The translations under genes and the position numbers were made by a program. The notes beneath the pieces are model-generated. The model had not been told where the DNA came from and searched no databases. It saw only the letters and a list, made by a program, of their open reading frames with translations. Below, one piece after another: positions 1-64,000 of a stretch of DNA of 64,000 bases. The first letter of the stretch is position 1. Every line of letters starts with the position of its first letter. The stretch comes from an uncultured Gemmatimonadaceae bacterium (GTDB lineage: Bacteria > Gemmatimonadota > Gemmatimonadetes > Gemmatimonadales > Gemmatimonadaceae): the NCBI GenBank assembly GCA_963829055.1, contig CAWHHI010000003.1, positions 518,540 to 582,539 of the forward strand. Reading direction: 5' to 3'.

Positions 1-1911
1 CGCCTCGCTGTAGATCTCCTGCTCTACGCGTTCGCGTTCGCGCTTGAACCGCTCCTTGAGTGAAGCGAACCACGCGAGGTCGATCGAGACACCCACCCAC
101 TCCATCTCGGCCAGGACCTGCAGTAGCGGAATCTCGATCTCGTGAAAGAGCGTCGTTAGGCCGTGCGTCTCGAGCTGCGGCTCGAAGATCGCGCGCAGCC
201 GAAACGCCATGTCGGCATCTTCACACGAGTAGTCCCGCGCTGCTTCGACCGGACACGCATCGAACGGGATCTCTGTCTTTCCCTTTCCGCACAACTCGTC
301 GTACGACGTCATCGTGTGGTCGAGGAACTCGAGCGCGAGGACGTCCAGCCCGTGCGAACGACGCCCCGGGTCGAGGACGTAGCTCGCCAGCATGGTATCG
401 AAGTCGAGTCCTCGCAGCGTTACGCCCGCGCGACGCAGTGAGAGGATGTCAGACTTCGCGTTCTGAGCGGTCTTCCGAACGGTGTCGTCCTCGAGCAGCT
501 CGCGGAGAGGAGTCATCGCGGCACTGTCGAGCGCTGGGAGATTTCGTACCGGCGACGTGCCTGTGGCGAGTAGACGCGCGGCGATGCTGGTGGGTTGCGC
601 TGCGGTTTTTTTTGCTTTCGCGGACGCCCGTGGCTTAGCTGTGACCGCCCGGCCGTTGGCGTCTCCGGTGGCATCGTCACCTCCTGCTACCGTGCCACGG
701 TCTTCCGGCGCGTCGGTTGGCGCGCGGTCGCCCGCGGCGTCGATCAACAGATCGCCCTGCGCCGGCTGCCACTCGCGATGGCTGAACGGCAGATAGAACG
801 CCTCACCTTCTGCTAGCGCGATCGACATCGACACTAAGCGAGACCGTAGCGGGTCGCCTCGCGTCGGCGCTCCCGGCTCGACGACGATCTCGGTATCGAT
901 CGCGATGTACTTCGCCTTGCGAGCTCGGGTCACGAGTCGCTCGACGCCCTGTACCGTGTCGATGACGGAGTACGTCGCGCTCGTCGCTTTTTCTGTCGTC
1001 GCCGGAACGACCACGTCCTTCACTAACGTGGTGAACTCGAGCTCGATGTAGATCTGCCGCAGGCGAGCCAGGTCCGCTGGCTGTACCCGGAGGCGGGAAC
1101 TGTCGAGCGCGATCGGGAGATCGTCTCTAATAGTCACTAATTCCTTCGACAACCGCGCCCGGCTCGCGTGCTCGAGCAACGCTTCACGCGGTCGTTTTTT
1201 CGTGATCTGGTCGGCCGACGACAGGATCGACTCGAGCGATCCGTACTCCGTGACGAGATCACGCGCCGTCTTGTCCCCGATTCCAGGAACACCCGGTACG
1301 TTGTCCGATGAGTCACCGACCAACGCCAGGTAATCGATGACGCGCTCCGGCGGCACACCCAAGCGTTCGCTGGCGTTTTCCGCGCCGACCCACTGTTCTT
1401 CGACGCTCGCTGGCCCGCCGCGACCCGGGTTGAGCAACCACACACCCGGCCGCACCAGCTGTTGGAAGTCCTTGTCTCCCGAAACGATGACGACGTTCAG
1501 TGACGCATCCACGGCCTGCTTGGCGAGCGTGCCGATCACGTCGTCGGCTTCGTACCCCTTGAGCGAGAGGACGGGGAATCGGTAGGCATCGAGAATCTCA
1601 CTGATCCGCTCCATGCCGCGATTGAAATCCGATTGGAGTTCTTCCGTGAGCTTTTCGCGGGTTGCCTTGTACGCCGGATATGTCTCGTGGCGGAAGGACA
1701 AGCCCGAATCATGGACCCAGCCTATGTACTCCGGCTTATGGTTGGCGATCAGCCGTTGGAGGAAGTTGACGACCCCCCAAGCCGCGGAGGTGTTCTCACC
1801 CTTGCTCGTGGTGAGTGGACGGGAAATCAGCGCGAAGAAAGCCCTGTAGATCAGGGCATATCCGTCGATCAGAAACAGACGCGGAGACGGTGGGGGCGAT
1901 ACGTCGGCCAC
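1..1911 (-). CDS. polA: DNA polymerase I (5' part; runs off the window edge)
   Basis: Manual translation from GTG 1911 gives RLFLIDGYALIYRAFFALISRPLTTSKGENT (5'-3' exonuclease N-terminus). Later DFDTMLASYVLDPGRRSHGLD and EIEIPLLQVLAEMEWVG are Pol I 3'-5' exonuclease/polymerase motifs. Absent from the ORF track because there is no stop inside the window. Confidence 0.96.
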   Translation of the reverse strand, partial: MADVSPPPSPRLFLIDGYALIYRAFFALISRPLTTSKGENTSAAWGVVNFLQRLIANHKPEYIGWVHDSGLSFRHETYPAYKATREKLTEELQSDFNRGMERISEILDAYRFPVLSLKGYEADDVIGTLAKQAVDASLNVVIVSGDKDFQQLVRPGVWLLNPGRGGPASVEEQWVGAENASERLGVPPERVIDYLALVGDSSDNVPGVPGIGDKTARDLVTEYGSLESILSSADQITKKRPREALLEHASRARLSKELVTIRDDLPIALDSSRLRVQPADLARLRQIYIELEFTTLVKDVVVPATTEKATSATYSVIDTVQGVERLVTRARKAKYIAIDTEIVVEPGAPTRGDPLRSRLVSMSIALAEGEAFYLPFSHREWQPAQGDLLIDAAGDRAPTDAPEDRGTVAGGDDATGDANGRAVTAKPRASAKAKKTAAQPTSIAARLLATGTSPVRNLPALDSAAMTPLRELLEDDTVRKTAQNAKSDILSLRRAGVTLRGLDFDTMLASYVLDPGRRSHGLDVLALEFLDHTMTSYDELCGKGKTEIPFDACPVEAARDYSCEDADMAFRLRAIFEPQLETHGLTTLFHEIEIPLLQVLAEMEWVGVSIDLAWFASLKERFKRERERVEQEIYSEA

Positions 1912-2097
1912 AGGCGTCGCTAGTTCGGGAATGGTCGAATGCACACAGCACGCGACAATGGCGTGCTCGATAGAAACTACCGGTCTGAACGCGGCATGGT
2001 GATCTACACGGGCATCGCGGCTCCATTCAGTGCGTATTCAGGTGTCTCGGACGCGGCGCTCTCATGGGCGCGCTGTCGGACCTGATCACGAGGGGCA

Positions 2098-2135
2098 TAA
2101 AAAACCCCCGCCTGCCGGTGAGGGCAGGCGGAGGC
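2098..2135 (-). terminator. Intrinsic terminator downstream of the cold-shock gene
   Basis: Minus strand reads CCTCCGCCTGCC-CTCACC-GGCAGGCGGGGG followed by TTTTTT. Confidence 0.8.
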
Positions 2136-2166
2136 AGACGTGGATGGCCTTCGATGTGTAGGTGTG

Positions 2167-2367
2167 CTAGACGCGTTGGACGTTCATCGCGTGGAGGCCT
2201 TTTGCACCTGTCTGAATCTCGAACTCGACTTCCTGACCTTCGACGAGGGTCTTGAACCCATCCATCACGATCGCCGAAAAGTGGACGAACACATCCTCGC
2301 CGCCATCCTGCTCAATGAAGCCATAGCCCTTCGCGTCATTGAACCACTTCACTTTCCCTCTGGCCAT
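2167..2367 (-). CDS. Cold-shock protein (CspA family), 66 aa
   Basis: [18 protein letters not shown]...DVFVHFSAI (RNP1/RNP2 motifs). Start moved to ATG 2367, which has an upstream GGAGG. Confidence 0.96.
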
Positions 2368-2586
2368 GCAGCTGCCTCCTGCGGGGTGAACCGAGCCCGT
2401 GTCCAATGCACACAGGGCAAACCGACCCCGGTTTGCGGCCACCTATATAGACGCACCCTGCAAATTTGTCAAGAGAACACTATGTCCCACAACGACATAC
2501 CGTATCAGACCCATCAATAATATTACAGAAACATATGATATGGGCCCAGCAGCTAATGTGACCTACATCACAGTCTTACGACGCTT

Positions 2587-3978
2587 CTAGCGGTTCAACT
2601 CTCGCCGCATTAGCGCTTCAAATTCCGCGTCGCTACCCACTGTCATCCGCCAGCGTCCGAACCCGGTCTGATCGACAAAAACGACCTGCAACCGATGCCG
2701 CCGATACTCCCAGATCTGCGTTCGGCCACGCTGGTTGAGGTCGGTGGTATTGGGCTCATAGAACTGATCGGGTGCGCCTAGGGCAACGAGGACTCTGCCG
2801 CGATCTGTGAGCCATCCGATGTCGCCTTCTTCACGAAACCGCACGTTGGCCTGCGCGATTCGGGCGAAATAGTCACGGAGTGCTTCGTTAACAGGCGTTG
2901 CCGGATCACGGTCAGTCTCGCGCAGAAAGGTCGCCCATGCGTTTGCTCGGGCGTCTGGCGGAGCATCTCGCAGGCTCTGGAGGCGCGCCGGAGACCCGAA
3001 ATACCGGAGATAGTTGATCATCTCAGTGAACGTCGCGACCGGTAGATCCTCACCAAAGGTGACAAAGACGGGCGTCCTCATCGTATCAGGTCTGCCGGAG
3101 TGAGTAATGGCCAAGGTGAGTGCCCCTACTCCGAGCCGAGTAACCGGGACTCTGACGATGCCGCTGAAGATGTCCCCATTCCTTGGCAGCGAGGTCGTAT
3201 CGGACCATACCGGAGTGGACGTGTTCTCGCCGAACACCGCCGTACGCAGCGGAAGAACGCTTCCGTCGCCGTACCCTTCGACGTACACCAGCAGTGTCGA
3301 GTCCTGGCCAAACGTGATGGTCGCTCGCGGCGTCGGAACGATTCTGGGTAGAGAGTCCAGCGATCGACGAGGCGTCACCTCATAGACCGGAATCGGTGAC
3401 GACAACGATCCGGTGGTCACTCGCGGCACATTGACCGTCGCTTCTATCGAGCTGCCTTTTCCGCCAGCGTCGTCCCGGAGAGAGAAGCTCAGACTGTATG
3501 ACCCCGGTCGAGCCATGACCACCTGCTGATACAACACGCTCTCATCGGAGCGGGTAGTCTCCTTGAACGCCGCAACACGTACCACCTGGTGCGATTCGAT
3601 GCGACGGGCAGCTTCGTCACCTCGCGTCAGCGACAACGTCGCGGAATACGACGCTCGGTACCGATCGTTCTCTTTGACAAACGTCAACGCGCGTGACGGG
3701 ACGGATACCGTCAACAGGAACAGCGTCGAATCCGCCGACTTGTTCCCGAGGAACGCCACACTTCCGACGAATGGCGTGTCCCCGTCCTCAGCGAGCAATC
3801 CCATTTGCCGGTAAAGGCGCACAGCATCGGGCTGACTCGGGACAGCACGAGGGGCGGACGGCGCTTGTGGCGCGGGCGCTTGAGGCGGACGTCGATTTCC
3901 TCCACCACACGCCACACCGAGGAACAACGGGACAACTGCAGCGAGCGTCGGACACGACGCGAACGAGAAACGAGACAT
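2587..3978 (-). CDS. GWxTD domain lipoprotein
   Basis: Lipobox LGVAC; C-terminal GWLTDRGRVLVALGAPD...QIWEY motif. Confidence 0.88.
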   Translation of the reverse strand: MSRFSFASCPTLAAVVPLFLGVACGGGNRRPPQAPAPQAPSAPRAVPSQPDAVRLYRQMGLLAEDGDTPFVGSVAFLGNKSADSTLFLLTVSVPSRALTFVKENDRYRASYSATLSLTRGDEAARRIESHQVVRVAAFKETTRSDESVLYQQVVMARPGSYSLSFSLRDDAGGKGSSIEATVNVPRVTTGSLSSPIPVYEVTPRRSLDSLPRIVPTPRATITFGQDSTLLVYVEGYGDGSVLPLRTAVFGENTSTPVWSDTTSLPRNGDIFSGIVRVPVTRLGVGALTLAITHSGRPDTMRTPVFVTFGEDLPVATFTEMINYLRYFGSPARLQSLRDAPPDARANAWATFLRETDRDPATPVNEALRDYFARIAQANVRFREEGDIGWLTDRGRVLVALGAPDQFYEPNTTDLNQRGRTQIWEYRRHRLQVVFVDQTGFGRWRMTVGSDAEFEALMRRELNR

Positions 3979-4072
3979 GGAATAAGCAGTATATGAGTCA
4001 GTTCACAAAAGTTCTTGTCTTCGGTCGTGTATATCGCTTGCCGCCACCGGTCTGCGGGATTAGGTTCGCCGC

Positions 4073-4981
4073 GTGTCACGCGATACGCTCGTCGGTACCA
4101 CGCTTGCCGGGTACAGCATAAAGGACATGGTCGGGGAGGGAGGTACCTCCGCCGTCTACCGTGCAGACCATCCCCAACACGGGGTGGTCGCCCTCAAGGT
4201 GCTCCGAGAAAAGCTGCGACAGGACAGGACCGCTGTCGCGCGCTTTCTGCGGGAAGCGAAGTTCGGTACGCGTGTCGAGCACCCGAATGTGGTGCGGACG
4301 ATCGAAACCGGTGAATCAGGGCCGGGAGGGCTGCACTACCTCGCGATCGAGTGGGCCGCCGGTGAGATTCTCGAGCGATACGCGAAACGCAACGCTCCGC
4401 TACCCCGCGAAGAGGTCGCCCGTATCGTAATCCAGATTGGCGATGCGGTGCAGGCCGCTCACTCTGCCGGCATTGTCCATCGCGATCTGAAGCCTGACAA
4501 CGTGATGTATGATCCCGAATCGCATCAGGTCAAGCTTCTCGATTTCGGAATCGCGGCAGCGACCGATACGGCGCCAGACGAGAGATTGACGCGAGCGGGG
4601 TTCTTCGTCGGAACCCTCATGTACGTTGCGCCAGAAGCGCTGAGCGGAGAGCTGGTGACGCCAGCGGCAGATCAGTACAGTCTCGCGACGATCGCCTACT
4701 TTCTGCTCACGGGTTCGTTGCCCTACCTCGCGAAAACACCGCGCGAGATGTTCACGCAGCTGCTCTCTCAGCCGCCGATCCCACTCAATCGTGCCCGTCC
4801 GAACCTTGTGTTCGGACCACAGGTTGAGGCAGTCATTATGCGTGGATTGGCCAAGCAGCCGACCGATCGGTATCCGGACGTGATTTCCTTCGCCACCGAT
4901 CTCCGAAAGGCGTTGCTCTCGGCGTCTGCTGAAGACACCGGATTCCTGGCGAAGATGAAAGGCCTGTTCGGAAAGAAGTAG
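4073..4981 (+). CDS. Hanks-type Ser/Thr protein kinase (stand-alone, soluble)
   Basis: VGEGG, VALK, HRDLKPDN, DFG, GTLMYVAPE and DQYSL motifs. Confidence 0.95.
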   Translation: MSRDTLVGTTLAGYSIKDMVGEGGTSAVYRADHPQHGVVALKVLREKLRQDRTAVARFLREAKFGTRVEHPNVVRTIETGESGPGGLHYLAIEWAAGEILERYAKRNAPLPREEVARIVIQIGDAVQAAHSAGIVHRDLKPDNVMYDPESHQVKLLDFGIAAATDTAPDERLTRAGFFVGTLMYVAPEALSGELVTPAADQYSLATIAYFLLTGSLPYLAKTPREMFTQLLSQPPIPLNRARPNLVFGPQVEAVIMRGLAKQPTDRYPDVISFATDLRKALLSASAEDTGFLAKMKGLFGKK

Positions 4982-5013
4982 CCGAACGCCAGAGGCTCTT
5001 CTGCATCGAGTGG

Positions 5014-6702
5014 CTATGCCGCTCGATCGCCCTGCAGGTCCGCTGGATCGACCGGCAGCCACACCGTAAACACGGATCCACGTCCCAACTCACTCTCGAC
5101 GGTGAGGTCGCCGCCGAGTAGCCGTGCGAGTCGGCGGGAGATCGAGAGCCCAAGCCCTGTTCCACGCCGCATGGAATCCCCTCGGGGGCCGGCGTTGACT
5201 TGCTCGAACTCATCGAAGATCCGGTCACGATCCTTGTCCGGAATCCCGGTTCCGCTGTCCGCGACTTGTAGTGCGATCCACACCTCATCCGGCCGCGGAG
5301 ATCTGGCGAGTAACGCCGATGCGGTACGCATGATGGAGGATCCGTCCGTTTCCTTGCCCGACCCAACCAGCTTCCCGCGGACGGAAATTCCACCGTTGCT
5401 CGTGAACTTGACCGCGTTACCCAAGAGATTGATGAGAATCTGACGGAGATGAGTCGGATCCGTTCGAACTCGCGGAAGCGATGCGCCGATTGCCAGCGAA
5501 AACCCGAGCCCCTTCTCGGTGATTAGCGGCTCGACTTCGCTGGCGACATCGAAGACGAACGGCCGCAGCTCGATCGGCTCGGCGTGCACTTCCAGCCGGC
5601 CGGCTGCCATTTTCGCGAGGTCGAGCACTTGATCGACTAGATGTCGCAGATGATTGGCAGACGCTTCAATGCGCTCGACAGGACCAACCTGGCGCGCGTT
5701 GAGCGCTCCGTAGACGCCATCGCGCAGTAGATCCACGAACCCGACGATGGCGTTGAGCGGCGTACGCAGCTCGTGTGAGACGTTGGCCAGGAATTCACTC
5801 TTCGCGCGGTTCGCTCGTAGGAGTTCGGCAGACAAATGTTCCAGCTCACTGGATCGATCGGCGATCCGGCTTGCCTCTCGGCGTTCGAGGAAAAGTCCGA
5901 TCCCCAAGCCAGCTATCGCACCTAAGCCAACGACCCAGAGCGCGATTCTGACGCCGCGCCCGGAAGGCACGTAGGTCATCCTGATCGTCCACTCACCGCT
6001 GAACGGCGTGGTGATGGCCTGTTCGAGCGTACGACGGCCTTTCTGCGGCAAAACGGCGTTCAGGTTGAGAATAGTGTCGGACGACGCCTGGATCAGGATC
6101 GCGAAGGCCTTCGCGCGCTGCTGACGCTGCAGCAGAGCCCCAAGAGAGTCGATCGATGTCGCTCCAACCAGCGTTGCCGTGATCGGCGTTCGCACCGATT
6201 CGATGAAGAGCAACGATCGCTGACCGTGGTCGTCGTGAACGCGCACTTCCGGCAAGTCGCTCGAAGGACGGCCCATACTGTCTGCAGGTTCGCCGGACGG
6301 TCGGCGGTGGGCTGCGATCGCTGCGCCGACGGGTGGAGTGTTCATGCCTTTTCGGAGAGCCACAGCCGAGCGGATAGACGTCGTCGAATCACCTATCCAG
6401 AGGGCATCGAATCCGGCAGCAATGTCGGGAAACTGGCGCGTGACGATGGGCAGACTGTCAGTCGCCCACCCGCTATCGAGCCAGCGATTGTCGACGATCC
6501 GTTCCGCGGTTCGAAGTTCGGTCAGGTGTCGAAGCAAGAACACCTCGACCAACGTGGCGGTCTCGGAGAGCACCAGGGCTGCGCGGTCCTTTTCCGCACG
6601 CGCCATCTCGCGGTCGGTTCGGAGAACGCCGACCACCACGAACGCCAACGCCACCAGTAGTGCGGTTGGTGCGATTCGACCACGAATTGGTGCAGAACTC
6701 AT
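5014..6702 (-). CDS. Membrane sensor histidine kinase
   Basis: Two TM segments; H-box FLANVSHELRTPL; N-box LINLLGNAVKFT; G boxes DSGTGI and GTGLGL. Confidence 0.93.
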   Translation of the reverse strand: MSSAPIRGRIAPTALLVALAFVVVGVLRTDREMARAEKDRAALVLSETATLVEVFLLRHLTELRTAERIVDNRWLDSGWATDSLPIVTRQFPDIAAGFDALWIGDSTTSIRSAVALRKGMNTPPVGAAIAAHRRPSGEPADSMGRPSSDLPEVRVHDDHGQRSLLFIESVRTPITATLVGATSIDSLGALLQRQQRAKAFAILIQASSDTILNLNAVLPQKGRRTLEQAITTPFSGEWTIRMTYVPSGRGVRIALWVVGLGAIAGLGIGLFLERREASRIADRSSELEHLSAELLRANRAKSEFLANVSHELRTPLNAIVGFVDLLRDGVYGALNARQVGPVERIEASANHLRHLVDQVLDLAKMAAGRLEVHAEPIELRPFVFDVASEVEPLITEKGLGFSLAIGASLPRVRTDPTHLRQILINLLGNAVKFTSNGGISVRGKLVGSGKETDGSSIMRTASALLARSPRPDEVWIALQVADSGTGIPDKDRDRIFDEFEQVNAGPRGDSMRRGTGLGLSISRRLARLLGGDLTVESELGRGSVFTVWLPVDPADLQGDRAA

Positions 6703-6793
6703 GACCGAATCCAAAGAGCAAAAGGGAGAGCGCGCGCGAGCGTAGCGCAGTGTTCGTTGACGCAGTCAGCGTCGTGATCTATGCTCTCCATTC

Positions 6794-7351
6794 ATGAGCT
6801 CTTCACTCGATGATCTTCAGCAGCTACTCGCCGAGCGGTCCGCGCGGCGCGGCAAGTTTACATTGTCTTCTGGCCGAGAATCAACGTTATACATCGATGC
6901 TCGACTGACAACCATGAGTCCCGAGGGGCTCGTCCTCATTGGCCAGCTCGGGCTCGAATCGCTCGAACAGCATGGCTGGGACGTTGAGGCAATCGGTGGA
7001 CTCACGTTGGGGGCTGATCCGGTCGCGTTTGCCGTCGCGTACACCAGTGCGAAAACTCCTCACCCTATTCGCGCGTTCACCGTCCGCAAGGAAGCAAAAA
7101 CCCACGGAGCTGGGCGTCTCGTCGAAGGCCCCGTCGCATCCGGTGACCGCGTGGCGATCGTTGAAGATGTCATCACCACCGGTGCGTCTGCGTTGCGAGC
7201 CGTCTCGGCGGTCAAGGACATCGGGGGGACCGTCGTTGGTGTTCTGGCGGTCGTGGACCGCGAAGAAGGCGGCAGAGAAGCGCTCGAGAAAGAGGGTCTA
7301 CAGGTCATCGCGTTGACCACGGCGAGTCAGATCATCGGGCGCATGGCATGA
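6794..7351 (+). CDS. pyrE: Orotate phosphoribosyltransferase
   Basis: GKFTLSSGRES, VRKEAKTHG and the PRPP motif VEDVITTGAS. Confidence 0.95.
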   Translation: MSSSLDDLQQLLAERSARRGKFTLSSGRESTLYIDARLTTMSPEGLVLIGQLGLESLEQHGWDVEAIGGLTLGADPVAFAVAYTSAKTPHPIRAFTVRKEAKTHGAGRLVEGPVASGDRVAIVEDVITTGASALRAVSAVKDIGGTVVGVLAVVDREEGGREALEKEGLQVIALTTASQIIGRMA

Positions 7352-7483
7352 GATGACAGTGGCATTGTCAGAACGCAGCCCTGGTACCAGCCTAACGAGA
7401 ACCAAGGGATGGGGGCCGTCGCCACAGTCATTACAACGACGGCACCTCCACCTTCCGCCCGGGTGTTTCGCTATTCGCGTTGG

Positions 7484-8371
7484 CTAGGTCAGACGACTGC
7501 TTTCCCGCACGAGTGGCATAGAGAGTGGCGTGAACCCGCGGAGTGTCGTTAGGTACGGCAGGACCAGGTCCGCACGAAACCGTTGAAGCATCCCTTCTCC
7601 GTCGTAACGTTGCCGAAATTCGACCGCCGTCATGTGGATGAGTCCACGAACGTGCCGGCCAAAGCTCTGCGGCGAGGAGTAGTCCAGTCGATTGGCGACG
7701 TTCGCGACCGAGAGGCCAGGATTCTCGAACAGCTGCGCCGCTCGGACGAGTCGTGCGGTGGCGAGGTAGCGTTTCGGAGCGGGTAGTTGCGCTCTGAAGA
7801 ATCGGCTCATGAGCGTGCTCGGAATTACGCCGAGGTAGCGCGAGAGCGATCTGATTGTTCCAATGCCGCCCGGAAGGCCGAATAGCGCTTCGAAGAACCG
7901 CCAGCAATCCGGGTGAGCACCGGCGAGATCTGTGGATAGCTGCGCCAGAGCAAGACGACTGACGTCACGCGATTGGTCAGCGAGTAGTACGTCGCGTAAC
8001 ACGCGCCACCCGGCTGGTTGACGTACATCAACGAGCGTTTGAACTCCACTGCGGCCTAACGTCAGTACGGCGGTTGGAGCGTTCGGCTCGAGCTCCGTGA
8101 GAAGCGCAACTGTGGGCACACGAGGGAACTCACGGACCAGGGTTGCCACCCGCGTAGCATCACGCGGACCACATCGCGTCACGGATACCAATACCGCAGA
8201 GGCCCGTTGCTCTTTGACGTCACGAATGACGTCGTCAATCGTGTCACGGTGAAGGGCGGTGTACAGCCCCTCCCCAGCCGCATCGACTCGGAGCCGCTCG
8301 GAAGGCATCAGAATGGTCGATACCGGGGCCAGCACCAGGCGAGGCTGGAACGTGGAATGCATGGCAGTCAC
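7484..8371 (-). CDS. AraC-family HTH regulator with receiver-like N-terminal domain
   Basis: C-terminal SVANVANRLDYSSPQSFGRHVR...TAVEFRQR AraC signature. Confidence 0.8.
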   Translation of the reverse strand: MTAMHSTFQPRLVLAPVSTILMPSERLRVDAAGEGLYTALHRDTIDDVIRDVKEQRASAVLVSVTRCGPRDATRVATLVREFPRVPTVALLTELEPNAPTAVLTLGRSGVQTLVDVRQPAGWRVLRDVLLADQSRDVSRLALAQLSTDLAGAHPDCWRFFEALFGLPGGIGTIRSLSRYLGVIPSTLMSRFFRAQLPAPKRYLATARLVRAAQLFENPGLSVANVANRLDYSSPQSFGRHVRGLIHMTAVEFRQRYDGEGMLQRFRADLVLPYLTTLRGFTPLSMPLVRESSRLT

Positions 8372-8493
8372 CTCTCTCGGGTTGCTCGGGAAACGAGGTC
8401 ATCGTTGCATTTCCACGGTACCAGCAGGCGTCAGTAGGGCGTCATTTCACTCCATGAGACCGATGATTGGATGGTACATTTTGGACGGAGGAT

Positions 8494-8913
8494 TCATAGC
8501 TGACCGGACGGTCGCGGTAGTGCGCTCGTCGCACTAGCGAGGAAAGTCCGGGCTCCATGGACGAGCTGCCAGGTAACGCCTGGGCATGATTTGGTCGTTC
8601 ACCGGTGTATCGGGGTTCAGCCGAATCTATGACGGCCAGTGCCACAGAAAACAGACCGCCCGATGGGCGTACGCTGCCCACAGGGTAAGGGTGAAAAGGT
8701 GGGGTAAGAGCCCACCGCGTTCATGGCAACATGGACGGCACGGTAAACCCCTGCTGGAGCAAGGCCAAATAGGTGGCGAGGGACTGTCCTTCCCGACAAA
8801 GACGCCACGGGTAGGCTGCTAGAGGGCATGGGCGACCATGCTCCAAGAGAAATGACCGTCCGGGCGAGGTTCGTTACTCACCCGACAGAACCCGGCTTAC
8901 AGGTCAGCTATGA
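8494..8913 (+). ncRNA. rnpB: RNase P RNA (type A)
   Basis: GAGGAAAGTCCGGGCTCC, AGTGCCACAGAAAACAGACCGCC, GGTAAGAGCCCACC, GGTAAACCCC..GGAGCAAG and ACAGAACCCGGCTTA. The P1 ends TCATAGCTGACC / GGTCAGCTATGA pair. Confidence 0.97.
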
Positions 8914-9842
8914 GCTCCTCACACGCCTCAGCCCCCTACACCAGACGGTATAGGGGGCTGAGTGCATTCCTGGTTCGATGGCTCGCAATTCTGAGTGTGA
9001 TATCGGCGTGTACAGCGCAGAAGCCTCAGATCGTCTCGACACCGATTCCGAGCGGGCCTAACGCGCAGAGTCGATCCGATTCTCTCGGTACGCCAGTCAG
9101 ATCAGTACTCACGATCTATCAGCCGGGCGATGTTCAATACGCAGTCCAGATGAAATCGATCGTACAGGTTGTGATGGGTGACTCGATTCCTCGAGTCGAT
9201 TCTTCGCACCTGAGAGCTGTCTTGTCAGCAAAGTACGTAGCCACGCCACAATCGCGGTTCATTCGCGCAACTGTAGTAGCTGATTCCGTAGTGCTGTCGA
9301 CATTTGCTGCTAGCACTGGTACAACGGCACTGCCTAACCAGTCCTACTCCATGGACGTTGATCCAACGAGTGGCAGGGGCACTGTCGCACGGTCGGTGTC
9401 GTCCTGCTCGCAGGATGTTATCGAGGCACCGTTTCACGGTGATGAGGTGGTTCCCACGGTTCCTTCGAATTCTGCCACGCAGTTCTGGGCTGATACGACG
9501 AACTACAGCGCTTGCCGAGGGGGAGTCTCACTACGTTTTACTCGAGTATCCAATTACCAACGCGACACGGTCACCGTTGGTACAGCCGCCGAAGCATTGG
9601 CTCGAATAGTCAGAACAACAGAAGTTCTGATCACCGGTAGCGGATCTCAGTGGCAACAACCTGTCGAAGCATCGGGTCACGGTACGGCAGTGGACACACT
9701 GATGATTAGTGTCAGCCGCTCCCGTTTACAGAGTATCTCGGGTTCCACTCAACTTGAAATGAGCTTCAAGTCAGCATTACGATCACAGCGTTTCACACAA
9801 GCAACTACGACGCAGATCATCGCCAGGCCTAACGCCCACTGA
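8910..9842 (+). CDS. Hypothetical beta-rich exported protein/lipoprotein (true start probably downstream of the rnpB hairpin)
   Basis: 310-aa ORF with a lipobox-like VISAC; no family recognised. Confidence 0.6.
   Translation: MSSSHASAPYTRRYRGLSAFLVRWLAILSVISACTAQKPQIVSTPIPSGPNAQSRSDSLGTPVRSVLTIYQPGDVQYAVQMKSIVQVVMGDSIPRVDSSHLRAVLSAKYVATPQSRFIRATVVADSVVLSTFAASTGTTALPNQSYSMDVDPTSGRGTVARSVSSCSQDVIEAPFHGDEVVPTVPSNSATQFWADTTNYSACRGGVSLRFTRVSNYQRDTVTVGTAAEALARIVRTTEVLITGSGSQWQQPVEASGHGTAVDTLMISVSRSRLQSISGSTQLEMSFKSALRSQRFTQATTTQIIARPNAH
8927..8962 (+). terminator. Hairpin immediately after rnpB
   Basis: CTCAGCCCCCTACACC-AGAC-GGTATAGGGGGCTGAG inverted repeat with a weak U-tail. Confidence 0.55.
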
Positions 9843-9878
9843 TCATTCCTGAAAGTCGCCGGTGTAAAACGATGAGCT

Positions 9879-10994
9879 TTAGTCCATCAGCCGCAGGGGC
9901 ATGACCAGGCATAGATATGAAGCAGGATCCGACCATCCTTCTGGCTCAACAGTCGCTGCCCGTTCAGGGGCTTTCAGCGTCATGCGGACTTCGTCAGTTG
10001 GTATGTATCGGAGAATTTCCAACAAATAGTTCGCATTGAATCCGATGTCGATCTGGTCACCGGTGAACCGAATTGGAAGCTCGTCCTGAGCCTCGCCGAG
10101 ATCCGGTGTCTGGACGCTGAACCGCAGTAAGCCGCTGTTGAACGACAGCCGAATGCGATGCGTCTGATCGGATGCGATAACCGACATCCGTTTCAACGCA
10201 CTCACCAGCGCGACTTTATCGCTGATCGCGACTCGATCATTGTCACGCGGGATGACCTGTTCATAGTTTGGATATGGGCCTTCGATCAGTCGCGTGAACA
10301 CCGCGGTGAACGGAGAACGGAACCCCAAGTGGTTATCGCCCTGGGCGATTTCGAGCTCCTCCTCCGCAGGAAAAAGTCGTCGGACTTGCTCGAGTGCCTT
10401 CGGTGGAACGATGAGATCTCCTCCCCCAGGCGCTGTTGCTGAGGTAATTGGGAGATCCATACGAGCGAGTCGGTGGCCGTTCGTCGCAACCATTCGCATA
10501 CGCTCAGGACGTAGCTCCCAGAGCACCCCATTGAGAATCGGCCGGCTTTCCTCGGTGGAGACGGCAAATGCCGTATGAGAGATCAGCTTCTGAAGATCAC
10601 CTGATCGTACACGCCAACTTTCCTGAAATCGAACTTGCGGGAAGGTTGGGAATTCGTCTCGAGGTAGTCCTAATAGCTTGAACTTCGAGCGCCCACATTC
10701 CAGCGTGATACGCTGTTCACCCATAGCCGCGATCTTCACCGGAGCTGGTGGCAGCTCTCTGGCGATCTCGGAGAGTTTCTTTGCCGGGATGGTAATTGCA
10801 CCAGGTGTCTCGACATCTGCGCTGACTTCAGTGCTGACAGCGATATCGAGGTCGGTCCCAGAGAGTCGGATCCCCCGCTCGGTTGTTTCGAGCAGGATAT
10901 TCGCCAAGACGGGAAGCGTGGTCTTTCCGGGAATGCTTGGTCCTACTGCAGCGAGGCCCTCTTGGAGCTTTTCCCTCGAGATGGTAAAGCGCAT
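9879..10994 (-). CDS. dnaN: DNA polymerase III beta sliding clamp
   Basis: MRFTISREKL, LSGTDLD, ESRPILNGV, VATNGHRLA, RLIEGPYPNY, IGFNANYL and LVMPLRL. Confidence 0.98.
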   Translation of the reverse strand: MRFTISREKLQEGLAAVGPSIPGKTTLPVLANILLETTERGIRLSGTDLDIAVSTEVSADVETPGAITIPAKKLSEIARELPPAPVKIAAMGEQRITLECGRSKFKLLGLPRDEFPTFPQVRFQESWRVRSGDLQKLISHTAFAVSTEESRPILNGVLWELRPERMRMVATNGHRLARMDLPITSATAPGGGDLIVPPKALEQVRRLFPAEEELEIAQGDNHLGFRSPFTAVFTRLIEGPYPNYEQVIPRDNDRVAISDKVALVSALKRMSVIASDQTHRIRLSFNSGLLRFSVQTPDLGEAQDELPIRFTGDQIDIGFNANYLLEILRYIPTDEVRMTLKAPERAATVEPEGWSDPASYLCLVMPLRLMD

Positions 10995-11029
10995 TCCTAC
11001 TCCCTGGTGAATTTCACACAATGGTACGA

Positions 11030-11256
11030 ACTGCTAGTTGTAGTAGATCTTAGATAAAGAAAAAAACAGTAGTAACAGCAGAGGGTGTTGATTTGTTGGT
11101 ACTCGACGTAAGCAGCTTTGAAATCGGGTAGTTACCTATTCGAACATCATGTGAATACTCTGTGGAACGGCCAAGTAGTCAACTCCAGACTCCGAGATTC
11201 TTGTTCGAATCAATCAGTTCGGTGTTGATTGCAGTGCAATACGAAGCTTTTCCACA
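11030..11256. other. Replication origin (oriC): AT-rich unwinding element, DnaA-trios and DnaA boxes
   Basis: Lies between dnaA and dnaN. AT-rich tract 11041-11066; trios CAG TAG TAA CAG CAG 11067-11081; AGGG; overlapping boxes TGTTGATTT/TGTTGGTAC 11086-11102; further box-like 9-mers at 11150, 11161, 11223 and 11248. Confidence 0.85.
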
Positions 11257-12606
11257 CGTTCTCGAAACAGCGAATCTTCCTGAAGTAGGTGGGCAGCTCG
11301 TTCCAGACTGTGAATGACCGTCGAGTGATCTCTTCCTCCAAATGCATTGCCGATCTCAACGAGTTGGAGACCAAGTATCTCACGACACAGGTACATTGCC
11401 GCTTGCCGCGGGATGGTAAGAGTCTTTGTCCGAGTTTTCGACTTTAGACCATCTCGATGTGACGCCCCACTCCTGGGCGACGGCCTTTTGTATACCGGCT
11501 GTGGACAGCTTGAGTGTGGCTGTATCCGCTGTTGAATCGAGACCCTTCAGCTTATCGCGAAGTGCTTCTCGAACCAGATCAACAGTAATATCCCGATGTT
11601 TGAGCGACGCGTAGGCGAGCAATTTTATCACTGAGCCTTCCAATTCCCGCACGCTCGATCGGACATTTTCTGCGATAAACCGGATGACAGAATCTGGCAC
11701 CGTCTGTTCGAGGTGATCCATCTGCGATTTGTGCTGTAAAATCGCGATCCGGTGCTCGAGATCCGGGAGCTCAATATCGGCGACCATACCCCACTGGAAC
11801 CGGCTCACCAACCGGGCTTCGATCCCCGGAATATCAGCCGGGGAACGATCGCTGGTCATAATGATCTGACGGCCGGCCTCGTACAGTGCATTGAAGGTGT
11901 GAAAGAACTCTTCCTGGGTGGCTTCCTTTCCCTTCAGGAAGTGAATGTCGTCGACCAGGAGTAAATCACTCTCTCGAAATCGCCGGCGAAAGTCCTGTGT
12001 CGTACGGCCCTGAATAGACGCGATGTACTCATTCGTGAATTGCTCCGTCCCGATGTAGAGCACTCGTACGGCAGCGTTGCGACGCAGGATTTCGTGGGCA
12101 ACCGCCTGCATCAAATGGGTTTTTCCCAAACCCGTCTCGCCATAGATGAAGAGCGGGTTATAGACTTTTCCGGGAGCTTGGGCTACTGCATCGGCTGCTG
12201 CGTACGCCAACTCATTCGATTTGCCAATTACGAAATGATCGAATGTGTACCGCGAGCTTAATGGCGCGGTGCTGTTGTTGGTACCGTTTTGTACTGGCTT
12301 GATGAGCTGTGCCTGAGGCGCGACAAAGAGATCCATCTGAGATCGGCGCTTCCGATCCTCATGGACGCGGAAGACAACACGAAGCGGATGTCCAAGCGCG
12401 ATTGGGGCGAGATTCGCGAGCAGCTCGGAATGTTTCGAGTCATTCCAATCTGCGGCAAACTGATCTGGGGTGCCGACGTATATCGTTTTTCCGTCGAACT
12501 CGAGAGCTTCTGTTGGCTCAAGCCAGGTCTTAAACGTCTGTTCCGAAATCTCTTGGCGAGCTCTGTCAAGGATTCTCGACCAGACTTCCGGGGCTGACAA
12601 GCTCAT
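11214..12606 (-). CDS. dnaA: Chromosomal replication initiator DnaA (one +1 frameshift near 11455, probably an assembly error)
   Basis: YTFDHFVIGKSN, YNPLFIYGETGLGKTHL, LLLVDDI and VRELEG. Domain IV (DGLKSKTRTKTLTIPRQAAMYLCRE...GGRDHSTVIHS) continues in another frame. Confidence 0.96.
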
Positions 12607-12610
12607 GCGA

Positions 12611-12655
12611 TGTTGATAAACTGGGGCGGCGAAGCTACGGGTGCCATGTGGAAAA
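12611..12655 (-). promoter_or_regulatory. DnaA boxes upstream of dnaA (autoregulation or a second oriC part)
   Basis: TTATCAACA (12611-12619) and TTTTCCACA (12647-12655) on the minus strand. Confidence 0.6.
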
Positions 12656-12791
12656 GTCAAATTGCTTGCCCGGCGATTCCGGTGTCTCTGGGCTTGATCT
12701 ATCTCCAATGCCTGAATAGATTTGCGGTTCTTTTCCTGATGTTTTGGTCTCAGTAGCTCGTCATAACAAAAAGAGCAGATTGGAGCTTTAA

Positions 12792-12956
12792 ATGGGTAAG
12801 CCGACGTACCGTCCTCGGAATAAGCGCCGAATCCGCACCCATGGATTCCGAGCTCGTATGGAAACGAAATGGGGTCGCGCGGTTCTCAGTCGGCGGCGCA
12901 AGAAGGGGCGCCAGCGGTTGACCGTCAAGCTTCCGACCAAGTACGCAGCCGCCTAA
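12792..12956 (+). CDS. rpmH: 50S ribosomal protein L34
   Basis: Manual translation [45 protein letters not shown]...; below the ORF track cutoff. Confidence 0.97.
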
Positions 12957-12960
12957 CGGG

Positions 12961-13305
12961 CTTCGATTCCCGCGCGGCCAGCGGATAACGCGGGGCGCTG
13001 ACCTTCAGCGTGCCGCAATAAAGGGGAAGCGCTTTCGGACCAAACATCTCGAGGTCCGAATTCTCGCTTCCCCTCTGCCTCATCCGCGGGTTGGGTTCAT
13101 CGTGCCCAAGTTCGGGCATTCTTCCGTCGAACGAAATCGACTCAAACGTCAGCTTCGCGAGATCGTTCGAACGCGCATACTGGGAAACCTTCCCGCACTC
13201 GATGTCGTGATTCGTATACGACCGAGTACCTACCACACGCAATTCTCGGTGCTCGTCGACGAACTGGGCGAAAGCGCCAGAGTTGCTCGGGAGTATGCTC
13301 CGTGA
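12961..13305 (+). CDS. rnpA: Ribonuclease P protein component (start codon unclear)
   Basis: [16 protein letters not shown]...[26 protein letters not shown] (RNR motif); syntenic between rpmH and yidD. Confidence 0.92.
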
Positions 13306-13517
13306 TCGCCAAGCGGATCCTCGTAGCAGGGGTTCGATTCTATCAGCTGGCGCTCTCGCCGCTACTGCCGGCGTCATGCCGCTACTTTCCAACTTGCTCA
13401 GCCTATTCAATCGAGGCGCTGGAACGACACGGTGCTCTTCGAGGAACATGGCTGACGATCCGTCGTATCGCGCGGTGCCATCCCCTTCACGCTGGTGGCT
13501 ATGATCCGGTCCCGTAA
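13302..13517 (+). CDS. yidD: Membrane protein insertion efficiency factor
   Basis: [22 protein letters not shown]...[17 protein letters not shown]. Confidence 0.96.
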
Positions 13518-13546
13518 CCTCGGTTTCGTGATCAGGCCTGGACGCA

Positions 13547-15253
13547 ATGGACAAACGGTTTCTACTCGCACTCATACTGACGGCGGTGGTGGTCATTGCA
13601 ACGCCGTGGCTCTTTGGAACACAGTCGTCGCTCACCAATACCAAGACCGGCACTGGCGTCCCGAAAGCTGACTCCAGCAATCGCGCCGGCTCAATTCCGA
13701 CAGCGGTTCCCGTAGAGCGGGACACATCCAGACCAGCGGTGGCGAGTACGCCTGCTGCTGAGAATGTGCCTGCTACATCCACTGCCGCCGTCCCGGAGAC
13801 GACGGTCGTCTCCACGCCCTTGGCCAACTACCGATTCAGCAGTCTGGGAGCGATGCCGCTCTCGGTCGAACTGAAATCGTACAAGGCGCTGGACGGCTCA
13901 AAGCAGAATGTCCGCCTGGGAAGCGCGTCGAACCATCTCCTGGCGTACCGATTGTTTCTGCCAGGTGACACCATCGCGCTGAGCACAGTGCCGTTCAGTG
14001 TGGAGCAATCGCGTTCCGCAACGGGCTCGGATGTGCTGACGTACCGAGCCGCTATTGCCGGAGCGGCACTGACGATTCGTTATGCATTTGCTCCCGACAG
14101 TTACCTCGTACGAATCTCTGGCGAGGTGCAGCATCCATCGGCGCCGAATGGCTTTCTTGCCATCGAGATGCCGTCGAATCTGCATTCGTCTGAAGCCGAT
14201 TCACTCGACGATCAACAGCACCTGGCGTACGCGGTCAAACCGCAACGTGAGAACGCCCGAGGAATTCCGTTCAGCAAGCTCGATCCCGGCGAGCGTCGTC
14301 TGGAGTCCGGACCGATCACGTGGGTTGCCGCGAAAAACAAATACTTCATTGTCGGACTCCTGACTCCAAATGGGGGAGTTCCGTTTGCAGAAGTCGGTGT
14401 TACCGGTGGTCCTCGAACGGGTAAACGCGCGACACGCGCCGCAGCTCTCGCGGTCGAGCCCCTTCGAAACGGCGCATTCGCCTTCGAGCTCTACACAGGA
14501 CCGCAGGAGTGGCGTCGGCTCCTAGCCATCGGTCGCGATTTCGAGAACTCGAATCCGTATGGCGGTTTCTTGCAGGGCGTCGTGCAGCCATTCGCGACGA
14601 TCGTCATGCGCATCCTGCTCTGGATGCGAGCAACCCTGAACCTGAGTTATGGGTGGGTGCTCGTGACGTTCGGAGTTGCCGTTAGGCTCCTGCTCTGGCC
14701 GCTGAATCAGAAAGCGATGCGGACGAGCATGAAGATGAGTCGTGTGCAGCCGGAACTCGCGGAAATTCAGAAGCGCTACAAGTCGGATCCGCAGCGTATG
14801 CAGTCAGAGATCATGCGCGTGTACAAGGAGCACGGAATGAGTCCGTTCAGCTCGCTGTCCGGATGTCTACCGATGCTGCTCCCGATGCCGATTTTGTTCG
14901 CGCTGTTCTTCGTATTTCAAAACACGATCGAATTTCGTGGCGTGCCGTTCTTATGGCTTGCCGATATCTCGCTGAAGGATCCGTTCTACATCGTGCCCAT
15001 TCTCATGGGCGTGTCGATGTTCGCGCTATCGATCATCGGCATGCGTAACTCGCCGCCGAATCCACAGGCGAAGATGATGGCGTACGTGCTGCCAGTGATG
15101 ATGACCGTGTTCTTCTTCAACCTCGCGTCAGGGCTCAACCTCTACTACGCCGTCCAGAATCTCACTGCGATTCCACAGCAGTGGCTGATCTCGAACGAGC
15201 GCGGGAAGAACGCCAGCAAGAATGTGGGAGCACCAGCAGCCGTGCGGACGTAG
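13547..15253 (+). CDS. yidC: Membrane protein insertase
   Basis: N-terminal TM, periplasmic domain, VRLLLWPL, GCLPMLLPMPI, FLWLADISLKDP and SGLNLYY. Confidence 0.97.
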   Translation: MDKRFLLALILTAVVVIATPWLFGTQSSLTNTKTGTGVPKADSSNRAGSIPTAVPVERDTSRPAVASTPAAENVPATSTAAVPETTVVSTPLANYRFSSLGAMPLSVELKSYKALDGSKQNVRLGSASNHLLAYRLFLPGDTIALSTVPFSVEQSRSATGSDVLTYRAAIAGAALTIRYAFAPDSYLVRISGEVQHPSAPNGFLAIEMPSNLHSSEADSLDDQQHLAYAVKPQRENARGIPFSKLDPGERRLESGPITWVAAKNKYFIVGLLTPNGGVPFAEVGVTGGPRTGKRATRAAALAVEPLRNGAFAFELYTGPQEWRRLLAIGRDFENSNPYGGFLQGVVQPFATIVMRILLWMRATLNLSYGWVLVTFGVAVRLLLWPLNQKAMRTSMKMSRVQPELAEIQKRYKSDPQRMQSEIMRVYKEHGMSPFSSLSGCLPMLLPMPILFALFFVFQNTIEFRGVPFLWLADISLKDPFYIVPILMGVSMFALSIIGMRNSPPNPQAKMMAYVLPVMMTVFFFNLASGLNLYYAVQNLTAIPQQWLISNERGKNASKNVGAPAAVRT

Positions 15254-15310
15254 TACAACATTGTTGCTCCGTCCGGCCGCTGGTGTCAGACCTGCAAGGG
15301 AAGAGAGTCG

Positions 15311-16126
15311 ATGCGGATTACATACATCGGCCACGCGACTCTTCTGATCGAACTCGGTGAGCGACGATTCCTCACCGATCCCAACTTCGACGACACCCTT
15401 GGGCGCTTCCTCCCAAGGGTCAGCAAGCCAGGCATCGCGCTGTCCGAGTTGCCCGAGCTCGATGGGATCCTGCTGACGCATGCGCATGCGGATCACCTGT
15501 CGTTTCGATCGCTGGCCAAACTGCCGCGCAATATTCCGCTCTTCGCCCCGCCGGCGGTCGCCACCTGGCTGATTCGGCTCGGATACTCCCACGCCCGCCC
15601 GCTGCCCGCTGACGGACAGGTCGGTGTCGGTGATGTGGTCATTCACGCTGCAGCGGCAACACACGAAGGCAGTCGCTATTCGGTCGACAGATGGCGAAGT
15701 GCCGCGAACATGTATCTGCTGGATGCGGGCGCGGAAACCTGTTTCTTCGCTGGCGACACCGGCCTAATGCCGGATACGGATCGCGTCGTGCGCGAGATCA
15801 TCCACGACACCGGCCGTGAGCTCGACGTCGCACTGCTGCCGATCGGATATGCACCGTGGTGGAAACCCGGATTTCGACGCGGACACCTGAGCGCCGCCGA
15901 CGCGCTGCAGCTGTTCGACCGACTGCGGGCGCGTTACTTCATCCCGTACCACTGGGGTACGTTCAACCACGTGACATCTGGGGCGTACGACGCGATCAAT
16001 AGATTGAAGTCACTACTACCCGCGTACCGCCGGCGCACGGATGTTCGCATCCTGGAACCTGGCAATGTCCTCGAGCACCGCCCCGTCCAGGCAAACGAAC
16101 AGCGTGCGAATACCGCTCCCGGGTGA
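15311..16126 (+). CDS. Metallo-beta-lactamase fold hydrolase
   Basis: YIGHAT, LTDP, THAHADH, FAGDT, LLPIG and PYHWGTF. Confidence 0.9.
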
Positions 16127-17480
16127 AGACGAAACGATCGTCGCTCTATCGACAGCTCCCGGGCGGAGTGCGATTGCGGTCGTTCGTCTCTCCGGTGCTG
16201 CAGCGTTTGCCGTCGCGGAGAGAATCGTCCATCCATGGCCACTGGAGCCGCGACGTGCGGTGCTGTGCCGTGTTTCGGACGCGGCCGACAAGACGCTGAT
16301 CGATCATGCTGTCGTCTCGTCTTTTCCGGCACCACGGTCATACACAGGCGAGGATGTCGTCGAATTCTCGAGCCATGGCGGACACGCTGTCCCCGATGCG
16401 CTCATAGGAGCACTCCTCCGTGCGGGGGCGCGGGAAGCACATCCGGGTGAGTTCACGAGACGTGCGCTGCTCAACGGCAAGCTCGATCTCGTGCAAGCCG
16501 AAGCGATCGGTGATCTGATCGACGCGTCTTCGGAAAGCATGCGCCGACTGGTGTTACACCAGTTGGATGGCGGGCTCTCTCGTCAGATTTCAGAAGTACG
16601 GAGTCGTCTCCTCGACCTCGAAGCGCTGCTCGCGTACGACATCGACTTTCCCGACGAAGACCACGGGCCGCTCAACCGCACGAGAATCAGCGACGCTGCA
16701 GATGCCGTGCGGACGGCGTTGAGACTTCTGCTCGATACAGCTCCCGCTACGGAACTCGTGCGAGACGGAGCCATTGTCGTGATCGCCGGCCGACCCAACG
16801 TTGGGAAATCATCACTGTTCAACGCGATAGTGGGCGAGATGCGCGCGATCGTCACCGATATTCCGGGCACGACGCGAGACGCCATCGAAAGCCGAGTGCA
16901 GCTGAACGATTGGCCGGTTCGCCTCGTGGACACGGCGGGTCTGCGAGTAACAGACGAGCTCGTAGAGCGACTCGGCATCGAAGTCAGTGAGCGTTACCTC
17001 GCGAGTGCGCACGCTGTGATCGCCTGCGACGACAACGCCGAGCTTCTCCGTCAAACCGTCGCGTCGGTTCAGACACTCTCCTCGGCGCCCGTGGTTCCCG
17101 TGCTCACCAAGTCTGATCGAGATGCTGGTTCAGCAAGCGCAGCAGTGGGCGGCGGACACCAGCCGGTCCGTGTCAGCGCTCACACGCGAGACGGAATTCA
17201 ACCGCTCGCGTCGCGGATCGACGCGCTCTTGAGTGACCGCTACGGAACCATCCCAACGACGCGGCCCGCGCTGACGCGTGCGCGGCAGCGCATTGCAGTC
17301 GAGCGAGCGCTGAACGAGCTCGACGCATTTCGCGAACACTGGATAAGCGAGGCACTGCCCGCATCGGTGGCCGCCGTGCACATCAGAGCGGCTGTGTCCG
17401 CGCTCGACGAGCTCATCGGCGCAGTGGATGTCGATGACGTACTGGGCCGCTTATTCGCGACGTTCTGCATTGGGAAATAA
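16065..17480 (+). CDS. mnmE: tRNA modification GTPase
   Basis: [45 protein letters not shown] and C-terminal FCIGK. Confidence 0.97.
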
Positions 17481-17540
17481 CCGCGTCGCCGTGACGCTCT
17501 GTGCTGACTTGCCTCGAGCTTCGCGCGCTCGGGTCTCTCG

Positions 17541-18479
17541 TTATGCAGTCGCCGCCGCCGCTTCCGCGATCGCGAAAATCTCAGACGCGCTTGCCCTCAC
17601 GGCCCAGTCTGCCCCGCGCGTGGAGAACGCGGCCTCGGTCATGCGCGCGCCAAGGTAGTAGCCGCTACGCTCGGGCATGACGTAACGGTCGATCGTTCGC
17701 GCTTCGTCGCTCATTCCGCCGGAGAGGTAACGAAGCCGTAGTCCGAGTCCTGCGCGGTCGAGATCTTCGGACGCTGCGCGGGCAATAACCGGCTCGAGCT
17801 CGCGAATACGCGCGTACTGGCGGCGGCCGTAGCCGTAGTACTCCCACACGGCGTGTCCTGGACTGATCGCGCGCGATGTCTGGACAGCGAGTCCTTCGTT
17901 GATGAGGAGCTCGCGCAGACTCGCCCGACGGCCCGTCTCCCAGTAGGAGTAATAGCCGTTCGCCTCGTCTACGAGGCGTCGAATTTCACTCCGACTCTTT
18001 GGCGACGTGTAGCGCACTGCGTGCGTGATCTCGTGTGCCAGCCAGAGCGGAATCAGTTCCGGCTCCAGCCCCAGTCCCTGAGTCTCCGGGTTCGCTACGC
18101 TGGTGAAATGTTCGAGGCACACGAACGCAGTGCCTCGCCCGTCGACGACGAGCTCACCCGCGTTTGCCGCACCGACGCCCACCATGAGGACGACATCGAT
18201 ATCGGCATCGTACTCGAGCAGAGCACCACATTGTGCTTCGGTCGAGCGGGCGAGTGATACCACATCGGTTCGCTCGAGCATGGCGCGCAGATCTGAACGA
18301 TCGGCAAGCGCTGCCAGTTGTACCACGTCTCGAAAGTGGGGACCGTCGGGATCGAGAACGTAGTTGTGCCAGTAGGCTTCGAGCAGACGCCGATGAGTTT
18401 CGAAATAGCGGTGGTAGGCAGCGACGCGATCAGTGCTATTGAGGACAGCAAAGAAATCAGGTAGCAGATTGATCAGCAT
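17541..18479 (-). CDS. Putative Zn-dependent protease (DUF2268-like)
   Basis: HEITH followed by LINEGLA (gluzincin HExxH + E); C-terminal GYYLG. Confidence 0.65.
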   Translation of the reverse strand: MLINLLPDFFAVLNSTDRVAAYHRYFETHRRLLEAYWHNYVLDPDGPHFRDVVQLAALADRSDLRAMLERTDVVSLARSTEAQCGALLEYDADIDVVLMVGVGAANAGELVVDGRGTAFVCLEHFTSVANPETQGLGLEPELIPLWLAHEITHAVRYTSPKSRSEIRRLVDEANGYYSYWETGRRASLRELLINEGLAVQTSRAISPGHAVWEYYGYGRRQYARIRELEPVIARAASEDLDRAGLGLRLRYLSGGMSDEARTIDRYVMPERSGYYLGARMTEAAFSTRGADWAVRASASEIFAIAEAAAATA

Positions 18480-18665
18480 CTCAGCCTGAGCGCGGGGAGC
18501 GGCGCGATCCTTCCGGCGTCACGGCGGGCAAGATAGTGATGCCGGCTAACACGAACAAGAGAGAGCACCGCGGCAACATGGCACAAATATTTCCTACCCT
18601 TGCTGGTGCGTTTACGCGTCAGGCAGAAAAGAGATCGAAGAAAGGTGCAGTCGAGGTGCAACGCG

Positions 18666-19319
18666 ATGACAACGTTACAGCAGATCGAACTTCACTGCCC
18701 GATATGTGACTCGACGTTCCGCTCGCAGGCGGTGGTGTCGACGAACTCGTTCGGCGGCAAGCGAACGGACTTTCACGAACGCGCAGCAGGCACGCAGCCG
18801 CTGCCCTATCTCGTTCACACGTGCAGCCGTTGCGGGTACTCCGGAGCGGAGCGCGATTTCAGCGAGGAGGCGGAAGTCACGCCGATGCTTCGCGAGCACG
18901 TGTGGAACGAGCTGACACCGCGCCTTCCGACCGAAGCACTTTCGGGTTCCGAGAAGTACGAGCTCGCAGCGAAGATCGCTGAATGGCAGTCGATGGAGCC
19001 ACGTCACATTGCCGATCTGCTGCTTCGTGCTGCGTGGTGCTGCGTGGACGAATCGGATCTCGAGGCCGAGCGATATTTCCGTCGAAAGGCTGCGTGGATG
19101 TTGGAACGCGCGCTCGACAGCTACGACGGCGTGTCCACGGAAGAGCGTGCCGTGCTGACGTATCTCGTCGGCGAACTATGGCGCCGTGTTGGCGACGTGA
19201 CGCTCGCGACCGCGTGGTTCAACCGCGTGCCACCAGAGATTTCAGACGCGCAAACGCAGCAATGGATACTCGACGCGGCGCGACAGCAGCGCGATTGCCC
19301 GCGGGAGTGGTTCGGATAA
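18666..19319 (+). CDS. DUF2225-like protein (Zn ribbon + TPR-like helices)
   Basis: CPICD and CSRCGY; LLRAAWC; YLVGELWRRVG. Confidence 0.75.
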   Translation: MTTLQQIELHCPICDSTFRSQAVVSTNSFGGKRTDFHERAAGTQPLPYLVHTCSRCGYSGAERDFSEEAEVTPMLREHVWNELTPRLPTEALSGSEKYELAAKIAEWQSMEPRHIADLLLRAAWCCVDESDLEAERYFRRKAAWMLERALDSYDGVSTEERAVLTYLVGELWRRVGDVTLATAWFNRVPPEISDAQTQQWILDAARQQRDCPREWFG

Positions 19320-19339
19320 CGACGTTGCTGGTGTGGCGA

Positions 19340-19987
19340 CTACCGCGTACCGAATAGTCGGTCGCCGGCGTCGCCGAGTCCGGGCAGGATATAGCCCTGT
19401 GCGTTGAGCTCACGATCGAGCGCGGCGCAGTAGATCTGTACGTCTGGATGTGCTGCGCCGAGACGTCGTACGCCTTCCGGGGCGGCGACGAGACACAGGA
19501 ACCGGATGCGTGCACTGCCGGCGCGCTTCAGTGAGCTGACCGCGGATACTGCGCTGCCGCCCGTCGCGAGCATTGGATCGAGCACGAAGAAATCCCGCTC
19601 GGCCGCGTCGCTCGGCACTTTGAAGTAGTAGTCGACGGGTTCCAGCGTGTCGTGATCGCGGTACAGGCCCACGTGCCCGACGCGTGCCGATGGGACGAGT
19701 CGAAGAATGCCTTCTACCATCCCGAGGCCCGCGCGCAGGATCGGAACGAGTGTGAGCTTCTTTCCGCTCACCTGATAACCCGTGGCCTGTTCGAGTGGCG
19801 TCTGCACTGTCACCGGGTCGAGTGACAACTCGGCGGTCGCCTCGTAGGCCATCAACATCGCGATCTCGTCGACGAGCTCCTTGAAGATCTTCGTCGGTGT
19901 CCGCCGATCGCGCAGCAATGTGATCTTGTGCTGCACGAGCGGATGACGCACCAGCGTCAAGTTCGCGAACGGAGGGGTGGTGGCCAT
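19340..19987 (-). CDS. upp: Uracil phosphoribosyltransferase
   Basis: [26 protein letters not shown] and [16 protein letters not shown]. Confidence 0.97.
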
Positions 19988-20014
19988 GGGCGGGAAGCTA
20001 CTATCTTCGCGCCC

Positions 20015-20194
20015 ATGAAAGAATACCAGGCGGTCATCCACCGACTGACCCGACACACGCGTGAAGATGAGGATGCGCTCACCGATCTACTCAACGAGCG
20101 GATGCGCGGTGGTTGGGAGCCCACGATGATGTCACAGGACGAGCAGCGCCTCACCATCATTTTTCAGCGCGAGACAGACACCGAACGATCCTGA
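20015..20194 (+). CDS. Small hypothetical protein (DUF4177-like), 59 aa
   Basis: MKEYQAV...[10 protein letters not shown]...IIFQR pattern. Confidence 0.65.
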
Positions 20195-20323
20195 TCGCCT
20201 TTGCAGAACAGCTCGGACGTGCTTCACACACGCCACATGCGTTTCTGCGATGAAGACTGCCGCGAGGGCAAAGCGCACAGGGCGCACCCTAACGCGAACC
20301 AGGTCACCATCACCGAGTGAATC

Positions 20324-21706
20324 GTGGAGATCGAGTTCGTCGGCGCCGCGCGCGAAGTCACCGGATCGTGTCACGTGCTCCGTGTTGCCGGGAAGACCGT
20401 ATTGCTGGATTGCGGTCTGTTTCAGGGCAAGCGGAACGAGAGTCACGAGAAGAATCTCCGGCTTCCACTAGCCATCGAGGAGATCGATGCCGTGGTGCTG
20501 TCACACGCGCACATTGATCATGCTGGTCGCCTGCCGTTTCTCGTGCGACATGGGTACGAAGGGACAATCTGGTGCACTCCGGCCACGCGCGACCTGTGCG
20601 CCGTGATGCTCGCCGACTCGGCGCACATTCAGGAGAAGGACGCCGAGTTTCTCGCGCGGCGCGGCAAGGAGGCCATCGAGCCGTTGTACTCGATGCGGCA
20701 CGCGACGCGTACGATCGAACTCATGACGGCTGTTCCGTACCGGCGCGCGTTCGATGTCGTCCCCGGAGTTCGCGCGACATTCATCGATGCCGGTCACATT
20801 CTCGGCTCGGCCTCGGTGATGCTGGATTGCACCGAGGGCAACACGACTCGTCGGTTCGTTTTCTCCGGAGACATTGGCCGATCCGGACTGCCCATCATCC
20901 GCGATCCTGAACCGCCTGACGGTGCGGATGTCCTCATCATGGAATCGACGTACGGAAATCGGACGCACGAATCCACCGACGGTGCGCGCGCGCGGCTAGC
21001 CGCCGTCGTTCGCGAAACCGCCGCGCGCGGGGGCCGAGTCCTGATTCCCGCGTTCGCGGTCGGACGGACGCAGGAGCTGGTGTACGACCTGCACGTGCTC
21101 GCGGCGGCGGGCGCGATTCCGTCCATCCCGATTTACATCGACAGTCCACTCGCGATCGACACCACGTCGGTGTTCGAGATGCATCCCGATGTGTTCGATC
21201 ACGGCGAAGATCTCGTTCGAACCGTCACGGACCTGTTTCGATTCGAGCTCGTGCACTACACGCGCGATGTCGAGGCATCGAAAGCGATCTCCAGGACGAA
21301 CGGCCCGATGGTGATCATCGCGGCGTCGGGTATGGCGGAAACGGGACGCATTCTCCACCATCTCGCGCAGGGCGCATCGGATCCGCGGAACACGATACTG
21401 ATCGTAGGATTCCAGGCCGAGCACACGCTCGGGCGCCGCATCGTCGAGCGCCAGCCAACGCTGCGCATCTTCGGTGACGACGTGCCACTACGTGCTCAGG
21501 TCGAGGTGGTCAGCGGATACAGCGCTCACGCCGACAGACAGGAGTTGGGCTCGTGGCTAGACCGAGTGAGCGAGCGATCCCCTGGGCTCCGTCAGGTGTG
21601 GCTCGTGCATGGTGAGCCACCTGCACAGGACGAACTCGCGACAACCTTACGTGCGAAGGGATTCACCGTCGGGTGCCCGTCGCCTCAGGAGCGACACGGA
21701 TTTTGA
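20324..21706 (+). CDS. MBL-fold/beta-CASP ribonuclease
   Basis: GAAREVTGSCH, LSHAHIDHAG, AGHILGS, FSGD, MESTYG, PAFAVGR, SAHAD and LVHGE. Confidence 0.93.
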   Translation: MEIEFVGAAREVTGSCHVLRVAGKTVLLDCGLFQGKRNESHEKNLRLPLAIEEIDAVVLSHAHIDHAGRLPFLVRHGYEGTIWCTPATRDLCAVMLADSAHIQEKDAEFLARRGKEAIEPLYSMRHATRTIELMTAVPYRRAFDVVPGVRATFIDAGHILGSASVMLDCTEGNTTRRFVFSGDIGRSGLPIIRDPEPPDGADVLIMESTYGNRTHESTDGARARLAAVVRETAARGGRVLIPAFAVGRTQELVYDLHVLAAAGAIPSIPIYIDSPLAIDTTSVFEMHPDVFDHGEDLVRTVTDLFRFELVHYTRDVEASKAISRTNGPMVIIAASGMAETGRILHHLAQGASDPRNTILIVGFQAEHTLGRRIVERQPTLRIFGDDVPLRAQVEVVSGYSAHADRQELGSWLDRVSERSPGLRQVWLVHGEPPAQDELATTLRAKGFTVGCPSPQERHGF

Positions 21707-22302
21707 GCACTGCGCCGCGCACGAGTCAGATGGCAGGTGACCGGCGGCTGTCGACGCCGGAGCGCATCCTGTATGCGGCCGCGACGCGAATCGTGGCCGG
21801 AGGCACGGCGAACCTGAGCATGCAGGACGTCGCCGACGCGGCAGGCGTCAGCAAAGGGCTCATCCACTATCACTTCCACGACAAGGAAACACTGCTCACG
21901 CGGCTGATCGAATGGATGACACAGGAATCCATCGATCGAGAGGCCGCGACGTTGGCGCTCAGTGCACCCAAGACCGCGGTGGACGACCTCTGGACCTGGG
22001 TTGCCGGGGAAATCGACCGTGGCCATTTGCGTGTGCTCAACGAGCTCGCGCAGGAGCGGGGGCCGCTGATCAGCGATGCCATTCGACGGTCCGCCCGCGT
22101 GCGCCGGGAGGCCGCGATGGTCACTGTGGACCGCCTGTTTGCTCTGCTCGAGCTGCGTCCGCGGGTTCCGGTTCAGTTGCTCGCGGACGTGATCGTCGCG
22201 TTCATCGACGGGCTCGCGATCCACGCCTCGCTCGCGCCCGACGCGAACCATCGGGTGGCCTTCGACGTCCTCTGGCTCTCCCTGCTCAGTCTCGCGGAGT
22301 AG
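21703..22302 (+). CDS. TetR-family regulator
   Basis: SMQDVADAAGVSKGLIHYHFHDKETL HTH; TTG start overlaps the upstream stop. Confidence 0.9.
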   Translation: MSTAPRTSQMAGDRRLSTPERILYAAATRIVAGGTANLSMQDVADAAGVSKGLIHYHFHDKETLLTRLIEWMTQESIDREAATLALSAPKTAVDDLWTWVAGEIDRGHLRVLNELAQERGPLISDAIRRSARVRREAAMVTVDRLFALLELRPRVPVQLLADVIVAFIDGLAIHASLAPDANHRVAFDVLWLSLLSLAE

Positions 22303-22323
22303 CCGATTGGTTAGTTTCGCCGC

Positions 22324-22941
22324 ATGAAGTCGTCATTGCGTCTCGGCAGTCGTGTTCTGATCGGAGTCATGATTGCCGTGATCGCAACGTGGGTCGCGTC
22401 GGCGGCTGCCGTGGTGGTCTGGGGCACGCGGGACAGGGCACGTGCATCCGACGCGATCGTCGTCCTTGGGGCAGCGCAGTACGTCGGTCGCCCGTCGCCG
22501 GTGTTGCGCGCGCGGCTGGATCACGCGCTCGACCTCTGGCATCGCGGACTCGCCCCGAGGCTGATTGTGACTGGCGGCATGGGCGTCGGGGACACGACGA
22601 GTGAAGCCGCCGTGAGTCGCAACTACGCGCTGCGCCACGGTGTGCCGGATACGGCGATTCTCATGGAGAACGAGGGTCGCACCACACGGGAATCACTCGC
22701 CGCAGTCTCGACCATCATGCACGCGCGGCAGCTGCACAGCGCGATCCTGGTGAGCGATCCGTTCCACATGCTGCGCCTCCGCGTCCTATCGACGCAGTAC
22801 GGCGTGGACGCGTACACGTCACCCACAAAGACGAGTCCCATCTCGGCCAATCGGGGGCAGGCGCTTGGCTACGTGCTGAGTGAGTCGATCAAGGTGCCGA
22901 TGATGATCGTCGCGCATACGTTTGCGCTCGATCAGCCCTAG
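22324..22941 (+). CDS. YdcF/DUF218 family protein
   Basis: DAIVVLGA, LIVTGG, SEA and VSDPFHMLR. Confidence 0.9.
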   Translation: MKSSLRLGSRVLIGVMIAVIATWVASAAAVVVWGTRDRARASDAIVVLGAAQYVGRPSPVLRARLDHALDLWHRGLAPRLIVTGGMGVGDTTSEAAVSRNYALRHGVPDTAILMENEGRTTRESLAAVSTIMHARQLHSAILVSDPFHMLRLRVLSTQYGVDAYTSPTKTSPISANRGQALGYVLSESIKVPMMIVAHTFALDQP

Positions 22942-23006
22942 GTGGCATGGCTGCCACCGCACGCTAGCGCTGCGACGCGAGACCGCCCACCCTACTGCAC
23001 TGCCGC

Positions 23007-23456
23007 ATGATGCACGGTCGGATGCGTTCACCATTCGGGATCGCCGGTATCTCGCACGCCGCAGGCGTCGTGCTATCGGTGGTTGGATCGGCGCGCGCGC
23101 TCGCGGCTCAGGTCATTCGCGAGCCGGTGCTCCTGTTCGAGCCGGGTGTGGTGACCATTAACGCCGCGTCCGCTCCGTTGCCGACGGGCTCATCGACCGG
23201 GCTCAACGGAGAGTCGGACCGTCTCTACGTCAACGACCTCGTCATCCAAGGCGCCGCGCTGTTCCCCATCGGACAGAAATGGATGGCCGACATGGGGTCG
23301 CTCTGGTCACGCCTGACGATTTATGGAATACTCGAGCAGAATCTGACGCCGTCGCGTAACGCCACAACGCAGAAGGTCGATCGGCTCAACCCGACATTTC
23401 TGTACGGCGTTTCGATTCCGATCTGGAGCGCGCGAGATTCCGGTCACGCACCATGA
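23007..23456 (+). CDS. Hypothetical exported protein
   Basis: Signal-peptide-like N-terminus; beta-rich C-terminus FLYGVSIPI. Confidence 0.45.
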   Translation: MMHGRMRSPFGIAGISHAAGVVLSVVGSARALAAQVIREPVLLFEPGVVTINAASAPLPTGSSTGLNGESDRLYVNDLVIQGAALFPIGQKWMADMGSLWSRLTIYGILEQNLTPSRNATTQKVDRLNPTFLYGVSIPIWSARDSGHAP

Positions 23457-24321
23457 GCGCATTGGAGATCCACCGCCAGTACGCGTCGCTCCCGACGTGA
23501 CCAACATCGTTGTGCCCGGCGTCGCGAACGACGAGCAGCTCACCGGGTACGCGTGCTCTCGCGAACAGCTCGCGACCCATCGCCACCGGCACGAGCCAGT
23601 CGCGTTCGCCGTGTGAGATCCAGACCGGCACATCGATCCCGTCGAGGCGCGTACGAGTGTCGTAGTGCACGCGCGCGATGAGCTTCCAAAGCACCTGAAC
23701 GGGGCGCGTGGACACGATGCGCGCCATGTCTCGCGCGGACGTGAACGGCGACTGCAGCAGGAGAGCCGTCACGGACTCCGGATGCGCACCGAGCACCTCA
23801 GCGGCGAGCTCTGTCGCGACGGCGCTGCCGAGCGAATGACCATACACCGCGATCGGCGGAGTCGCGTCGTGAGAGGCAATGCTCGTCGTGCTCGCTATCG
23901 CATGCGCCATACGCCACGCCGCTCGCGCGTCTCGCTGAACGCCGACATACGTCGGCGCACCAGATAGTCCGCCGTACCCACGATACTCCGCGAGCAGGAC
24001 GCACCATCCCGTTCTCCGGGCGAGCTCCTGCCCCCATGCGATCTGCCACGTCGCCAGATCGGCGTTGCCGTGAAAGGCGACCAGTACGCCGCGTGGTGTT
24101 CCGGCCGGGTCAACTCGATAGCCGTACAGCGGCTGGCCGTCGTCGGCGGTGTACTCGACGCGTCGCGCACCCGATGGTGCCGTCGGCGATTCAACAGGCG
24201 GCTGGTATGCAATGCGCTCCTGCTGCCACCACACGCCGCCGACCATCGCGACGAGCAGCATCACTGCGCCGATCACGACGACCGCGACGGTCAGCAACAG
24301 TGCGGTCATCCGGTTACGCAC
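23386..24321 (-). CDS. Alpha/beta hydrolase (ABHD13/17-like)
   Basis: FHGNA, EYRGYG, GHSLG nucleophile elbow, HGERD and AGHND. Confidence 0.9.
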   Translation of the reverse strand: MRNRMTALLLTVAVVVIGAVMLLVAMVGGVWWQQERIAYQPPVESPTAPSGARRVEYTADDGQPLYGYRVDPAGTPRGVLVAFHGNADLATWQIAWGQELARRTGWCVLLAEYRGYGGLSGAPTYVGVQRDARAAWRMAHAIASTTSIASHDATPPIAVYGHSLGSAVATELAAEVLGAHPESVTALLLQSPFTSARDMARIVSTRPVQVLWKLIARVHYDTRTRLDGIDVPVWISHGERDWLVPVAMGRELFARARVPGELLVVRDAGHNDVGHVGSDAYWRWISNALMVRDRNLARSRSESKRRTEMSG

Positions 24322-24368
24322 ACGCCAACGGGGTTCCTCTGAATATTGGGGAGGTACAAGTTACGCGA

Positions 24369-25682
24369 ATGCAAATACCGATCGACACCTTTCGATTGCC
24401 GAACGGATTGTTTGTCACGCTCTCCGAGGACCACACGGCCCCGCTCGTTGCGGTGAACCTGTGGTACCACGTCGGATCTGCGAACGAACGCGCCGGTCGC
24501 ACCGGATTCGCGCATCTCTTCGAGCACATGCTCTTCCAGGGCTCGGCGAACGTCGCGGCGAACGAACATTTCGAGCTCGTTCAGCGGGCAGGTGGAACGC
24601 TCAACGGCTCCACGTGGCTCGACCGGACCAACTACTTCGAGACGGTACCGTCGAACCAACTTGCGCTCGCGTTATGGTTGGAGGCCGATCGCATGGGCCG
24701 GCTGCTGCCCGCGATGACGCAGCAGAAGCTCGACACGCAGCGCGATGTGGTGAAGAACGAGCGTCGATGGTCGGTGGACAACCAGCCGTACGGCACGTGG
24801 TGGGAAAAACTACCGGCGCTGGCGTTTCCTCCGGACCACCCGTTTCACCACTCGCTCATCGGGTCGATGGAAGACCTGTCCGAGGCGAGCCTCGATGACG
24901 TCGCGCAGTTCTTCGCGACGTACTACACGCCCGACAACGCGGTGCTCTCGATCGCCGGTGACTTCGACCCTGACGAAGCGCGTCGGCTGGTCGAGGAGTA
25001 CTTCGGTCCGATCGCGCGTGGGGCCGACCGCCCACCGCTCCCGCCGATGACGGTACCGCCGACGTTCGGAGAGTGGCGGCGCGAGGTCGTGAGTGACGCG
25101 GTGATGCTGCCGCGGCTCTACCTCGCGTTCCGGTCGCCGGTGTTCGGCAGTGAAGCGTACTACGCGGCCAGCGTCACCGGAGCAATTCTCGGCATGCGGC
25201 GTGGCAGCAGGCTTCACCGCACACTGGTGCGCGAGCGACAAGTCGCCGCGGAGGCGACCGCGTTCACGTTCGACCTGCCGAAAGGCAGTGACCTCCTCGT
25301 CATCGACGTCACGGCGCGGCCGGGCGTCGAAGCCGAAGTAATGGAGCGTGAAGTCGCGCGCGAGATCGACGTACTGCAAACCGACGGCGTGACGAGCGAC
25401 GAGCTCGAACGCGCGGTCGCGCTCATCGAAACTGATTTCATCGCGTCGATGCAAGCGGCCGGCGAACGTGCCGACAAGCTCTCCCTATTCGCGACCTACT
25501 TCGGCGATCCTCGACTCCTGAACGAGCAGGTCGCGCGGTACCGGAGCGTCAAGGCGGAGGATGTGAACGCATTCGCGCGCGAGCGACTCGGCGCCGACAA
25601 CCGGGCGAGCCTTCTGTACGTGCCGCGGGATGGAGACGCGGAAACGTCCGACGTGGACACTCTGGCAGCGAGCGGCGCATGA
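24369..25682 (+). CDS. M16 (pitrilysin) peptidase, catalytic subunit
   Basis: LPNGL; GFAHLFEHMLFQGS (HxxEH); VVKNERR. Confidence 0.93.
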   Translation: MQIPIDTFRLPNGLFVTLSEDHTAPLVAVNLWYHVGSANERAGRTGFAHLFEHMLFQGSANVAANEHFELVQRAGGTLNGSTWLDRTNYFETVPSNQLALALWLEADRMGRLLPAMTQQKLDTQRDVVKNERRWSVDNQPYGTWWEKLPALAFPPDHPFHHSLIGSMEDLSEASLDDVAQFFATYYTPDNAVLSIAGDFDPDEARRLVEEYFGPIARGADRPPLPPMTVPPTFGEWRREVVSDAVMLPRLYLAFRSPVFGSEAYYAASVTGAILGMRRGSRLHRTLVRERQVAAEATAFTFDLPKGSDLLVIDVTARPGVEAEVMEREVAREIDVLQTDGVTSDELERAVALIETDFIASMQAAGERADKLSLFATYFGDPRLLNEQVARYRSVKAEDVNAFARERLGADNRASLLYVPRDGDAETSDVDTLAASGA

Positions 25683-27055
25683 CCATCGCTCAAGCCCCAC
25701 GACGACCGACTCCCGGCCCGACGCGGGATTATCGATTCCCGGCGTTCGAGCGCCTAACGCTAGACAACGGTCTCACCGTCGTCGTCGCGCCGGTCGCCAA
25801 ACTCCCGGTGGTGACCGTCATGGCGCTGGTCGATGCCGGCGCCGCCGCCGACCCCCGCGGCCAGGAAGGCGTCGCTCAACTCACGGCGCACGTGCTGGCA
25901 GAGGGAACGGAACGGAGCGACGGTGCGGAGCTCACCGAGCGGTTCGAGCGGCTCGGCACCGCGCTCGACACGAGCGCCGACTGGGACAGCTCCACCATCC
26001 GCATCACCGTCACGCCGCAACGATTGCCCGAGGCGCTGGCGCTGGTCGCGGAGGTGATCCGCACGCCGAGCTTCTCCGAGCGCGAAGTCGAGCGGCTCAA
26101 GCAGGAGCGACTCACTGAGCTGCTGCAGCAGCAGGCCGAGCCGCGCGGGCTGGCCGACGACATGTTCGGACGGTTCGCGTACGCACCAGACTCGCGTTAT
26201 GCGGTTCCCGACGGTGGCGTGGAGTCGACCGTGGCCGCGCTCAACCGTGACGCGGTCCGCGAGTTCTATCGCGCGCGTTATGCACCGCGCAGCACGACGT
26301 TGATCATCGTGGGCGATATCGCCCACGAGTCGGCTCGGGCGCTGGCGAGTGACGCGTTCGGAACGTGGAGCGGCCCGGCCGTGCCGCGGGCGGCCGTGTC
26401 CGACCAACCGGCGACGCGGACGCGAACCATCCATGTCGTCGGGAAGGCGGATGCACCACAGTCGGAGCTTCGTGTGGGGCACGTGGGAGTGCCGCGACTC
26501 CATCGCGATTTCTTTCCCATCGTGGTGATGAATGCGATACTCGGCGGCCTCTTCTCCTCGCGCATCAATCTGAACCTTCGCGAGGAGCACGCGTACACCT
26601 ACGGCGCGTTCTCCTCGTTCGACTGGCGACGTGAAGCCGGACCGTTCACGGTGGCAACCGCGGTGCGGAGCGATGTCACGGATGCGGCCGTGCGCGAGAT
26701 CCTGCTCGAGATCGAGCGCATGCAGACGACGGAGGTTTCGGACGCCGAGCTCACGCTGGCAACGAGCTATCTCGATGGCGTGTTTCCCATTCGATTCGAG
26801 TCGACCACGGCAATCGCGAACGCGCTCGCGAGCCTCGTGTCGTACGGGCTGCCTGACGACTATTTCGACCGCTATCGCGCGAACGTTCGATCAGTCAGCG
26901 CGGGCGATGTTCTGCGAGCGGCGCGCGAGTACCTGCGCGTGGACGAGCTACAGATCGTCACGGTCGGTGATCCGACCGTCGTGCGAGCGCCGCTCGAGTC
27001 GTTAGGTCTCGGAACGGTGCGAGTCTATGACGCCGAGGGCAACCCCTCGGCCTGA
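25679..27055 (+). CDS. M16 peptidase, non-catalytic partner subunit
   Basis: LDNGL; lacks HxxEH; LGGLFSSRINLNLREEHAYTY. ATGA-coupled to the upstream gene. Confidence 0.9.
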   Translation: MTIAQAPRRPTPGPTRDYRFPAFERLTLDNGLTVVVAPVAKLPVVTVMALVDAGAAADPRGQEGVAQLTAHVLAEGTERSDGAELTERFERLGTALDTSADWDSSTIRITVTPQRLPEALALVAEVIRTPSFSEREVERLKQERLTELLQQQAEPRGLADDMFGRFAYAPDSRYAVPDGGVESTVAALNRDAVREFYRARYAPRSTTLIIVGDIAHESARALASDAFGTWSGPAVPRAAVSDQPATRTRTIHVVGKADAPQSELRVGHVGVPRLHRDFFPIVVMNAILGGLFSSRINLNLREEHAYTYGAFSSFDWRREAGPFTVATAVRSDVTDAAVREILLEIERMQTTEVSDAELTLATSYLDGVFPIRFESTTAIANALASLVSYGLPDDYFDRYRANVRSVSAGDVLRAAREYLRVDELQIVTVGDPTVVRAPLESLGLGTVRVYDAEGNPSA

Positions 27056-27310
27056 GGGTGAGCTCGGCATTCACCGCGCGTGGCCAGAGGGTCGCCGCGG
27101 ACGGCCACGAACCGTCGCAACTATCGCACAGCGGCCATTTCGATAGGCCGCTGTGTCGCACGGCATCGACGCTGGGTTAAGCCAGTCATTCCGACTGCCC
27201 TTGGCGTGGTTCGTGTGATCGAAGTCTGTTGCACGCGACTCGGCGATCACCCCTCCTGCGCGATCATGACATCCGCAGCCACGGCCCATGGGCCCCATCA
27301 GGAGCACATC

Positions 27311-27862
27311 GTGAGCGACAGTCCCCGCGTTTCGACCCGTCGAATGTATTCCGGCCGGATCATCAATCTGGACATCGACACCGTGCGCTTTCCCAACGGC
27401 ACGATCGGCGAGCTGGAGATGATCCGTCACCCCGGGGCGAGTGCAGTCGTTCCCTTCCTCACCGACCCTGCCGGCGACGACCCGACGGTGCTCCTGATTC
27501 GCCAGTACCGGTATGCCGCCGAGCGATATCTGTACGAGGTGCCGGCGGGCCGGCTCGACCCGGGTGAAGCGCCCGACGCATGTGCCCGCCGCGAGTTACG
27601 GGAGGAAACGGGTTGTCAGGCGGAGCGTGTCGAACACCTGATCACGATGTACACGACGCCCGGCTTCACGGACGAGAAAATTCATTTGTTCATGGCCACC
27701 GGAATTACCCGCGGTGAGGACGCACGTGAAGCCGACGAGTTCATCGAGACGGAAACCATGCCCTTATCGAGGGCATTGAGTCTCGTGGAACGGGGGGAAA
27801 TTCAGGACGGCAAGACGGCGCTCGCGCTGATGTACGCGGCGGGATTCAAGGCCGGACGTTAG
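27311..27862 (+). CDS. NUDIX hydrolase (ADP-ribose pyrophosphatase-like)
   Basis: HPGA, RQYRY, EVPAGRLDPGE...ARRELREETG and TPGFTDE. Confidence 0.92.
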   Translation: MSDSPRVSTRRMYSGRIINLDIDTVRFPNGTIGELEMIRHPGASAVVPFLTDPAGDDPTVLLIRQYRYAAERYLYEVPAGRLDPGEAPDACARRELREETGCQAERVEHLITMYTTPGFTDEKIHLFMATGITRGEDAREADEFIETETMPLSRALSLVERGEIQDGKTALALMYAAGFKAGR

Positions 27863-28115
27863 CAGTACGACACACAAGTGTCCTCTTCGGTGTCGCCGAA
27901 AGTGGACGATCGACACGTTTCTGACTGTTACACCCTTTCGCTGACAACGTGCTAACACACTGTCACATAGCTTCTTAGGTGATTCCTTCAATCATGCCGG
28001 CTCGGGGCACACCGCGTGCTTTACTACGTGCCCGAAAGCGGGAGGAGGTGCACGATACGAATCACGTTCCGTCAGACTCTGGCATTTCCCGAAGCTATCA
28101 AACGGAGTGAGAACT

Positions 28116-28754
28116 ATGGCTGACGTCGCAATCAAGCGAGCGGTTTCGCTGCCTGGAGCGGCTGTCAGAGAAAGGCTGCGCACGCTGGACGACTCGGCGG
28201 TTGTTACTGCGTTTCTCGGCGGCGAGGAGCGGGCGTTCCAAGAGCTAGTCGAACGTTACCAGACTCGACTATTGAATTTCGTCTATCGGACGATTGGTGA
28301 CAGGGAGAAGGCTGAGGACCTCGTGCAGGAGGTATTCATCCGGGTGCACCGACACCTGCACCGATTCGATCGGTCGAAGAAGTTCTCGACCTGGATCTAT
28401 ACGATCGCGTCGAACCTGGCGAAGAACGAGCTCCGCAACCGCTCGCGGAACCCGTTGGTGCTGTTCCAGACGATCAAGAAGAACTGGCAGGATGAGGAGC
28501 GTCCCCTGCAATTCGAGGACAGCAACTCCCGGCCGGACGACATGTACCGCAAGCGGCATCTCCGCGAGCTGGTCGAAGAGTCGGTGGAGCGACTGCCGGA
28601 GCACCACAAGCAGGTGTTCATCCTTCGCGAGCTCGAAGGGAAGTCGTACGAGGAGATCGCGGAAATCACCGCCTGCAATCTCGGAACGGTGAAGTCTCGG
28701 CTGAATCGCGCGCGGAATTCGTTTGCCGAAATCATCGCGCCGGCGCTGGACTGA
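28116..28754 (+). CDS. ECF sigma factor (RpoE-like)
   Basis: AFQELVERY, AEDLVQEVF, FSTWIYTIASN and SYEEIA...GTVKSRLNRAR. Confidence 0.94.
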   Translation: MADVAIKRAVSLPGAAVRERLRTLDDSAVVTAFLGGEERAFQELVERYQTRLLNFVYRTIGDREKAEDLVQEVFIRVHRHLHRFDRSKKFSTWIYTIASNLAKNELRNRSRNPLVLFQTIKKNWQDEERPLQFEDSNSRPDDMYRKRHLRELVEESVERLPEHHKQVFILRELEGKSYEEIAEITACNLGTVKSRLNRARNSFAEIIAPALD

Positions 28755-28963
28755 GTCGCACTGATCTGGACTGATATCACGGCCCGACGTACAGTCGGTT
28801 GACATAGAAACGACCCCGGCCTGCAGCTCCAGTCGAGCATGGCAGCCGGGGTCGTGTCACGTGTGGGAACCCCTTCCGTGACGCGGCGCACCCCCGTATC
28901 CTGGAACCACGCCTCCACGGGCGGGTACGGTTACGCGGATCATACGTGGGGTTTTTCTCGCCG

Positions 28964-29497
28964 ATGGATTGTCGCGCTTTTCGAAATCAACACGTCGCGT
29001 ACGTCGACGACTTTCTTCCAGGCGAAGCAGTCGTCGCCATGCAGCGCCATCTGCTCGAGTGCGAGCGATGCGCGGCGCATGACGCGAAGATTCGGCGGTC
29101 GCTGTTGCTGTTCCGGAATCTTCCGCCCGTCGAGGCGTCTCCGGATTTCTACTCGCGCCTGAGTGCTCGCATCGAATCCGAGCGTGCGGCGCCGAAGCAG
29201 CCGATGTTCGCCGCCCGCGGCCCGGGCATCGGAATGTTCATGGGCGTTGCCGCGAGCGTGGTGACCGTGGGCTACCTGGCCGCAGCGTCGCTGCACTGGA
29301 CCGCGCCCCGCGGTGATGTGGTGCTCGCACCAGTGGTGGCGACCGAGCCGGCCGTTGTTGCGCCGTCCGTCGAGAATCAGGCGCTGGTCGCATCGGTCTC
29401 GGCGGGTATGCCGGTGTGGCCAATGGTGCTGTTCGCCGAGCAGGCGCCGATGCGGTTTGCGCAGGTGCAGTTCACACGGGCGAGCTGGAAGCGATAG
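28964..29497 (+). CDS. Zinc-finger (ZAS) anti-sigma factor
   Basis: HLLECERC (HxxxCxxC) followed by one TM segment; directly downstream of the sigma gene. Confidence 0.85.
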   Translation: MDCRAFRNQHVAYVDDFLPGEAVVAMQRHLLECERCAAHDAKIRRSLLLFRNLPPVEASPDFYSRLSARIESERAAPKQPMFAARGPGIGMFMGVAASVVTVGYLAAASLHWTAPRGDVVLAPVVATEPAVVAPSVENQALVASVSAGMPVWPMVLFAEQAPMRFAQVQFTRASWKR

Positions 29498-29521
29498 TTG
29501 TAAACGCGATCGACCGTGTCG

Positions 29522-29565
29522 TCCCCGGGATGACTCTCTCAGAGAGCTTCAGCCCGGGGATTTTT
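29522..29565 (+). terminator. Intrinsic terminator after the anti-sigma gene
   Basis: TCCCCGGG...CTCTC-TCA-GAGAG...CCCGGGGA followed by TTTTT. Confidence 0.7.
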
Positions 29566-29603
29566 GCGTCCGTAGCGGGACGCTCGCCTCTATATTAGGC
29601 GCT

Positions 29604-30668
29604 ATGGCTGCCGCGAACGCTCACCGGGATCTGCGCAAGGGAATACAACAGCGCGCCTTCGAGCGAGCCTACTACTTCTACGGCGACGACGAGTATCTGA
29701 AGGACGAGATGCTTCACCAGGTCATCGATGCCGCCGTCGACCCAGCCACGCGTGACTTCAATCTCGACGTCAGGCGCGGCGGCGAGGTCGACGCGGAGTC
29801 GTTGTTGTCGCTGCTATCAACGCCGCCGATGATGGCGGAGCGACGCGTGGTCGTGGTGAGGGACGTGCAGGCGCTCAAGAAGGACGCGCGCGCCGCGTTG
29901 GAGCGCTATCTGGCCGCACCCGCGCCGAGCGTCGTCGACGTCGTTGCGGTGCTCGTCGCCCCAGTCGGTGCGAAGGCGGACAGCGCGTTGTGCACCGCCG
30001 CCACCCCGGTGGCGTTCGAGCCGTTGACCGGCGACCGGGTGCCGAAGTGGATCACGCATCACGTGACGACGGTCCTCAAGTCCACCATCACGCCGAGCGC
30101 GGTGGACCTGCTCATCAGCGCAGTCGGGAACGACCTCCCGCAGCTCGCGGCGGAGCTGGACAAGCTGGCGAGCTACGCGAACGGCGCGCCCATCGATGAG
30201 GACGCGGTGAGCGCCGTCGTCGGCGTGCGGCGCGGAGAGACGTTAGGCGACCTGCTCGACCGCGTCCTCGCGCACGACGCGCCAGGAGCGCTCAGGGTGA
30301 TCGATCACGTCCTCGCTCAGCCCAAGACGACCGCCGTCTCCATCGTGATGGCGCTGACGACCCAGATGCTGGCACTCGCATGGGCGCGGGCGGCGCGGGA
30401 TCGCGGGTTTCCGTCAGTCGGCATCGAGCGGGAACTGTTCAACCTGCTCAAAGAAAGCGGTGGCGTCTCTGGCCGGCCGTGGGGAGAGGCCGTCAGCGCG
30501 TGGAGCCGCGCGTTAGGCGGATGGAGCGCATCGGAGCTCGAGGCGGCGATCGACGCGCTGCTCGCCGCCGACTTCGCGCTCAAGGAATCCCGACTGTCCT
30601 CCGACGAACAAGTCATCGCCTCGCTCGTCCTCACCCTCTGCGGGGCGCCTCGCCGCGCCGCCGCGTAG
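29604..30668 (+). CDS. holA: DNA polymerase III delta subunit
   Basis: YYFYGDDEYL, DFNLD, TPPMMAERRVVVV, VGNDL..LAAELDKL and DFALK. Confidence 0.92.
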   Translation: MAAANAHRDLRKGIQQRAFERAYYFYGDDEYLKDEMLHQVIDAAVDPATRDFNLDVRRGGEVDAESLLSLLSTPPMMAERRVVVVRDVQALKKDARAALERYLAAPAPSVVDVVAVLVAPVGAKADSALCTAATPVAFEPLTGDRVPKWITHHVTTVLKSTITPSAVDLLISAVGNDLPQLAAELDKLASYANGAPIDEDAVSAVVGVRRGETLGDLLDRVLAHDAPGALRVIDHVLAQPKTTAVSIVMALTTQMLALAWARAARDRGFPSVGIERELFNLLKESGGVSGRPWGEAVSAWSRALGGWSASELEAAIDALLAADFALKESRLSSDEQVIASLVLTLCGAPRRAAA

Positions 30669-30693
30669 GCTCGAGGCCTCGACGTACGCCGAG

Positions 30694-31596
30694 ATGAACA
30701 TGCCATCGATGTATCGTACCGTTCTGTGGTCCTGGCTCACGCTGCCGGCCTGGGCGTCCTTCGCTCTCGCGCAGGGCGCTCAGGGCGGTGCGCGAACCGT
30801 CGACCCCGTATTCACGCGCGCACAGCAAATGGTGACAGCCGGCCAGGACGTCGCGGGTCGCGCTGTGATCGACTCGGTGTTGGCCGTGACCCCGGAAGAC
30901 ACCCCGCGTTATGCAGAGGCGCTGTTCTGGCGCGCGACGTTCAGTAAAACGGCTGCGGCGGCCGAACGGGATTACCGGCGCATCAGCATCGAGTATCCGC
31001 TGTCGCCACGTGCGCAGGAGTCGCTGCTGCGCCTCGCGCAGCTCGAGAAAACGAGAGGCGACCGCGCCAGCGCACGTGTGCATCTCGAGCGTATCCAGCG
31101 CGAGCATCCGACCGGGCCAACGAGTGTGCGCGCGAGTGTCACGCTGGCACAGCTCGCGTTCGATGATGGAGACGCGGTGGCCGCGTGTGCGGCGGTGGCC
31201 GCGGCGCGCGGCGGGCTGACCGCCGCGGACGTCGAGTTGCGCAATCAGGTGGATTATTTCGGTCCGCGATGCGCGAACCTCGCCGCGGCGCCGACCCGCA
31301 ACACCACCGTGGACACTGCCGCATCTCCACCCGCGGCTGCGCGACGAACGCCGCCGCCCGCGGCCGAGACGCGCGAGTACAGCGTTCAGGTCGCGGCGTA
31401 CGACACGCGCGCCGCGGCTGATACGCTGGCCAAACGGCTCGCGGCTCGCGGGTACTCCGTCCGTGTCGCGGGAGACAGCAAACCGTATCGGGTTCGCGTC
31501 GGGCGCTACGCGACACGGGACCGTGCGAACGATGCAGCGCGTCAGATGGCGAAAGCGAACGTGTCCGGTGTCGTCGTCACAGCGGAGCCGCGATGA
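30694..31596 (+). CDS. TPR + SPOR domain protein
   Basis: Signal peptide, TPR-like helices, and C-terminal YSVQVAAY...YRVRVGRY. Confidence 0.85.
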   Translation: MNMPSMYRTVLWSWLTLPAWASFALAQGAQGGARTVDPVFTRAQQMVTAGQDVAGRAVIDSVLAVTPEDTPRYAEALFWRATFSKTAAAAERDYRRISIEYPLSPRAQESLLRLAQLEKTRGDRASARVHLERIQREHPTGPTSVRASVTLAQLAFDDGDAVAACAAVAAARGGLTAADVELRNQVDYFGPRCANLAAAPTRNTTVDTAASPPAAARRTPPPAAETREYSVQVAAYDTRAAADTLAKRLAARGYSVRVAGDSKPYRVRVGRYATRDRANDAARQMAKANVSGVVVTAEPR

Positions 31597-34274
31597 GCCG
31601 CGAGGCCACGCCGCTCATGCAGCAGTACCGGGAGATCAAGTCCCGGCATCAGGATGCCATCCTGCTGTTTCGCATGGGCGACTTCTACGAGATGTTCTAT
31701 GACGATGCCGAGATAGCGTCGCGGCACCTCGGGCTGACGCTGACGGCGCGAAACAACGGCGGTGCCGCAGAGGTGCCGCTCGCGGGCGTGCCGGTGAAGG
31801 CGGTTGGCGAGTACCTTCGCCGGCTCGTGCAGCAGGGGTTTCGCGTCGCGATCTGCGAGCAGGTGGAGGATCCGAAGCTCGCGAAGGGGATCGTGCGTCG
31901 CGAGGTCGTCGAAACGGTCACGCCGGGCGCCGCATTCTCGGATGATCTGCTCGATGGCGCGCGCAACAACTTCCTGTGCGCGGTCCACACGGTGGGCGAT
32001 ACCATCGGGATCGCGGCCGCCGACGTATCGACGGGCGAGTTCCGCCTAACGATGGCGAGTGGCACGGACGCGCCGGCGATGCTGGCGCGGTTCGCACCCC
32101 GCGAGATCCTGATGCCGCGCGGTGGAGCGGATGGGGCGACGTCCGCTCCGCCGCGGGCGGAAGGCGCGCTGGTCACGGAGCGAGATGCCTGGGAGTTCGA
32201 TCCCGCGCTCGCGGCCGACGAGATCGCGCGGCACTTCAATGTGATGTCGATTGGTGGTCTCGGGATCGATCCCGATGCCACGAGCGCGATCGGCGCCGCC
32301 GGCGCGTTGCTGCGTTACCTGCGCGAGCTCCAGCCTGGCGGCGTGCCGCACCTCGCGCGCCCGGTGCTCGAGCGGAGCGGCGGCACGATGCCGCTCGACG
32401 AGATGACGCGGCGCAACCTCGAGCTCGTGGAGTCGCTGCGCGGTGGAGACGCCGCCGGCGCGCGCGGGGCCGAGCTGTCCGGCACGCTGTTAGGCGTGTT
32501 CGACCGTACGCTAACGCCGATGGGCGCACGCCTGATGCGGCGGTGGTTGTTGGCGCCACTCGTGGACCGCGCGGCGATCGACGAGCGGCTCGACGCCGTC
32601 GCGGCGCTCGTCAGCGACTCGCTCGTTCGCGCGTCCGTGCGCTCCGCGCTCGACGGCGTGCGTGACCTCGAGCGCCTCGCCAGCAAGACCGCGGCCGGCC
32701 GGTCGACCCCGCGTGAGCTCCGCGCACTCGGAGACTCCCTCTTGCGGATGCCGGCGGTCGAGCAACCGATGAAGTCGTTAGGCGCGGTGGGCGCGCTCGC
32801 CGGAATCGCCGCACGATGGGACGCGTGTCCCGAGATCGCCGACCTGATCGTCAGCACGCTCGTCGATCGTCCGCCGAACGCGATCGGCGAAGAAGACGCG
32901 ATTCGTCCGGGGGTCGATCCGGATCTCGATGCCCTTCGCGTGCTCCGCAGCGGCGGGAAGGACGCCATCGCCCAGATCCAGGCGGTCGAGCGCGAGCGCA
33001 CGGGCATCACGTCGCTCAAGGTCGGCTACAACCGCGTGTTCGGCTACTACATCGAGATCTCGAACGCGAACCGTCATCTGATCCCGGCGGACTACCAGCG
33101 CCGACAGACGCTCACCGGCGCCGAGCGGTACGTGACGCCGGCGCTCAAGGAGTACGAGGAGCGCGTGCTGACGGCGACGGAGCGCATCGAGGAGCGCGAG
33201 CGCGAGCTCGTCGACGATCTTCGGAGCGTTGTCGGCGCGCAGATCCGGCGGCTCCAGGACGCCGCCGCCGTCGTGGCCGAGCTGGACGTGCTCGCGACGT
33301 TCGCCGAGGTGGCGGAGCGGGAGGGGTACACGCGGCCGGAGATGACGGACGACTTCGCGCTCGAGATCGACGGCGGGCGGCATCCCGTCGTCGAGCGGAT
33401 GATGCCGCGCGAGCAGTTCATACCTAACGACACGCGACTCATCGACGACGCGCGGCTCATCATTCTCACGGGCCCGAACATGGCGGGTAAGTCGACGATC
33501 CTGCGCCAGATCGGGTTGATCGTGCTGATCGCGCAGGTCGGCAGCTTCGTGCCCGCAGCGCATGCGCGCATCGGCATCGTGGACCGCGTGTTCACGCGCG
33601 TCGGCGCGAGCGACAACCTCGTGCGCGGCCAGTCGACGTTCATGGTCGAGATGGCGGAGACGAGCGCGATCCTGCATACGGCCACGCGGCGGAGCCTCGT
33701 CCTGCTCGACGAAATCGGTCGCGGGACCTCGACGTACGACGGCGTGTCGATCGCCTGGGCCGTGAGCGAGCACCTTCACGACCGGCTTGGCTGCAAGACC
33801 GTGTTCGCCACGCACTATCACGAGCTGACGCAGCTCGCGGACGAATTAGACGCAGTGCGAAACTATAACGTCGCCGTGCGTGAGGTGGCCGGCCCGAACG
33901 GTGCTGCCCCGCAAGTGTTATTTCTGCATCGCCTGCAGCCCGGCGGCGCGGACCGTTCGTACGGCATCGAAGTCGGCCGGCTGGCCGGGTTGCCGGCGCC
34001 GGTGTTAGCGCGCGCCCGCGAGGTGCTCGCGCTGCTCGAGGGGGAAGGCGCGCAGATGGCGTCGGCGCTCGCGCCGAAGGCCGGACTCTCGCCGTCGACT
34101 CGACCCGGTCCACGGCCGCAGCCGCCCGCTCTCCCCTCGCCCCAACTCGCCCTCTTCAGCGCGCCGCATCCGGTTGTCGAGCGGTTGCGCGAGTTGGACG
34201 TGAACACGATGACCCCGCTGCAGGCGCTCGAACTGCTGGCTCGGCTCGCTGACGACGCGCGTGGACACGCGTGA
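31593..34274 (+). CDS. mutS: DNA mismatch repair protein MutS
   Basis: TPLMQQY, FRMGDFYEMF, TGPNMAGKST, STFMVEM, DEIGRGTST, FATHYHEL and SYGIEV. Confidence 0.98.
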   Translation: MSREATPLMQQYREIKSRHQDAILLFRMGDFYEMFYDDAEIASRHLGLTLTARNNGGAAEVPLAGVPVKAVGEYLRRLVQQGFRVAICEQVEDPKLAKGIVRREVVETVTPGAAFSDDLLDGARNNFLCAVHTVGDTIGIAAADVSTGEFRLTMASGTDAPAMLARFAPREILMPRGGADGATSAPPRAEGALVTERDAWEFDPALAADEIARHFNVMSIGGLGIDPDATSAIGAAGALLRYLRELQPGGVPHLARPVLERSGGTMPLDEMTRRNLELVESLRGGDAAGARGAELSGTLLGVFDRTLTPMGARLMRRWLLAPLVDRAAIDERLDAVAALVSDSLVRASVRSALDGVRDLERLASKTAAGRSTPRELRALGDSLLRMPAVEQPMKSLGAVGALAGIAARWDACPEIADLIVSTLVDRPPNAIGEEDAIRPGVDPDLDALRVLRSGGKDAIAQIQAVERERTGITSLKVGYNRVFGYYIEISNANRHLIPADYQRRQTLTGAERYVTPALKEYEERVLTATERIEERERELVDDLRSVVGAQIRRLQDAAAVVAELDVLATFAEVAEREGYTRPEMTDDFALEIDGGRHPVVERMMPREQFIPNDTRLIDDARLIILTGPNMAGKSTILRQIGLIVLIAQVGSFVPAAHARIGIVDRVFTRVGASDNLVRGQSTFMVEMAETSAILHTATRRSLVLLDEIGRGTSTYDGVSIAWAVSEHLHDRLGCKTVFATHYHELTQLADELDAVRNYNVAVREVAGPNGAAPQVLFLHRLQPGGADRSYGIEVGRLAGLPAPVLARAREVLALLEGEGAQMASALAPKAGLSPSTRPGPRPQPPALPSPQLALFSAPHPVVERLRELDVNTMTPLQALELLARLADDARGHA

Positions 34275-34735
34275 TGCGGACGAGGCGGTTGTCCGCGACG
34301 TCGGTCCTGTTCACGGTCGGCGTGCTCGGACCGCTCGTCGGGTCTCTCGGCTGCATCGACAAGAAGGACGCGAAGAAGCTCATCGAGGCGCTCCAGACCA
34401 GCGCCGTGCCCGACTCACTGCCGGCGATGCAGAACCGCGAGCTACCGTTCAAGTATCCGCCGGAGCTGTACACGCAGAAGGTGCAGGGCAACGTGACCCT
34501 GCGCATTCACATCGACACGTCCGGGCGCGTGCAACCTGAATCCACGACAGTCGTGCAGACGTCGGGATATCCGGCACTCGATTCCGCTGCAGTGAGCGGC
34601 GCGCGCGCGCTGCATTTCAAACCGGCGATCACGAAGGGTGCTCCACTGGCGATCTCGGTGTTGTTCCCCGTCTATTTTCGCCACCCAGAAGCGCCGCCGT
34701 TGCCGGGAGACACGGTGCTCAAACGAAGAGACTAG
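34271..34735 (+). CDS. TonB C-terminal domain lipoprotein
   Basis: YPPELYTQKVQGNV...SGYPALDSAAV...FKPA. Confidence 0.85.
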   Translation: MMRTRRLSATSVLFTVGVLGPLVGSLGCIDKKDAKKLIEALQTSAVPDSLPAMQNRELPFKYPPELYTQKVQGNVTLRIHIDTSGRVQPESTTVVQTSGYPALDSAAVSGARALHFKPAITKGAPLAISVLFPVYFRHPEAPPLPGDTVLKRRD

Positions 34736-34742
34736 GTCAGTC

Positions 34743-37271
<2,529 letters not shown>

Positions 37272-37272
<1 letters not shown>

Positions 37273-37931
37273 TGCCCCCTACGCCCGTCCTGACCGCCGC
37301 ACTCGCCGGTGTACCGTCCGGAATTCAGTCGCAGGGTGTCTGGCAGGGACGCCGGCAATTGTTCGTGCGATTTGCCGGAGAGGCCGAGACGGCGACGATG
37401 TACCGTGCTGACGCGCTCGCTCGGGAAATTGACCGCATCCTCACGCGATCTTCGTATCACTCCATCGCGATCTCGGGACGCGACGCGCTCGGCAACCCCG
37501 AATTTCTGGCGGGAGTGCTCGGCCAGGTGACGGCCAAAACGCCCGTGATGGTGGATACCGATGGCGAGCGGCCCGAGTCGATCACGCAGCTCAAGCAGTG
37601 GCTCAAGCTCGTGCAGGTCACGCTCGAGCTTTCGTCCAACGCGCGTCCCGTGGACCGTCCGTTGGAGACGCTTCGCGAGGCAGCAGCAGCCGGTTGCGAT
37701 CACGCTTTAGTGTTGATGGCGCGCGACGATTCGAGTGACGGACAACTCATTCGGATCGTCGAGCAGGCACATACGGCGAGCGCCGGCACAATGATTGTGG
37801 TGCATCCTGGCCCCGCCGGTGAGCGCCCGACATTGGATCGGCGGTGGGCGACCCTGATCGAGCAGTCGATCGCGATTCACGGGGATACTCGCCTCGCGTT
37901 GCGGATCCCGGGACCAGCGGCGCTGCGATAG
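37272..37931 (+). CDS. QueE-like protein lacking the radical-SAM CxxxCxxC motif
   Basis: SGIQSQGVWQGRRQLFVRFAG mirrors the QueE SIQGEG..G....FVR.AG motif. ISGRDA sits at the TGGEP position and VDTDG at the IETNG position. There are no clustered Cys residues. Confidence 0.65.
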
Positions 37932-38118
37932 AGGGTTCGCGTCGGGCGAGCCAGATTGAATCAGCACGAAGGAAGTCGCCGCAACTCTCAGTCGGCAACG
38001 AGAGAACGTCGTCGGGCGTAGACCGAGAGCCCCCGCGTTCCGGAACACACGGTTGCGGCGAATTGTATAGTTGTGGTTCTCAGTCACGCCGTATATTGCT
38101 GCAGTAGCAGGCCCCCGT

Positions 38119-39048
38119 ATGTCCTACCAGATAGCCGACGACACCGAGACCCCAAGGCTCACCCCGGCGGTGCAGTGGCTGATCGCGATCAACGTCGCGA
38201 TCTACTTCCTGCAGTTGACGGTAGTGCGCCCGGCCGATGTTCAGCAGACGCTCGGCTTCGAGGTCCATGACCTCGGTCGGTCGTGGTGGACGATCGCGAC
38301 ATACATGTTCGTGCACGGCGGGTTCTGGCATCTCGCCCTGAACATGTACACGCTCTACCTGTTCGGGCCTCGCCTCGAGCGGGCGTGGAGCGGCGGTGAG
38401 TTCGCCCGCTACTACGTCCTCTGCGGCCTCGGCGGTTGGTTCGCGCATCTGCTGTTCGCGCGTAACGCCATTCTGTTCGGCGCTTCCGCCGCGGTGCTCG
38501 GCGTCATGCTCGCGTACGCCATGCGGTGGCCGGACGACGAAGTCTATCTGTTCGGCGTGATGCCGCTGCGCGTGAAGTGGACGGTCGCGATGCTGGCGTC
38601 AGTCATCCTCGTTGCTGGCATGGCCGGGACCGAGATCGCGGGGACGGATCGCCTCACGGGCGTCGCGTATCTCGCGCATCTGGGCGGGCTGGCAGCCGGC
38701 TGGCTGTATCTCAGGACGTCGTCGGCGACGAGTCTCGATCGGCTGAAGCAGCGGGTCTCTCAGATTCCCGACGTGCCCGATGAGACGCCACGTCCGATTC
38801 CGAGGCTCCCGCGGTCGCGGGAAAAAGTGCAGGAGGTCGACGACATCGTGGCGAAGAGCAAAGCCGCGGTCGCCCGACGACAAGCCAGCGCGCCGCCGAC
38901 ACCGAGTCCGAAGCTCGTGCCGAAGCGGCCGGACGAACAACTCGACGTGGTGCTCGACAAGATTTCCGAGTACGGGCTCGACAGTCTCACGAGCGACGAG
39001 CGTCGGATTCTCGAAGAAATGTCCAGAAAGCTCAAAGACCGCGACTAG
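38119..39048 (+). CDS. Rhomboid intramembrane protease with C-terminal helical domain (DUF6576-like)
   Basis: TYMFVHGGFWHLALNM, GASA and AHLGG; LDKISEYGLDSLT. Confidence 0.92.
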   Translation: MSYQIADDTETPRLTPAVQWLIAINVAIYFLQLTVVRPADVQQTLGFEVHDLGRSWWTIATYMFVHGGFWHLALNMYTLYLFGPRLERAWSGGEFARYYVLCGLGGWFAHLLFARNAILFGASAAVLGVMLAYAMRWPDDEVYLFGVMPLRVKWTVAMLASVILVAGMAGTEIAGTDRLTGVAYLAHLGGLAAGWLYLRTSSATSLDRLKQRVSQIPDVPDETPRPIPRLPRSREKVQEVDDIVAKSKAAVARRQASAPPTPSPKLVPKRPDEQLDVVLDKISEYGLDSLTSDERRILEEMSRKLKDRD

Positions 39049-39117
39049 GACAGCGAGAAGCTGGTGGCTGGGTGAACGGCGCTGAGCGCTGCGTTGACCA
39101 GCGCTGAGGCATTACCA

Positions 39118-39171
39118 GAAAACACAAACCGCCGAGACGCGAATTTCTCGCATCTCGGCGGTTGTGTTTTC
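39118..39171. terminator. Strong bidirectional terminator-like hairpin
   Basis: GAAAACACAAACCGCCGAGA...TCTCGGCGGTTGTGTTTTC. Confidence 0.75.
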
Positions 39172-39458
39172 TTCCGGAAAGAAGAGCCCCCCGGACGTGC
39201 CGGGGGGCAGGTGCCGCCACGCCGTTCTCGCGGCGGCGTTGGCCAGTGCAAAGCGCACCGGCTCCTGTTCCCAACCTACGACGCGGTACAGATCGTGTCC
39301 ATAGTCGCGGGGATGAGCTTTGGCCTTACTTGGGCTGCCTCTCGTGTTGCACCGTCATGTATGCGACGCGCCTAGCGCACACGTCGTCACGCGCGCGATC
39401 CCCGCTGCCGCATAGCGCAGCCTTTGCCCGCGACTCGTGGCCCGTGCATTCTTCGCCC

Positions 39459-39875
39459 ATGCCACAACCAGAACTCCTCGAAACGTTTCCGAATCCGTAT
39501 CCCGACCGGGACTACGAGATCGACATGACGTGTCCCGAGTTCACGTCGCTGTGTCCGCTAGGCGGAGTGGAGAGCGACGCGAGCGAGCTCGCGCTGCTCA
39601 AGGGCGGCGCGCCGGATTTCGGGACGATCATCATCACGTACGTACCGGGCGACGTGTGCCTCGAGCTCAAAAGCCTCAAGCTCTACCTCTGGAGCTTCCG
39701 CAACGACGGCATCTTCTACGAGCGCGCGGTGAACCGCATTCTCGATGATCTGAGCGCGTGCGCCAAGCCGCGATGGATGGAGGTCGTCGGCGATTTCAAC
39801 ATCCGCGGCGGGATAAAGTCGGTCATTCGCGCACGAGTCGGGAATCGGGAATCGGGAATCGGGAATCGGGAATAG
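39459..39875 (+). CDS. queF: preQ0 reductase (QueF type I)
   Basis: [15 protein letters not shown]...[18 protein letters not shown] and FNIRGGI. Confidence 0.93.
39840..39873 (+). repeat. GGGAATC heptamer tandem repeat (4 units + GGGAAT) at the 3' end of queF
   Basis: (GGGAATC)x4 GGGAAT, followed by degenerate units to about 39900. Confidence 0.95.
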
Positions 39876-40074
39876 AACCGAGGGATCGGGGAACTGGGAA
39901 CCGAGCCTAAACACCGGAACGAATCGCCGAGATCGGATCCGGTCTCCTCTCGTTAGGCTTCGGCGACGGCAGAACTGCTGAAACGACGTCGCATGCCGTT
40001 GCCACAGAGTGGCATCTCCCCTTGCGTCGTCAGGGAAGCGGTTGTAGCCTTCCCTTATCAGACAAGGGGAACGC

Positions 40075-40422
40075 ATGGGCGACACCGAGCTGAACGTGTT
40101 TCGCAGCAGCCTCGATCTCGTGATCCTGAAGGCGCTGAGCTGGGGTCCCAGGCACGGGTATGCGGTGGCAGAGTGGATCGATCAGGCGACGAGCGCCACG
40201 ATCCTCATTGAAGAAGGGACGCTGTACCCCGCGCTCCACCGCCTGGAGCGAAAGCGGTGGGTGGACACCGAGTGGGGCGTGTCCGAGAACAACCGCCGCG
40301 CGAAGTTCTATCGCCTAACGCCCGCCGGACGCGCGCAACTCCGCAGCGAGACACCAACGTGGCTCAGGCACGCCGAGGCGATCGCGCGGGCACTCCGGGC
40401 GACTGTGCCGGAGATGGCATAG
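40075..40422 (+). CDS. PadR-family regulator (acidobacterial ADOP-associated type)
   Basis: LDLVILKAL..GPRHGY, EEGTLYPALHRLE and WGVSENNRRAKFYRLT. Confidence 0.93.
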   Translation: MGDTELNVFRSSLDLVILKALSWGPRHGYAVAEWIDQATSATILIEEGTLYPALHRLERKRWVDTEWGVSENNRRAKFYRLTPAGRAQLRSETPTWLRHAEAIARALRATVPEMA

Positions 40423-40431
40423 GAGGTGTTC

Positions 40432-43101
40432 ATGCGCGACCGGTCATCGGGATTCCGTCGCTGGCTACGACTTCCACGAAGCCGCGCGCGTGCAGCCCGT
40501 GACGTGAACGACGAGATCGCGTTTCACCTCGCCATGCGCGAGGAGAAGCTGCGGGCGGCCGGGCTCCCGAGCGACGAGGCTGCTCGTCGTGCGCGCGAGC
40601 GCTTCGGCGATGCCCGTGTCGTAGCGGAGCGGTGCGTAGAGATCGATGTCGACACGATTCGCGCGGAACGACGGGAGGACGTCATGAGCTCACTCTGGCA
40701 GGATGCACGGTACGCCGTGCGGGCCCTCCGACGCACGCCGGTGTTCACCATTACGGCGCTGGCGACGTTAGCGTTAGGCATCGGGGCGACGACGGCCGTA
40801 TTCAGTGTCGTCTACGGTGTCCTGCTCCGCCCGTTGCCTTACGCCGATCCCGACCGGCTCGTGCAGATCTGGGAGCAGTCGACGCGGACGGGCGACGAGA
40901 AGAATCCCGTGTCGGTCCTCAACTATCAGGACTGGACGACGCAGACGCGCGCGTTCAGCGCGATGGCCGCGTACGCCTACAACCGCTACACACTGAGCGG
41001 TCGAGGGGATGCGGAGTCGGTGCAGGGTTCGCAACTGTACGGGAACGCATTCGGCGTCCTCGGCGTGAAGCCGCTCGCAGGCCGGCCTATTACCAGCGAG
41101 GACGCGCGACAGGACGTCGTGGTTCTGAGTGAGGGGCTCTGGCGGCGTCGGTACGGCGCCGACCCGTCGATCCTCGGGACGTCCATCCGCATGAACGGCG
41201 AGCCGTACACGGTCGTCGGGATCATGCCCGCGAGCTTCAGCTTTCCCCGATCGGACGTCGAGCTCTGGACCGGGTATCGGACGATCCTCACCGATCCGGA
41301 CTGGGGCGAGTCGCGGGGCCGTCGGTTTCAACGCGTGATCGCGCGTCTCAAGCCGGGCGTGAGCATCTCGGCGGCCGCGGCGGACGTAGACGGGGTCGCG
41401 AAGCGTCTGGCAAAACAGTATCCGGACGACAACGCTGGTGGGGGTGCGGCGGTCGTCTCGCTTCGCGAGCAGCTGGTGGGCGATTCGCAGCGCGCCGTGC
41501 TGGTGCTATTCGGTGCGGTGGCGTGTGTGCTTCTCATTGCGTGCGCGAACGTCGCGCATCTGTTGCTCGCGCGGACCGCCGCGCGGGAGCGCGAGCTCGC
41601 GGTGCGCGCGGCGTTAGGCGCCGTCCGCGGCCGGCTGGTGCGACAACTCTTAACGGAAAGCGTAGTTCTCGCGGCTGGTGGCGGGATCCTTGGCGCCGGG
41701 CTCGCGTACGTGTGCGTGTCGGCATTGCGGGCGTCCGACATGGAAGCGGTGCCGCGGATCGACGCCGTCCGGGTCGACGGCTGGGCGTTCGCGTTCTGCG
41801 CGCTCGCGGTCGTGCTGACAGCGGCGCTAGTGGGTCTCGTTCCCGCGCTCCGGGCAACGCATCGCGGTCTGGCCGAGTCGGTTCGGGGTGGCGGCAGGGA
41901 CGTGGGTGGTGGCAAGCGACAGCGGACTACGCAGGGAACGCTCGTTACCGTGGAAGTCGGGCTGTCGCTCGTGCTGCTCATTGGCGCCGGGCTCCTGCTC
42001 CGAAGCTTCGACCGCCTGCGGCAGGTCGACGCGGGCGTGGATCCGCACGGTGTCGCGACGATGCTGATCGTCGCGCCGCCGGCGCGGTACACGACTCCGG
42101 AGAAGCGCAACGCGTTCTTCGATGACGTGACGGCACGTGTTGCAGCGTTGCCGGGTGTTCAGGCTGTCGGGCTGTGCGATTGTCTGCCGCCGAACCAGGT
42201 GCGGTCGACGACGTCACTGTTCATCGACGGGGGGCCGCGCGAGACCCGCGATCTGCCGCTCGTGAACGCCGTGCACGCCGGCGCGAACTACTTCGGCGCG
42301 TTGCGCATCGCGATCGTCACAGGTCGTGCGTTCACGAGCGCCGACCGACTGGGTGCGGCGCCCGTGGTCGTCGTCAACCGGGCGCTGGCCGTGAAGCTGC
42401 TCGGCGCCACCAAGACCGGAACGGAAGCGTTAGGCAAGCGCGTGTCGTTGAACGGGACCACCTGGCGGACGGTGGTGGGGGTCGTGGCCGATGTCCACTA
42501 CGAGGGGTTGGCGGCCGCGGTCATGCCGGCGGTGTATACGCCGGTGGCGCAGGATCCGGAGCCCGGCCAGAATCTCATGGTACGCACCGCGGGTGAGCCG
42601 ATGGCCGTGGTGCCGGCTGTTCGCCGGATCATCGCCGGCATCGATCCGGAGGTCGCGCCGTCGTACGTGGCATCACTCGACGCGGCGATGGCGGAATCAC
42701 TCACCACCGAGCGCTTCACGACGCTGTTGTTAGGCGCCTTCGCCGCCGTGGCGTTCGTGCTCGCCGCCGTCGGGATCTACGGGGTCGTCGCGTACGGCGT
42801 CGCGCAGCGCCGTCGCGAGATGGGTGTGCGGATCGCGCTCGGGGCGCGTGGTGCCGACGTGGTACGCATGGTGGTAGGGCGCTCGCTCAGGCCGGTGCTC
42901 GTCGGCGTCGCGATCGGGCTCGCGGTTGCAGTCGCGTCGGCGCGCGTGCTTCAGGGCATGCTGTACGGAACGAGCGTGCACGAACCGGCAGTGTACGCGA
43001 TCGTGAGTGTCGCGCTGATCGCGGTCGGGGCGGCGGCGGCGTGGATGCCCGGGCGTCGCGCAGCGTCGGCCGATCCGATGGTGGCGCTGCGCGGGGACTA
43101 G
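40432..43101 (+). CDS. ADOP-family duplicated ABC permease (MacB/FtsX-like)
   Basis: EIAFHL, QDARYAVR, LALGIGATTAVFS, LLIACANVA, RRREMGVRIALGA and DPMVALR. Confidence 0.93.
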   Translation: MRDRSSGFRRWLRLPRSRARAARDVNDEIAFHLAMREEKLRAAGLPSDEAARRARERFGDARVVAERCVEIDVDTIRAERREDVMSSLWQDARYAVRALRRTPVFTITALATLALGIGATTAVFSVVYGVLLRPLPYADPDRLVQIWEQSTRTGDEKNPVSVLNYQDWTTQTRAFSAMAAYAYNRYTLSGRGDAESVQGSQLYGNAFGVLGVKPLAGRPITSEDARQDVVVLSEGLWRRRYGADPSILGTSIRMNGEPYTVVGIMPASFSFPRSDVELWTGYRTILTDPDWGESRGRRFQRVIARLKPGVSISAAAADVDGVAKRLAKQYPDDNAGGGAAVVSLREQLVGDSQRAVLVLFGAVACVLLIACANVAHLLLARTAARERELAVRAALGAVRGRLVRQLLTESVVLAAGGGILGAGLAYVCVSALRASDMEAVPRIDAVRVDGWAFAFCALAVVLTAALVGLVPALRATHRGLAESVRGGGRDVGGGKRQRTTQGTLVTVEVGLSLVLLIGAGLLLRSFDRLRQVDAGVDPHGVATMLIVAPPARYTTPEKRNAFFDDVTARVAALPGVQAVGLCDCLPPNQVRSTTSLFIDGGPRETRDLPLVNAVHAGANYFGALRIAIVTGRAFTSADRLGAAPVVVVNRALAVKLLGATKTGTEALGKRVSLNGTTWRTVVGVVADVHYEGLAAAVMPAVYTPVAQDPEPGQNLMVRTAGEPMAVVPAVRRIIAGIDPEVAPSYVASLDAAMAESLTTERFTTLLLGAFAAVAFVLAAVGIYGVVAYGVAQRRREMGVRIALGARGADVVRMVVGRSLRPVLVGVAIGLAVAVASARVLQGMLYGTSVHEPAVYAIVSVALIAVGAAAAWMPGRRAASADPMVALRGD

Positions 43102-43396
43102 CGGGCGTCTGACACGCGATCCACTAGCGCGATGCTCGCACGCCCATCGGATCGAACGAAAAACAGCCGGATCCGGCTCTGCATTCACACATGGTCGCGC
43201 CAGGGCCGTTGGGAACTACGATGACGCGGACGAAACGGAAAACGCAGGATAATGCTCGGTCGATCCAGTCCTTCTCGCAACGAGCCGGGAATTTTTTGGG
43301 GACGGCCGCTCGGGACGCAGGGGTCTCCCGAGCGGCGATCCCATTTCAATCAAGGTCCAGCGACGGCCAGCGCCGATGCAAAGCAGGATCCGGCAG

Positions 43397-43972
43397 TCAC
43401 ACGACGCGAGCGCGGATCGCGCGGAGTCCGCGCGCGAGCTGAATCTCGACGCCCTTGACCGAGATCCCCATGACGGACGCGATCTCCGCGTGGCGCATTT
43501 GTTCTCGCCAGCGGAGATGCATCACGAGCCGGCAGCGTTCCGGCAGTGATTCGAGCGCCGCATCGAGTCGTGCGCGGAGGTCGGCGCGCTCGAGGATCTC
43601 GTCCGCGGCCTCCGGTGGTCGATGGAGCTCGCGCACGTCGGCGATCGCTTCGTCGTGCTCCCAGTCTCGCTCGATCGATTGGCGCTGGCGAAGGTTCAAC
43701 GCGCGGTTGCGTACGGCGGCGAACAGGTACGCGCGTACCGAGCCGTGTACGTACCAGCTCTGACGGCGCGCCCACAGATCGGCGAACAGATCCTGAACGA
43801 GCTCCTCGGCCAGCGCATCCTGGCGGACGTAGCGCGCGGCGAAGTCGCAGAGCGGCGAGTAGTGGGATCGAAACACCGTTTCGAGTGCGCGCTCGTCTCC
43901 GGCACGCACGCGTGCGACGAGCGCGTCCGGGCCATCCGGTGAATCTGCCGTGCCGGCATCCTCTCGTGACAC
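43397..43972 (-). CDS. ECF sigma factor (FecI-like)
   Basis: AEELVQDLF, YLFAAVRNRALN and LPERCR...EIASVMGISVKGVE. Confidence 0.92.
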   Translation of the reverse strand: MSREDAGTADSPDGPDALVARVRAGDERALETVFRSHYSPLCDFAARYVRQDALAEELVQDLFADLWARRQSWYVHGSVRAYLFAAVRNRALNLRQRQSIERDWEHDEAIADVRELHRPPEAADEILERADLRARLDAALESLPERCRLVMHLRWREQMRHAEIASVMGISVKGVEIQLARGLRAIRARVV

Positions 43973-44080
43973 GCGATGAGAACCTCGACGACCTCGACGA
44001 CCTCAAAGAACTCGAGCACTCTGACGCACCCTACGCTGTGCCGCGTTAGGCCATGTGGCGTGGCACGGCCGGATATGCAG

Positions 44081-46762
44081 TCATCGCGACGCGCCGCCAA
44101 ACTCCCACGTGATGCCGACCGTCGGTAGCCGCGGGATCCAGTCCTCGTTGGCCCGAACGAACGTTACCTGACGGCGCTGGGGATCGATGCTCACGTTTTT
44201 CGAGTAGCCCCGCCGGTTGTGGATCCCGAAAAGATTGTACACCTCTGCGAACAGGGAGACCCGCCCGTCCCGCGTGTCGAAGAACCGGGTCCACCGCGCG
44301 TCGACGCGGCGGTACGACGGCACCCGCTCGGAGTTCAGCTCACCAGGTTTCCAACTCGGGAAGATGCCGAACGTCGTCGGCGTGTTCGCAGTGGTATCGA
44401 GGCTGACGACCTGCGGCGTATACGGCCACCCGGAGTGCCACACGCCGGCCACGCTCAGCCGCCACTTGTTACTCGTGGGTCGATACGCCCAATCGGCGGT
44501 GACCGTATGGCGCTGGTCCGTTGCCCGTGGAATGTCACGGCCGTCGACGTGATCGGTCACGGACGCCAGTGCGTAGCCTACCGACCAGTCGATACGGCGA
44601 GCCTCGTCGCGGGCGAGCAGGAGCTCGATTCCGCGAGCAAGCCCGCGTTCCGGGTCAATCCGCACGCGGTCCCAGTTGATCTCGGGAAACATCTCGATCC
44701 CTGGAGCAGCATTGATGAAACGTGGCCGCTGGTTCGAGAGCCGACGGTCGTACACCTCGACGCGTCCCAACAATCCGTGCGAGAGCATCTGTTCGACGCC
44801 GATCACGCGATGTTCGGCGCGCTCCGCGGAGAAGAACTGGCCAATGCCGTCCTGCGCCTGTAGTCCCGCGAGCGGCTGCGATTGCGAGTATCTGCCCCAC
44901 GCGCCGCGCACCGACGTGCCAGCGCGAGGCTGCCACGAGAGGTTGAGCCGCGGCGAGAACACCGCGTCGCCGGTGTGGGAGGCGCCGTCGTACCGGAGGC
45001 CGAGCTCCACGGCCAGCGATCGGAACAGGCGATAGCGTGGTGCGACGTAGGCGCCCACGCGCGTGCTCCGTGGAGACTCCCGCACCTCTGTCGTGTCCCA
45101 TGTTCGCACGACCGTGCCGGCCTCAGCCGACTCGGTCTCGACCTGGCTCCAATAGTCGTAGTCGGCCGCACCCTGTTTCACGTCGGCGCCGAACTTGAGC
45201 AGCGCGCGCGGCGTGAGCGCGAGCGACCAGTCCTGTCGTACGCCGCCGACCAGTAGTGACCGCCTGTCGTCGACGAGCGCGGTGAGCGCGCCGTTGTTGC
45301 CAATGCGATCCCCGTCGCGGCTCCACTGCAGCCGGCCTAACGATGCTACCGTCTCGTAGCGGAGCGCGCCGGCGCGGCCGTTCCAGTTCAGCCACGCGTA
45401 GCTCGAGCGATAGTGGCTGCGGATGCTCGGATCCGGCGAGTCGAGGTACGTGAGCGCGTCGCCGGCATCGAGCACGTGGAACGCCACCTGGCCAGCGCGT
45501 CCGAGGTTGTACTCCGCCTTGCCGAACACGTCGTAGTACCGCGGATTGAGCGAGTCTTGGGCGCTGGCGAGCTTGAGTGCGAGATCGAGGTAGCCGCGGC
45601 GTGCGGAAAACAGCCACGCGCCACGCCCGCTGTTGAAGTCGCCCTGCGATGTCACGCGTGCGTTCATGACGCTCAGGCCTATCGAGGTGCGCGTGCCGTC
45701 GACGTGCGGATCCACCGAGCGCATGGTGAACACGCCGGTGAGCCGATCTCCGTAGTCGGCGGAAAAGCCGCCGGTGGTCAGCTCGACGCCACCGATGGCG
45801 CGGCTGTCGATGATCGAGAGCCCGCCGCCGATGTCCTTGAGGTGAAACGGCTCGATGAGCTCGAGGCCGTCGAGCGTGACGTACAACTCGCTGCTCGAGC
45901 CGCCGCGCACGAAGAAGTCCGCGGAAAAATCCGACGACGTCACTCCCGGCAGGCGGTTCACGGCGCGGTAGATGTCCTCGCCGATCTGCGGAATGTTCTC
46001 GATGCGCTGTCGCGACATCGTCTGCTGGGTGCCGAGTCCAGGTTGCATCATCCCGAAGTAGCCGGGCGTCACGACCATCTCGGCGAGCGTGATCGGTGCG
46101 TGCTCGAGCGGGACCTCGAGGAGTGGTGTGATCTCGTCATCGGCGACAGTCAATCGCTCGATGTCGGTGGGCCGGAAGCCAAGTCTCGTGATGCGTGCGG
46201 TGTAGACGCCGGCGGGAATACGACCGAGCGAGAACCGGCCGCCCTCGCGACTCACCGTCGCGAAGCGCGTTCCCGCGAGCTCGACACGCGCGCCGGCGAG
46301 CGGCGCGGACGTGATGGCGTCGCGCACCGTTCCTTCCACGACTCCCGCTCGCTGACCCGTGGAGCGCGCGACGAGCACGAGCTGTCCCGACGGCGACACC
46401 ATCGCCTGGATGGGCGAGTGCTCGAGCGCCTGCAGGATGGCCCGCGCGGCCGCGACGCGCGTTAGGCTGAGCGAGATCTTGTGGTCGATGCCCGGCAGCG
46501 ACGCGTCGTACGTGAGACTCAGGCCGGCCTGTTTGGCGATCATGGAGACAACGTCACTCAGGGCGGCGTCGGTGACGGAGATCGTCACCGGAGTCACCAG
46601 CGCGGGCGCGGTGCCGATCGAGTCTGCGGCGAGCGGGGCGAACGTCGAGCGCGACGGGGCCTGTGCGGCGCAGACCGTCGCCGCGAATGCCGAGGTGATC
46701 GCAAGCGAGACCAGCACGAACGCGCGCCACAGCACGCGTACGGTAGTGAGACGACGCAACAT
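44081..46762 (-). CDS. TonB-dependent receptor/transducer with STN and carboxypeptidase-regulatory-like domains
   Basis: Signal peptide, STN-like segment, plug (LPGV, FFVRGG, GGFSADYGDRLTGV) and barrel (GLRYD, SPRL, EVYNL). TAATG-coupled to fecR. Confidence 0.9.
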   Translation of the reverse strand: MLRRLTTVRVLWRAFVLVSLAITSAFAATVCAAQAPSRSTFAPLAADSIGTAPALVTPVTISVTDAALSDVVSMIAKQAGLSLTYDASLPGIDHKISLSLTRVAAARAILQALEHSPIQAMVSPSGQLVLVARSTGQRAGVVEGTVRDAITSAPLAGARVELAGTRFATVSREGGRFSLGRIPAGVYTARITRLGFRPTDIERLTVADDEITPLLEVPLEHAPITLAEMVVTPGYFGMMQPGLGTQQTMSRQRIENIPQIGEDIYRAVNRLPGVTSSDFSADFFVRGGSSSELYVTLDGLELIEPFHLKDIGGGLSIIDSRAIGGVELTTGGFSADYGDRLTGVFTMRSVDPHVDGTRTSIGLSVMNARVTSQGDFNSGRGAWLFSARRGYLDLALKLASAQDSLNPRYYDVFGKAEYNLGRAGQVAFHVLDAGDALTYLDSPDPSIRSHYRSSYAWLNWNGRAGALRYETVASLGRLQWSRDGDRIGNNGALTALVDDRRSLLVGGVRQDWSLALTPRALLKFGADVKQGAADYDYWSQVETESAEAGTVVRTWDTTEVRESPRSTRVGAYVAPRYRLFRSLAVELGLRYDGASHTGDAVFSPRLNLSWQPRAGTSVRGAWGRYSQSQPLAGLQAQDGIGQFFSAERAEHRVIGVEQMLSHGLLGRVEVYDRRLSNQRPRFINAAPGIEMFPEINWDRVRIDPERGLARGIELLLARDEARRIDWSVGYALASVTDHVDGRDIPRATDQRHTVTADWAYRPTSNKWRLSVAGVWHSGWPYTPQVVSLDTTANTPTTFGIFPSWKPGELNSERVPSYRRVDARWTRFFDTRDGRVSLFAEVYNLFGIHNRRGYSKNVSIDPQRRQVTFVRANEDWIPRLPTVGITWEFGGASR

Positions 46763-47796
46763 TATCGGGTGATCGGTGCGAGCGTGATGGACCGGCCGGA
46801 CTGCTGCCACCGCGCACCGAGTGCGAGCGTCAACGCGTCGAGCATCTGTGGGAGTGTTTCGTCGTGAAAGCGAGCCGACACGCGCCGTGCGGCGAGGCGT
46901 GGGTCGGAGACGGTGATCGTCGCGTCGTACCAGCGCTCGAGCTGCGGGATCGCCTCGGCTAGCGTTAGGCCGTCGAGCACGAGCGAGCCGCCGGTCCAGG
47001 CGGTCCAGCGCTCTACCGGAACGTTCGACTCGACCGTGGGTGGTCCGGAGGCGTCGAGTCGGCCGAGCTGGCCGACGGCGAGGATGGCGCTATCTGCTTC
47101 GGGGCGCTCGTGACGCAGCGATACCGCGCCCTCGGCGACGATGACCTCGATGCCGGGTAGCTCGGCGTAGGCGCGCACGACGAAGCGGGTACCGAGGTCG
47201 TGGGCGATGGCGTCGCGTGCGTGGACGCGGAATGGGCGCGCGGCGTCGTGGGTGACGACGAAGTACGCCTCGCCCTCGAGGTAGACGTCGCGACTGCGGG
47301 TGCCGAAGTCGGGTGCGAGACGGAGGCGGCTGCCGGCGTTCAGGGTGACGCGAGAGCCGTCGCCGAGGGTGACGGTATTGCGTGAGCCGTTAGGCGTGAT
47401 GATTTCCGTGGCGATGGCGGCTGTCGACGCGATCGGTGACGGACGTCCCAGACGCGACGCGACCTGCCATGCCGCCAGTGAGCCGGCGGCGAGGATCAGG
47501 CCGGCCGCGATGCGCCAGCGAGTGGTGGTGTCGCGAAGCGGGGTGACGGCGCGCCGCGGGCTTTGCGTGGCGGGCGTGTCGTGGTCGGTCGTGAGACGAG
47601 GGCGGACCCGTGTCCAGGCGAGGCTGGCATCCCACCGCCGAGGCGTGCCAGTGGCGAAGTCGGAGCGGAGCATCTCGAGCGCCTGTGCCCAGGCGGGATC
47701 GGCTTGGGAGCGCGCCTGCACGTCGGCGGCCTCGGCCGGCGTGGCTTCGCCGGCGAGGTAGCGATCGATGAGCTGCCAATCCAGGGGTTCGGGCAT
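46762..47796 (-). CDS. FecR-family anti-sigma sensor
   Basis: LGDGSRVTLNAGSRL, LEGEAYFVV, LGTRFVV and LERWYD. Confidence 0.93.
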   Translation of the reverse strand: MPEPLDWQLIDRYLAGEATPAEAADVQARSQADPAWAQALEMLRSDFATGTPRRWDASLAWTRVRPRLTTDHDTPATQSPRRAVTPLRDTTTRWRIAAGLILAAGSLAAWQVASRLGRPSPIASTAAIATEIITPNGSRNTVTLGDGSRVTLNAGSRLRLAPDFGTRSRDVYLEGEAYFVVTHDAARPFRVHARDAIAHDLGTRFVVRAYAELPGIEVIVAEGAVSLRHERPEADSAILAVGQLGRLDASGPPTVESNVPVERWTAWTGGSLVLDGLTLAEAIPQLERWYDATITVSDPRLAARRVSARFHDETLPQMLDALTLALGARWQQSGRSITLAPITR

Positions 47797-47969
47797 TGGT
47801 GTCCGGTGGGTGTCGTGGAGTGGGACAACCGAGCCGGGAAAAACCCCACACGATGGATTCAGGGGGTGAAATCAGCCACGAACGGGCATTCGCGAGACTG
47901 GCGGGTGTAAGCCGCGCTCGGCGAACGGGTTGAACGGCGTTGGGGGGGCGGTTAGCTTATGTGGCTCGC

Positions 47970-48042
<73 letters not shown>

Positions 48043-48573
48043 TTCAAGCAGGACAACAACTTAGATGACCATGGCGCGGCCGGTCGCGCGACACCCGTGC
48101 GGGAGTATATGCGGGAGTCGCATGCCGACTCGGCCGCGCTACGTTTCCGTAAACGCGACAATGCATTGAGCAGCATGAGCGAAGGACTCACGCCTGATGC
48201 CGGATCGGGTGTTTACCAGGCAAGCCGGATCACTGACAGCGAGCGGTATCTGACGGCACCGTCGTTTTCGTCCTGGCGGCGGATGTGACGTTCTACTAAC
48301 TCGCGACGGCGTTTCAGCTCGACTTCAGTGCACAGAGGCGATGTACCTCGACGGGGCTGTATCGCGACCGTACGCCCGCGGGGTTACCGGCCCGCCTTCG
48401 AGCGGGGATGCTTTCGCCGCGCTCATAGCCGTTCTGGCCAAGGATTGAACGGCAGTGCCGAACTGGAGTTATGCAACGTCGTGATTTCCTGTGCCTAACG
48501 GTAGCCTCGTAGTATCGCAGGTCACGCTTGGCACCGCCGCGACCGGTAGGCGGCCCACCTCGTCGCGCCATCC

Positions 48574-48646
48574 TGTCCAGCAGCAAGAACGCGTCGCCGT
48601 ACTGGAGCGCCACGTTCAGGTCATGGAGCACCGCGATCACGCCTGT
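48574..48646 (-). pseudogene. Fragment of an iron-complex ABC transporter ATPase
   Basis: GVIAVLHDLNVALQYGDAFLLLD matches the FecE/HmuV-type H-loop region; no Walker A or signature motif nearby. Confidence 0.55.
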
Positions 48647-49762
48647 GACCTTAGAGGCGGTCACTCTCCGAACAGGAGATAACATCCGTGGTTCTTTGCC
48701 GCTCCGTGTGGATGAAAGGACTTCAGTCACGTATCCGGAGTGGCAGTCCGTCGTGCGGGAGGGTGAGCCCGGCACCCCGGCAGCTTACTTCTCGGACGGG
48801 CTCCGACACAGCGAATTGAAGCTGCGCGCTTCCTTCCGACAGAATGATGGGGCGGTTCACGCCTTTCGCGTTCGTGCTACCCCGACGTCCACGAAGGCCG
48901 GCCTACTCGGCAACGTGGTAGAAAGTCCGCTGATCGAGTTCGACACAGCGGGTCTTGCGTCCAACGTCGAGCTGTCACTCGCGAACGGGCGTACGAGTTC
49001 CAGTCCTGTAGGCATCTACCCGGTGGAGTGGACTTGGGAATGCCAAGTCCAGCGAATGGGCAACTAGGGTAGCTGGAAGGAGATAGGCCGTAGCCGACAT
49101 CGCGTCTATTTGCTGCTCGATGAGTCACACGGCCCGTGGACGACTGACGCGAACTCGCCGAACGGTCTGTGGACCGAACTCTTGGACGTCGCGTGCGCCT
49201 GGGCCGCGGGTGCGAGGTCACCAGAGCAAGTAGCGGCGGGCATAACGCGAGGTTTAAGCGAGGCGGCGCGTCAGCCGCACGCTTCTGGCGGCACCGTCTT
49301 CTCGTACGACACGAGTTCCGGCTATTACCAAGACGCCCTTTACAGGGCATTCGAGAACACGATCACCCTGCCGCAGTTCTTCATGGCTGACTGGCTCGCG
49401 CGTCTTCGGGGCGAACAGTCGCGGGGGGCTACAATGAACTGCTACGACTGCGCCAACGCAGTTGCCAGTCTTGCCAACGCACTGGGGTGTCGCGCTGAAG
49501 TCGTGAGCATCCTGGTCGACCGGCCGGGACAAATCCCCCTAACTTTTCCACACGCCCCGTGTCTCTTATCGGAGAGCCCGCGAACCATCTGGCCGTGCGC
49601 AAGTTTCCCGTGCATGCGGTGGCATGCGTGGCAGGTCCTACACGCCACGGGAAAGCGTTCGATGCATGTGTGAGCCTCGCAGGAAGCCGCGGAGGGGTCG
49701 CGGGATTGCCGTTCTCGGGTGAACCGGGAGGATACCCTTTCCGCCGTCGTCGCAGCCCCTGA
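48645..49762 (+). pseudogene. Transglutaminase/papain-fold-like protein interrupted by an in-frame TAG (49065-49067) and a frameshift (~49530)
   Basis: ORFs 48528-49067 and 49110-49673 share a frame with sensible sequence across the TAG. NCYDCA is followed by FPVHAV and FDAC in the next frame, giving a Cys-His-Asp order. Confidence 0.6.
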
Positions 49763-49822
49763 CGTTCCAAGCGTGTATCTCATGGCCGCCGCGCTTCCGC
49801 CGGTTGTCGTACCAAGAGTGCG

Positions 49823-50112
49823 ATGAAAGCAAGCTTCGCCTCCTGCCGCGTCTGGGTCGGCGACGCCGAGGTCACAGCGCACCTGTTCGTCTGCACGTTA
49901 TTCTACTCGCGCCGACTCTACCCGGAGGCCTTCCCTCACGAGCGGCTCGGCGCCGTCTTCGAGGGCCACGAGCACGCCTTCCGGCACTTCGGTGGCGTGC
50001 CGGCCCAGGTCGTCGTGGACAACGCGCGACCGGTGGTCCTGCGCCACGACCGCGACGCGGAGACGGGGCGCCACCGCGTAGTCTGGCACTCGACGTACGC
50101 CGACTTCGCGGC
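49823..50112 (+). pseudogene. IS21-family transposase (IstA) fragment, central integrase core
   Basis: LFVCTLFYSRR...AF...HEHAFRHFGGVP..VVVDNA. Confidence 0.88.
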
Positions 50113-50221
50113 TAGGCTTTGATCGTTCGCCGATCAGCTCCCGCGGATTAGCGCGTTTCATGCTACACGGCTTCGCCAGGGTGTGGCGTATCCGGCCTCT
50201 CATTCACCGGCAGGAGGCATT

Positions 50222-51613
50222 GTGCGTCTTGGCATGCTCGAAGTAGCGAGGCTCATGTCCGCGCTCATCGCGGCAGTTACGGTTGCGGCGTGCAACAACG
50301 ATGACAATGCAGTTCAGCCGACAACCCAATCGTACACGCTCGCCGTCGCCAACGCGACGGTGACCACAGCGCCGGGTGGAACGGCGACGCAGACCGTCAA
50401 CATCACGAGAACGGGCGGCTTCACCGGAGCTGTCGCGCTCACCGCCACGGGCCTCCCGACAGGCGTGACAGCAGCGTTCGATCCGCAAAGCGCCACCGGC
50501 AACTCGTCGACCCTGACGCTCACTGCCGCCGCCAACGCAGCACCAGGGAACGCAACGGTCACGGTGAAAGGGACGGCAACGGGACAGGCCGACAAGACCG
50601 TCACGTTCCAGCTGACGGTCAACGCCGCACCGGCCGGCGGGTTCACACTGGCCGCGAACCCGGCGACACTCACCATTCAGCAGGGAGCGGCCGGCACATC
50701 GACGGTGAACATCACGCGGACCAACGGGTTCGCTGGCGCCGTCACGCTCACGGTGACCGGTCTGCCTAACGGCGTGACGGCCACGTTCAATCCCGCGGCG
50801 CCGACGACAAACTCCTCGACGCTGACGCTGACGGCATCGGCGACCGCGGCGACCGGTTCAGCCGCCGTGACGATCCGCGGGAACGCGACAGGGCTGACCG
50901 AGCAGACGACCACGCTCGCCTTGACCGTGAACGCCCCTCCAGCCGGTGGCTTCACGCTGGCGATGAACCCCGCGGCGCTGACGGTGGTGCAGGGTCTCTC
51001 CGCCACCTCCACCGTGAACATTACGAGAACCGGTGGATTTGCCGGCTCGGTCAGCCTCACGGCAAGCGGCCTGCCTAACGGCGTGACGGCGGCGTTCAAC
51101 CCGACGGACGCCACGGGGGCGACATCGACGCTCACGCTCACGGCGTCGGCGACGGCTGCGATCGGCACCGTAACGGTCACGATCAAGGGCACGTCGCAAG
51201 GTCAGACCGATCAGACCACGACGCTTGCGCTCACCGTCAACATCCCGGGCAGCTTCTCGCTGGAAGTCAATCCGAAGACGCTCACGATTCAGCAGGGAGC
51301 GAATGGCACGGCGACGGTGACCATCACGCGAACGGGCGGGTTCACCGGCGCAGTCACGCTGACCGCAATCGGCCTGCCTAACGGGGTGACGGCCACGTTC
51401 AACCCGGCCGCACCAACCACGGACCAGTCGACGTTGACGCTCACCGCCTCGGCGACGGCCGCACCGGGTTCGACGACCGTGACGATTCAGGGGAACGGGA
51501 CGGGTCTCGGCGAACACACGACGACGATCACGCTGATTGTGAGCAGTCCGGCAGGGAGCAGCGGGAATGTCGGTGCGAGTACGGGAAGGTCCTCGACCGG
51601 GAGCTCACCGTGA
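50222..51613 (+). CDS. Lipoprotein with four ~100-aa Thr/Ala-rich Ig-like beta-sandwich repeats (C-terminus possibly truncated)
   Basis: AGGAGG before GTG 50222; lipobox VAAC; four repeats of TVNITRTGGF.G.V.LTA.GLP.GVTA.F.P...STLTLTA. Confidence 0.85.
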   Translation: MRLGMLEVARLMSALIAAVTVAACNNDDNAVQPTTQSYTLAVANATVTTAPGGTATQTVNITRTGGFTGAVALTATGLPTGVTAAFDPQSATGNSSTLTLTAAANAAPGNATVTVKGTATGQADKTVTFQLTVNAAPAGGFTLAANPATLTIQQGAAGTSTVNITRTNGFAGAVTLTVTGLPNGVTATFNPAAPTTNSSTLTLTASATAATGSAAVTIRGNATGLTEQTTTLALTVNAPPAGGFTLAMNPAALTVVQGLSATSTVNITRTGGFAGSVSLTASGLPNGVTAAFNPTDATGATSTLTLTASATAAIGTVTVTIKGTSQGQTDQTTTLALTVNIPGSFSLEVNPKTLTIQQGANGTATVTITRTGGFTGAVTLTAIGLPNGVTATFNPAAPTTDQSTLTLTASATAAPGSTTVTIQGNGTGLGEHTTTITLIVSSPAGSSGNVGASTGRSSTGSSP

Positions 51614-51746
51614 TCCCGCTCTAGCGCGTGTCCGGACCGACGGGCGGCCGCATGCTGGCCGACCGCTGACTCGAACGAGCGACGGGCGCGGCTCCTCGGA
51701 GCCGCGCCCGTTTGCTTTCTTCCGACTGAGGCGTAATAACGGACCG

Positions 51747-51905
51747 GGGGTCAAGTACGTGCAGCGGAACGCGCTCGCCGGGAAGCGCTTCCGGTCGTGG
51801 GAGCATCTGAACGCGTGGCTGCTCGAGTGGGCCACGACGGTCGCCGACACGCGCGTGCACGGGACGACGCACGAGGTGCCGCGCGAGCGCTTCGCCCGGG
51901 AGGTG
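51747..51905 (+). pseudogene. IS21-family transposase (IstA) fragment, downstream part
   Basis: GVKYVQRNALAGKRFRSWEHLNAWLLEWATTVADTRVHGTTHEVPRERFARE. Confidence 0.88.
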
Positions 51906-52066
51906 AATCAGCCAACGATCATCGGTGGGGACCATTGAGCGCACCCCAATGCCCACCTCTGTCGAGGCCCCCGTGTCCTGAGGCCGTCGTCGTGGCAATG
52001 CGGGTTCGGGGTTGCGGTGCTACATGGGCGGACCATCTTGTTCGACTCTCCGTCTGAGCCATACCC

Positions 52067-55000
52067 ATGTCGCGCGCCGTATATGCCCTCCTGGTCGGGA
52101 TCGACGAGTACACCTCGCCAGTGCCGCCTCTCAAGGGCTGCGTCAACGACATCACAGCGGCGGAGCTGTACCTCCGCGATCGCTACTCCGGTCAGGCAAA
52201 CGCGCTCGACATCGTTTCGCTGACCAATGCTTCCGCTACTCGTGATGCGGTCATCGACGCCTTTCGCCGCCAGCTAGGCCGAGCCGGAGCCGACGACACC
52301 GCTCTGTTTTACTTCAGCGGACACGGGTCGCAGCAACCCTGCGCACCAGAACTGCTCTACCTCGAGCCGGACGGAATGGACGAGACGCTCGTCTGCTACG
52401 ACAGCCGTATTCCGGATCAATACGACCTCGCTGACAAAGAGCTCGCGGGGCTGATCCACGAGGTTGCCGCACGCGGCGCGCACGTCGTCGTGATACTCGA
52501 TTGCTGCCACTCAGGGAGTGGTACGCGCGCGCTCGAGACGGCAGTGCGACGCGCGCCGACGGACGATCGTCCGCGTCCGCTCGACAGCTACATAGTCGAT
52601 CCGCGACGACCGGTCAGCACGACCAGGCGTGACGCACCCAGCAGCACGAGCGGCTGGGCTCAGCTGCCGGAAGGCAAACACATTCTGCTTGCCGCGTGTC
52701 GTGCCGACGAGCGCGCCCAGGAGATCCCGTTAGGCGGCAGCCGACGAGGCGTTTTCTCCTACTATCTGCTCGACGCGCTCGCGCGGGCGCGCGGCGCGCA
52801 GACGTACGGGTCGATCTTCCGACGGGTCAAGGCGCTCGTGGAGCAGAAGGTGTCGTCACAGTCGCCCGAGATCGAATGGAGCGACGCCGACGAGCTGAAT
52901 CAGCCGTTCCTCGGCGGCACGGCCGTCGCGGAGGAGCCGTACTTCGTGCTGCGATATGACCCCGAGCTCGGATGGGCGATCGATGGCGGTGCGGTGCACG
53001 GGATCCAGCCGGCCGACGGCGATGAGACGACCACGCTGGCGATCCATCCGTTCGACATGCGAATGGACGCGAGGCGTGACACGAAGCCGTTGGCGACCGC
53101 ACGCGTGTTCGAAGTCCAGCCGCACGTGAGTCGCGTAGACATCGACGTAGCCGACGTTGAGCTCGACGAGACGCAGACGTACGTGGCGGTCGTCATCGGC
53201 GTGCCGCTACCGCTCCTGGGTGTTGTCATCGACGGCGATGACGCAGGCGTACACGCCGCGCGTCAGGCATTGGCGACCGCGGGGCCCGACGGCGGGGCTT
53301 CGATCTATGTACGCCTCGCCTCGGATGCCGCGACCGCCGAGCTCCGGATTCACGCAGAAGCCGAGCGCTACACGATCATGCGCGCAACCGGTGATCGTCG
53401 TCTCGTCGGCGACGTTTCGGGCTACGACGCGGATGTTGCGTTGCGCGCGATCCGGCGAGTCGAGCACATCGCGCGGTGGACGACAATTGCGCGGTTGTCC
53501 AATTCTGGCAGTGGTATTGCGCCTGACGCGATACAGCTCGAGGTGCATCGCGTCGTCGGGACGGCCGTGAAGCGGTCCTCGGTCGATGTGCCAACGGAGC
53601 TGGTGCCGAGTGGCCGTGAATTGCGCTTCGAGTACGAGTACCGGGGCGGCAGGTGGCAACCACCATCGTTCAAGATCAAGCTGCGCAACGATGGCGATCA
53701 GCCTTTATGGTGTGCGCTGCTGACGCTCTCCGAGTCGTTCGAGGTAAACGCGAAGGGTCTGCTTTCGGCGGGCAGGGTACGGCTCGAGCCAGGGCAGGAG
53801 GTGTGGGCCAAGCAGGGACAGCCCATCAGCACCGGCGTTCCAGAACCACTCTGGCGCGCGGGAGTCACAGAGCGGCGCGACGTCGTCAAGCTCATTGCGA
53901 GCAATCGCGACTTCAACCCGTCGCTGTTGGAGCAGGAGAAGCTCGACACGCCGAGAACCGCGGGAGCCAAACGCGCGGTTCCGGGGCGGAGCTCGCTCGA
54001 CAGGCTCATGGCGCGGGCGGACACACGCGAGTTCCTGGACAGTGATTCATCGTTCGCGGACTGGGTGACGTCGGAGCTGTCTATTACGACCGTGCGTCCG
54101 CTCGACAGCGTGGCGCTCGCTGACGGGCGGGCAGTCGAGGTCACCACGGGCGTGACGCTCGAGCCACCAGCCGGGTTTCGGGCACGCGCACGCCTAACGA
54201 GCGTATCCGACGGCGGTCGAGACCTCGGCAACGCGCTCGTGCCGCCCATCCTTCGTGACGCGGCGGTGAGCGAGCCCTTTGGGTTCTCGACTGCGCGTGG
54301 CAGTGACCCGGGTCTCACCGTTCTCGAGCTGATCGACGTCGCCGATCACACGGTGGTGACGCCGGAGGCGCCGTTGACTGTCGTGATCGACGCGGGCAAC
54401 GCGCGTGACCTACCGACGGTGGGCGATGCTAGTGTAGCGCATTTGCTTCCCGTCGCGTTCGATGGCGAGTTCTATCTGCCGCTCGGGCACGCGACGTCTC
54501 GTGACGGGACCGTCAGGGTCACGCTCGACCGGTTGCCGGCGCCGGTCGCGAGCGACCGGAGTCTCTCCGGTTCCATTCGGATCCTGCTGCACAAGGTCGT
54601 GAGCAAGGTGCTCGGGACACCCTACGAGTATCCACTTCTCACGGTGGTCGATATCAACCTCGATGGCACGGTCACGTACGTGAAAGACCCGTCGGCGGTG
54701 CGGGCGCGTGTGACCGACGCCGACCGGGTGCTGCTCTACGTGCACGGGATCATCGGCGACACGCGTGTGATGGCGGCGAGCGCGTACACGCCTAACGCCG
54801 TCGGAATACTCGGCGTGCCACCTCTGGCCGATCGGTACGATCTCGTGCTGGCGTTCGACTACGAGAACGTACAGACATCGATCCAGGACACCGCGCGGAC
54901 GCTGGGCAAGCGGCTGGCGGATGTGGGGCTCGGTGCTGGCCACGGCAAGACGCTCCACGTGATCGCCCACTCGATGGGCGGGCTGGTGTCACGCTGGTTC

Positions 55001-55573
55001 ATCGAGCGGGAGGGCGGTCGAGCGGCGGTCCAGCGGCTGGTCACGGTGGGCACACCTAACGACGGATCGCCGTGGTCAAAGGTGGAGGATGTCGCGACGA
55101 CGCTGCTGTCACTTGCGCTGAATGGCATCGGCGCGTGGCCGGCGACAGTGCTGGGCGCCTTGGTGAGCGGCGTCGAGAGGGTGGATGTGACGCTGGACTC
55201 GATGCAGCCGGGCTCCGAGCTGTTGAAAACGTTGTGGGCGAGCGATGATCCCGGCGTGCCGTATACGCTCATCTCGGGAAATACGACGCTCATTGCGACC
55301 GTCGTGACGGGTGACAATCGAGTGGCGCGGCTGCTGTCACGTGTCCTCTCGCCGTCGGCGCTGCATCGGGTGGCCGGGCTGGCGTTCTTCGGCGAGCCTA
55401 ACGACATTGCCGTTCGCGTCGAGAGCGGGCATCGCGTACCCATGACACGAACCCCTCGCCCTGTGGTGGTCCAAGTCGCGAGCGATCACCTGTCGTACTT
55501 CCGCGATCCGGCAGTGCTTCGCGCGCTCGCCGACGCGCTGCCGCGTGGAGCGACAGCCGAGGCGGTATCGTGA
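52067..55573 (+). CDS. Caspase-like (C14) protease fused to a C-terminal PGAP1/lipase-like alpha/beta hydrolase
   Basis: YALLVGIDEY, LKGCVND, YFSGHG and ILDCCHSG (intact His-Cys dyad). C-terminal VHGIIG, IAHSMGGL, GTPNDGS, NDIAV and DHLSYF. Confidence 0.92.
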   Translation: MSRAVYALLVGIDEYTSPVPPLKGCVNDITAAELYLRDRYSGQANALDIVSLTNASATRDAVIDAFRRQLGRAGADDTALFYFSGHGSQQPCAPELLYLEPDGMDETLVCYDSRIPDQYDLADKELAGLIHEVAARGAHVVVILDCCHSGSGTRALETAVRRAPTDDRPRPLDSYIVDPRRPVSTTRRDAPSSTSGWAQLPEGKHILLAACRADERAQEIPLGGSRRGVFSYYLLDALARARGAQTYGSIFRRVKALVEQKVSSQSPEIEWSDADELNQPFLGGTAVAEEPYFVLRYDPELGWAIDGGAVHGIQPADGDETTTLAIHPFDMRMDARRDTKPLATARVFEVQPHVSRVDIDVADVELDETQTYVAVVIGVPLPLLGVVIDGDDAGVHAARQALATAGPDGGASIYVRLASDAATAELRIHAEAERYTIMRATGDRRLVGDVSGYDADVALRAIRRVEHIARWTTIARLSNSGSGIAPDAIQLEVHRVVGTAVKRSSVDVPTELVPSGRELRFEYEYRGGRWQPPSFKIKLRNDGDQPLWCALLTLSESFEVNAKGLLSAGRVRLEPGQEVWAKQGQPISTGVPEPLWRAGVTERRDVVKLIASNRDFNPSLLEQEKLDTPRTAGAKRAVPGRSSLDRLMARADTREFLDSDSSFADWVTSELSITTVRPLDSVALADGRAVEVTTGVTLEPPAGFRARARLTSVSDGGRDLGNALVPPILRDAAVSEPFGFSTARGSDPGLTVLELIDVADHTVVTPEAPLTVVIDAGNARDLPTVGDASVAHLLPVAFDGEFYLPLGHATSRDGTVRVTLDRLPAPVASDRSLSGSIRILLHKVVSKVLGTPYEYPLLTVVDINLDGTVTYVKDPSAVRARVTDADRVLLYVHGIIGDTRVMAASAYTPNAVGILGVPPLADRYDLVLAFDYENVQTSIQDTARTLGKRLADVGLGAGHGKTLHVIAHSMGGLVSRWFIEREGGRAAVQRLVTVGTPNDGSPWSKVEDVATTLLSLALNGIGAWPATVLGALVSGVERVDVTLDSMQPGSELLKTLWASDDPGVPYTLISGNTTLIATVVTGDNRVARLLSRVLSPSALHRVAGLAFFGEPNDIAVRVESGHRVPMTRTPRPVVVQVASDHLSYFRDPAVLRALADALPRGATAEAVS

Positions 55574-58500
55574 CGTTAGCGCCGTCGACAGCGAGTCCGG
55601 GGCTGTGGGTGAATCCGGCGTGGAAGTCAGGCACGCCGGGAACGTTCGCCGTTGTCGTCGGTGCGAGCCGTTACGAGCACCTCGCCGGTGGTCACGGGGC
55701 GCTGGCGACGGACAACTTCGGGCTCACGCAGCTCAGCGCATCGGCGTTGAGTGCGTACCGCTTCTTCGAGTGGTTGCGGGGCGATTACGCAAATGCGGCA
55801 AGTCCGATCGCCATGTGCTGGCTACTGCTCTCGCCGTCGGATGCGGAGCGGTCGGTCGAGCCCGGAATCGCGGAGAATGTGGCTGCGCCGACGTTGCCTA
55901 ACCTGCAGCGCGCGGTAGGCGAGTGGTTCACGGCGATGAAGCAGCTTCCCTCGAGCGCCGCGAAGGACAGTCGAAGCATTCTTCTGGTTCAGCGGTCACG
56001 GATTCGATGTCGGCAGTGAGCACCTGCTGTTGCCTTCGGACTATCTCGAGCCGCCGCTGTCGATGCCGGATCGTGCGGTGTCGGCTCGACGTCTCGTTGC
56101 CGCGATGGAAGCGCTCGAGACGCGAGATCAGCTGTTCTTCCTCGACACCGGGCGCGAGCAGCTGCAGCAACTCCAGACGTTCGGCATTACGGGGATGCCG
56201 CTCCTGCCGGTGCCGATCGCTCGCACTGGCCCGGTCGATCGGATGTCGGTGACCCTCGGCGCCAGCATGCCGTCGGGGCGAGCGTTTCAGCCCGGCAATC
56301 CGAAGGACGGAATTTCGTTCTTTGCGCAGGCGGTGATCGAGGGGCTCAGGGGGGAAGGTGGGCTCAAGCCCGACTGCAGCGTGTCGCCGTGTGTGGTGAG
56401 GTTGTTTCCGTTCGTGAGCTTCGTGCAGAGTCGCGTGCAGCAGGTGCTGAGCGAGTACAACGTGACCGGCCAGGCCGTGAGGCTGCAGCTCGAGGGGTCG
56501 TCGCACGACGTCGTGCTCACCCAGGTTCCTGCGCCTGTCGCGCAGACGGCGCAAGCCCAAACGAGCGCTAACGAAGCTTCGCTGGAGACTCAGACCGTAT
56601 TGGCGGCCACACCCACGGTGGACGCCGCGCCGACGTATATGGTGGCAGCCACCGCGGCCATCGTGACGCAGGGCGCGACGGGCACCAGCACGATCACCAT
56701 CACGCGAACCGCCGGCTTCGCCGGCAACGTGGCGTTAGCCGCCGAGGGGTTGCCGACGGGCGTCACGGCCGCATTTACGCCTAACAACACGAACACGAAC
56801 GGATCGGTGCTGACGTTGACGGCTGCCGCGAATGCCGCCGTTGGCACGTCGACCATCACCGTGCGCGGCACCGCGACCGGGCAGACGGACAAGACGACGA
56901 CCGTCCAGCTCACCGTGAGCGCCGCCGGTGGCGGGGCGAGCTTCTCGGTCGCAGCCGGTGAAGCGAAACTTGACAATGCCTATGCGCTACTGATCGGTGT
57001 CGGCGGCGCGTCGGAGAAGGACACGGCGCTCATTCGGGACGTTCTCGTCGACCAACGATACGGCGGCTACGGCGAAAATCGCGTTAGGCGTATAGTCGGC
57101 TCCGAGGCCAACCGGGAAGGGATTGTCGCGGCGCTTCAGGAGCTCGCGTGGATCACCGCGCCTGGTGAGCGCATCCTTATCTACTGCTCGAACCCGGGCA
57201 CGCAAGTTCCGGCGTCAAAGGGCCCCAATGCGCTCGAGAGCGCGATCGTTCCCGCGGACTACGAGGAGGGGGGATTCGTCCCTGCGTCGGAGCTCGAGCG
57301 CCTGCTCGACGCGTTGAGTGGCAGGAGTGTTCTCTTCCTCGCCGACTACGCCCACGCAGCGCGCGGCCTCCGCATGGGCGCAGGCCACGTCGCGATTGCG
57401 GTCGGCGCGGAGGGGATGGCGCTCGAAGACTCGAACGCGACAGCCGACACGGCAAGCGGCCGATATGCGCGACAGCTCACCACGGGGCTGCGGGGCGGGG
57501 CTGCGGGGTTGGATGGAACGATCAGCAGTCTGGATCTGTTCGAGTACATGTCCACGAGGCTGTGGAACGATGAGGATCGGGTGGTTCTGGTCGGGGATAC
57601 GGCGGCCGATTTTGTGATAGCGTCGGGATCGTCGCCCGACTCGCCTGCTGCGCCGGCGTACGACGATGACTTCCAATACGACGTCTATGTGAGCGCGGCG
57701 GACCGCAATGCCACGACGCTCCACAGTCGCGTGCTCCCGCGGCTGATCCAGGCTGGCCTTCGGATCGCGATACTCCCGGCGATCGACACCAAACGCGGCG
57801 ATACCGATCAGCGGGCCGGCGTACGCCATGTCGCGACCGCGGAACGTGGCATTGCGCGGTCGCGTCGGACGCTCGCGCTGTTATCGGAAGTGTACGTGCG
57901 CACCGTTGCGCGTACACTGGGGAGCGTGTTCGACCGTGCGTTAGGCGCCGGGGAGGGCCGAGACCGTCTGTTGGGTGCTCGATTAGGCCGGTGGGCAACG
58001 GCACGCGCACTCGCCGACATGCGGCTACCGTCAGTGCTCGGCGATCCAGCCCAGTGGGTCTCGGTCAAGAACGCGCTGGATCTGCTCGTCGGCGACACGA
58101 CAAACGAGCCGGACGCCGACGATCGAACCGACGCCGAACCCTCGACGGACACGGAGCCCGGCTCGTACGCGCTCGTCATCGGCATCGATACGTATCAGAA
58201 ATCGATGGCTCTCCGTGGGTGTGCACAGGACGCAAAACTCATTGCCGAATTACTCTCGAATGGTGGCCCAGGATCGTCCGCGTACGACGTGCGGCTGCTC
58301 ACCGACGGTGATGCGACGCGCGAGGGAATCCTCTCCGCACTGCACGAGGTCGCGGAAAAAGCGACGAGCGACAGCACCGTTCTGATCTTTTTCGCCGGGC
58401 ATGGTGCGGACGCGGGCGACGCCGGCGCCTCGGCGATCGAGCCGACTGAAAGTGCGCTCGTCGCGGTCGACTACACCGAAGCGGATCCACGGCTGGTGAC

Positions 58501-60871
58501 GACGGCGGATCTCGAGGCGGTTCTGGCAGACATGTCTGCACGGCACATCGTAGCCCTGGCCGACGCGAGCTATGCCAATCGCATCATGCGCGGCGGGACG
58601 GGCCGAGTGCTCGTGTCCGCCGGGCGTGAAGGCGAAGTGGCGTACGAGAGTCGTGACCGCGATGCCTCAGGGGTCGGCGAGTTTTCGAGTGCCGTCATCG
58701 ACGGGATCCGTGGGGGCGCATCATCGGCCGATGGGCTCGTGCGCGTGCTCGACCTGTACGAGTTCGTCCACCGGCGTGTCGTGGCGAAGGGTCTACAGCA
58801 CCCGTACGTTGGCGGCGACCTGTCGACAAACGTAGCGGTTGCCGTGTCGCCTAACGAGATGCCGCGTGATCCGGCGGCGGGTGCGGACGGTTATCGCTAC
58901 GATGCGTACCTGAGCTTCGTGGGTGACGACGCGTCACTCGTGTGGAACGAGCTCGCGCCGCGTCTCGCCACCCTCGGGCTACGAATCGCGGTGTCGCACG
59001 ACCTCGAGGACGCGCGGTTCTACCGTGTCGCGACACCCGAGCGCGGTATCACCCAGGCGCGGCGCTCCATCGTCGTCGTGTCGGCAAAGTCGTTGGCGGA
59101 GTCGACGGCGGAGTTCGAGCGGTTGGCGGTGGCGACCATCGGGCTCGACGGAGCGGCCGCACGCACGCTCCGCATCACCACGAGCGACGATCTCGCACAG
59201 CAGATTCGCATCGAGCCACCGGTTCGCGAGTGGCTGCGGCAGGCGCCCGGATGGACGTTAGGCGCGTTGCTCGAGCGCGATGAGCAACTCACCGACCTGG
59301 TCGATCGACTGCGGGCCCCGATCGAACCGGCGGCCGCACCCGCGACGATCTTCATCAGCTACAGTCGACACGATAAAACGGCGGCGGACCGGCTTGCTGC
59401 GGCGCTACGCGGCGTCGGGTACAACGTGTGGCTCGATCAGGAGCTCAACGCGGGAGAGACGTTCCAGGCGACGCTCGAGCGAATGATCGCGGAGTGCACG
59501 ATCTTCATCCCGATCCTGTCGATAACGAGCCTCGGCCGCCAAACCGGGTATTACCTCGCCGAGTGGAATCTGGCACTCGAGCGGGGACGTCGGTCTCCGG
59601 AGTCGCGGTTCATCATTCCCGTCGCAATCGATGACGTCACCCCGACGTCGTTCTCTGAGGCGGTGCCACGCGAGCTAGCCGCGATTCAGTGGAGTCGATT
59701 GCCGAACGGGGAGGCGTCGTCGCGTTGGCTCGCGATGATCGCCGAACTCGTTCAGCGTACCAGGGCGCCGGCGGATACACCGTCCGAATCCGGTGACGCA
59801 AGCGCCCACACGATACCGCGCGAATTGCTCCCCAGGCTGTCATCCTCGTCGCGGCGAGCGCTGCTGAGCGCGGAGGGATACCGGCGTGCCGGCAACGCGG
59901 CGGTCGTGGACACGGGGCACCTGCTTGGCGGGTTATACGAGAAGCCGGAAGGCTGGGCTCATGCGGTGATGCAAGCCGCAGATTTCGACGGATCGTGGGC
60001 AGGGCTGTTCACCGTGGGTCTCGGGGAGGGTCTCCACTCGTCGGGAGCGGCGCGCGCACCATCGAGTGCGCTCGAGACCATGCGGATCTCGCGGGCGGTA
60101 CTGGCTGCATTGACCGAAGCGGGACGACTCGCCGACGAGAATCGTGCAACGACGATACAGGCCCGATATCTGCTGGCCGGCCTACTCGGCGTATCTAACG
60201 AGCCGGCCGCGGTGTGGATGGCGGACCGTGTCGAGCTCGATGTCGAGGCGTTGCGGCGTCTCATTCTCGCGGCCGTCGAGGGGTCACCACCGCTGGACGA
60301 CGTGCGGCGTCTTCGGCGTCGAGGCGCGCGGCTGGTGCTCGCGCCGGACCAGGCGCGGGCAGGGGCGCCAGTCTACGCGGCCGCGTTCAGCCCCAATGGC
60401 GCGTCGCTCGCAACCGCGCACTATGACGGCGGCGTTAGGCTCTGGAATCCAGCCGACGGGACACTCATGCGACTGCTCGGGGCGACAGGAGAGGAAGGGC
60501 ACGGCTGGGTCAACTGCCTCGCCTGGTCGCCTAACGGCGACGCCCTCGTGTGGGGGACGCAGGACGGCTCGATTCTCTTCTGGGACGCACGCACCGATGC
60601 GGTGGGGACGATTCCCGGTGTGCACGATGGGCAGGTCGTGTCCATTCGGGTGAGCCCCGACGGGCGGCTGCTCGTCTCGACGGGAGGAGACAGCTCCGTG
60701 CAGATCCGCGACTGGACCGACAGAGAAATGTTGGGTCACGGGGCAGGAGTGTATCCCGTCCAGCGCGGGATCTCCGGGATCGAATTCAATGTCGATCGCG
60801 GTCTGGTCTTCGTCGCGTCGCCGGACGGAAGCGTGACGCGATTGCCACCGTCGGCGCCGGGGTGGGCGTGA
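55570..60871 (+). CDS. Multidomain protein part 1: pseudo-caspase / Ig repeat / pseudo-caspase / TIR / pseudo-caspase / TIR / TIR / Clp-N / WD40 (+1 frameshift at ~55981)
   Basis: GTGA-coupled start. TFAVVVGASRY, then after the shift FWFSGHG...LLLPSDY...FFLDTGR; AYALLIGV; YDVYVS; YALVIGID...FAGHG...ADAS; YDAYLS; IFISYSRHD...YYLAEW; TGHLLGGL and ARYLLAGL; AFSPNG..LATA..DG.VRLW. Confidence 0.85.
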
Positions 60872-62013
60872 GCTCGGCACCGACGAATTCTGCGCCGGGC
60901 GTGGCCATGCGAGCGGCGAAGACGAGCGATGGCAGCCGAATGGTCATCGCCGGGCCAGGGGAGGCGATCAGCGTCGTTGCCCTGGAGACCGGCCGGCCGA
61001 TCGCCACGTTCGAGGGGGGCCACGCCACCGACGTCCTCGCCGTCGCGGTCACCCCGGACGATCGGCTTGTCGTCTCCGCATCGGAGGGGGGTACGATCCG
61101 CGTGTGGGAGCTCGACGGCGGACGCCTAACGCGCACGACCGAGCCTCGCGCGGGACCGCTCTGGACACTTCGTCTGGTCGAAGATGGTGACATTGCCATC
61201 GTCGGTGCGAGCGACGGGGCGCTCGTCGTCGTCGACATCACGGTCGGTCGAGTCATCCGCAGCATTCAGGCACACGACGGCGGCGTCAACGCGCTGGCCG
61301 TCTCGCCTGACGGCCGGATGCTCGCGTCCGCCGCAATGGATGGGACGACGCGCATCTGGGATCTCGCGAGTATCGGAGCCGTGCGACCGGAGCCGATCGA
61401 CCGGCGGGTAGCCCTGGCGGCAATCGAGATCGCACGCGGCGACCTGCTCGAGCGGGACGAGGACGCGCTCGTCTACGCCGTTGGCCTCGACCCACAGAAC
61501 GGCGGCATGATCGGCAATCGGCTCGCGCGCATGCTGGAGAGGCCCCAGCGCGAGAACATGGTGCAGCGACCGGCGCTCAGGTCTCGTGAGGCACGCGCGA
61601 TCCGGATGGACTCGGGCGCGCTACGAGCGAAATACGTCATTCAGACGGCGACCGAGGAGGAGCGCGGGCATGAGGAGATGCACTCGCGAGAAAGCATCAC
61701 GGACGCCGTCACCTCCGCGTTGGAGGTCGCCGAGTCGTTAGGCAATGTGCGGTCGGTGTCGTTGCCGAGTGTTGGGACGGGGGCGGCTGGGTTCGATCCT
61801 GCCACACTCGCCCCGGGCATTCTCGAGGCGATCGTGCGGCACCTGGAGCGTGGCAGCTATCTCGAGCACGTGACGCTCGTGTTCAACAACGAGGCGCACG
61901 AGCGCGCTTACAGCGACGCGCTCGCGTCGTTGCGCGCCGGCATCGAGCGCGACCAGGCGGCAGCGTCGGCCGCGACAGCCTACGTGCTGCAACTCACGCG
62001 GCCACGGAGATGA
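60868..62013 (+). CDS. Multidomain protein part 2: WD40 repeats + macrodomain (separate GTGA-coupled gene or frameshifted continuation)
   Basis: GHATDVLAVAVTPDD and AHDGGVNALAVSPDG..LASAAMDGTTRIWD; IEIARGDLL, GALRAKYVI and SVSLPSVGTGAAGF. Confidence 0.82.
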   Translation: MSSAPTNSAPGVAMRAAKTSDGSRMVIAGPGEAISVVALETGRPIATFEGGHATDVLAVAVTPDDRLVVSASEGGTIRVWELDGGRLTRTTEPRAGPLWTLRLVEDGDIAIVGASDGALVVVDITVGRVIRSIQAHDGGVNALAVSPDGRMLASAAMDGTTRIWDLASIGAVRPEPIDRRVALAAIEIARGDLLERDEDALVYAVGLDPQNGGMIGNRLARMLERPQRENMVQRPALRSREARAIRMDSGALRAKYVIQTATEEERGHEEMHSRESITDAVTSALEVAESLGNVRSVSLPSVGTGAAGFDPATLAPGILEAIVRHLERGSYLEHVTLVFNNEAHERAYSDALASLRAGIERDQAAASAATAYVLQLTRPRR

Positions 62014-62038
62014 ATCGGCTCCGGTAACGGTCGGCGAT

Positions 62039-63939
62039 GTGATCACCCTCCGTCTCGAGCTCCGACGCGCGTTTGTTGGGGAACAGGGCATCGCACTGCC
62101 GTCGAGTGCGGGAGAGGTAAACTGCTTCGTCACTGGGGATGCGGGGCTCCGGCTCGAGAGCGCCGAAGCGGTCGCGCTCCGGCTGCCGTCGGACGGAGCC
62201 GTCGCGGCGGGAGAGATCCGGTTGCGGGCGCATCTCGTCGGTGAGCGACGGTATACCGTCGAGCTGTATCTGGACGGCTCCGGGTCGGACTCAAGGTCGC
62301 TGCGCGAGTTCAGCGATACGGTGTCGGTTGCCGCACCCATCGCCGCGTTTCGACCCGAGATACTCCCGCCGCTGGACCTGCGGGTTGCCGCACGTCCGGA
62401 TGTTGTGCTCGAGGTGACCGCGACCAGCGCGAACGGGTCGGGTGGTGCACACCGCCTAACGTACCGGCTCAGCTCCCGGGTGGCCGGTGCACAGTTCGCG
62501 GCCGCGCTCGCCGGCGTAGTGGACGTCGGGCCAGTGGAGCGCAGCCGCATCCGGTCGCTGGTTCGCGATGCCGTCCGGATGTCGACTGCCGAGCAGCCTG
62601 AGGACTCGCGAGCGCGGATGGTAGCGATCGGCACGTATCTCTACGATCGATTCGTTCCGCGCGAGGGCGCAGGGGAGCTTCGCGAGATGATCGAGCAGCT
62701 CGAGACGGCGCGTCGGAATCGCATCACGACAGCGACGAAGCCGGAGCGGCCGCTCACATGGCTCATCATCGAGAACGGGACTGAAGCCTCGCTGCCGTGG
62801 GAGCTGGTGGTGCCTTACGAGTCCAACTCTCCCGGCGCGCAATTCCTCTCGGAGTGGTGGCAGATGAGTCACTGGCTCGTGGGGCTCGGTCCGCCGCTCC
62901 AGAGCGAGGTGCCCGTCGGAGATGTGGCACTCATGTATTACGGCCAATCAGTGGACGAGACCGACGACGCTCGGCAGTTAGGCGCGTGGGGACGATTGCT
63001 GAACGCGAGCATGGCCAGCGACATCAAGCAGGTGGCGGCGCCGGAAACGCCGGTGTACGGGCTACATCTTCTCAGACAGGGTAGGACGGGTGCACTCGGC
63101 ATCGCGCCGCGCGGGGCTGGTCCGGCGACCGACGAGGTTCGCCGGGCGCGACTCGATCTTCGCCTCAAGCGCCCCCTCGTCACGCTCGGTGTTCTCGATG
63201 GCCGGTCGGGCGATGAGACGAATGCGATGGATGCGTCAGCCGTCGCGGACGGCAACTGGCCGCTCGTCGAGCGGGCGCTGCCGTATCTGCGTGCTGGCGC
63301 GAGCGGCGTCGCGGGGGCGTGGTGGCAGACATCGGCAAGTTCCGACCGCGTCTTCTGGACGACCTTCTACGACCTTCTGATCGCCAGGCAGAATGTCGTT
63401 AGGCGAGAGCATCTGGCGCGCTCGGCTCGCGGTTGCGCGGGCGCTGCCGGAACGGTCCGACTGGCTCGCGTACGTGCTATTCGGGAACCCGCTGGCGCGG
63501 CCGTACGTCCCTGCGGAGAGCGAGGGGTACACGACGCTCCAATGTCGATGCCGACAGTCCTCTTCGTGTCGGGAAGGAGTACATCTTCTCGGCATCGATC
63601 CGCACGCGCCCGCCACTCTGGCATCAGGACCGGCTCGTCCGCGTGCAGAAGGACGAAGAAAGTGAGGAGGCGTCGGAGGCGCTCAGTGCTCTGTTTGTCG
63701 CGCCCGGACTGCAGGACGCCGTACCCGAGCCGGTGGCCATGCGACCTGTCGGCCGAACGATCCATGAAGCAACGTGCGCTCTCACGCCGAAGCAACCGGG
63801 TGAGTATCTGTTGACGGTCCGTCTACTCAAGGGTGATGAACGATTGCAGACGCTGCGCCTGCCATTGATCGCCAGTAACAGTCGGCCGACGAACCTCGAC
63901 GGAGAAGCGACACTCGTGTCCGTGGGAGAATCGACGTGA
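62039..63939 (+). CDS. Multidomain protein part 3: beta-sandwich + degenerate CHAT domain (frameshifts at ~63392 and ~63540)
   Basis: IGTYLYDRFVP, LPWELV, FLSE, LHLLRQG, RPLVTLG and YLRAGASGVAGAWW...FYDLL, then SLGESIWRAR...WLAYVLFGNP in the next frame. Confidence 0.75.
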
Positions 63940-64000
63940 GCTCCATCTCGCGACCAGCGAAGCATTGCTGGGCAAGCGGCAACGCACCGAAGCGCGGACG

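Follow-up and report, generated by a model that had tools for sequence, protein, structure and literature searches.

The octamer GCCTAACG is written thousands-fold within ordinary genes of a Gemmatimonadaceae bacterium, of some of its relatives, and of an unrelated group of Verrucomicrobia. In the source genome (G000), two copies rarely lay less than about 200 bp apart, whatever their orientation and gene borders notwithstanding. This word may well be an uptake-sequence-like binding word maintained by drive or weak selection, although we hold this reading tentatively.

Copies in the 64-kb window

The window, namely the whole stretch of 64,000 nucleotides analyzed, contained exactly 42 exact copies (154–63404), 22 of GCCTAACG on the plus strand and 20 of CGTTAGGC on the minus strand, which agreed in number and position with an earlier note that had reported at least 42. 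The exact copies were at least 96 bp apart (shortest gap, 96 bp), and 16 further copies were tolerated one-base variants. The excess over chance claimed in that note was borne out, because dinucleotide shuffles of the window gave 1.2 ± 1.1 copies and none of 100 shuffles reached 42. Thirty-seven of the 42 copies were in called genes, where they used the four stop-free reading frames, and five were intergenic or uncalled. The use of several frames through rare CTA and TTA codons had also been noted, and 45% of the TTA codons of G000 genes fall inside the word.

In the left part of the window, a minus-strand copy (154–161) was located in an ORF running off the left end and read GGC CTA ACG (G-L-T), and an intergenic plus-strand copy was located directly past pyrE (7390–7397). 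The copy at 8054–8061 (plus) reads ACG TTA GGC in the gene of an AraC-like regulator (7484–8362, minus strand), and two plus-strand copies in the ORF at 8910–9842 (9056 and 9827; 9056–9834) each encode P-N (CCT AAC). dnaA and dnaN contained no copies, and one plus-strand copy (12951–12958) lay between dnaA and yidC, in intergenic or uncalled DNA. The copy in yidC (14680–14687, minus; GTT AGG, V-R) was followed by core genes with an 11-kb stretch lacking an exact copy. A plus-strand copy in a peptidase-like gene (25679–27055) was read as CGC CTA ACG (25752–25759). Two minus-strand copies in holA (30241 and 30511; 30241–30518) contained TTA GGC, and the two copies in mutS (32044–32783) encode R-L-T (32044, plus) and S-L-G (32776, minus).

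Further to the right, a cystathionine beta-synthase-like gene had two plus-strand copies (35222 and 35599; 35222–35606), and the region 39951–40320 had an intergenic minus-strand copy (39951) and a plus-strand copy in a 115-aa ORF (40313). The three minus-strand copies in the ADOP permease gene (40772, 41612, and 42428; 40772–42435) each encode A-L-G with TTA. Among six copies at 44044–48500, those at 44044 and 48493 were intergenic or uncalled, those at 45335 and 46460 were in the ORF at 44081–46762 (minus), and those at 46963 and 47388 were in a FecR-like gene. Three plus-strand copies in the ORF at 50234–51613 each encode L-P-N-G (50764–51383). Two caspase-domain genes (52067–55573 and 56063–60871) contained four and six copies in mixed orientation (52728–55403 and 57082–60536, respectively), and the last four copies (61124–63404) were in a macro-domain gene (61124 and 61736; gene 60907–62013) and in the ORF at 62039–63814 (62454 and 63397). 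The density was 0.27, 0.85, and 1.21 copies per kb at positions 1–30,000, 30,001–50,000, and 50,001–64,000, respectively; the island, described earlier as equally dense, was denser.

Enrichment and conservation of the word

G000 contained 5,004 copies in 7.78 Mb, distributed over all 20 contigs, and 3,900 of them were entirely within called genes. Under Markov models of orders 0–3, GCCTAACG ranked first among the 8-mers with at least 100 copies (17- to 49-fold). A synonymous-codon null for 6,396 genes predicted 116.5 coding copies, whereas 3,491 were observed, a 30-fold excess. High-order Markov nulls did not flag the word, because the word itself is the source of 56% of all CTAA 4-mers; such models were rejected as an uninformative test, since the counts of its sub-words are dominated by the word itself. 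The earlier note had proposed this k-mer comparison and had named, as grounds for giving up its claim, absence of enrichment under a high-order Markov or codon-aware null or confinement to the window; high-order Markov gave no flag, whereas the codon-aware enrichment was clear and extended genome-wide.

At orthologous sites, the word was kept in 37 of 63 (G005), 26 of 87 (G004), and 6 of 21 (G014) cases, compared with 19%, 16%, and 8% for all 8-mers, respectively. In this comparison, which the note had also suggested, retention was therefore 29–59% against a background of 8–19%. The copies arise by point mutation inside genes and are not an inserted repeat: a REP- or MITE-like origin was rejected because the commonest 24-mer extension had six copies and the flanks carried at most 0.13 bit.

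Synonymous divergence was not lower near conserved copies (0.46–0.51 near and 0.48–0.52 far). Compensatory gains within 100 bp of lost copies appeared at most weakly elevated (12 vs 8.3 and 20 vs 15.2). In a check for effects on protein sequence, the reversed control N-P rose too, with small counts. Four-fold sites less than 150 bp from copies had a GC excess of +0.5 to +2 points (controls, approximately +0.3), and the spacer density was similar to the gene density in three of four MAGs.

Mutual exclusion of neighboring copies

Exclusion was quantified against a null in which the copies were reshuffled over the 15,478 codon contexts that could hold them. The ratio of observed to null pairs was 0.06 at less than 25 bp, approximately 0.2 at 25–100 bp, 0.44–0.57 at 125–200 bp, 0.81–0.92 at 250–500 bp, and approximately 1.0 further out, and a Gaussian fit gave a range of about 230 bp. 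Likewise, 3.5% of the spellable sites less than 50 bp from another copy were filled, compared with 30–34% at 400–1,000 bp. Opposite-orientation pairs were excluded as strongly as same-orientation pairs. None of 88 control 8-mers of similar abundance fell below 0.68 in the first four distance bins, and the same effect was observed in G014, which belongs to another genus. Only four inverted pairs less than 40 bp apart were present in all of G000, close pairs being depleted, and inverted pairs with a 6-bp spacer were rare and mostly unremarkable.

The variants ACCTAACG, CCCTAACG, GCATAACG, and GCCTAACA/C also showed exclusion, whereas variants altered in TAAC did not. Exclusion thus defines a functional consensus built on a strict TAAC core. 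Weak variants carried a compensating A at +1, several of them also a T at −1, which is what a binding threshold would give. According to the cited part of a study of Haemophilus influenzae, two USS less than 100 bp apart give no gain in uptake (PMC7811141); such redundancy would predict mutual avoidance of close copies.

Distribution among genomes, plasmids, and phages

The word was patchy in Gemmatimonadales: 22 of 250 genomes reached at least 100 copies per Mb, and relatives differed in density between about 5 and 1,250 copies per Mb. It fell to background within genera in G150, G060, and G051; G150 had 13 per Mb, though its congeners are word-rich. In the cultured strain Gemmatirosa kalamazoonensis, the megaplasmids had a density of about 690 copies per Mb. 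A clade of Chthoniobacterales (Verrucomicrobiota) was saturated with the word in the dialect GCCTAACGA, and the dialects of G000, the Gemmatirosa plasmids, and Chthoniobacterales were not alike. In the class of G333, none of 401 genomes was word-rich, nor were five single genomes of other groups. The few Chthoniobacterales loci scanned for proteins unusually close to those of G000 yielded only ordinary conserved genes.

Foreign-looking stretches lacked the word, and low-GC3 genes had 0.44 copies per kb compared with 0.72. Around oriC and on four large contigs resembling the core chromosome, one of which holds dif, the density was reduced as well (0.47–0.51 vs approximately 0.68 per kb). The word was present in three phage records. 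The phage fragment G265 had 1.83 copies per kb, exceeding every host seen, and no integrase or repressor match was found among the 41 ORFs scanned in the 98%-complete phage G266. No relative of the densest phage was close enough for comparison. A literature search returned, at title level, only unrelated or HIP1 papers; supplementary k-mer survey tables could list the word.

Proposed uptake-sequence reading

The likeness to HIP1 or uptake sequences suggested in the earlier note was strengthened, as the signal was genome-wide and written through rare codons. The word would be the preferred site of a sequence-specific protein binding double-stranded DNA, with a proposed site of about 10 bp, (T/C)GCCTAACG(A/C), in which the TAAC core is invariant. 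A single bound site, whichever way it points, would be enough for a few hundred bases. The protein would most likely be part of the natural-transformation uptake machine, as for the DUS and USS of Neisseriaceae and Pasteurellaceae. Word-bearing fragments would enter and recombine more often, so that, chiefly at synonymous sites, word-creating point mutations would spread and word-destroying ones be replaced. A short fragment would gain little from a second copy, and copies would therefore avoid each other. What we infer from these patterns is the existence of a protein reader, its action in uptake, and a causal role of drive.

Like DUS and USS, the word is non-palindromic, corresponds to 8–10 bp, occurs about once per 1–2 kb on both strands, arises in genes by point mutation, has lineage dialects, is carried by phages, and appears redundant in close copies; it also seems to be missing from foreign DNA. 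It differs in sequence and phyla, lacks the inverted-pair terminators found in Haemophilus, does not appear enriched in core genes, comes and goes within genera, and has one consensus in two unrelated phyla that equals attC ends. The DUS receptor of Neisseriaceae is ComP. For the USS of Pasteurellaceae, the receptor predicted in the cited portion of PMC12616744 is ComN/PpdA, and Pasteurellaceae phages carry USS according to the portion of PMC6776037 consulted, so that the presence of the word on phages was counted for uptake.

The hosts encode a type IV pilus/ComEA/ComEC/DprA machine, and so do word-poor genomes. Every genome checked for ComEC had it (40/40 and 5/5), ComEA-type HhH was present in 41/41, and DprA was present in 55/56; comEA adjoins pilB-pilT-pilC. 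G150 and its word-rich congeners had ComEA, ComEC, and DprA in common, along with a FimT-like pilin cluster. ComEA, ComEC, and DprA were rejected as the reader since word-poor genomes have them just as word-rich ones do, and the co-occurrence with a competence gene considered in the note thus did not emerge for them. No pilin family was restricted to the word-rich genomes among three word-rich and two word-poor ones, and the ComEA alignment showed no mark. A reader gene was not found among the ComEA, ComEC, DprA, IntI, PF00145, pilin, and XerC/D candidates, which do not track the word. The failure of uptake genes to separate word-rich from word-poor genomes counts against uptake, as do the density of G265 together with the gene content of G266, and the lower density around oriC and on core-looking contigs, since USS are reported to be denser in core genes. 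Uptake alone does not explain two phyla sharing the attC consensus. It is conceivable, but improbable in our view, that uptake receptors of two unrelated phyla are tuned to shared attC ends, for cassette foraging from any donor; genomic copies would then be a by-product of uptake-driven recombination, and the zone of approximately 200 bp would reflect DNA-piece size or receptor reach.

Possible alternative readers of the word

A cytoplasmic sequence-specific protein that binds the word and organizes, protects, or licenses about 200 bp around it is a possible, if doubtful, alternative. Candidate roles would be those of a nucleoid or topology factor, of a landing site for repair, or of a nuclease-stopping self-mark; weak selection would keep one site per stretch, and phages would benefit from carrying it. 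The fixed short range (Gaussian fit) suits a protein footprint, and the similar spacer and gene densities, the small GC excess at nearby four-fold sites, the word-dense G265, and the lack of detected integration genes in G266 are in line with it. However, the wide range of densities and the drops within genera are difficult to reconcile with a chromosome function that is essential. Near conserved copies, synonymous divergence is not reduced, and this reading lacks a candidate protein.

In these lineages, the commonest attC end has exactly the sequence of the word, so that the identity with the attC core pointed out in the earlier note holds, and the word contains the GTT crossover inside the R box. 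It also matches the general attC primers HS287 and HS286 at their 3′ ends, according to the cited part of PMC10963911. In word-poor Gemmatimonadales, the attC ends were GCCTAACA (29/33) and GCCTAACG (28/33), the two commonest word forms in Gemmatirosa. In Chthoniobacterales, the attC right ends were CTAACGA in reverse (30/30), 101 of 112 genomic copies had A at +1, and the dialect GCCTAACGA agrees with the lineage's own attC end at the dialect base. Both agreements favor a reading, which we consider rather unlikely, that an integron integrase or kin tyrosine recombinase writes or favors the word: attC-loaded IntI would attack genomic near-sites of the attG type, aborted exchange or repair would leave or preserve the R box, and the best local site would divert activity from its neighbors. 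Published excerpts reporting that IntI puts cassettes into many genomic GWT sites (bioRxiv 2022.09.11.507474) and is active on transforming DNA (PMC12614218) are also in its favor.

Unlike attC R boxes or attG, the genomic copies are lone half-sites without L boxes, hairpin, or partner, lie in frame in core genes, and tolerate different variants; they do not have the arrangement of attC between cassettes, with paired R″/R′ and L boxes in a hairpin of roughly 50–150 bp, such pairs being depleted. Against the integrase, IntI and its N-terminal domain PF13495 are equally common in word-poor genomes, the IntIs from genomes rich in the word do not group into a clade, and targets within essential genes should be selected against. 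The frequent attC ends ATCTAAC (12/30) and GTCTAAC (4/30; 4/33) are not enriched in genomes, and G000 has 24 copies of GTCTAACG versus 5,004 of the word. We know of no such integrase-driven conversion.

HIP1 of cyanobacteria (GCGATCGC) resembles the word as an over-represented octamer conserved in coding DNA with end variants; the cited parts of PMC5861425 and PMC4390886 describe a 15- to 300-fold excess and one-off variants mainly at the ends, and that of PMC13756078 proposes a link to transformation. The word differs in being non-palindromic, in having no cognate methyltransferase found, and in its local exclusion of approximately 200 bp, compared with a period of tens of kb for HIP1. A ratchet of this type, in which methylation of a base within the word directs mismatch repair and word-creating errors are kept until sites lie within one repair tract of each other, would act on phages and plasmids too, and saturation with distance is predicted by Elhai's model as given in the consulted part of PMC4390886. 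This ratchet is nevertheless very improbable. The m5C methyltransferase PF00145 was found in none of four word-rich genomes (G000, G162, G014, and G154) and, among the genomes tested, only in word-poor G150; the SMRT methylome of G. kalamazoonensis comprises only RGATCY, ATGCAC, and CCAGN7TCA (PMC3974934), none of which lies in the word. The methyltransferase link considered earlier thus gained no support, adenine methyltransferases being covered only by a crude motif search in a frameshift-rich assembly, and the non-palindromic word and nearby substitution rates that are not lower also oppose the ratchet.

A polar chromosomal signal, be it Chi, KOPS, or a priming site, is hardly credible. Chi and KOPS share with the word the form of a non-palindromic, over-represented octamer. 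CGTTAGGC was on the presumed leading strand of contig C16 in 55% of cases (368 vs 297), but controls obtained by permuting its letters (n = 212; median 51%, 90th percentile 60%) span this value, the oriC contig has no skew, and, in agreement with the note's argument from the two orientations, the word has no replichore polarity and its redundancy is orientation-blind. dif has its canonical form and bears no relation to the word, and XerC/D was rejected as the reader on this basis.

Implications

Through the exclusion statistic, the specificity of the putative reader is known beforehand. The readings can be tested now, since the word is present in G. kalamazoonensis KBS708, a deposited type strain, and word-rich and word-poor congeners make a comparison of gene content possible. 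In practice, the word flags foreign contigs in these assemblies and suggests likely hosts of phage contigs. To our knowledge, sequence-specific DNA uptake is established in two bacterial families only, and HIP1 in one phylum. A third word of this kind, found in two further phyla and sharing its spelling with the integron crossover site, would reveal one of two things, a novel uptake receptor or a novel kind of genome rewriting by integrases or chromosome proteins.

Enrichment of the word in the window and its genome

The 42 window copies of the non-palindromic octamer counted in the earlier note proved exact, consisting of 22 of GCCTAACG and 20 of its other strand reading, CGTTAGGC. Dinucleotide shuffles of the window (n = 100) gave a mean of 1.2 copies and a maximum of 4. 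The window is the oriC region containing dnaA, dnaN, and yidC; its nearest DnaA relatives were labelled Gemmatimonadaceae (68–69% identity), and 37 of the 42 copies were located inside called genes. The match to DnaA (window 11380–12708) broke off at position 363 of the 437-position profile, and a D-Ala-D-Ala ligase (window 36236–37272) was seemingly divided between two frames; both probably reflect indels of the assembly, a frequent fault in this genome. The island at 50183–63814, described earlier as equally dense, was instead the word-richest part of the window, with 1.21 copies/kb over 50–64 kb compared with 0.27/kb in the first 30 kb. Large genes are clustered there, bearing caspase domains of the EACC1 type, a macro domain, and a weak match to Thoeris ThcB4; the island possibly serves in defence or signalling.

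The genome (G000) contained 5,004 copies in 7.78 Mb with balanced strands, and the enrichment extended beyond the window, with 478–802 copies per Mb on each of 20 contigs. At Markov orders 0–3, the word headed the list of 8-mers occurring 100 times or more. The maximal-order Markov list was led by other over-represented words, TGTCATCC, CTCGGAAT, and TCGGAATGA, with several hundred copies each, a family that is probably a REP-like repeat. Coding copies in 6,396 genes, called approximately by our own dicodon model in an assembly with many frameshifts, numbered 3,491 vs 116.5 expected from synonymous codon use. Of the peptide contexts able to spell the word, 22% did so (58% for x-Pro-Asn-x), and the word contained 45% of all TTA codons in called genes and 280 of 1,074 TAA stops. 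Genome-wide, four-fold-site GC within genes was slightly raised, by 0.5 to 2 points, at up to 150 bp from the word. An inserted repeat was ruled out because the flanks of the copies were nearly information-free, and an artefact of a single sequencing method is unlikely because the word was seen in many independent assemblies and finished plasmids.

Conservation was scored in codon alignments of best-hit proteins, with the G000 copies as reference. Intact copies were found at 37 of 63, 26 of 87, 5 of 7, and 6 of 21 orthologous sites in the compared genomes G005, G004, G006, and G014, where background retention of all 8-mers was 19%, 16%, 17%, and 8%, respectively. In four genomes with few copies, 2 of 40 were intact. 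Rare codons were retained several-fold more often within the word than outside it. Four-fold-site divergence did not differ between sites near and far from conserved copies.

Distribution of the word

All six other genomes of the same genus held 2,501–5,112 copies. By our own reading of the table, 22 of 250 further genomes of Gemmatimonadales had at least 100 copies per Mb (rich genomes; 17/117, 3/117, and 2/16 by family), and most others had fewer than 20; the unpublished G013 and G261 entered the denominators only, as word-poor. Clustered copies in poor genomes lay in integron arrays where inspected. On MutS and ComEC trees, which were quick and had many weak forks, rich and poor genomes were interleaved even inside one genus, as in G122 and G210 (870–974 per Mb) vs G150 (13 per Mb). 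Beyond Gemmatimonadales, the phylum yielded no rich genome among 62. The type strain Gemmatirosa kalamazoonensis KBS708 carried 701 and 778 copies on two named megaplasmids, not treated as independent of the order-wide tally, in a stricter dialect, TGCCTAAC(G>A).

A metagenome scan yielded 120 loci, of which 47 of at least 4 kb were examined. Seven (56–61% GC) had genic copies on both strands and encoded proteins only distantly like those of G000; two fell in 90%-identity clusters labelled Chthoniobacterales or Spartobacteria, and the other five were assigned by likeness only. LpxK 76–91% identical to that of such a locus was found in 11 of 400 genomes in the class of an Opitutia genome. Eight of these had 101–738 copies per Mb and three had 34–68, and 49 other tested genomes of that class had at most 17. 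The Chthoniobacterales dialect, GCCTAACGA, accounted for 101 of 112 copies.

A viral search by a two-copy pattern gave 122 loci, the majority with only the two searched copies and some being attC-like arrays. Three records carried the word throughout their genes: G265 (encoding a terminase and a portal protein; 31 copies in 17 kb), G266 (29 copies in 44 kb, 98% complete, with no integrase or repressor match among 41 ORFs), and the provirus G267 (18 copies in 49 kb). Same-orientation attC-like sites between genes in small-ORF regions of the viral contigs L339, L342, L349, L355, and L366 are apparent cassette arrays in phages.

Mutual exclusion of copies

In G000, gaps shorter than 100 bp occurred at 0.12–0.33 of the random expectation in each of four orientation classes; none of 88 control 8-mers of equal abundance showed such exclusion (lowest 0.68–0.85, medians 1.1–1.2). 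When copies were reshuffled over the 15,478 codon contexts that could accommodate the word, relative pair density was 0.06 below 25 bp, about 0.2 up to 100 bp, 0.5 at 150–200 bp, 0.9 at 300–500 bp, and 1.0 farther out. Contexts with a functional copy within 50 bp were filled in 3.5% of cases vs 30–34% at 400–1,000 bp, and the deficit persisted when the neighbouring copy was outside the gene that contained the context. The exclusion zone was also present in G014, was suggested by noisy data from Gemmatirosa plasmids (200 kb), and was seen on small numbers in Chthoniobacterales (1 pair below 100 bp vs 5.9 expected).

The variants ACCTAACG, CCCTAACG, GCATAACG, GCCTAACA, and GCCTAACC avoided the word (0.28–0.36), whereas GCCGAACG, GCCTGACG, GCCTCACG, GCCCAACG, and GCCTACCG did not. 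Weak variants were enriched for A at +1 (33–57% vs 25%), several also with T at −1. These patterns suggest a candidate site, about 10 bp long and bound as double-stranded DNA, in which the TAAC core is strict; its benefit would saturate across about 200 bp.

Known words and candidate readers

The earlier argument against Chi and KOPS held, since the leading-strand share (55%) was inside the permuted-control range and the exclusion zone was orientation-blind. HIP1-like methylation was not supported: PF00145 was found in none of four rich genomes, and none of the three motifs in the KBS708 methylome (PMC3974934) is the word, although the method may miss modifications. A XerC/D half-site was rejected, dif being canonical. 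The word does not show the traits that define HIP1, Chi, or attC; by analogy, it would work like DUS/USS or HIP1. Full-text searches of open-access articles listed none that describes it in these bacteria; related work includes PMC5861425, PMC1939737, PMC13756078, and PMC12616744.

Our best reading, held tentatively, is an uptake-sequence-like word that would be read by a putative component of the natural-transformation machine and spread by drive. The presence of transformation-machine genes favors it, as does the finding (PMC7811141) that a second USS within 100 bp adds no uptake in Haemophilus influenzae. However, the distribution of these genes does not follow that of the word, no receptor stands out among the pilins or ComEA compared, and core genes are not richer in the word. 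In G000, comEA lies immediately upstream of pilB-pilT-pilC (C12:489000–495000). Reading by a cytoplasmic protein whose footprint covers about 200 bp appears rather unlikely. Because USS accumulate in Pasteurellaceae phages (PMC6776037), the word in phages is compatible with uptake and an intracellular reader alike.

Relationship to integron sites

Among 33 distinct attC sites of word-poor Gemmatimonadales, 29 started with GCCTAACA and 4 with GTCTAACA, and in reverse 28 ended with GCCTAACG, 4 with GTCTAACG, and 1 with TGCTAACG. All 30 Chthoniobacterales right ends read CTAACGA in reverse, in agreement with the +1 A dialect; their first bases were mostly ATC (12), ACC (7), GCC (6), and GTC (4), whereas the genome word there has GCC. 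The likeness to the attC core noted earlier was thus borne out as a consensus that the word and the attC ends share, with one dialect base following the local attC and tolerances differing. Two loci were observed besides: L652 (G952 C2:1392001–1405000), where 21 homogeneous attC sites, each about 123 bp long, form an array next to the intI of a Chthoniobacterales-like genome, and L081 (G000 C20:208008–208985), an IntI-like gene whose branch is very long and which has attC-like sites downstream. L081 carries changes at what we take to be the catalytic lysine and the first histidine of the H-x-x-R motif.

General attC primers end in the letters of this consensus (PMC10963911). Production of the word by integrase activity at genomic sites, for which bioRxiv 2022.09.11.507474 and PMC12614218 offer support, is nevertheless unlikely: IntI is present whether a genome is rich or poor in the word, and no clade groups the IntIs from rich ones. 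A methyl-directed repair ratchet, modelled in PMC4390886, is very improbable.

Stretches lacking the word

The three longest word-free stretches of G000 (C11:1–46000, C6:5400–55000, and C6:595000–623000) contain foreign-looking core genes that, on reading their translations, resemble other phyla. They are probably chimeric assembly joins, flagged by the absence of the word.

Follow-up and report, generated by a model that had tools for sequence, protein, structure and literature searches.

The pairing of a caspase with an alpha/beta hydrolase was described computationally by Kaur et al. in 2020 (PMC7159879), and a recent preprint by Evans et al. (2025, bioRxiv 10.1101/2025.11.14.688446) reports that LcCaspase cuts the zymogen LcHydrolase after Arg at two places, with toxicity as the outcome; the related protease-effector modules tested to date, by its account, protect against phage. 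Fusions of an orthocaspase to an Abhydrolase domain are catalogued in a review that ties orthocaspases to programmed cell death (PMC7475262). A caspase-like executioner under the command of a second protease is known from type III-B CRISPR, where Steens et al. (bioRxiv 10.1101/2023.06.23.546230) describe how cleavage by SAVED-CHAT switches on PCaspase, for which there is also a dedicated inhibitor. The Thoeris systems supply the remaining precedents: in type II a Macro domain reads His-ADPR (bioRxiv 10.64898/2025.12.03.692087), and type IV, as described, has a stand-alone TIR gene, whose signal (N7-cADPR) activates a caspase-like protease, PsCaspase/ThsE, with a small C-terminal ligand domain (bioRxiv 10.1101/2024.10.24.620036).

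The locus considered here is that of a soil bacterium. The window, by which we mean the whole stretch of DNA analysed, is 64,000 nt from an uncultured Gemmatimonadaceae bacterium (CAWHHI010000003.1, 518,540 to 582,539), and towards its end lie three overlapping, translationally coupled genes.

52067..55573, plus strand: G1, orthocaspase, beta-rich middle and lipase-like alpha/beta hydrolase; 1168 aa, intact
55570..60871, plus strand: G2, 1766 aa with an extra base at 55979 left out; a GTGA joins its GTG start to the end of G1
60868..63939, plus strand: G3, 1023 aa after three indel differences; a GTGA joins its GTG start to the end of G2

We infer a three-gene conflict system, of abortive-infection or programmed-death type, that would follow the known logic of protease-gated death effectors. 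The original prediction put the system forward as a candidate undescribed one, and this stands for the pseudo-protease, TIR and Macro partners and for a WD40 propeller split over two proteins, which are new here; the caspase and alpha/beta-hydrolase pairing is already in print (2020, PMC7159879; 2025, bioRxiv 10.1101/2025.11.14.688446).

Coupling of the first two genes through GTGA at 55570-55573 is present as had been proposed. The ‘giant partner’ that was to follow G1 as a single protein is two genes, making the operon one of three genes where two had been counted. The stop at 60869-60871 overlaps the GTG at 60868 in a second GTGA, the junction is identical in one independent metagenome contig (X3, 60717-61068, gap-free), and P0243, a homologue of 1059 aa at 46% identity, begins at most two residues from that GTG; the frame break at this point is a true gene boundary. 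There is no room for a further gene inside the operon. The contig, and with it the window, ends 61 bases past G3, so further operon genes are possible downstream.

Is the locus a decaying, non-functional remnant, with its frame breaks real in this strain? Five frame changes within 8.4 kb, as assembled, would suit such a reading, which we nonetheless regard as highly improbable. Apart from the break that is the conserved gene boundary, the frame-breaking indels at 55979, 62006, 63392 and 63546 are each contradicted by every covering metagenome contig (near-identical contigs, from two or three runs per site). With the four contig-derived differences applied G2 and G3 are open with no in-frame stops, all four being individually required, and a relative at 86% identity has a single open frame of 1004 aa spanning three of the four sites. 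A TPR-CHAT gene on contig C5 of the same assembly is likewise split, which suggests assembly indels. The frame correction anticipated in the original prediction is needed at these four places; the operon genes are whole in the population.

G1 begins and ends with an enzyme.

52082..52879, plus strand: G1 caspase domain, residues 6-271, dyad H86/C147; Peptidase_C14 E 7e-21
54629..55546, plus strand: G1 alpha/beta hydrolase domain, about residues 855-1160, triad S969/D1113/H1141

Across an alignment of 82 members of the family, H86, C147 and D1113 are invariant, and S969 and H1141 nearly so. The hydrolase matches DUF7379 in Pfam (E 3.3e-15, residues 889-1035), and some 570 residues of beta-rich domains separate it from the caspase. 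In Foldseek comparisons with the AF2 model (mean pLDDT 79.2) the caspase fold resembles 3bij, metacaspases and MALT1, while the hydrolase is lipase-like (1ex9, 6wpy and 1tah, E about 2e-7 to 4e-7). The predicted intact caspase-like protease with a serine hydrolase, and the lipase-like nature of the latter, are in this way borne out by Pfam, by the conserved dyad and triad, and by fold. Three arginines invariant in the same alignment, R161, R168 and R170, sit in a linker modelled with low confidence, and R831, nearly invariant, lies in a low-confidence loop (828-833) just ahead of the hydrolase.

The family is large (903 proteins at E<=0.001), with PF00656 and PF24096 both present in all 120 among the matches listed, and, by the source names of those matches, it turns up most often in filamentous cyanobacteria and in further multicellular lineages. 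Every homologue that a search with the hydrolase profile brought up has the hydrolase fused: in the 26 rows below E 1e-30 it is C-terminal in chains of about 1150-1270 aa or in contig-end fragments. The same search found no stand-alone hydrolase gene. G1 is like the published caspase/hydrolase module (PMC7159879; bioRxiv 10.1101/2025.11.14.688446), in whose descriptions a lipase-related alpha/beta hydrolase invariably accompanies an active protease of the caspase superfamily, at accessory conflict loci in soil-dwelling and multicellular bacteria as here, and in which the Lysobacter hydrolase zymogen is licensed by cleavage after Arg. It differs, as far as those descriptions go, in fusing both enzymes in one 1168-aa chain, the comparison of its hydrolase with LcHydrolase being one of description only, and in having its presumed sensor in two partner genes rather than fused to the protease.

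The first of these partners is a succession of caspase-like and TIR domains.

55630..56540, plus strand: G2 caspase-like domain 1, retains the His and has another residue in place of the Cys; contains indel 55979; Pfam E 0.022
56618..56917, plus strand: G2 Ig-like domain, 61% identity to P0041 repeats
56945..58114, plus strand: G2 caspase-like domain 2 with TIR-like 1, His and Cys both lost; TIR_2 E 0.0034
58154..59329, plus strand: G2 caspase-like domain 3 with TIR-like 2, retains the His and has Ser in place of the Cys; Peptidase_C14 E 3.3e-16, TIR_2 E 0.0042
59348..59704, plus strand: G2 TIR 3, TIR_2 E 1.1e-28 and 6.1e-22
59834..60292, plus strand: G2 Clp-N-like double repeat (weak), sole PDB sequence match the ClpC N-domain, E 0.096
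60335..60868, plus strand: G2 C-terminal four WD40 blades, Pfam WD40; blades counted by eye; complex model

The domain order given in the original prediction is right throughout the partner genes; caspase-like 3, TIR 3, WD40, Macro and the CHAT-like domain are strong calls, and caspase-like 1, TIR-like 1 and 2 and Clp-N weak ones. Pfam has no match for caspase-like domain 2, the Ig-like domain or the Clp-N-like pair; the first two calls rest on BLAST to P0049 and P0041, respectively, with caspase-like 2 and TIR-like 1 matching the caspase-TIR module of P0049, P0044 and P0008. DNA of the Ig-like domain is matched in five of six same-genus genomes. In a MAFFT alignment against the G1 caspase the catalytic Cys is absent from all three caspase-like domains. 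TIR-like 1 and 2 are degenerate. TIR 3, the only well-scoring TIR, keeps a Glu, in support of the TIR part of the original prediction, and this aligns on that of the SPARTA TIR-APAZ TIR, a known catalytic residue; NAD cleavage by TIR 3 is plausible from its sequence.

The second partner starts where the propeller of the first leaves off.

60868..61440, plus strand: G3 N-terminal four WD40 blades, Pfam; model of the orthologue P0370; complex model
61402..61959, plus strand: G3 Macro domain, Pfam Macro E 1.5e-6
62015..63480, plus strand: G3 separase/CHAT-like pseudo-protease region, two beta-sandwiches, helical part and caspase-fold core; indels 62006, 63392
63498..63936, plus strand: G3 C-terminal beta-sandwich tail, indel 63546; strands 858-984 in the P0370 model

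Four WD40 blades end G2, four begin G3, and a model of the complex closes them into one ring, with predicted contacts at both ends of both halves. The model has an ipSAE of 0.81 as against 0.00 for the best of three controls, a mark that 51 of 78 solved complexes attain, as do 2 of 108 mismatched pairs; at least 54% of contacts are common to the runs, with partner pLDDT at least 76. The pass may reflect a resemblance that any WD40 halves would bear to propellers of known structure, PDB 6r5y being itself an eight-blade ring built from two four-blade fragments. On the modelling, G2 and G3 probably join via a composite eight-bladed propeller, so that the ‘single scaffold’ envisaged earlier becomes two proteins probably held together in this way.

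The C-terminal part of G3 has the fold of separase and of Csx29 (TPR-CHAT). VIA gave Z of 17.6-20.6 to these proteins, residues 369-862 of the P0370 model superposing on separase with Z 20.6 (rmsd 4.9, 306 aligned) and on Csx29 with Z 19.0 (rmsd 4.6, 309 aligned); hhalign placed the domain at 97.1% to CHAT (PF12770, E 6.5e-11), and the clusters closest to it in the ESM Atlas are likewise CHAT (score 0.96), with no Pfam CHAT match for the window's own copy. Unlike its structural relatives the family lacks the dyad: its catalytic-Cys column has no Cys in 35 members and its catalytic-His column three His, the window copy not among them, and WD40 replaces the TPR repeats with a Macro domain inserted. 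Because both catalytic residues are lost, the domain cannot be the initiator protease. The Macro plus pseudo-CHAT family numbers 130 representatives, and a tail of about 160-190 aa follows in 34 of 38 tabulated homologues, the other four having 3, 5, 67 and 360 aa. From sequence and models together, G2 and G3 are predicted to be soluble, the operon showing no TM-like segment and its only hydrophobic windows being modelled beta-strands, and to hold four dead caspase-fold domains and one Macro domain. The expectation of a single active caspase-fold protease agrees with the loss of the catalytic Cys from all the others (MAFFT; CHAT column 0/35), and dyad conservation predicts that G1 is the sole catalytically competent protease of the operon.

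In support of the original prediction, the Macro domain is similar both to macrodomains that bind ADP-ribose and to hydrolases: its PDB sequence matches are the macro domains of PARP14 and MacroD2, and VIA gave Z of about 18-19.7 to macro domains, hydrolase types such as MacroD2 and Af1521 among its matches. It may hydrolyse rather than read ADP-ribose. One could accordingly picture parallel outputs with no relay, in which TIR 3 would be an NAD-depleting effector, Macro would sense or remove an invader's ADP-ribosylation or reset the system, and the caspase-hydrolase would be triggered by proximity without a small-molecule signal. SPARTA, whose NADase TIRs are the closest solved relatives (E about 2e-6), and the Argonaute-associated TIR models matched in PADLOC speak for this, as do the Macro matches to hydrolases alongside binders, and we still think it improbable. 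Hydrolytic macrodomains carry an ‘NAAN’ motif, in place of which this one, by eye, appears to read ‘VYAVG’. TIR and Macro in one operon recall type II Thoeris as described (bioRxiv 10.64898/2025.12.03.692087). The likeness to Thoeris II and IV extends to TIR, Macro and caspase-like protease sharing an operon with the Glu of TIR 3 kept. It stops at the architecture, TIR and Macro being embedded here in multidomain proteins of 1766 and 1023 aa; Macro is fused to beta-sandwiches and a pseudo-protease and not, as in type II, to a membrane effector, there being no TM-like helix, and the G1 caspase carries beta-rich domains and a hydrolase instead of the small C-terminal domain by which PsCaspase of type IV is described.

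A CHAT protein adjoins the G1-family gene in 14 of the 19 loci examined that had enough flank (8/11 close, 6/8 distant relatives), and its hhalign template consensus keeps both His and Cys. The arrangement is akin to SAVED-CHAT/PCaspase in placing a CHAT-family gene next to that of a caspase-like executioner, and departs from that system, as its authors describe it, in that the window's CHAT-like domain is without catalytic Cys and His, with no SAVED and no CRISPR link seen. The co-occurrence of homologous loci that the original prediction looked for was not found: no pseudo-CHAT stands beside a G1 homologue in the fetched G1 loci, nor in three other pseudo-CHAT loci, where the genes present instead are those of a small CHAT, a Reg_prop propeller, HSP70 and a C11 peptidase.

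These neighbours bear on whether G2 and G3 are instead brakes, whose dead caspase folds would trap G1 in inactive heterodimers in the manner of an antitoxin or of short cFLIP, with their loss or remodelling freeing it, for which the Clp-N-like part together with the Clp machines of the cell would be one means and Macro ligand binding another. Four pseudo-protease domains to one active protease, GTGA coupling of a toxin-antitoxin kind, the weak Clp-N likeness and the dedicated PCaspase inhibitor reported for type III-B (bioRxiv 10.1101/2023.06.23.546230) are all consistent with this. However, the Clp-N call is sub-threshold, and most relatives adjoin a CHAT with His and Cys in its consensus, which an activating cascade fits better; we consider the brake unlikely.

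The operon lies downstream of a tRNA gene.

47970..48042, plus strand: tRNA-Phe (GAA), 4 kb upstream of the operon; ARAGORN

Just past this tRNA the G+C falls to 0.615-0.63, and a transposase-like remnant is also near the operon; the upstream genes in the window look housekeeping. The predicted tRNA-Phe island is only partly supported, by the tRNA and the G+C dip; no integrase was found in 48-52 kb. A 25-base repeat, the last 24 bases of the tRNA and the next base, occurs once on contig C5 (C5:324726, minus strand), the join of C3 and C5 being only putative. No PADLOC system model fits the locus, in keeping with the prediction that it belongs to no defined system; matches are to generic ‘caspase’, TIR and WD40 models. 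No PADLOC gasdermin model matched in the six pieces searched, and the ORFs of 48-52 kb have no relevant Pfam match.

Enrichment in defence islands, put forward as a check on the original prediction, proved weak for G1 homologues: PADLOC matched 11 of 53 neighbouring ORFs in nine loci, mostly as generic domains, and only one of the nine (L004) resembles a defence island. This weak context, the prevalence of the family in filamentous cyanobacteria and multicellular lineages among the matches listed, and the link of orthocaspases with programmed cell death made in PMC7475262 could point away from antiviral function, to a module of regulated proteolysis or cell death that a social soil bacterium would use in development, under stress or in conflict with kin, a role of the kind proposed for cyanobacterial orthocaspases. 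Set against this are the pattern of an accessory, mobile conflict gene given by the tRNA and transposase-like remnant, the failure to find the operon in six same-genus genomes or the pseudo-CHAT domain in 400 other genomes of the phylum, and the phage-defence activity reported for the related modules tested (bioRxiv 10.1101/2025.11.14.688446). We rate a non-antiviral role decidedly unlikely.

For the conflict system that we prefer, the general proposition, a protease-gated death effector regulated in trans by G2 and G3, stands at about even in our judgement. G2 and G3 would form a sensor and regulator complex via the eight-bladed propeller; a trigger sensed by the propeller or the Clp-N-like part would activate TIR 3, and Macro would read its ADP-ribose-derived product. 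The pseudo-CHAT and pseudo-caspases might then gather G1 caspase domains, in the style of cFLIP/caspase-8 or an inflammasome, for cleavage after a conserved Arg (the linker arginines R161/R168/R170 and R831 being candidates) that would license the G1 hydrolase, and so cell death. Dead caspase folds encoded beside one live caspase, with a repeat-bearing platform, make the comparison attractive; it is an analogy only, with no homology beyond the caspase fold. The specific route from TIR to Macro to pseudo-protease to caspase, part of the signal path that the original prediction had proposed with WD40 and Clp-N as sensors, is tentative, and we rate it rather unlikely.

Slightly less likely again is the full picture, a bacterial counterpart of pseudo-caspase regulation in which a TIR on one protein would produce an ADP-ribose-derived signal, a Macro domain would read it on a partner held by the split propeller, and the ligand would turn the dead separase/CHAT and caspase domains into a template for the dimerisation and firing of a caspase-lipase zymogen. 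If true, this would be an inflammasome-like platform with pseudo-proteases as its coupling device, and the Macro plus pseudo-CHAT family, with its 130 representative clusters, would be a new class of receptor for nucleotide signals.

The window is the final 64 kb of a 582,539-base contig (C3) in a genome of 7.78 Mb and 20 contigs, and what the original prediction took for a caspase gene with a single 'giant partner' resolves into three overlapping genes on the same strand:

52067-55573: G1, an orthocaspase fused to a lipase-like hydrolase, open from its ATG for 1168 aa
55570-60871: G2, 1766 aa once frame-corrected, with its stop at 60869-60871
60868-63939: G3, 1023 aa once frame-corrected

The stop of G1 and the GTG at 55570 overlap as GTGA, and the coding signal runs on from there to 63939. 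As assembled, the downstream region is in five frame pieces (55570-56016, 55940-60868, 60535-62010, 61874-63811 and 63403-63936), with an additional short piece (63390-63545) revealed by an 86%-identical relative. Four rhizosphere metagenome runs (four coded studies, one of the runs possibly being the source sample) supplied Logan contigs, which were aligned to 55570-63939, with stretches lacking contig cover in single runs not counted as absence. The contigs are near-identical to the window: a listed piece has 0-3 other letter differences, and indels occur at exactly four places, at all of which every contig with cover differs from the window.

Indels in metagenome contigs (X-numbers) relative to the window
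55979: one base missing (X1, X3, X5)
62006: one base missing (X1, X2)
63392: one base missing (X2, X3)
behind 63546: 'TG' extra (X2, X3)

Applying the four edits gives the full frames of G2 and G3, and omission of any single one re-closes a frame. At the fifth break contig X3 crosses 60717-61068 gap-free, the TGA at 60869-60871 overlaps the GTG at 60868 in a second GTGA, and P0243, a homologue of 1059 aa (46% identity) on a 55-kb contig, starts at most two residues from that GTG. Judged from these sequences the fifth break is a genuine gene boundary and no error and, since the contigs contradict the other four, there are three genes. That G2 and G3 are pseudogenes is what the assembly would suggest at face value; with the frame-breaking indels absent from all covering contigs, and both frames reopened on correction, this appearance is most probably an artefact of the assembly. 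The four small indels fall within 8.4 kb and outside long homopolymers, and a TPR-CHAT gene on another contig, C5 (L119:2744-4764), is broken into pieces likewise. The practical warning that assembly indels can mimic pseudogenes matters for other apparent pseudogenes of this genome.

The boundary between G2 and G3 divides a predicted WD40 propeller, four blades being at the C-terminus of G2 and four at the N-terminus of G3. A complex model of the two halves (60335-60868 with 60868-61440) scored 0.81, a level attained for 51 of 78 solved complexes and for 2 of 108 mismatched pairs, with the best of three controls at 0.00; the runs share at least 54% of contacts, partner pLDDT is at least 76, and the ring is closed, the first blade of each half contacting the last blade of the other. 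The modelling supports binding of G2 to G3 via their half-propellers, and its pass may reflect likeness to solved propellers, the fold match PDB 6r5y being an eight-bladed propeller from two four-bladed fragments. Because P0243 starts at the same point, the split is old and conserved. To divide a WD40 propeller at a gene boundary that is conserved and translationally coupled is an unusual means of joining two proteins.

The effector end is more familiar. G1 matches Peptidase_C14 (E 7e-21) and DUF7379 (an alpha/beta-hydrolase family, E 3.3e-15), a name under which no literature was found, and PADLOC returned its generic 'caspase' model only. A protein search gave 903 relatives at E<=0.001 among 8000 scored candidates; the 120 listed are all 1144-1277 aa long with both domains and 98-100% cover of G1, and among the matches listed identity is 44-52%, plus one at 94%, with cyanobacterial names frequent. 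Throughout an 82-sequence family alignment H86 and C147 of the caspase, R161, R168 and R170 of the inter-subunit linker, and D1113 are invariant, and R831, S969 and H1141 nearly so; cleavage of G1 is predicted after R161/R168/R170 and R831. The AlphaFold model (mean pLDDT 79.2) comprises a caspase domain, about 570 beta-rich residues and an alpha/beta hydrolase, with low-confidence loops at 150-156, 187-193 and 828-833; Foldseek matched the caspase part to GSU0716, metacaspases and MALT1, and the hydrolase part to the bacterial lipases 1ex9, 6wpy and 1tah (E 2e-7 to 4e-7). No transmembrane segment is apparent in G1-G3.

G1-family loci were retrieved from genomes (45) and metagenomes (46), the contig of the 94%-identical relative, P0121, being absent from both sets, and were screened with Pfam and a CHAT profile made from the first six partners. 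All strong matches to a hydrolase-domain profile were C-terminal in fused caspase-hydrolase proteins, and no stand-alone hydrolase gene was found in these loci. Directly downstream on the same strand, 8 of the 11 close loci (at least 42% identity, at least 3 kb of downstream sequence) have a TPR-CHAT gene of about 950-1240 aa, not all of the loci being independent (L004 is the L065 contig; L009 and L010 are close kin).

Close G1 loci and their downstream gene
TPR-CHAT directly downstream: L005, L007, L008, L009, L010, L058, L061, L081
no TPR-CHAT directly downstream: L004, L011, L060

As distant relatives adjoin a CHAT protein too (6/8 loci), 'caspase-hydrolase + CHAT' is a conserved module; the consensus of the partner CHAT domains retains the His and Cys motifs. 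Among nine G1-family loci only L004 has the look of a defence island, and PADLOC matched 11 of the 53 flanking ORFs, mostly generically. Three cyanobacterial loci have nSTAND1-WD40 proteins of about 1000-1580 aa after the G1 homologue (L004:15431-23136, L007:17530-22257, L008:19278-23402), those of L004 and L007 with an N-terminal caspase match as well; in L007 and L008 the G1 homologue is accompanied by its CHAT partner, and these genes are additional conflict-system genes in series. The window's own genome holds about ten CHAT-domain ORFs (contigs C5, C8, C9, C11, C12, C17 and C20). A second caspase paralogue is encoded at C11:138276-139088 (34% identical to G1), roughly 5 kb from a CHAT ORF, so caspase/CHAT pairs are recurrent in this organism.

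What follows G1 in the window is of another make-up. The domain order of G2 was drawn from Pfam on sub-pieces, BLAST to the homologues P0008, P0044 and P0049, and MAFFT alignments.

Domains of G2, in order
caspase-like 1: Pfam E 0.022; His retained, non-Cys at the Cys position
Ig-like (56618-56917): 61% identity to P0041 repeats; no Pfam match
caspase-like 2: no Pfam match; both His and Cys substituted
TIR-like 1: E 0.0034
caspase-like 3 (58154-58894): E 3.3e-16; His retained, Ser at the Cys position
TIR-like 2: E 0.0042
TIR 3: E 6.1e-22
Clp-N-like double repeat: no Pfam match; sole support a PDB sequence match to a ClpC N-domain, E 0.096
four WD40 blades

Caspase-like 3, with its Ser, may have residual serine-nucleophile activity. 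TIR 3 aligns with the TIR of SPARTA TIR-APAZ (E ~2e-6), Glu falling on Glu at chain position 77 by our count, which we take to be the catalytic Glu of that chain. When the DNA of G2 and G3 was compared with 40 relatives the Ig-like part alone matched, and it did so in 5 of 6 same-genus genomes; for that reason borrowing of this domain, in a G2 predicted to be cytoplasmic, from a local surface-protein family is suggested. It resembles the repeats of a neighbouring 476-aa protein (50183-51613), which matches fn3_6 weakly and whose N-terminus, judged by eye, is lipoprotein-like.

G3 continues from its blades into a Macro domain (Pfam E 1.5e-6; PDB sequence matches to PARP14, PARP15 and MacroD2 macro domains, best E 2.3e-8), a 455-aa region with no Pfam match and a tail. 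When 1.84 billion representatives were searched exhaustively with HMMER, this region turned up in 130 proteins at E<=0.001 (76 at 1e-10 or better, 27 at 1e-30 or better) of about 90-3300 aa; the Macro + pseudo-CHAT family is rare as well as unnamed. In 34 of 38 tabulated proteins the region is close to the C-terminal end, with ~160-190 aa of tail after it, and PWEL, GLHLLR, KRPVVxLS and FLRAGASAVVGPWW are retained motifs. Against the CHAT domains of G1 partners hhalign gave 97.1% (E 6.5e-11, 219 columns), with no Cys in 35 sequences at the catalytic Cys column (V, L or I in 33) and His in 3/35 at the catalytic His column. P0370, an intact orthologue (1004 aa, 86% identical), was modelled with 35 family sequences (mean pLDDT 82.2). 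WD40 matches filled its Foldseek list; VIA-align against 48,161 chains ranked separase first (5fc2_B, Z 20.6, rmsd 4.9, 306 aligned, model residues 478-862) and Csx29/TPR-CHAT next (7y9x_B Z 19.0, 7zoq_A Z 18.3, 7y83_D Z 17.6), the N-terminal parts being matched by WD40 and macro domains. In the ESM Atlas, the closest clusters that bear a name consist of CHAT proteins (score 0.96). Given the CHAT/separase likeness and the missing catalytic residues, the label 'pseudo-CHAT' of the original prediction is well supported, and for the whole family.

The pseudo-CHAT region was found in 0/400 other genomes of the window's phylum, 2/401 genomes in the phylum of L013 (record named Caldilinea) and 1/5 genomes reached via loci. 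These three, outside the window's phylum, have a recurrent conserved operon (L105:1266-15452, from the genome holding L012; L108:500-12741 and L109:1110-13442, from the search around L013). Its first gene encodes a giant of 1785-2231 aa with C-terminal pseudo-CHAT, with an N-terminal canonical CHAT in L105 and L108 and Macro domains in L105 only; L108 and L109 continue with genes for a small CHAT, a ~253-aa unknown protein, a Reg_prop propeller and HSP70, and a C11 peptidase is encoded downstream in L105 and L109. No literature description of such an operon was found. By tblastn the small CHAT, 253-aa protein, Reg_prop and C11 have no counterpart in the window's genome, and an HSP70 match in mid-contig on C12 is probably DnaK. 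As none of the three loci has a G1 homologue, G1 with pseudo-CHAT is seen only here and in near-identical metagenome contigs.

A tRNA-Phe lies at 47970-48042, and G+C drops right after it to 0.615-0.63 from ~0.65-0.69 around, and no integrase was found between it and the operon; a short ORF just upstream of G1 (51567-51938), with no Pfam match, resembles on inspection the C-terminal portion of an IS21-like transposase. An exact 25-base copy of the tRNA 3' end (C5:324726-324750, minus strand), beside a subtilase (Peptidase_S8) gene and the split TPR-CHAT gene (L119:727-5964), may be the far end of a tRNA-Phe island. No C3-C5 join was found, the last 1500 bases of C3 matching themselves only and the C5 end having no match on the fitting strand. 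The C5 TPR-CHAT was considered as the missing G1 partner and rejected, its likeness to the usual partners being distant in a genome with about ten CHAT ORFs. In same-genus genomes the matches to the tRNA flank were all tRNA-sized and so gave no island borders.

Excerpts of earlier work hold several precedents. In ternary conflict systems the caspase-superfamily domain always has a neighbouring alpha/beta-hydrolase gene (Kaur et al. 2020, PMC7159879); LcCaspase cuts LcHydrolase at two Arg sites into toxic fragments, and HHpred finds this hydrolase closest to lipases and oligopeptidases (Evans et al. 2025, bioRxiv 10.1101/2025.11.14.688446); a caspase-like protease is activated by a CHAT protease (Steens et al., bioRxiv 10.1101/2023.06.23.546230); TIR signals of Thoeris act on Macro (type II) and caspase-like (type IV) effectors (bioRxiv 10.64898/2025.12.03.692087; 10.1101/2024.10.24.620036); and orthocaspase-Abhydrolase fusions occur in three cyanobacteria (review, PMC7475262). 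G1, the effector core, is a fused member of a kind of protease-gated death module that is already known. What is new is the composition of the regulator half, which combines TIR and Macro with dead caspase-fold domains and with a propeller that two proteins share, and no literature on the three-gene architecture or the Macro + pseudo-CHAT family was found, such architectures possibly being listed in supplements.

Domain logic and precedent favour a mechanism in which G2 and G3 would be a trans sensor firing the G1 caspase, which would then license its own hydrolase, a proposal with in our judgement a roughly equal chance of being right or wrong. Death effectors gated by a protease are coming to be recognised as a main principle of bacterial immunity, and in those known to us the sensor is fused to the protease, whereas here, if the proposal is true, regulation would be in trans by pseudo-proteases, TIR and Macro. 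Macro + pseudo-CHAT is met again in other phyla, where its protease partners differ, and so may be a general adaptor. Thoeris-like signalling would, again if the proposal is true, be tied to caspase activation, and the operon would give bacteria a parallel to control of the cFLIP or MALT1 type.

Follow-up and report, generated by a model that had tools for sequence, protein, structure and literature searches.

Four protease-like domains without the catalytic cysteine beside an intact caspase–hydrolase gene in an uncultured Gemmatimonadaceae bacterium: possible binding or decoy modules

Why would a bacterium carry, directly downstream of an intact caspase gene, four protease-like domains each of which has lost its catalytic cysteine? 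The question is raised by the last part of a 64,000-nucleotide stretch of DNA (hereafter, the window) from an uncultured Gemmatimonadaceae bacterium with a 7.8-Mb genome, 86% complete. The window terminates at the end of contig C3, which runs only about 60 bases past the third gene of the locus. The features of the locus are as follows:

52067–55573, + strand: gene 1, 1168 aa, with a caspase (Peptidase_C14) domain, a long middle region and a C-terminal alpha/beta-hydrolase (Pfam, PADLOC)
55570–60871, + strand: gene 2, about 1766 aa with the error at 55979 allowed for; its start lies in a GTGA overlap with gene 1, and its N-terminus fits the A-family consensus
55570–56530, + strand: domain A, caspase-like, which retains His but has Gly for Cys (DACRN in the family, DTGRE here)
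56600–56930, + strand: single Ig-like repeat, 54–63% identical to the repeats of the lipoprotein gene at 50183–51613
56960–57625, + strand: domain B, caspase-like, His replaced by Pro and Cys by Ala, the most heavily eroded, with 8 of 22 conserved columns left
57665–58100, + strand: TIR1, degenerate (TIR_2, E 0.002), with Asp, as judged by eye, where the catalytic Glu is expected
58151–58840, + strand: domain C, caspase-like, which retains His but has Ser for Cys (PF00656, E 2.8e-16; 17 of 22 conserved columns)
58892–59310, + strand: TIR2, with the Glu of the EFE motif kept, as in a Calothrix caspase–TIR protein (alignment)
59342–59760, + strand: TIR3, well conserved (TIR_2, E 5e-22), Glu present (YYLAEW)
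59810–60310, + strand: helical repeat weakly resembling the ClpC N-terminal domain (top PDB match ClpC, E 0.063)
60330–60860, + strand: four WD40 blades, counted by eye, the first half of a propeller
60868–63939, + strand: gene 3, about 1023 aa with the errors at 62006, 63392 and 63546 allowed for, in a GTGA overlap with gene 2
61399–62004, + strand: macro domain (PF01661, E 5e-7)
62015–63545, + strand: beta-sandwich and CHAT-like domain, His replaced by Gln and Cys by Leu (Atlas CHAT clusters, 0.92–0.93; CHAT profile, E 4e-11)

The order in gene 2 is A, Ig, B, TIR1, C, TIR2, TIR3, the ClpN-like repeat and four WD40 blades; in gene 3, it is four WD40 blades, macro, beta-sandwich, CHAT-like and a beta-rich tail.

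The initial annotation placed all dead domains in one scaffold, which the assembly presents as five ORF pieces, with five frame breaks in the window. Matching public DNA runs amounted to 24, from 15 named studies mostly of soil and rhizosphere; eight were aligned to the stretch, and one of the best-matching runs is possibly the source sample. By their short-read contigs, the matching runs (designated X) are near-clonal. These contigs have one base fewer at 55979 (X1, X3, X5), at 62006 (X1, X2, X4) and at 63392 (X2, X3, X11), and two extra bases at 63546 (X2, X3), restoring the frame in each case; hence, all four are errors of the assembly. The remaining break, at 60868–60871, is a GTGA stop/start overlap crossed by one gapless X3 contig (60717–61068), and there are therefore two genes: gene 2 carries A, B and C, and gene 3 the CHAT-like domain. 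A single 2,800-aa scaffold was rejected on the strength of this contig, so that “one scaffold” had to be replaced by two genes, of about 1766 and 1023 aa after short-read correction. The break divides the WD40 propeller, with four blades on each side, and a GTGA overlap likewise joins gene 1 to the start of domain A. Databases do not reveal this architecture, since the gene 3 protein published there is a 591-aa version with frameshifts.

The motifs themselves recur in the short reads: DTGR of A is unchanged in a spanning contig of X5, both B motifs in a contig of X1 (ADYAH also in X10 and X11), and both CHAT motifs in spanning contigs of X1, X2 and X3. Among the contigs listed, none crosses the ADAS of domain C, and no variant is listed at that site. 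Variants in the short-read contigs are few, mostly recurrent A/G differences, with recurrent A-for-G miscalls in the assembly. No RNA run matched the stretch among the runs listed, which is uninformative on expression. An obvious continuation of the locus was not found at the other contig ends of the genome (ORFs of at least 280 aa).

The absence of Cys from all four domains, as originally described, was confirmed: the motifs were recovered at or near the same places and fall in the catalytic columns by profile or pairwise alignment, and alignments also bear out the additional loss of His in B and in the CHAT-like domain. Against a profile built from the 102 caspase domains of fetched loci, A, B and C scored E values of 2e-16, 2e-18 and 1e-43, with their Gly, Ala and Ser in the Cys column and the Pro of B in the His column. 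Overall, A, B and C have the fold of the caspase superfamily (clan CD), and the His–Cys dyad is broken in all three as well as in the CHAT-like domain.

Domain A (SGHG at 55991–56002, DTGR at 56144–56155) has no Pfam match; in a plasmid search, both its halves were 37–41% identical to a Deinococcus caspase, in which they are contiguous. Its C-terminal half was modeled with AF2 at pLDDT 79, and the top Foldseek matches were to MALT1 paracaspase (E 4e-3, none below 0.001), whereas cFLIP ranked only 22nd (E 1.7). A library of 1.8 billion sequences was searched with this domain. The Cys is kept in 41 of 41 A-family proteins (33 from the database, 8 from plasmids) and in 172 of 172 database proteins including the best 150 of 13,440 hits; His is present in 171 of the latter, the remaining one being truncated. 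At an 85% conservation level the family has 53 columns, of which domain A retains 44; the family median is 50 and the tenth percentile 47. Of its nine column changes, three fall in DACRN, and the only fully invariant family column it has lost is the catalytic Cys; its branch length is 1.34 substitutions per site. The retention of fold motifs pointed out in the initial annotation is therefore evident from both the family columns and the MALT1-like fold. The closest relative is 44% identical among the matches listed. Relatives keeping His and Cys had been named in advance as a sign of simple decay, and formally the 172 Cys-bearing proteins speak against a role for the dead domain; still, at no more than 44% identity, they indicate lineage-specific loss of Cys and not recent decay.

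Other searches with A returned little: a word-index search, a weak test, found only the window's own protein, and in 400 genomes of the phylum the half-domain query gave noise, while the A profile gave generic caspases and a single fragment at the end of a contig (G094). The single metagenome match to the N-terminal half, an unrelated papain-like ORF, was discarded as spurious. Genes of the A family and related CHAT genes adjoin genes for alpha/beta-hydrolase-like, MBL or other enzymes.

Domains B (YCSNPG at 57182–57199, ADYAH at 57341–57355) and C (AGHG at 58394–58405, ADAS at 58559–58570) have a common history. The units B–TIR1 and C–TIR2 are a tandem duplicate, 33% identical, whose source resembled the Calothrix caspase–TIR gene BAY66897, which has DCCH. 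In the tree (42 rows), B and C are sisters (UFBoot 96), on branches of 1.66 and 0.72, respectively. Repeated loss thus stands insofar as Cys is gone from four domains, but B and C being sister copies from one duplication, the events number three or four, not surely four. The two copies are 2.4 substitutions per site apart and both dead, so the dead state is either old or arose twice. Both retain two Asp columns that do not vary across the aligned caspases (25 of 25) and which we take to form the S1 pocket; domain C also lacks the S-G that follows the Cys position.

The CHAT-like domain (LHLLRQG at 63062–63082, VTLGVLDG at 63179–63202) has no match in Pfam (PF12770), its homology to CHAT being evident from a custom profile, the Atlas and full-length alignment. 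Aligned with two Hymenobacter CHAT proteins (one is WP_245117608), it scored 167 and 105, compared with a shuffled maximum of 55. In the second alignment, the His column is occupied by Gln and the Cys column by Leu, and the CHAT of locus L019 agrees for the Cys; the first places the gap otherwise, so the register is less certain here than in the other domains. A single-sequence AF2 model was discarded (pLDDT 34). Homologues were not recovered beyond the window's own protein in the word-index search, again a weak test, and the 400 phylum genomes gave noise. Among the accompanying modules, the macro domain has degenerate motifs compared with the genome's own macro protein (YAVG for NAAN, GGMIG for GGGVD). 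The Ig repeat of gene 2 is about 60% identical to repeats in all six congeners, and the ClpN-like repeat has no Pfam or NCBIfam match.

In gene 1, the dyad noted at the outset is indeed intact, with SGHG (52316–52327) and DCCH (52499–52510) aligned to the catalytic columns. The protein matches PF00656 (7e-21), DUF7379 and Abhydrolase_1 in Pfam and the PADLOC “caspase” over aa 4–577 (3.6e-42), and carries the Ser-Asp-His motifs of the hydrolase (AHSMGG, EPNDIAV, SDHLSYF). The dyad motifs were present in all 10 full-length orthologues checked. Near the orthologues, A or CHAT-like matches were found in 0 of 45 loci. In the neighbors scanned, TPR-CHAT genes with His and Cys motifs come after the gene 1 orthologue in L012, L014, L015 and L016. 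It is followed by CHAT in L023, DUF2252 and caspase–nSTAND1–WD40 in L011, nSTAND1–WD40 in L021, and genes without a Pfam match in L013 and L018. The active TPR-CHAT neighbors point to activation by cleavage, not dimerization, as the probable mode.

Are the dead domains simply relics? Under neutral substitution over 2782 codons, the probability of losing three Cys codons without a single stop peaks at 1.5e-6, and that of losing four at 6e-8; the test ignores indels and is conservative. Codon adaptation is 0.07–0.18 in the dead domains and 0.13 in gene 1. From these probabilities and the gene 1-like codon scores it follows that selection acts on genes 2 and 3 at the protein level, which is not proof that each dead domain has a selected role. 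Simple pseudogene decay, the alternative originally raised, is excluded (P ≤ 1.5e-6). The erosion of B, the Asp of TIR1 and the motif loss in the macro domain fit deliberate disarming and relaxed selection equally. An orthologue with the dead state was found neither in the six congeners nor in the phylum genomes nor among the relatives of A, the matching runs being near-clonal.

The operon belongs to an island beginning at tRNA-Phe (47970–48042), where the lipoprotein gene with Ig repeats sits inside a split IS21 istA. No copy of the locus turned up in the six congeners (77–92% complete). Nor was the same domain set found in the 400 phylum genomes (A and CHAT queries) or among the 172 relatives of A, and it is seen in one near-clonal species only. 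A genome-wide loss of catalysis was rejected, the other caspase and CHATs of the genome being intact: a C11 caspase and nine CHATs elsewhere retain both residues, while one weak caspase-like match on C16 lacks a Cys. No TCAD7 match was obtained in the genome, the control being silent too. In the comparison sets, which undercount dead members because their profiles were seeded with active ones, 95 of 102 caspase domains had His and Cys, 5 had no Cys and 2 were unaligned at His; 54 of 56 CHAT domains had both residues, with catalytic loss in one. A dead domain beside a live one was also seen in the sampled loci L033/L034, L019, L089/L090 and L050. One dead neighbor is not rare; four within one operon are.

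The reading to which we lean, at somewhat less than even confidence, is a lineage-specific mosaic operon whose captured dead protease domains likely serve as binding or decoy modules of a putative anti-phage system. It is favored because the loss of Cys codons without any stop exceeds neutral decay, because A on its long branch keeps most family columns and B and C their acidic ones, and because codon adaptation in the dead domains matches that of gene 1. Further reasons are the rarity of such loss in the comparison sets (5/102 caspase, 1/56 CHAT), the parallel loss of motifs in TIR1 and the macro domain, and the proposal of such roles for inactive caspases in the available part of Kaur 2020 (PMC7159879). 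It is weakened by the restriction to a single near-clonal species, with no sensor or phage target identified, by the contig stopping soon after gene 3, and by B at 8/22 columns and A below the family's tenth percentile, since relaxed selection gives the same. The anti-phage role is suggested by the domain content and the island position. A and the CHAT-like domain may derive from modules of a protease and an alpha/beta-hydrolase, and B and C from a caspase–TIR gene. The dead grooves would bind, without cutting, either the zymogen linker of the live caspase or a phage anti-protease protein; this binding, or its loss, would cluster the NADase domains TIR2 and TIR3. In the same step, the live caspase and its hydrolase would be licensed and the infected cell would be killed.

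A real possibility, if a somewhat weaker one, is that the protease domains are vestigial passengers: genes 2 and 3 would owe their retention to TIR3, to the WD40 propeller or to something else in them, and the former proteases, inactivated since misfiring was toxic or activity unneeded once fused, would act as folded spacers. The graded erosion (B > A > C), the degeneracy of TIR1 and the macro domain, the confinement to one lineage and the signs of recent shuffling (the Ig insert, the split istA nearby) all agree with this, and the neutral-decay test leaves room for relaxation confined to single domains. Yet the branches are long and the cores conserved, none of the four domains was lost in frame, the acidic columns persist in B and C, and A has given up only one fully invariant column, its Cys.

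Integrated decoys occur in plant NLRs. A bacterial array of this kind, in which the A-type, caspase–TIR and CHAT proteases of three mutually unrelated immune modules were captured, disarmed and strung on TIR/WD40 proteins as bait, seems unlikely here. In such an array, a phage inhibitor of any bait family would trip the TIR NADase and the live caspase–hydrolase.

With cFLIP, mentioned in PMC8195603, the locus shares a caspase fold that is dead and accompanies a live caspase, but it has no death-fold recruitment domains. That a dead domain heterodimerizes with the live caspase domain, switching it on or off, is rather doubtful. The GTGA overlaps, which couple translation of all three genes, and the near-complete caspase core of C would suit it, and dominant-negative regulation is among the options in the available part of Kaur 2020 (PMC7159879). 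Against it, gene 1 orthologues have no such dead domains (0/45 loci), four of them are followed by active TPR-CHAT, as in a cleavage cascade, and A, B/C and the partner caspase come from different subfamilies. The cFLIP analogy drawn in the initial annotation is therefore left without specific support, the neighbors of gene 1 orthologues pointing rather to a probable cleavage cascade.

It is quite improbable that some of the domains, C (His kept, Ser) or A (His kept), are active with altered chemistry. Both retain G-H-G and the Asp before the nucleophile position, but this position is Gly in A, both residues are gone from B and the CHAT-like domain, C lacks the S-G, and Ser is the residue that most often replaces Cys in bacterial caspases presumed to be inactive, as far as the accessible text of PMC3501461 goes. 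Broken relics or long-read miscalls of the motifs are hardly credible: five assembly breaks (one dividing the propeller), recurrent A-for-G miscalls and the Ser codon of C without a spanning contig among those listed might suggest them, but short-read contigs remove four of the breaks and repeat the motifs of A, B and CHAT unchanged, and the joint probability is at most 1.5e-6, with no stop codons.

The preferred reading, captured dead domains as binding or decoy modules, has its nearest published counterpart in the MoxR–vWA–VMAP systems. There, inactive caspases neighboring an active caspase and a hydrolase have already been described: according to the available part of Kaur 2020 (PMC7159879), about 70% of the caspases at the effector position of VMAP systems are inactive, alongside an active caspase and hydrolase, and were proposed to be decoy, dominant-negative or peptide-binding. 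As in those systems, the inactive caspases here are part of large TIR-bearing mosaics beside an active caspase and alpha/beta-hydrolase; unlike what that part describes, the dead domains number four and represent three protease subfamilies, a CHAT among them. No vWA, MoxR or VMAP genes were found in the window, which ends right after gene 3, and VMAP-C had no match in the 86% complete genome, with a silent control.

Less complete likeness, judged from the accessible parts of the sources, exists to other systems. With the SAVED-CHAT/PCaspase cascade (10.1101/2023.06.23.546230), the locus shares a gene 1 N-terminal part that fits the PADLOC “caspase” and orthologues adjoining active CHAT proteases; by contrast, its own CHAT is dead, SAVED, PCi, PCk and CRISPR genes are lacking, and gene 1 bears a hydrolase. 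The zymogen modules of Evans 2025 (PMC12642450) are similar in kind to the A-family/CHAT genes beside hydrolase-like or MBL genes, and here the gene that ends in a hydrolase has its stop within an overlap with domain A; unlike in those modules, the protease is dead and the hydrolase, of the DUF7379/PGAP1-like type, is fused to its own caspase. Type IV Thoeris (10.1101/2024.10.24.620036) also combines TIR domains and a caspase within one operon, but the TIRs of the locus are fused to dead caspases, and no Thoeris profile exceeded its cut-off at the locus (ThcB4, 30 bits vs 220). Pseudo-orthocaspases, with p20 lacking the His–Cys dyad, were put at 8.6% (Klemencic 2019, PMC6426788) and 16% (Asplund-Samuelsson 2012, PMC3501461) of bacterial homologues. 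In the available parts of these two sources, they form conserved clades, mostly with Tyr/Ser, 90% of them in Alphaproteobacteria and Cyanobacteria, whereas the domains of the locus are lineage-specific and bring four different substitutions together in a single operon. No description of this architecture was found in the literature searched; the source data of Kaur 2020, outside that search, could contain it.

Decoy or regulator roles of inactive domains in bacterial immune proteins are, in the accessible parts of this literature, a prediction so far. The locus combines one live caspase with four dead domains that represent three protease families and whose active relatives can serve as controls (172 in the case of A), and its compactness makes the decoy, regulator and passenger alternatives testable. 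If the dead domains are passengers, the locus would be an example of domain shuffling disarming proteases.

The window contains the usual origin region, as indicated by dnaN, dnaA, yidC and mnmE, and, at higher coordinates, the start of the island, which is marked by tRNA-Phe (47970-48042; region concerned, window 47970-49673). Two ORFs in this region look like fragments of a single gene of transglutaminase-like type (Pfam E 0.049). The features concerned are as follows:

9879-17480, dnaN, dnaA, yidC and mnmE
48528-49067 and 49110-49673, putative transglutaminase-like gene fragments
50183-51613, Ig-repeat lipoprotein gene, flanked by two successive IS21 istA pieces (49790-51938)

The lipoprotein gene shares 91% DNA identity with contig C126 of another genome, G005, and related Ig-repeat genes are adjoined by TPR-CHAT genes in four congeners. 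A single in-frame repeat of this surface-lipoprotein type is also harbored by gene 2 (window 56600-56930), the product of which is cytoplasmic-looking; it occupies the place of the PF27295 C-terminal domain of the A-family proteins, the caspase-like relatives of gene 2 domain A.

Eight WD40 blades (window 60330-61380) are arranged 4+4 on either side of the GTGA stop/start overlap, and an eight-blade propeller appears to be split across genes 2 and 3. The propeller may be assembled from two chains; alternatively, a -1 frameshift may occur at the overlap. In the A-family caspases P0170, P0174 and P0176, a WD40 propeller is located between the protease and the C-terminal domain. A-for-G differences from short-read contigs recur at window 53956-61744, often within CAATG, and resemble systematic miscalls of long-read sequencing.

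Dead homologs, i.e., those with catalytic residues lost, were also documented at other loci. A conserved dead caspase (AGAG with DAST/DASA; L033:9893 and L034:7216 onwards), fused to a C-terminal region of unknown type, is followed by two active caspase genes. Conserved dead caspases (DAGF, DASF) with Gln/Gly-rich repeated tails occur in L089 and L090 (genomes G305 and G029, both of the window's family). In L019:6331-9674, a dead CHAT (HFIGAG, LSGR) directly precedes an active CHAT and a gene 1 orthologue.

The window's own genome encodes a second active caspase (G000:C11:138120-145143), convergent with a frameshifted CHAT-STAND-like NTPase-WD40 gene; the locus may supply an activator in trans.
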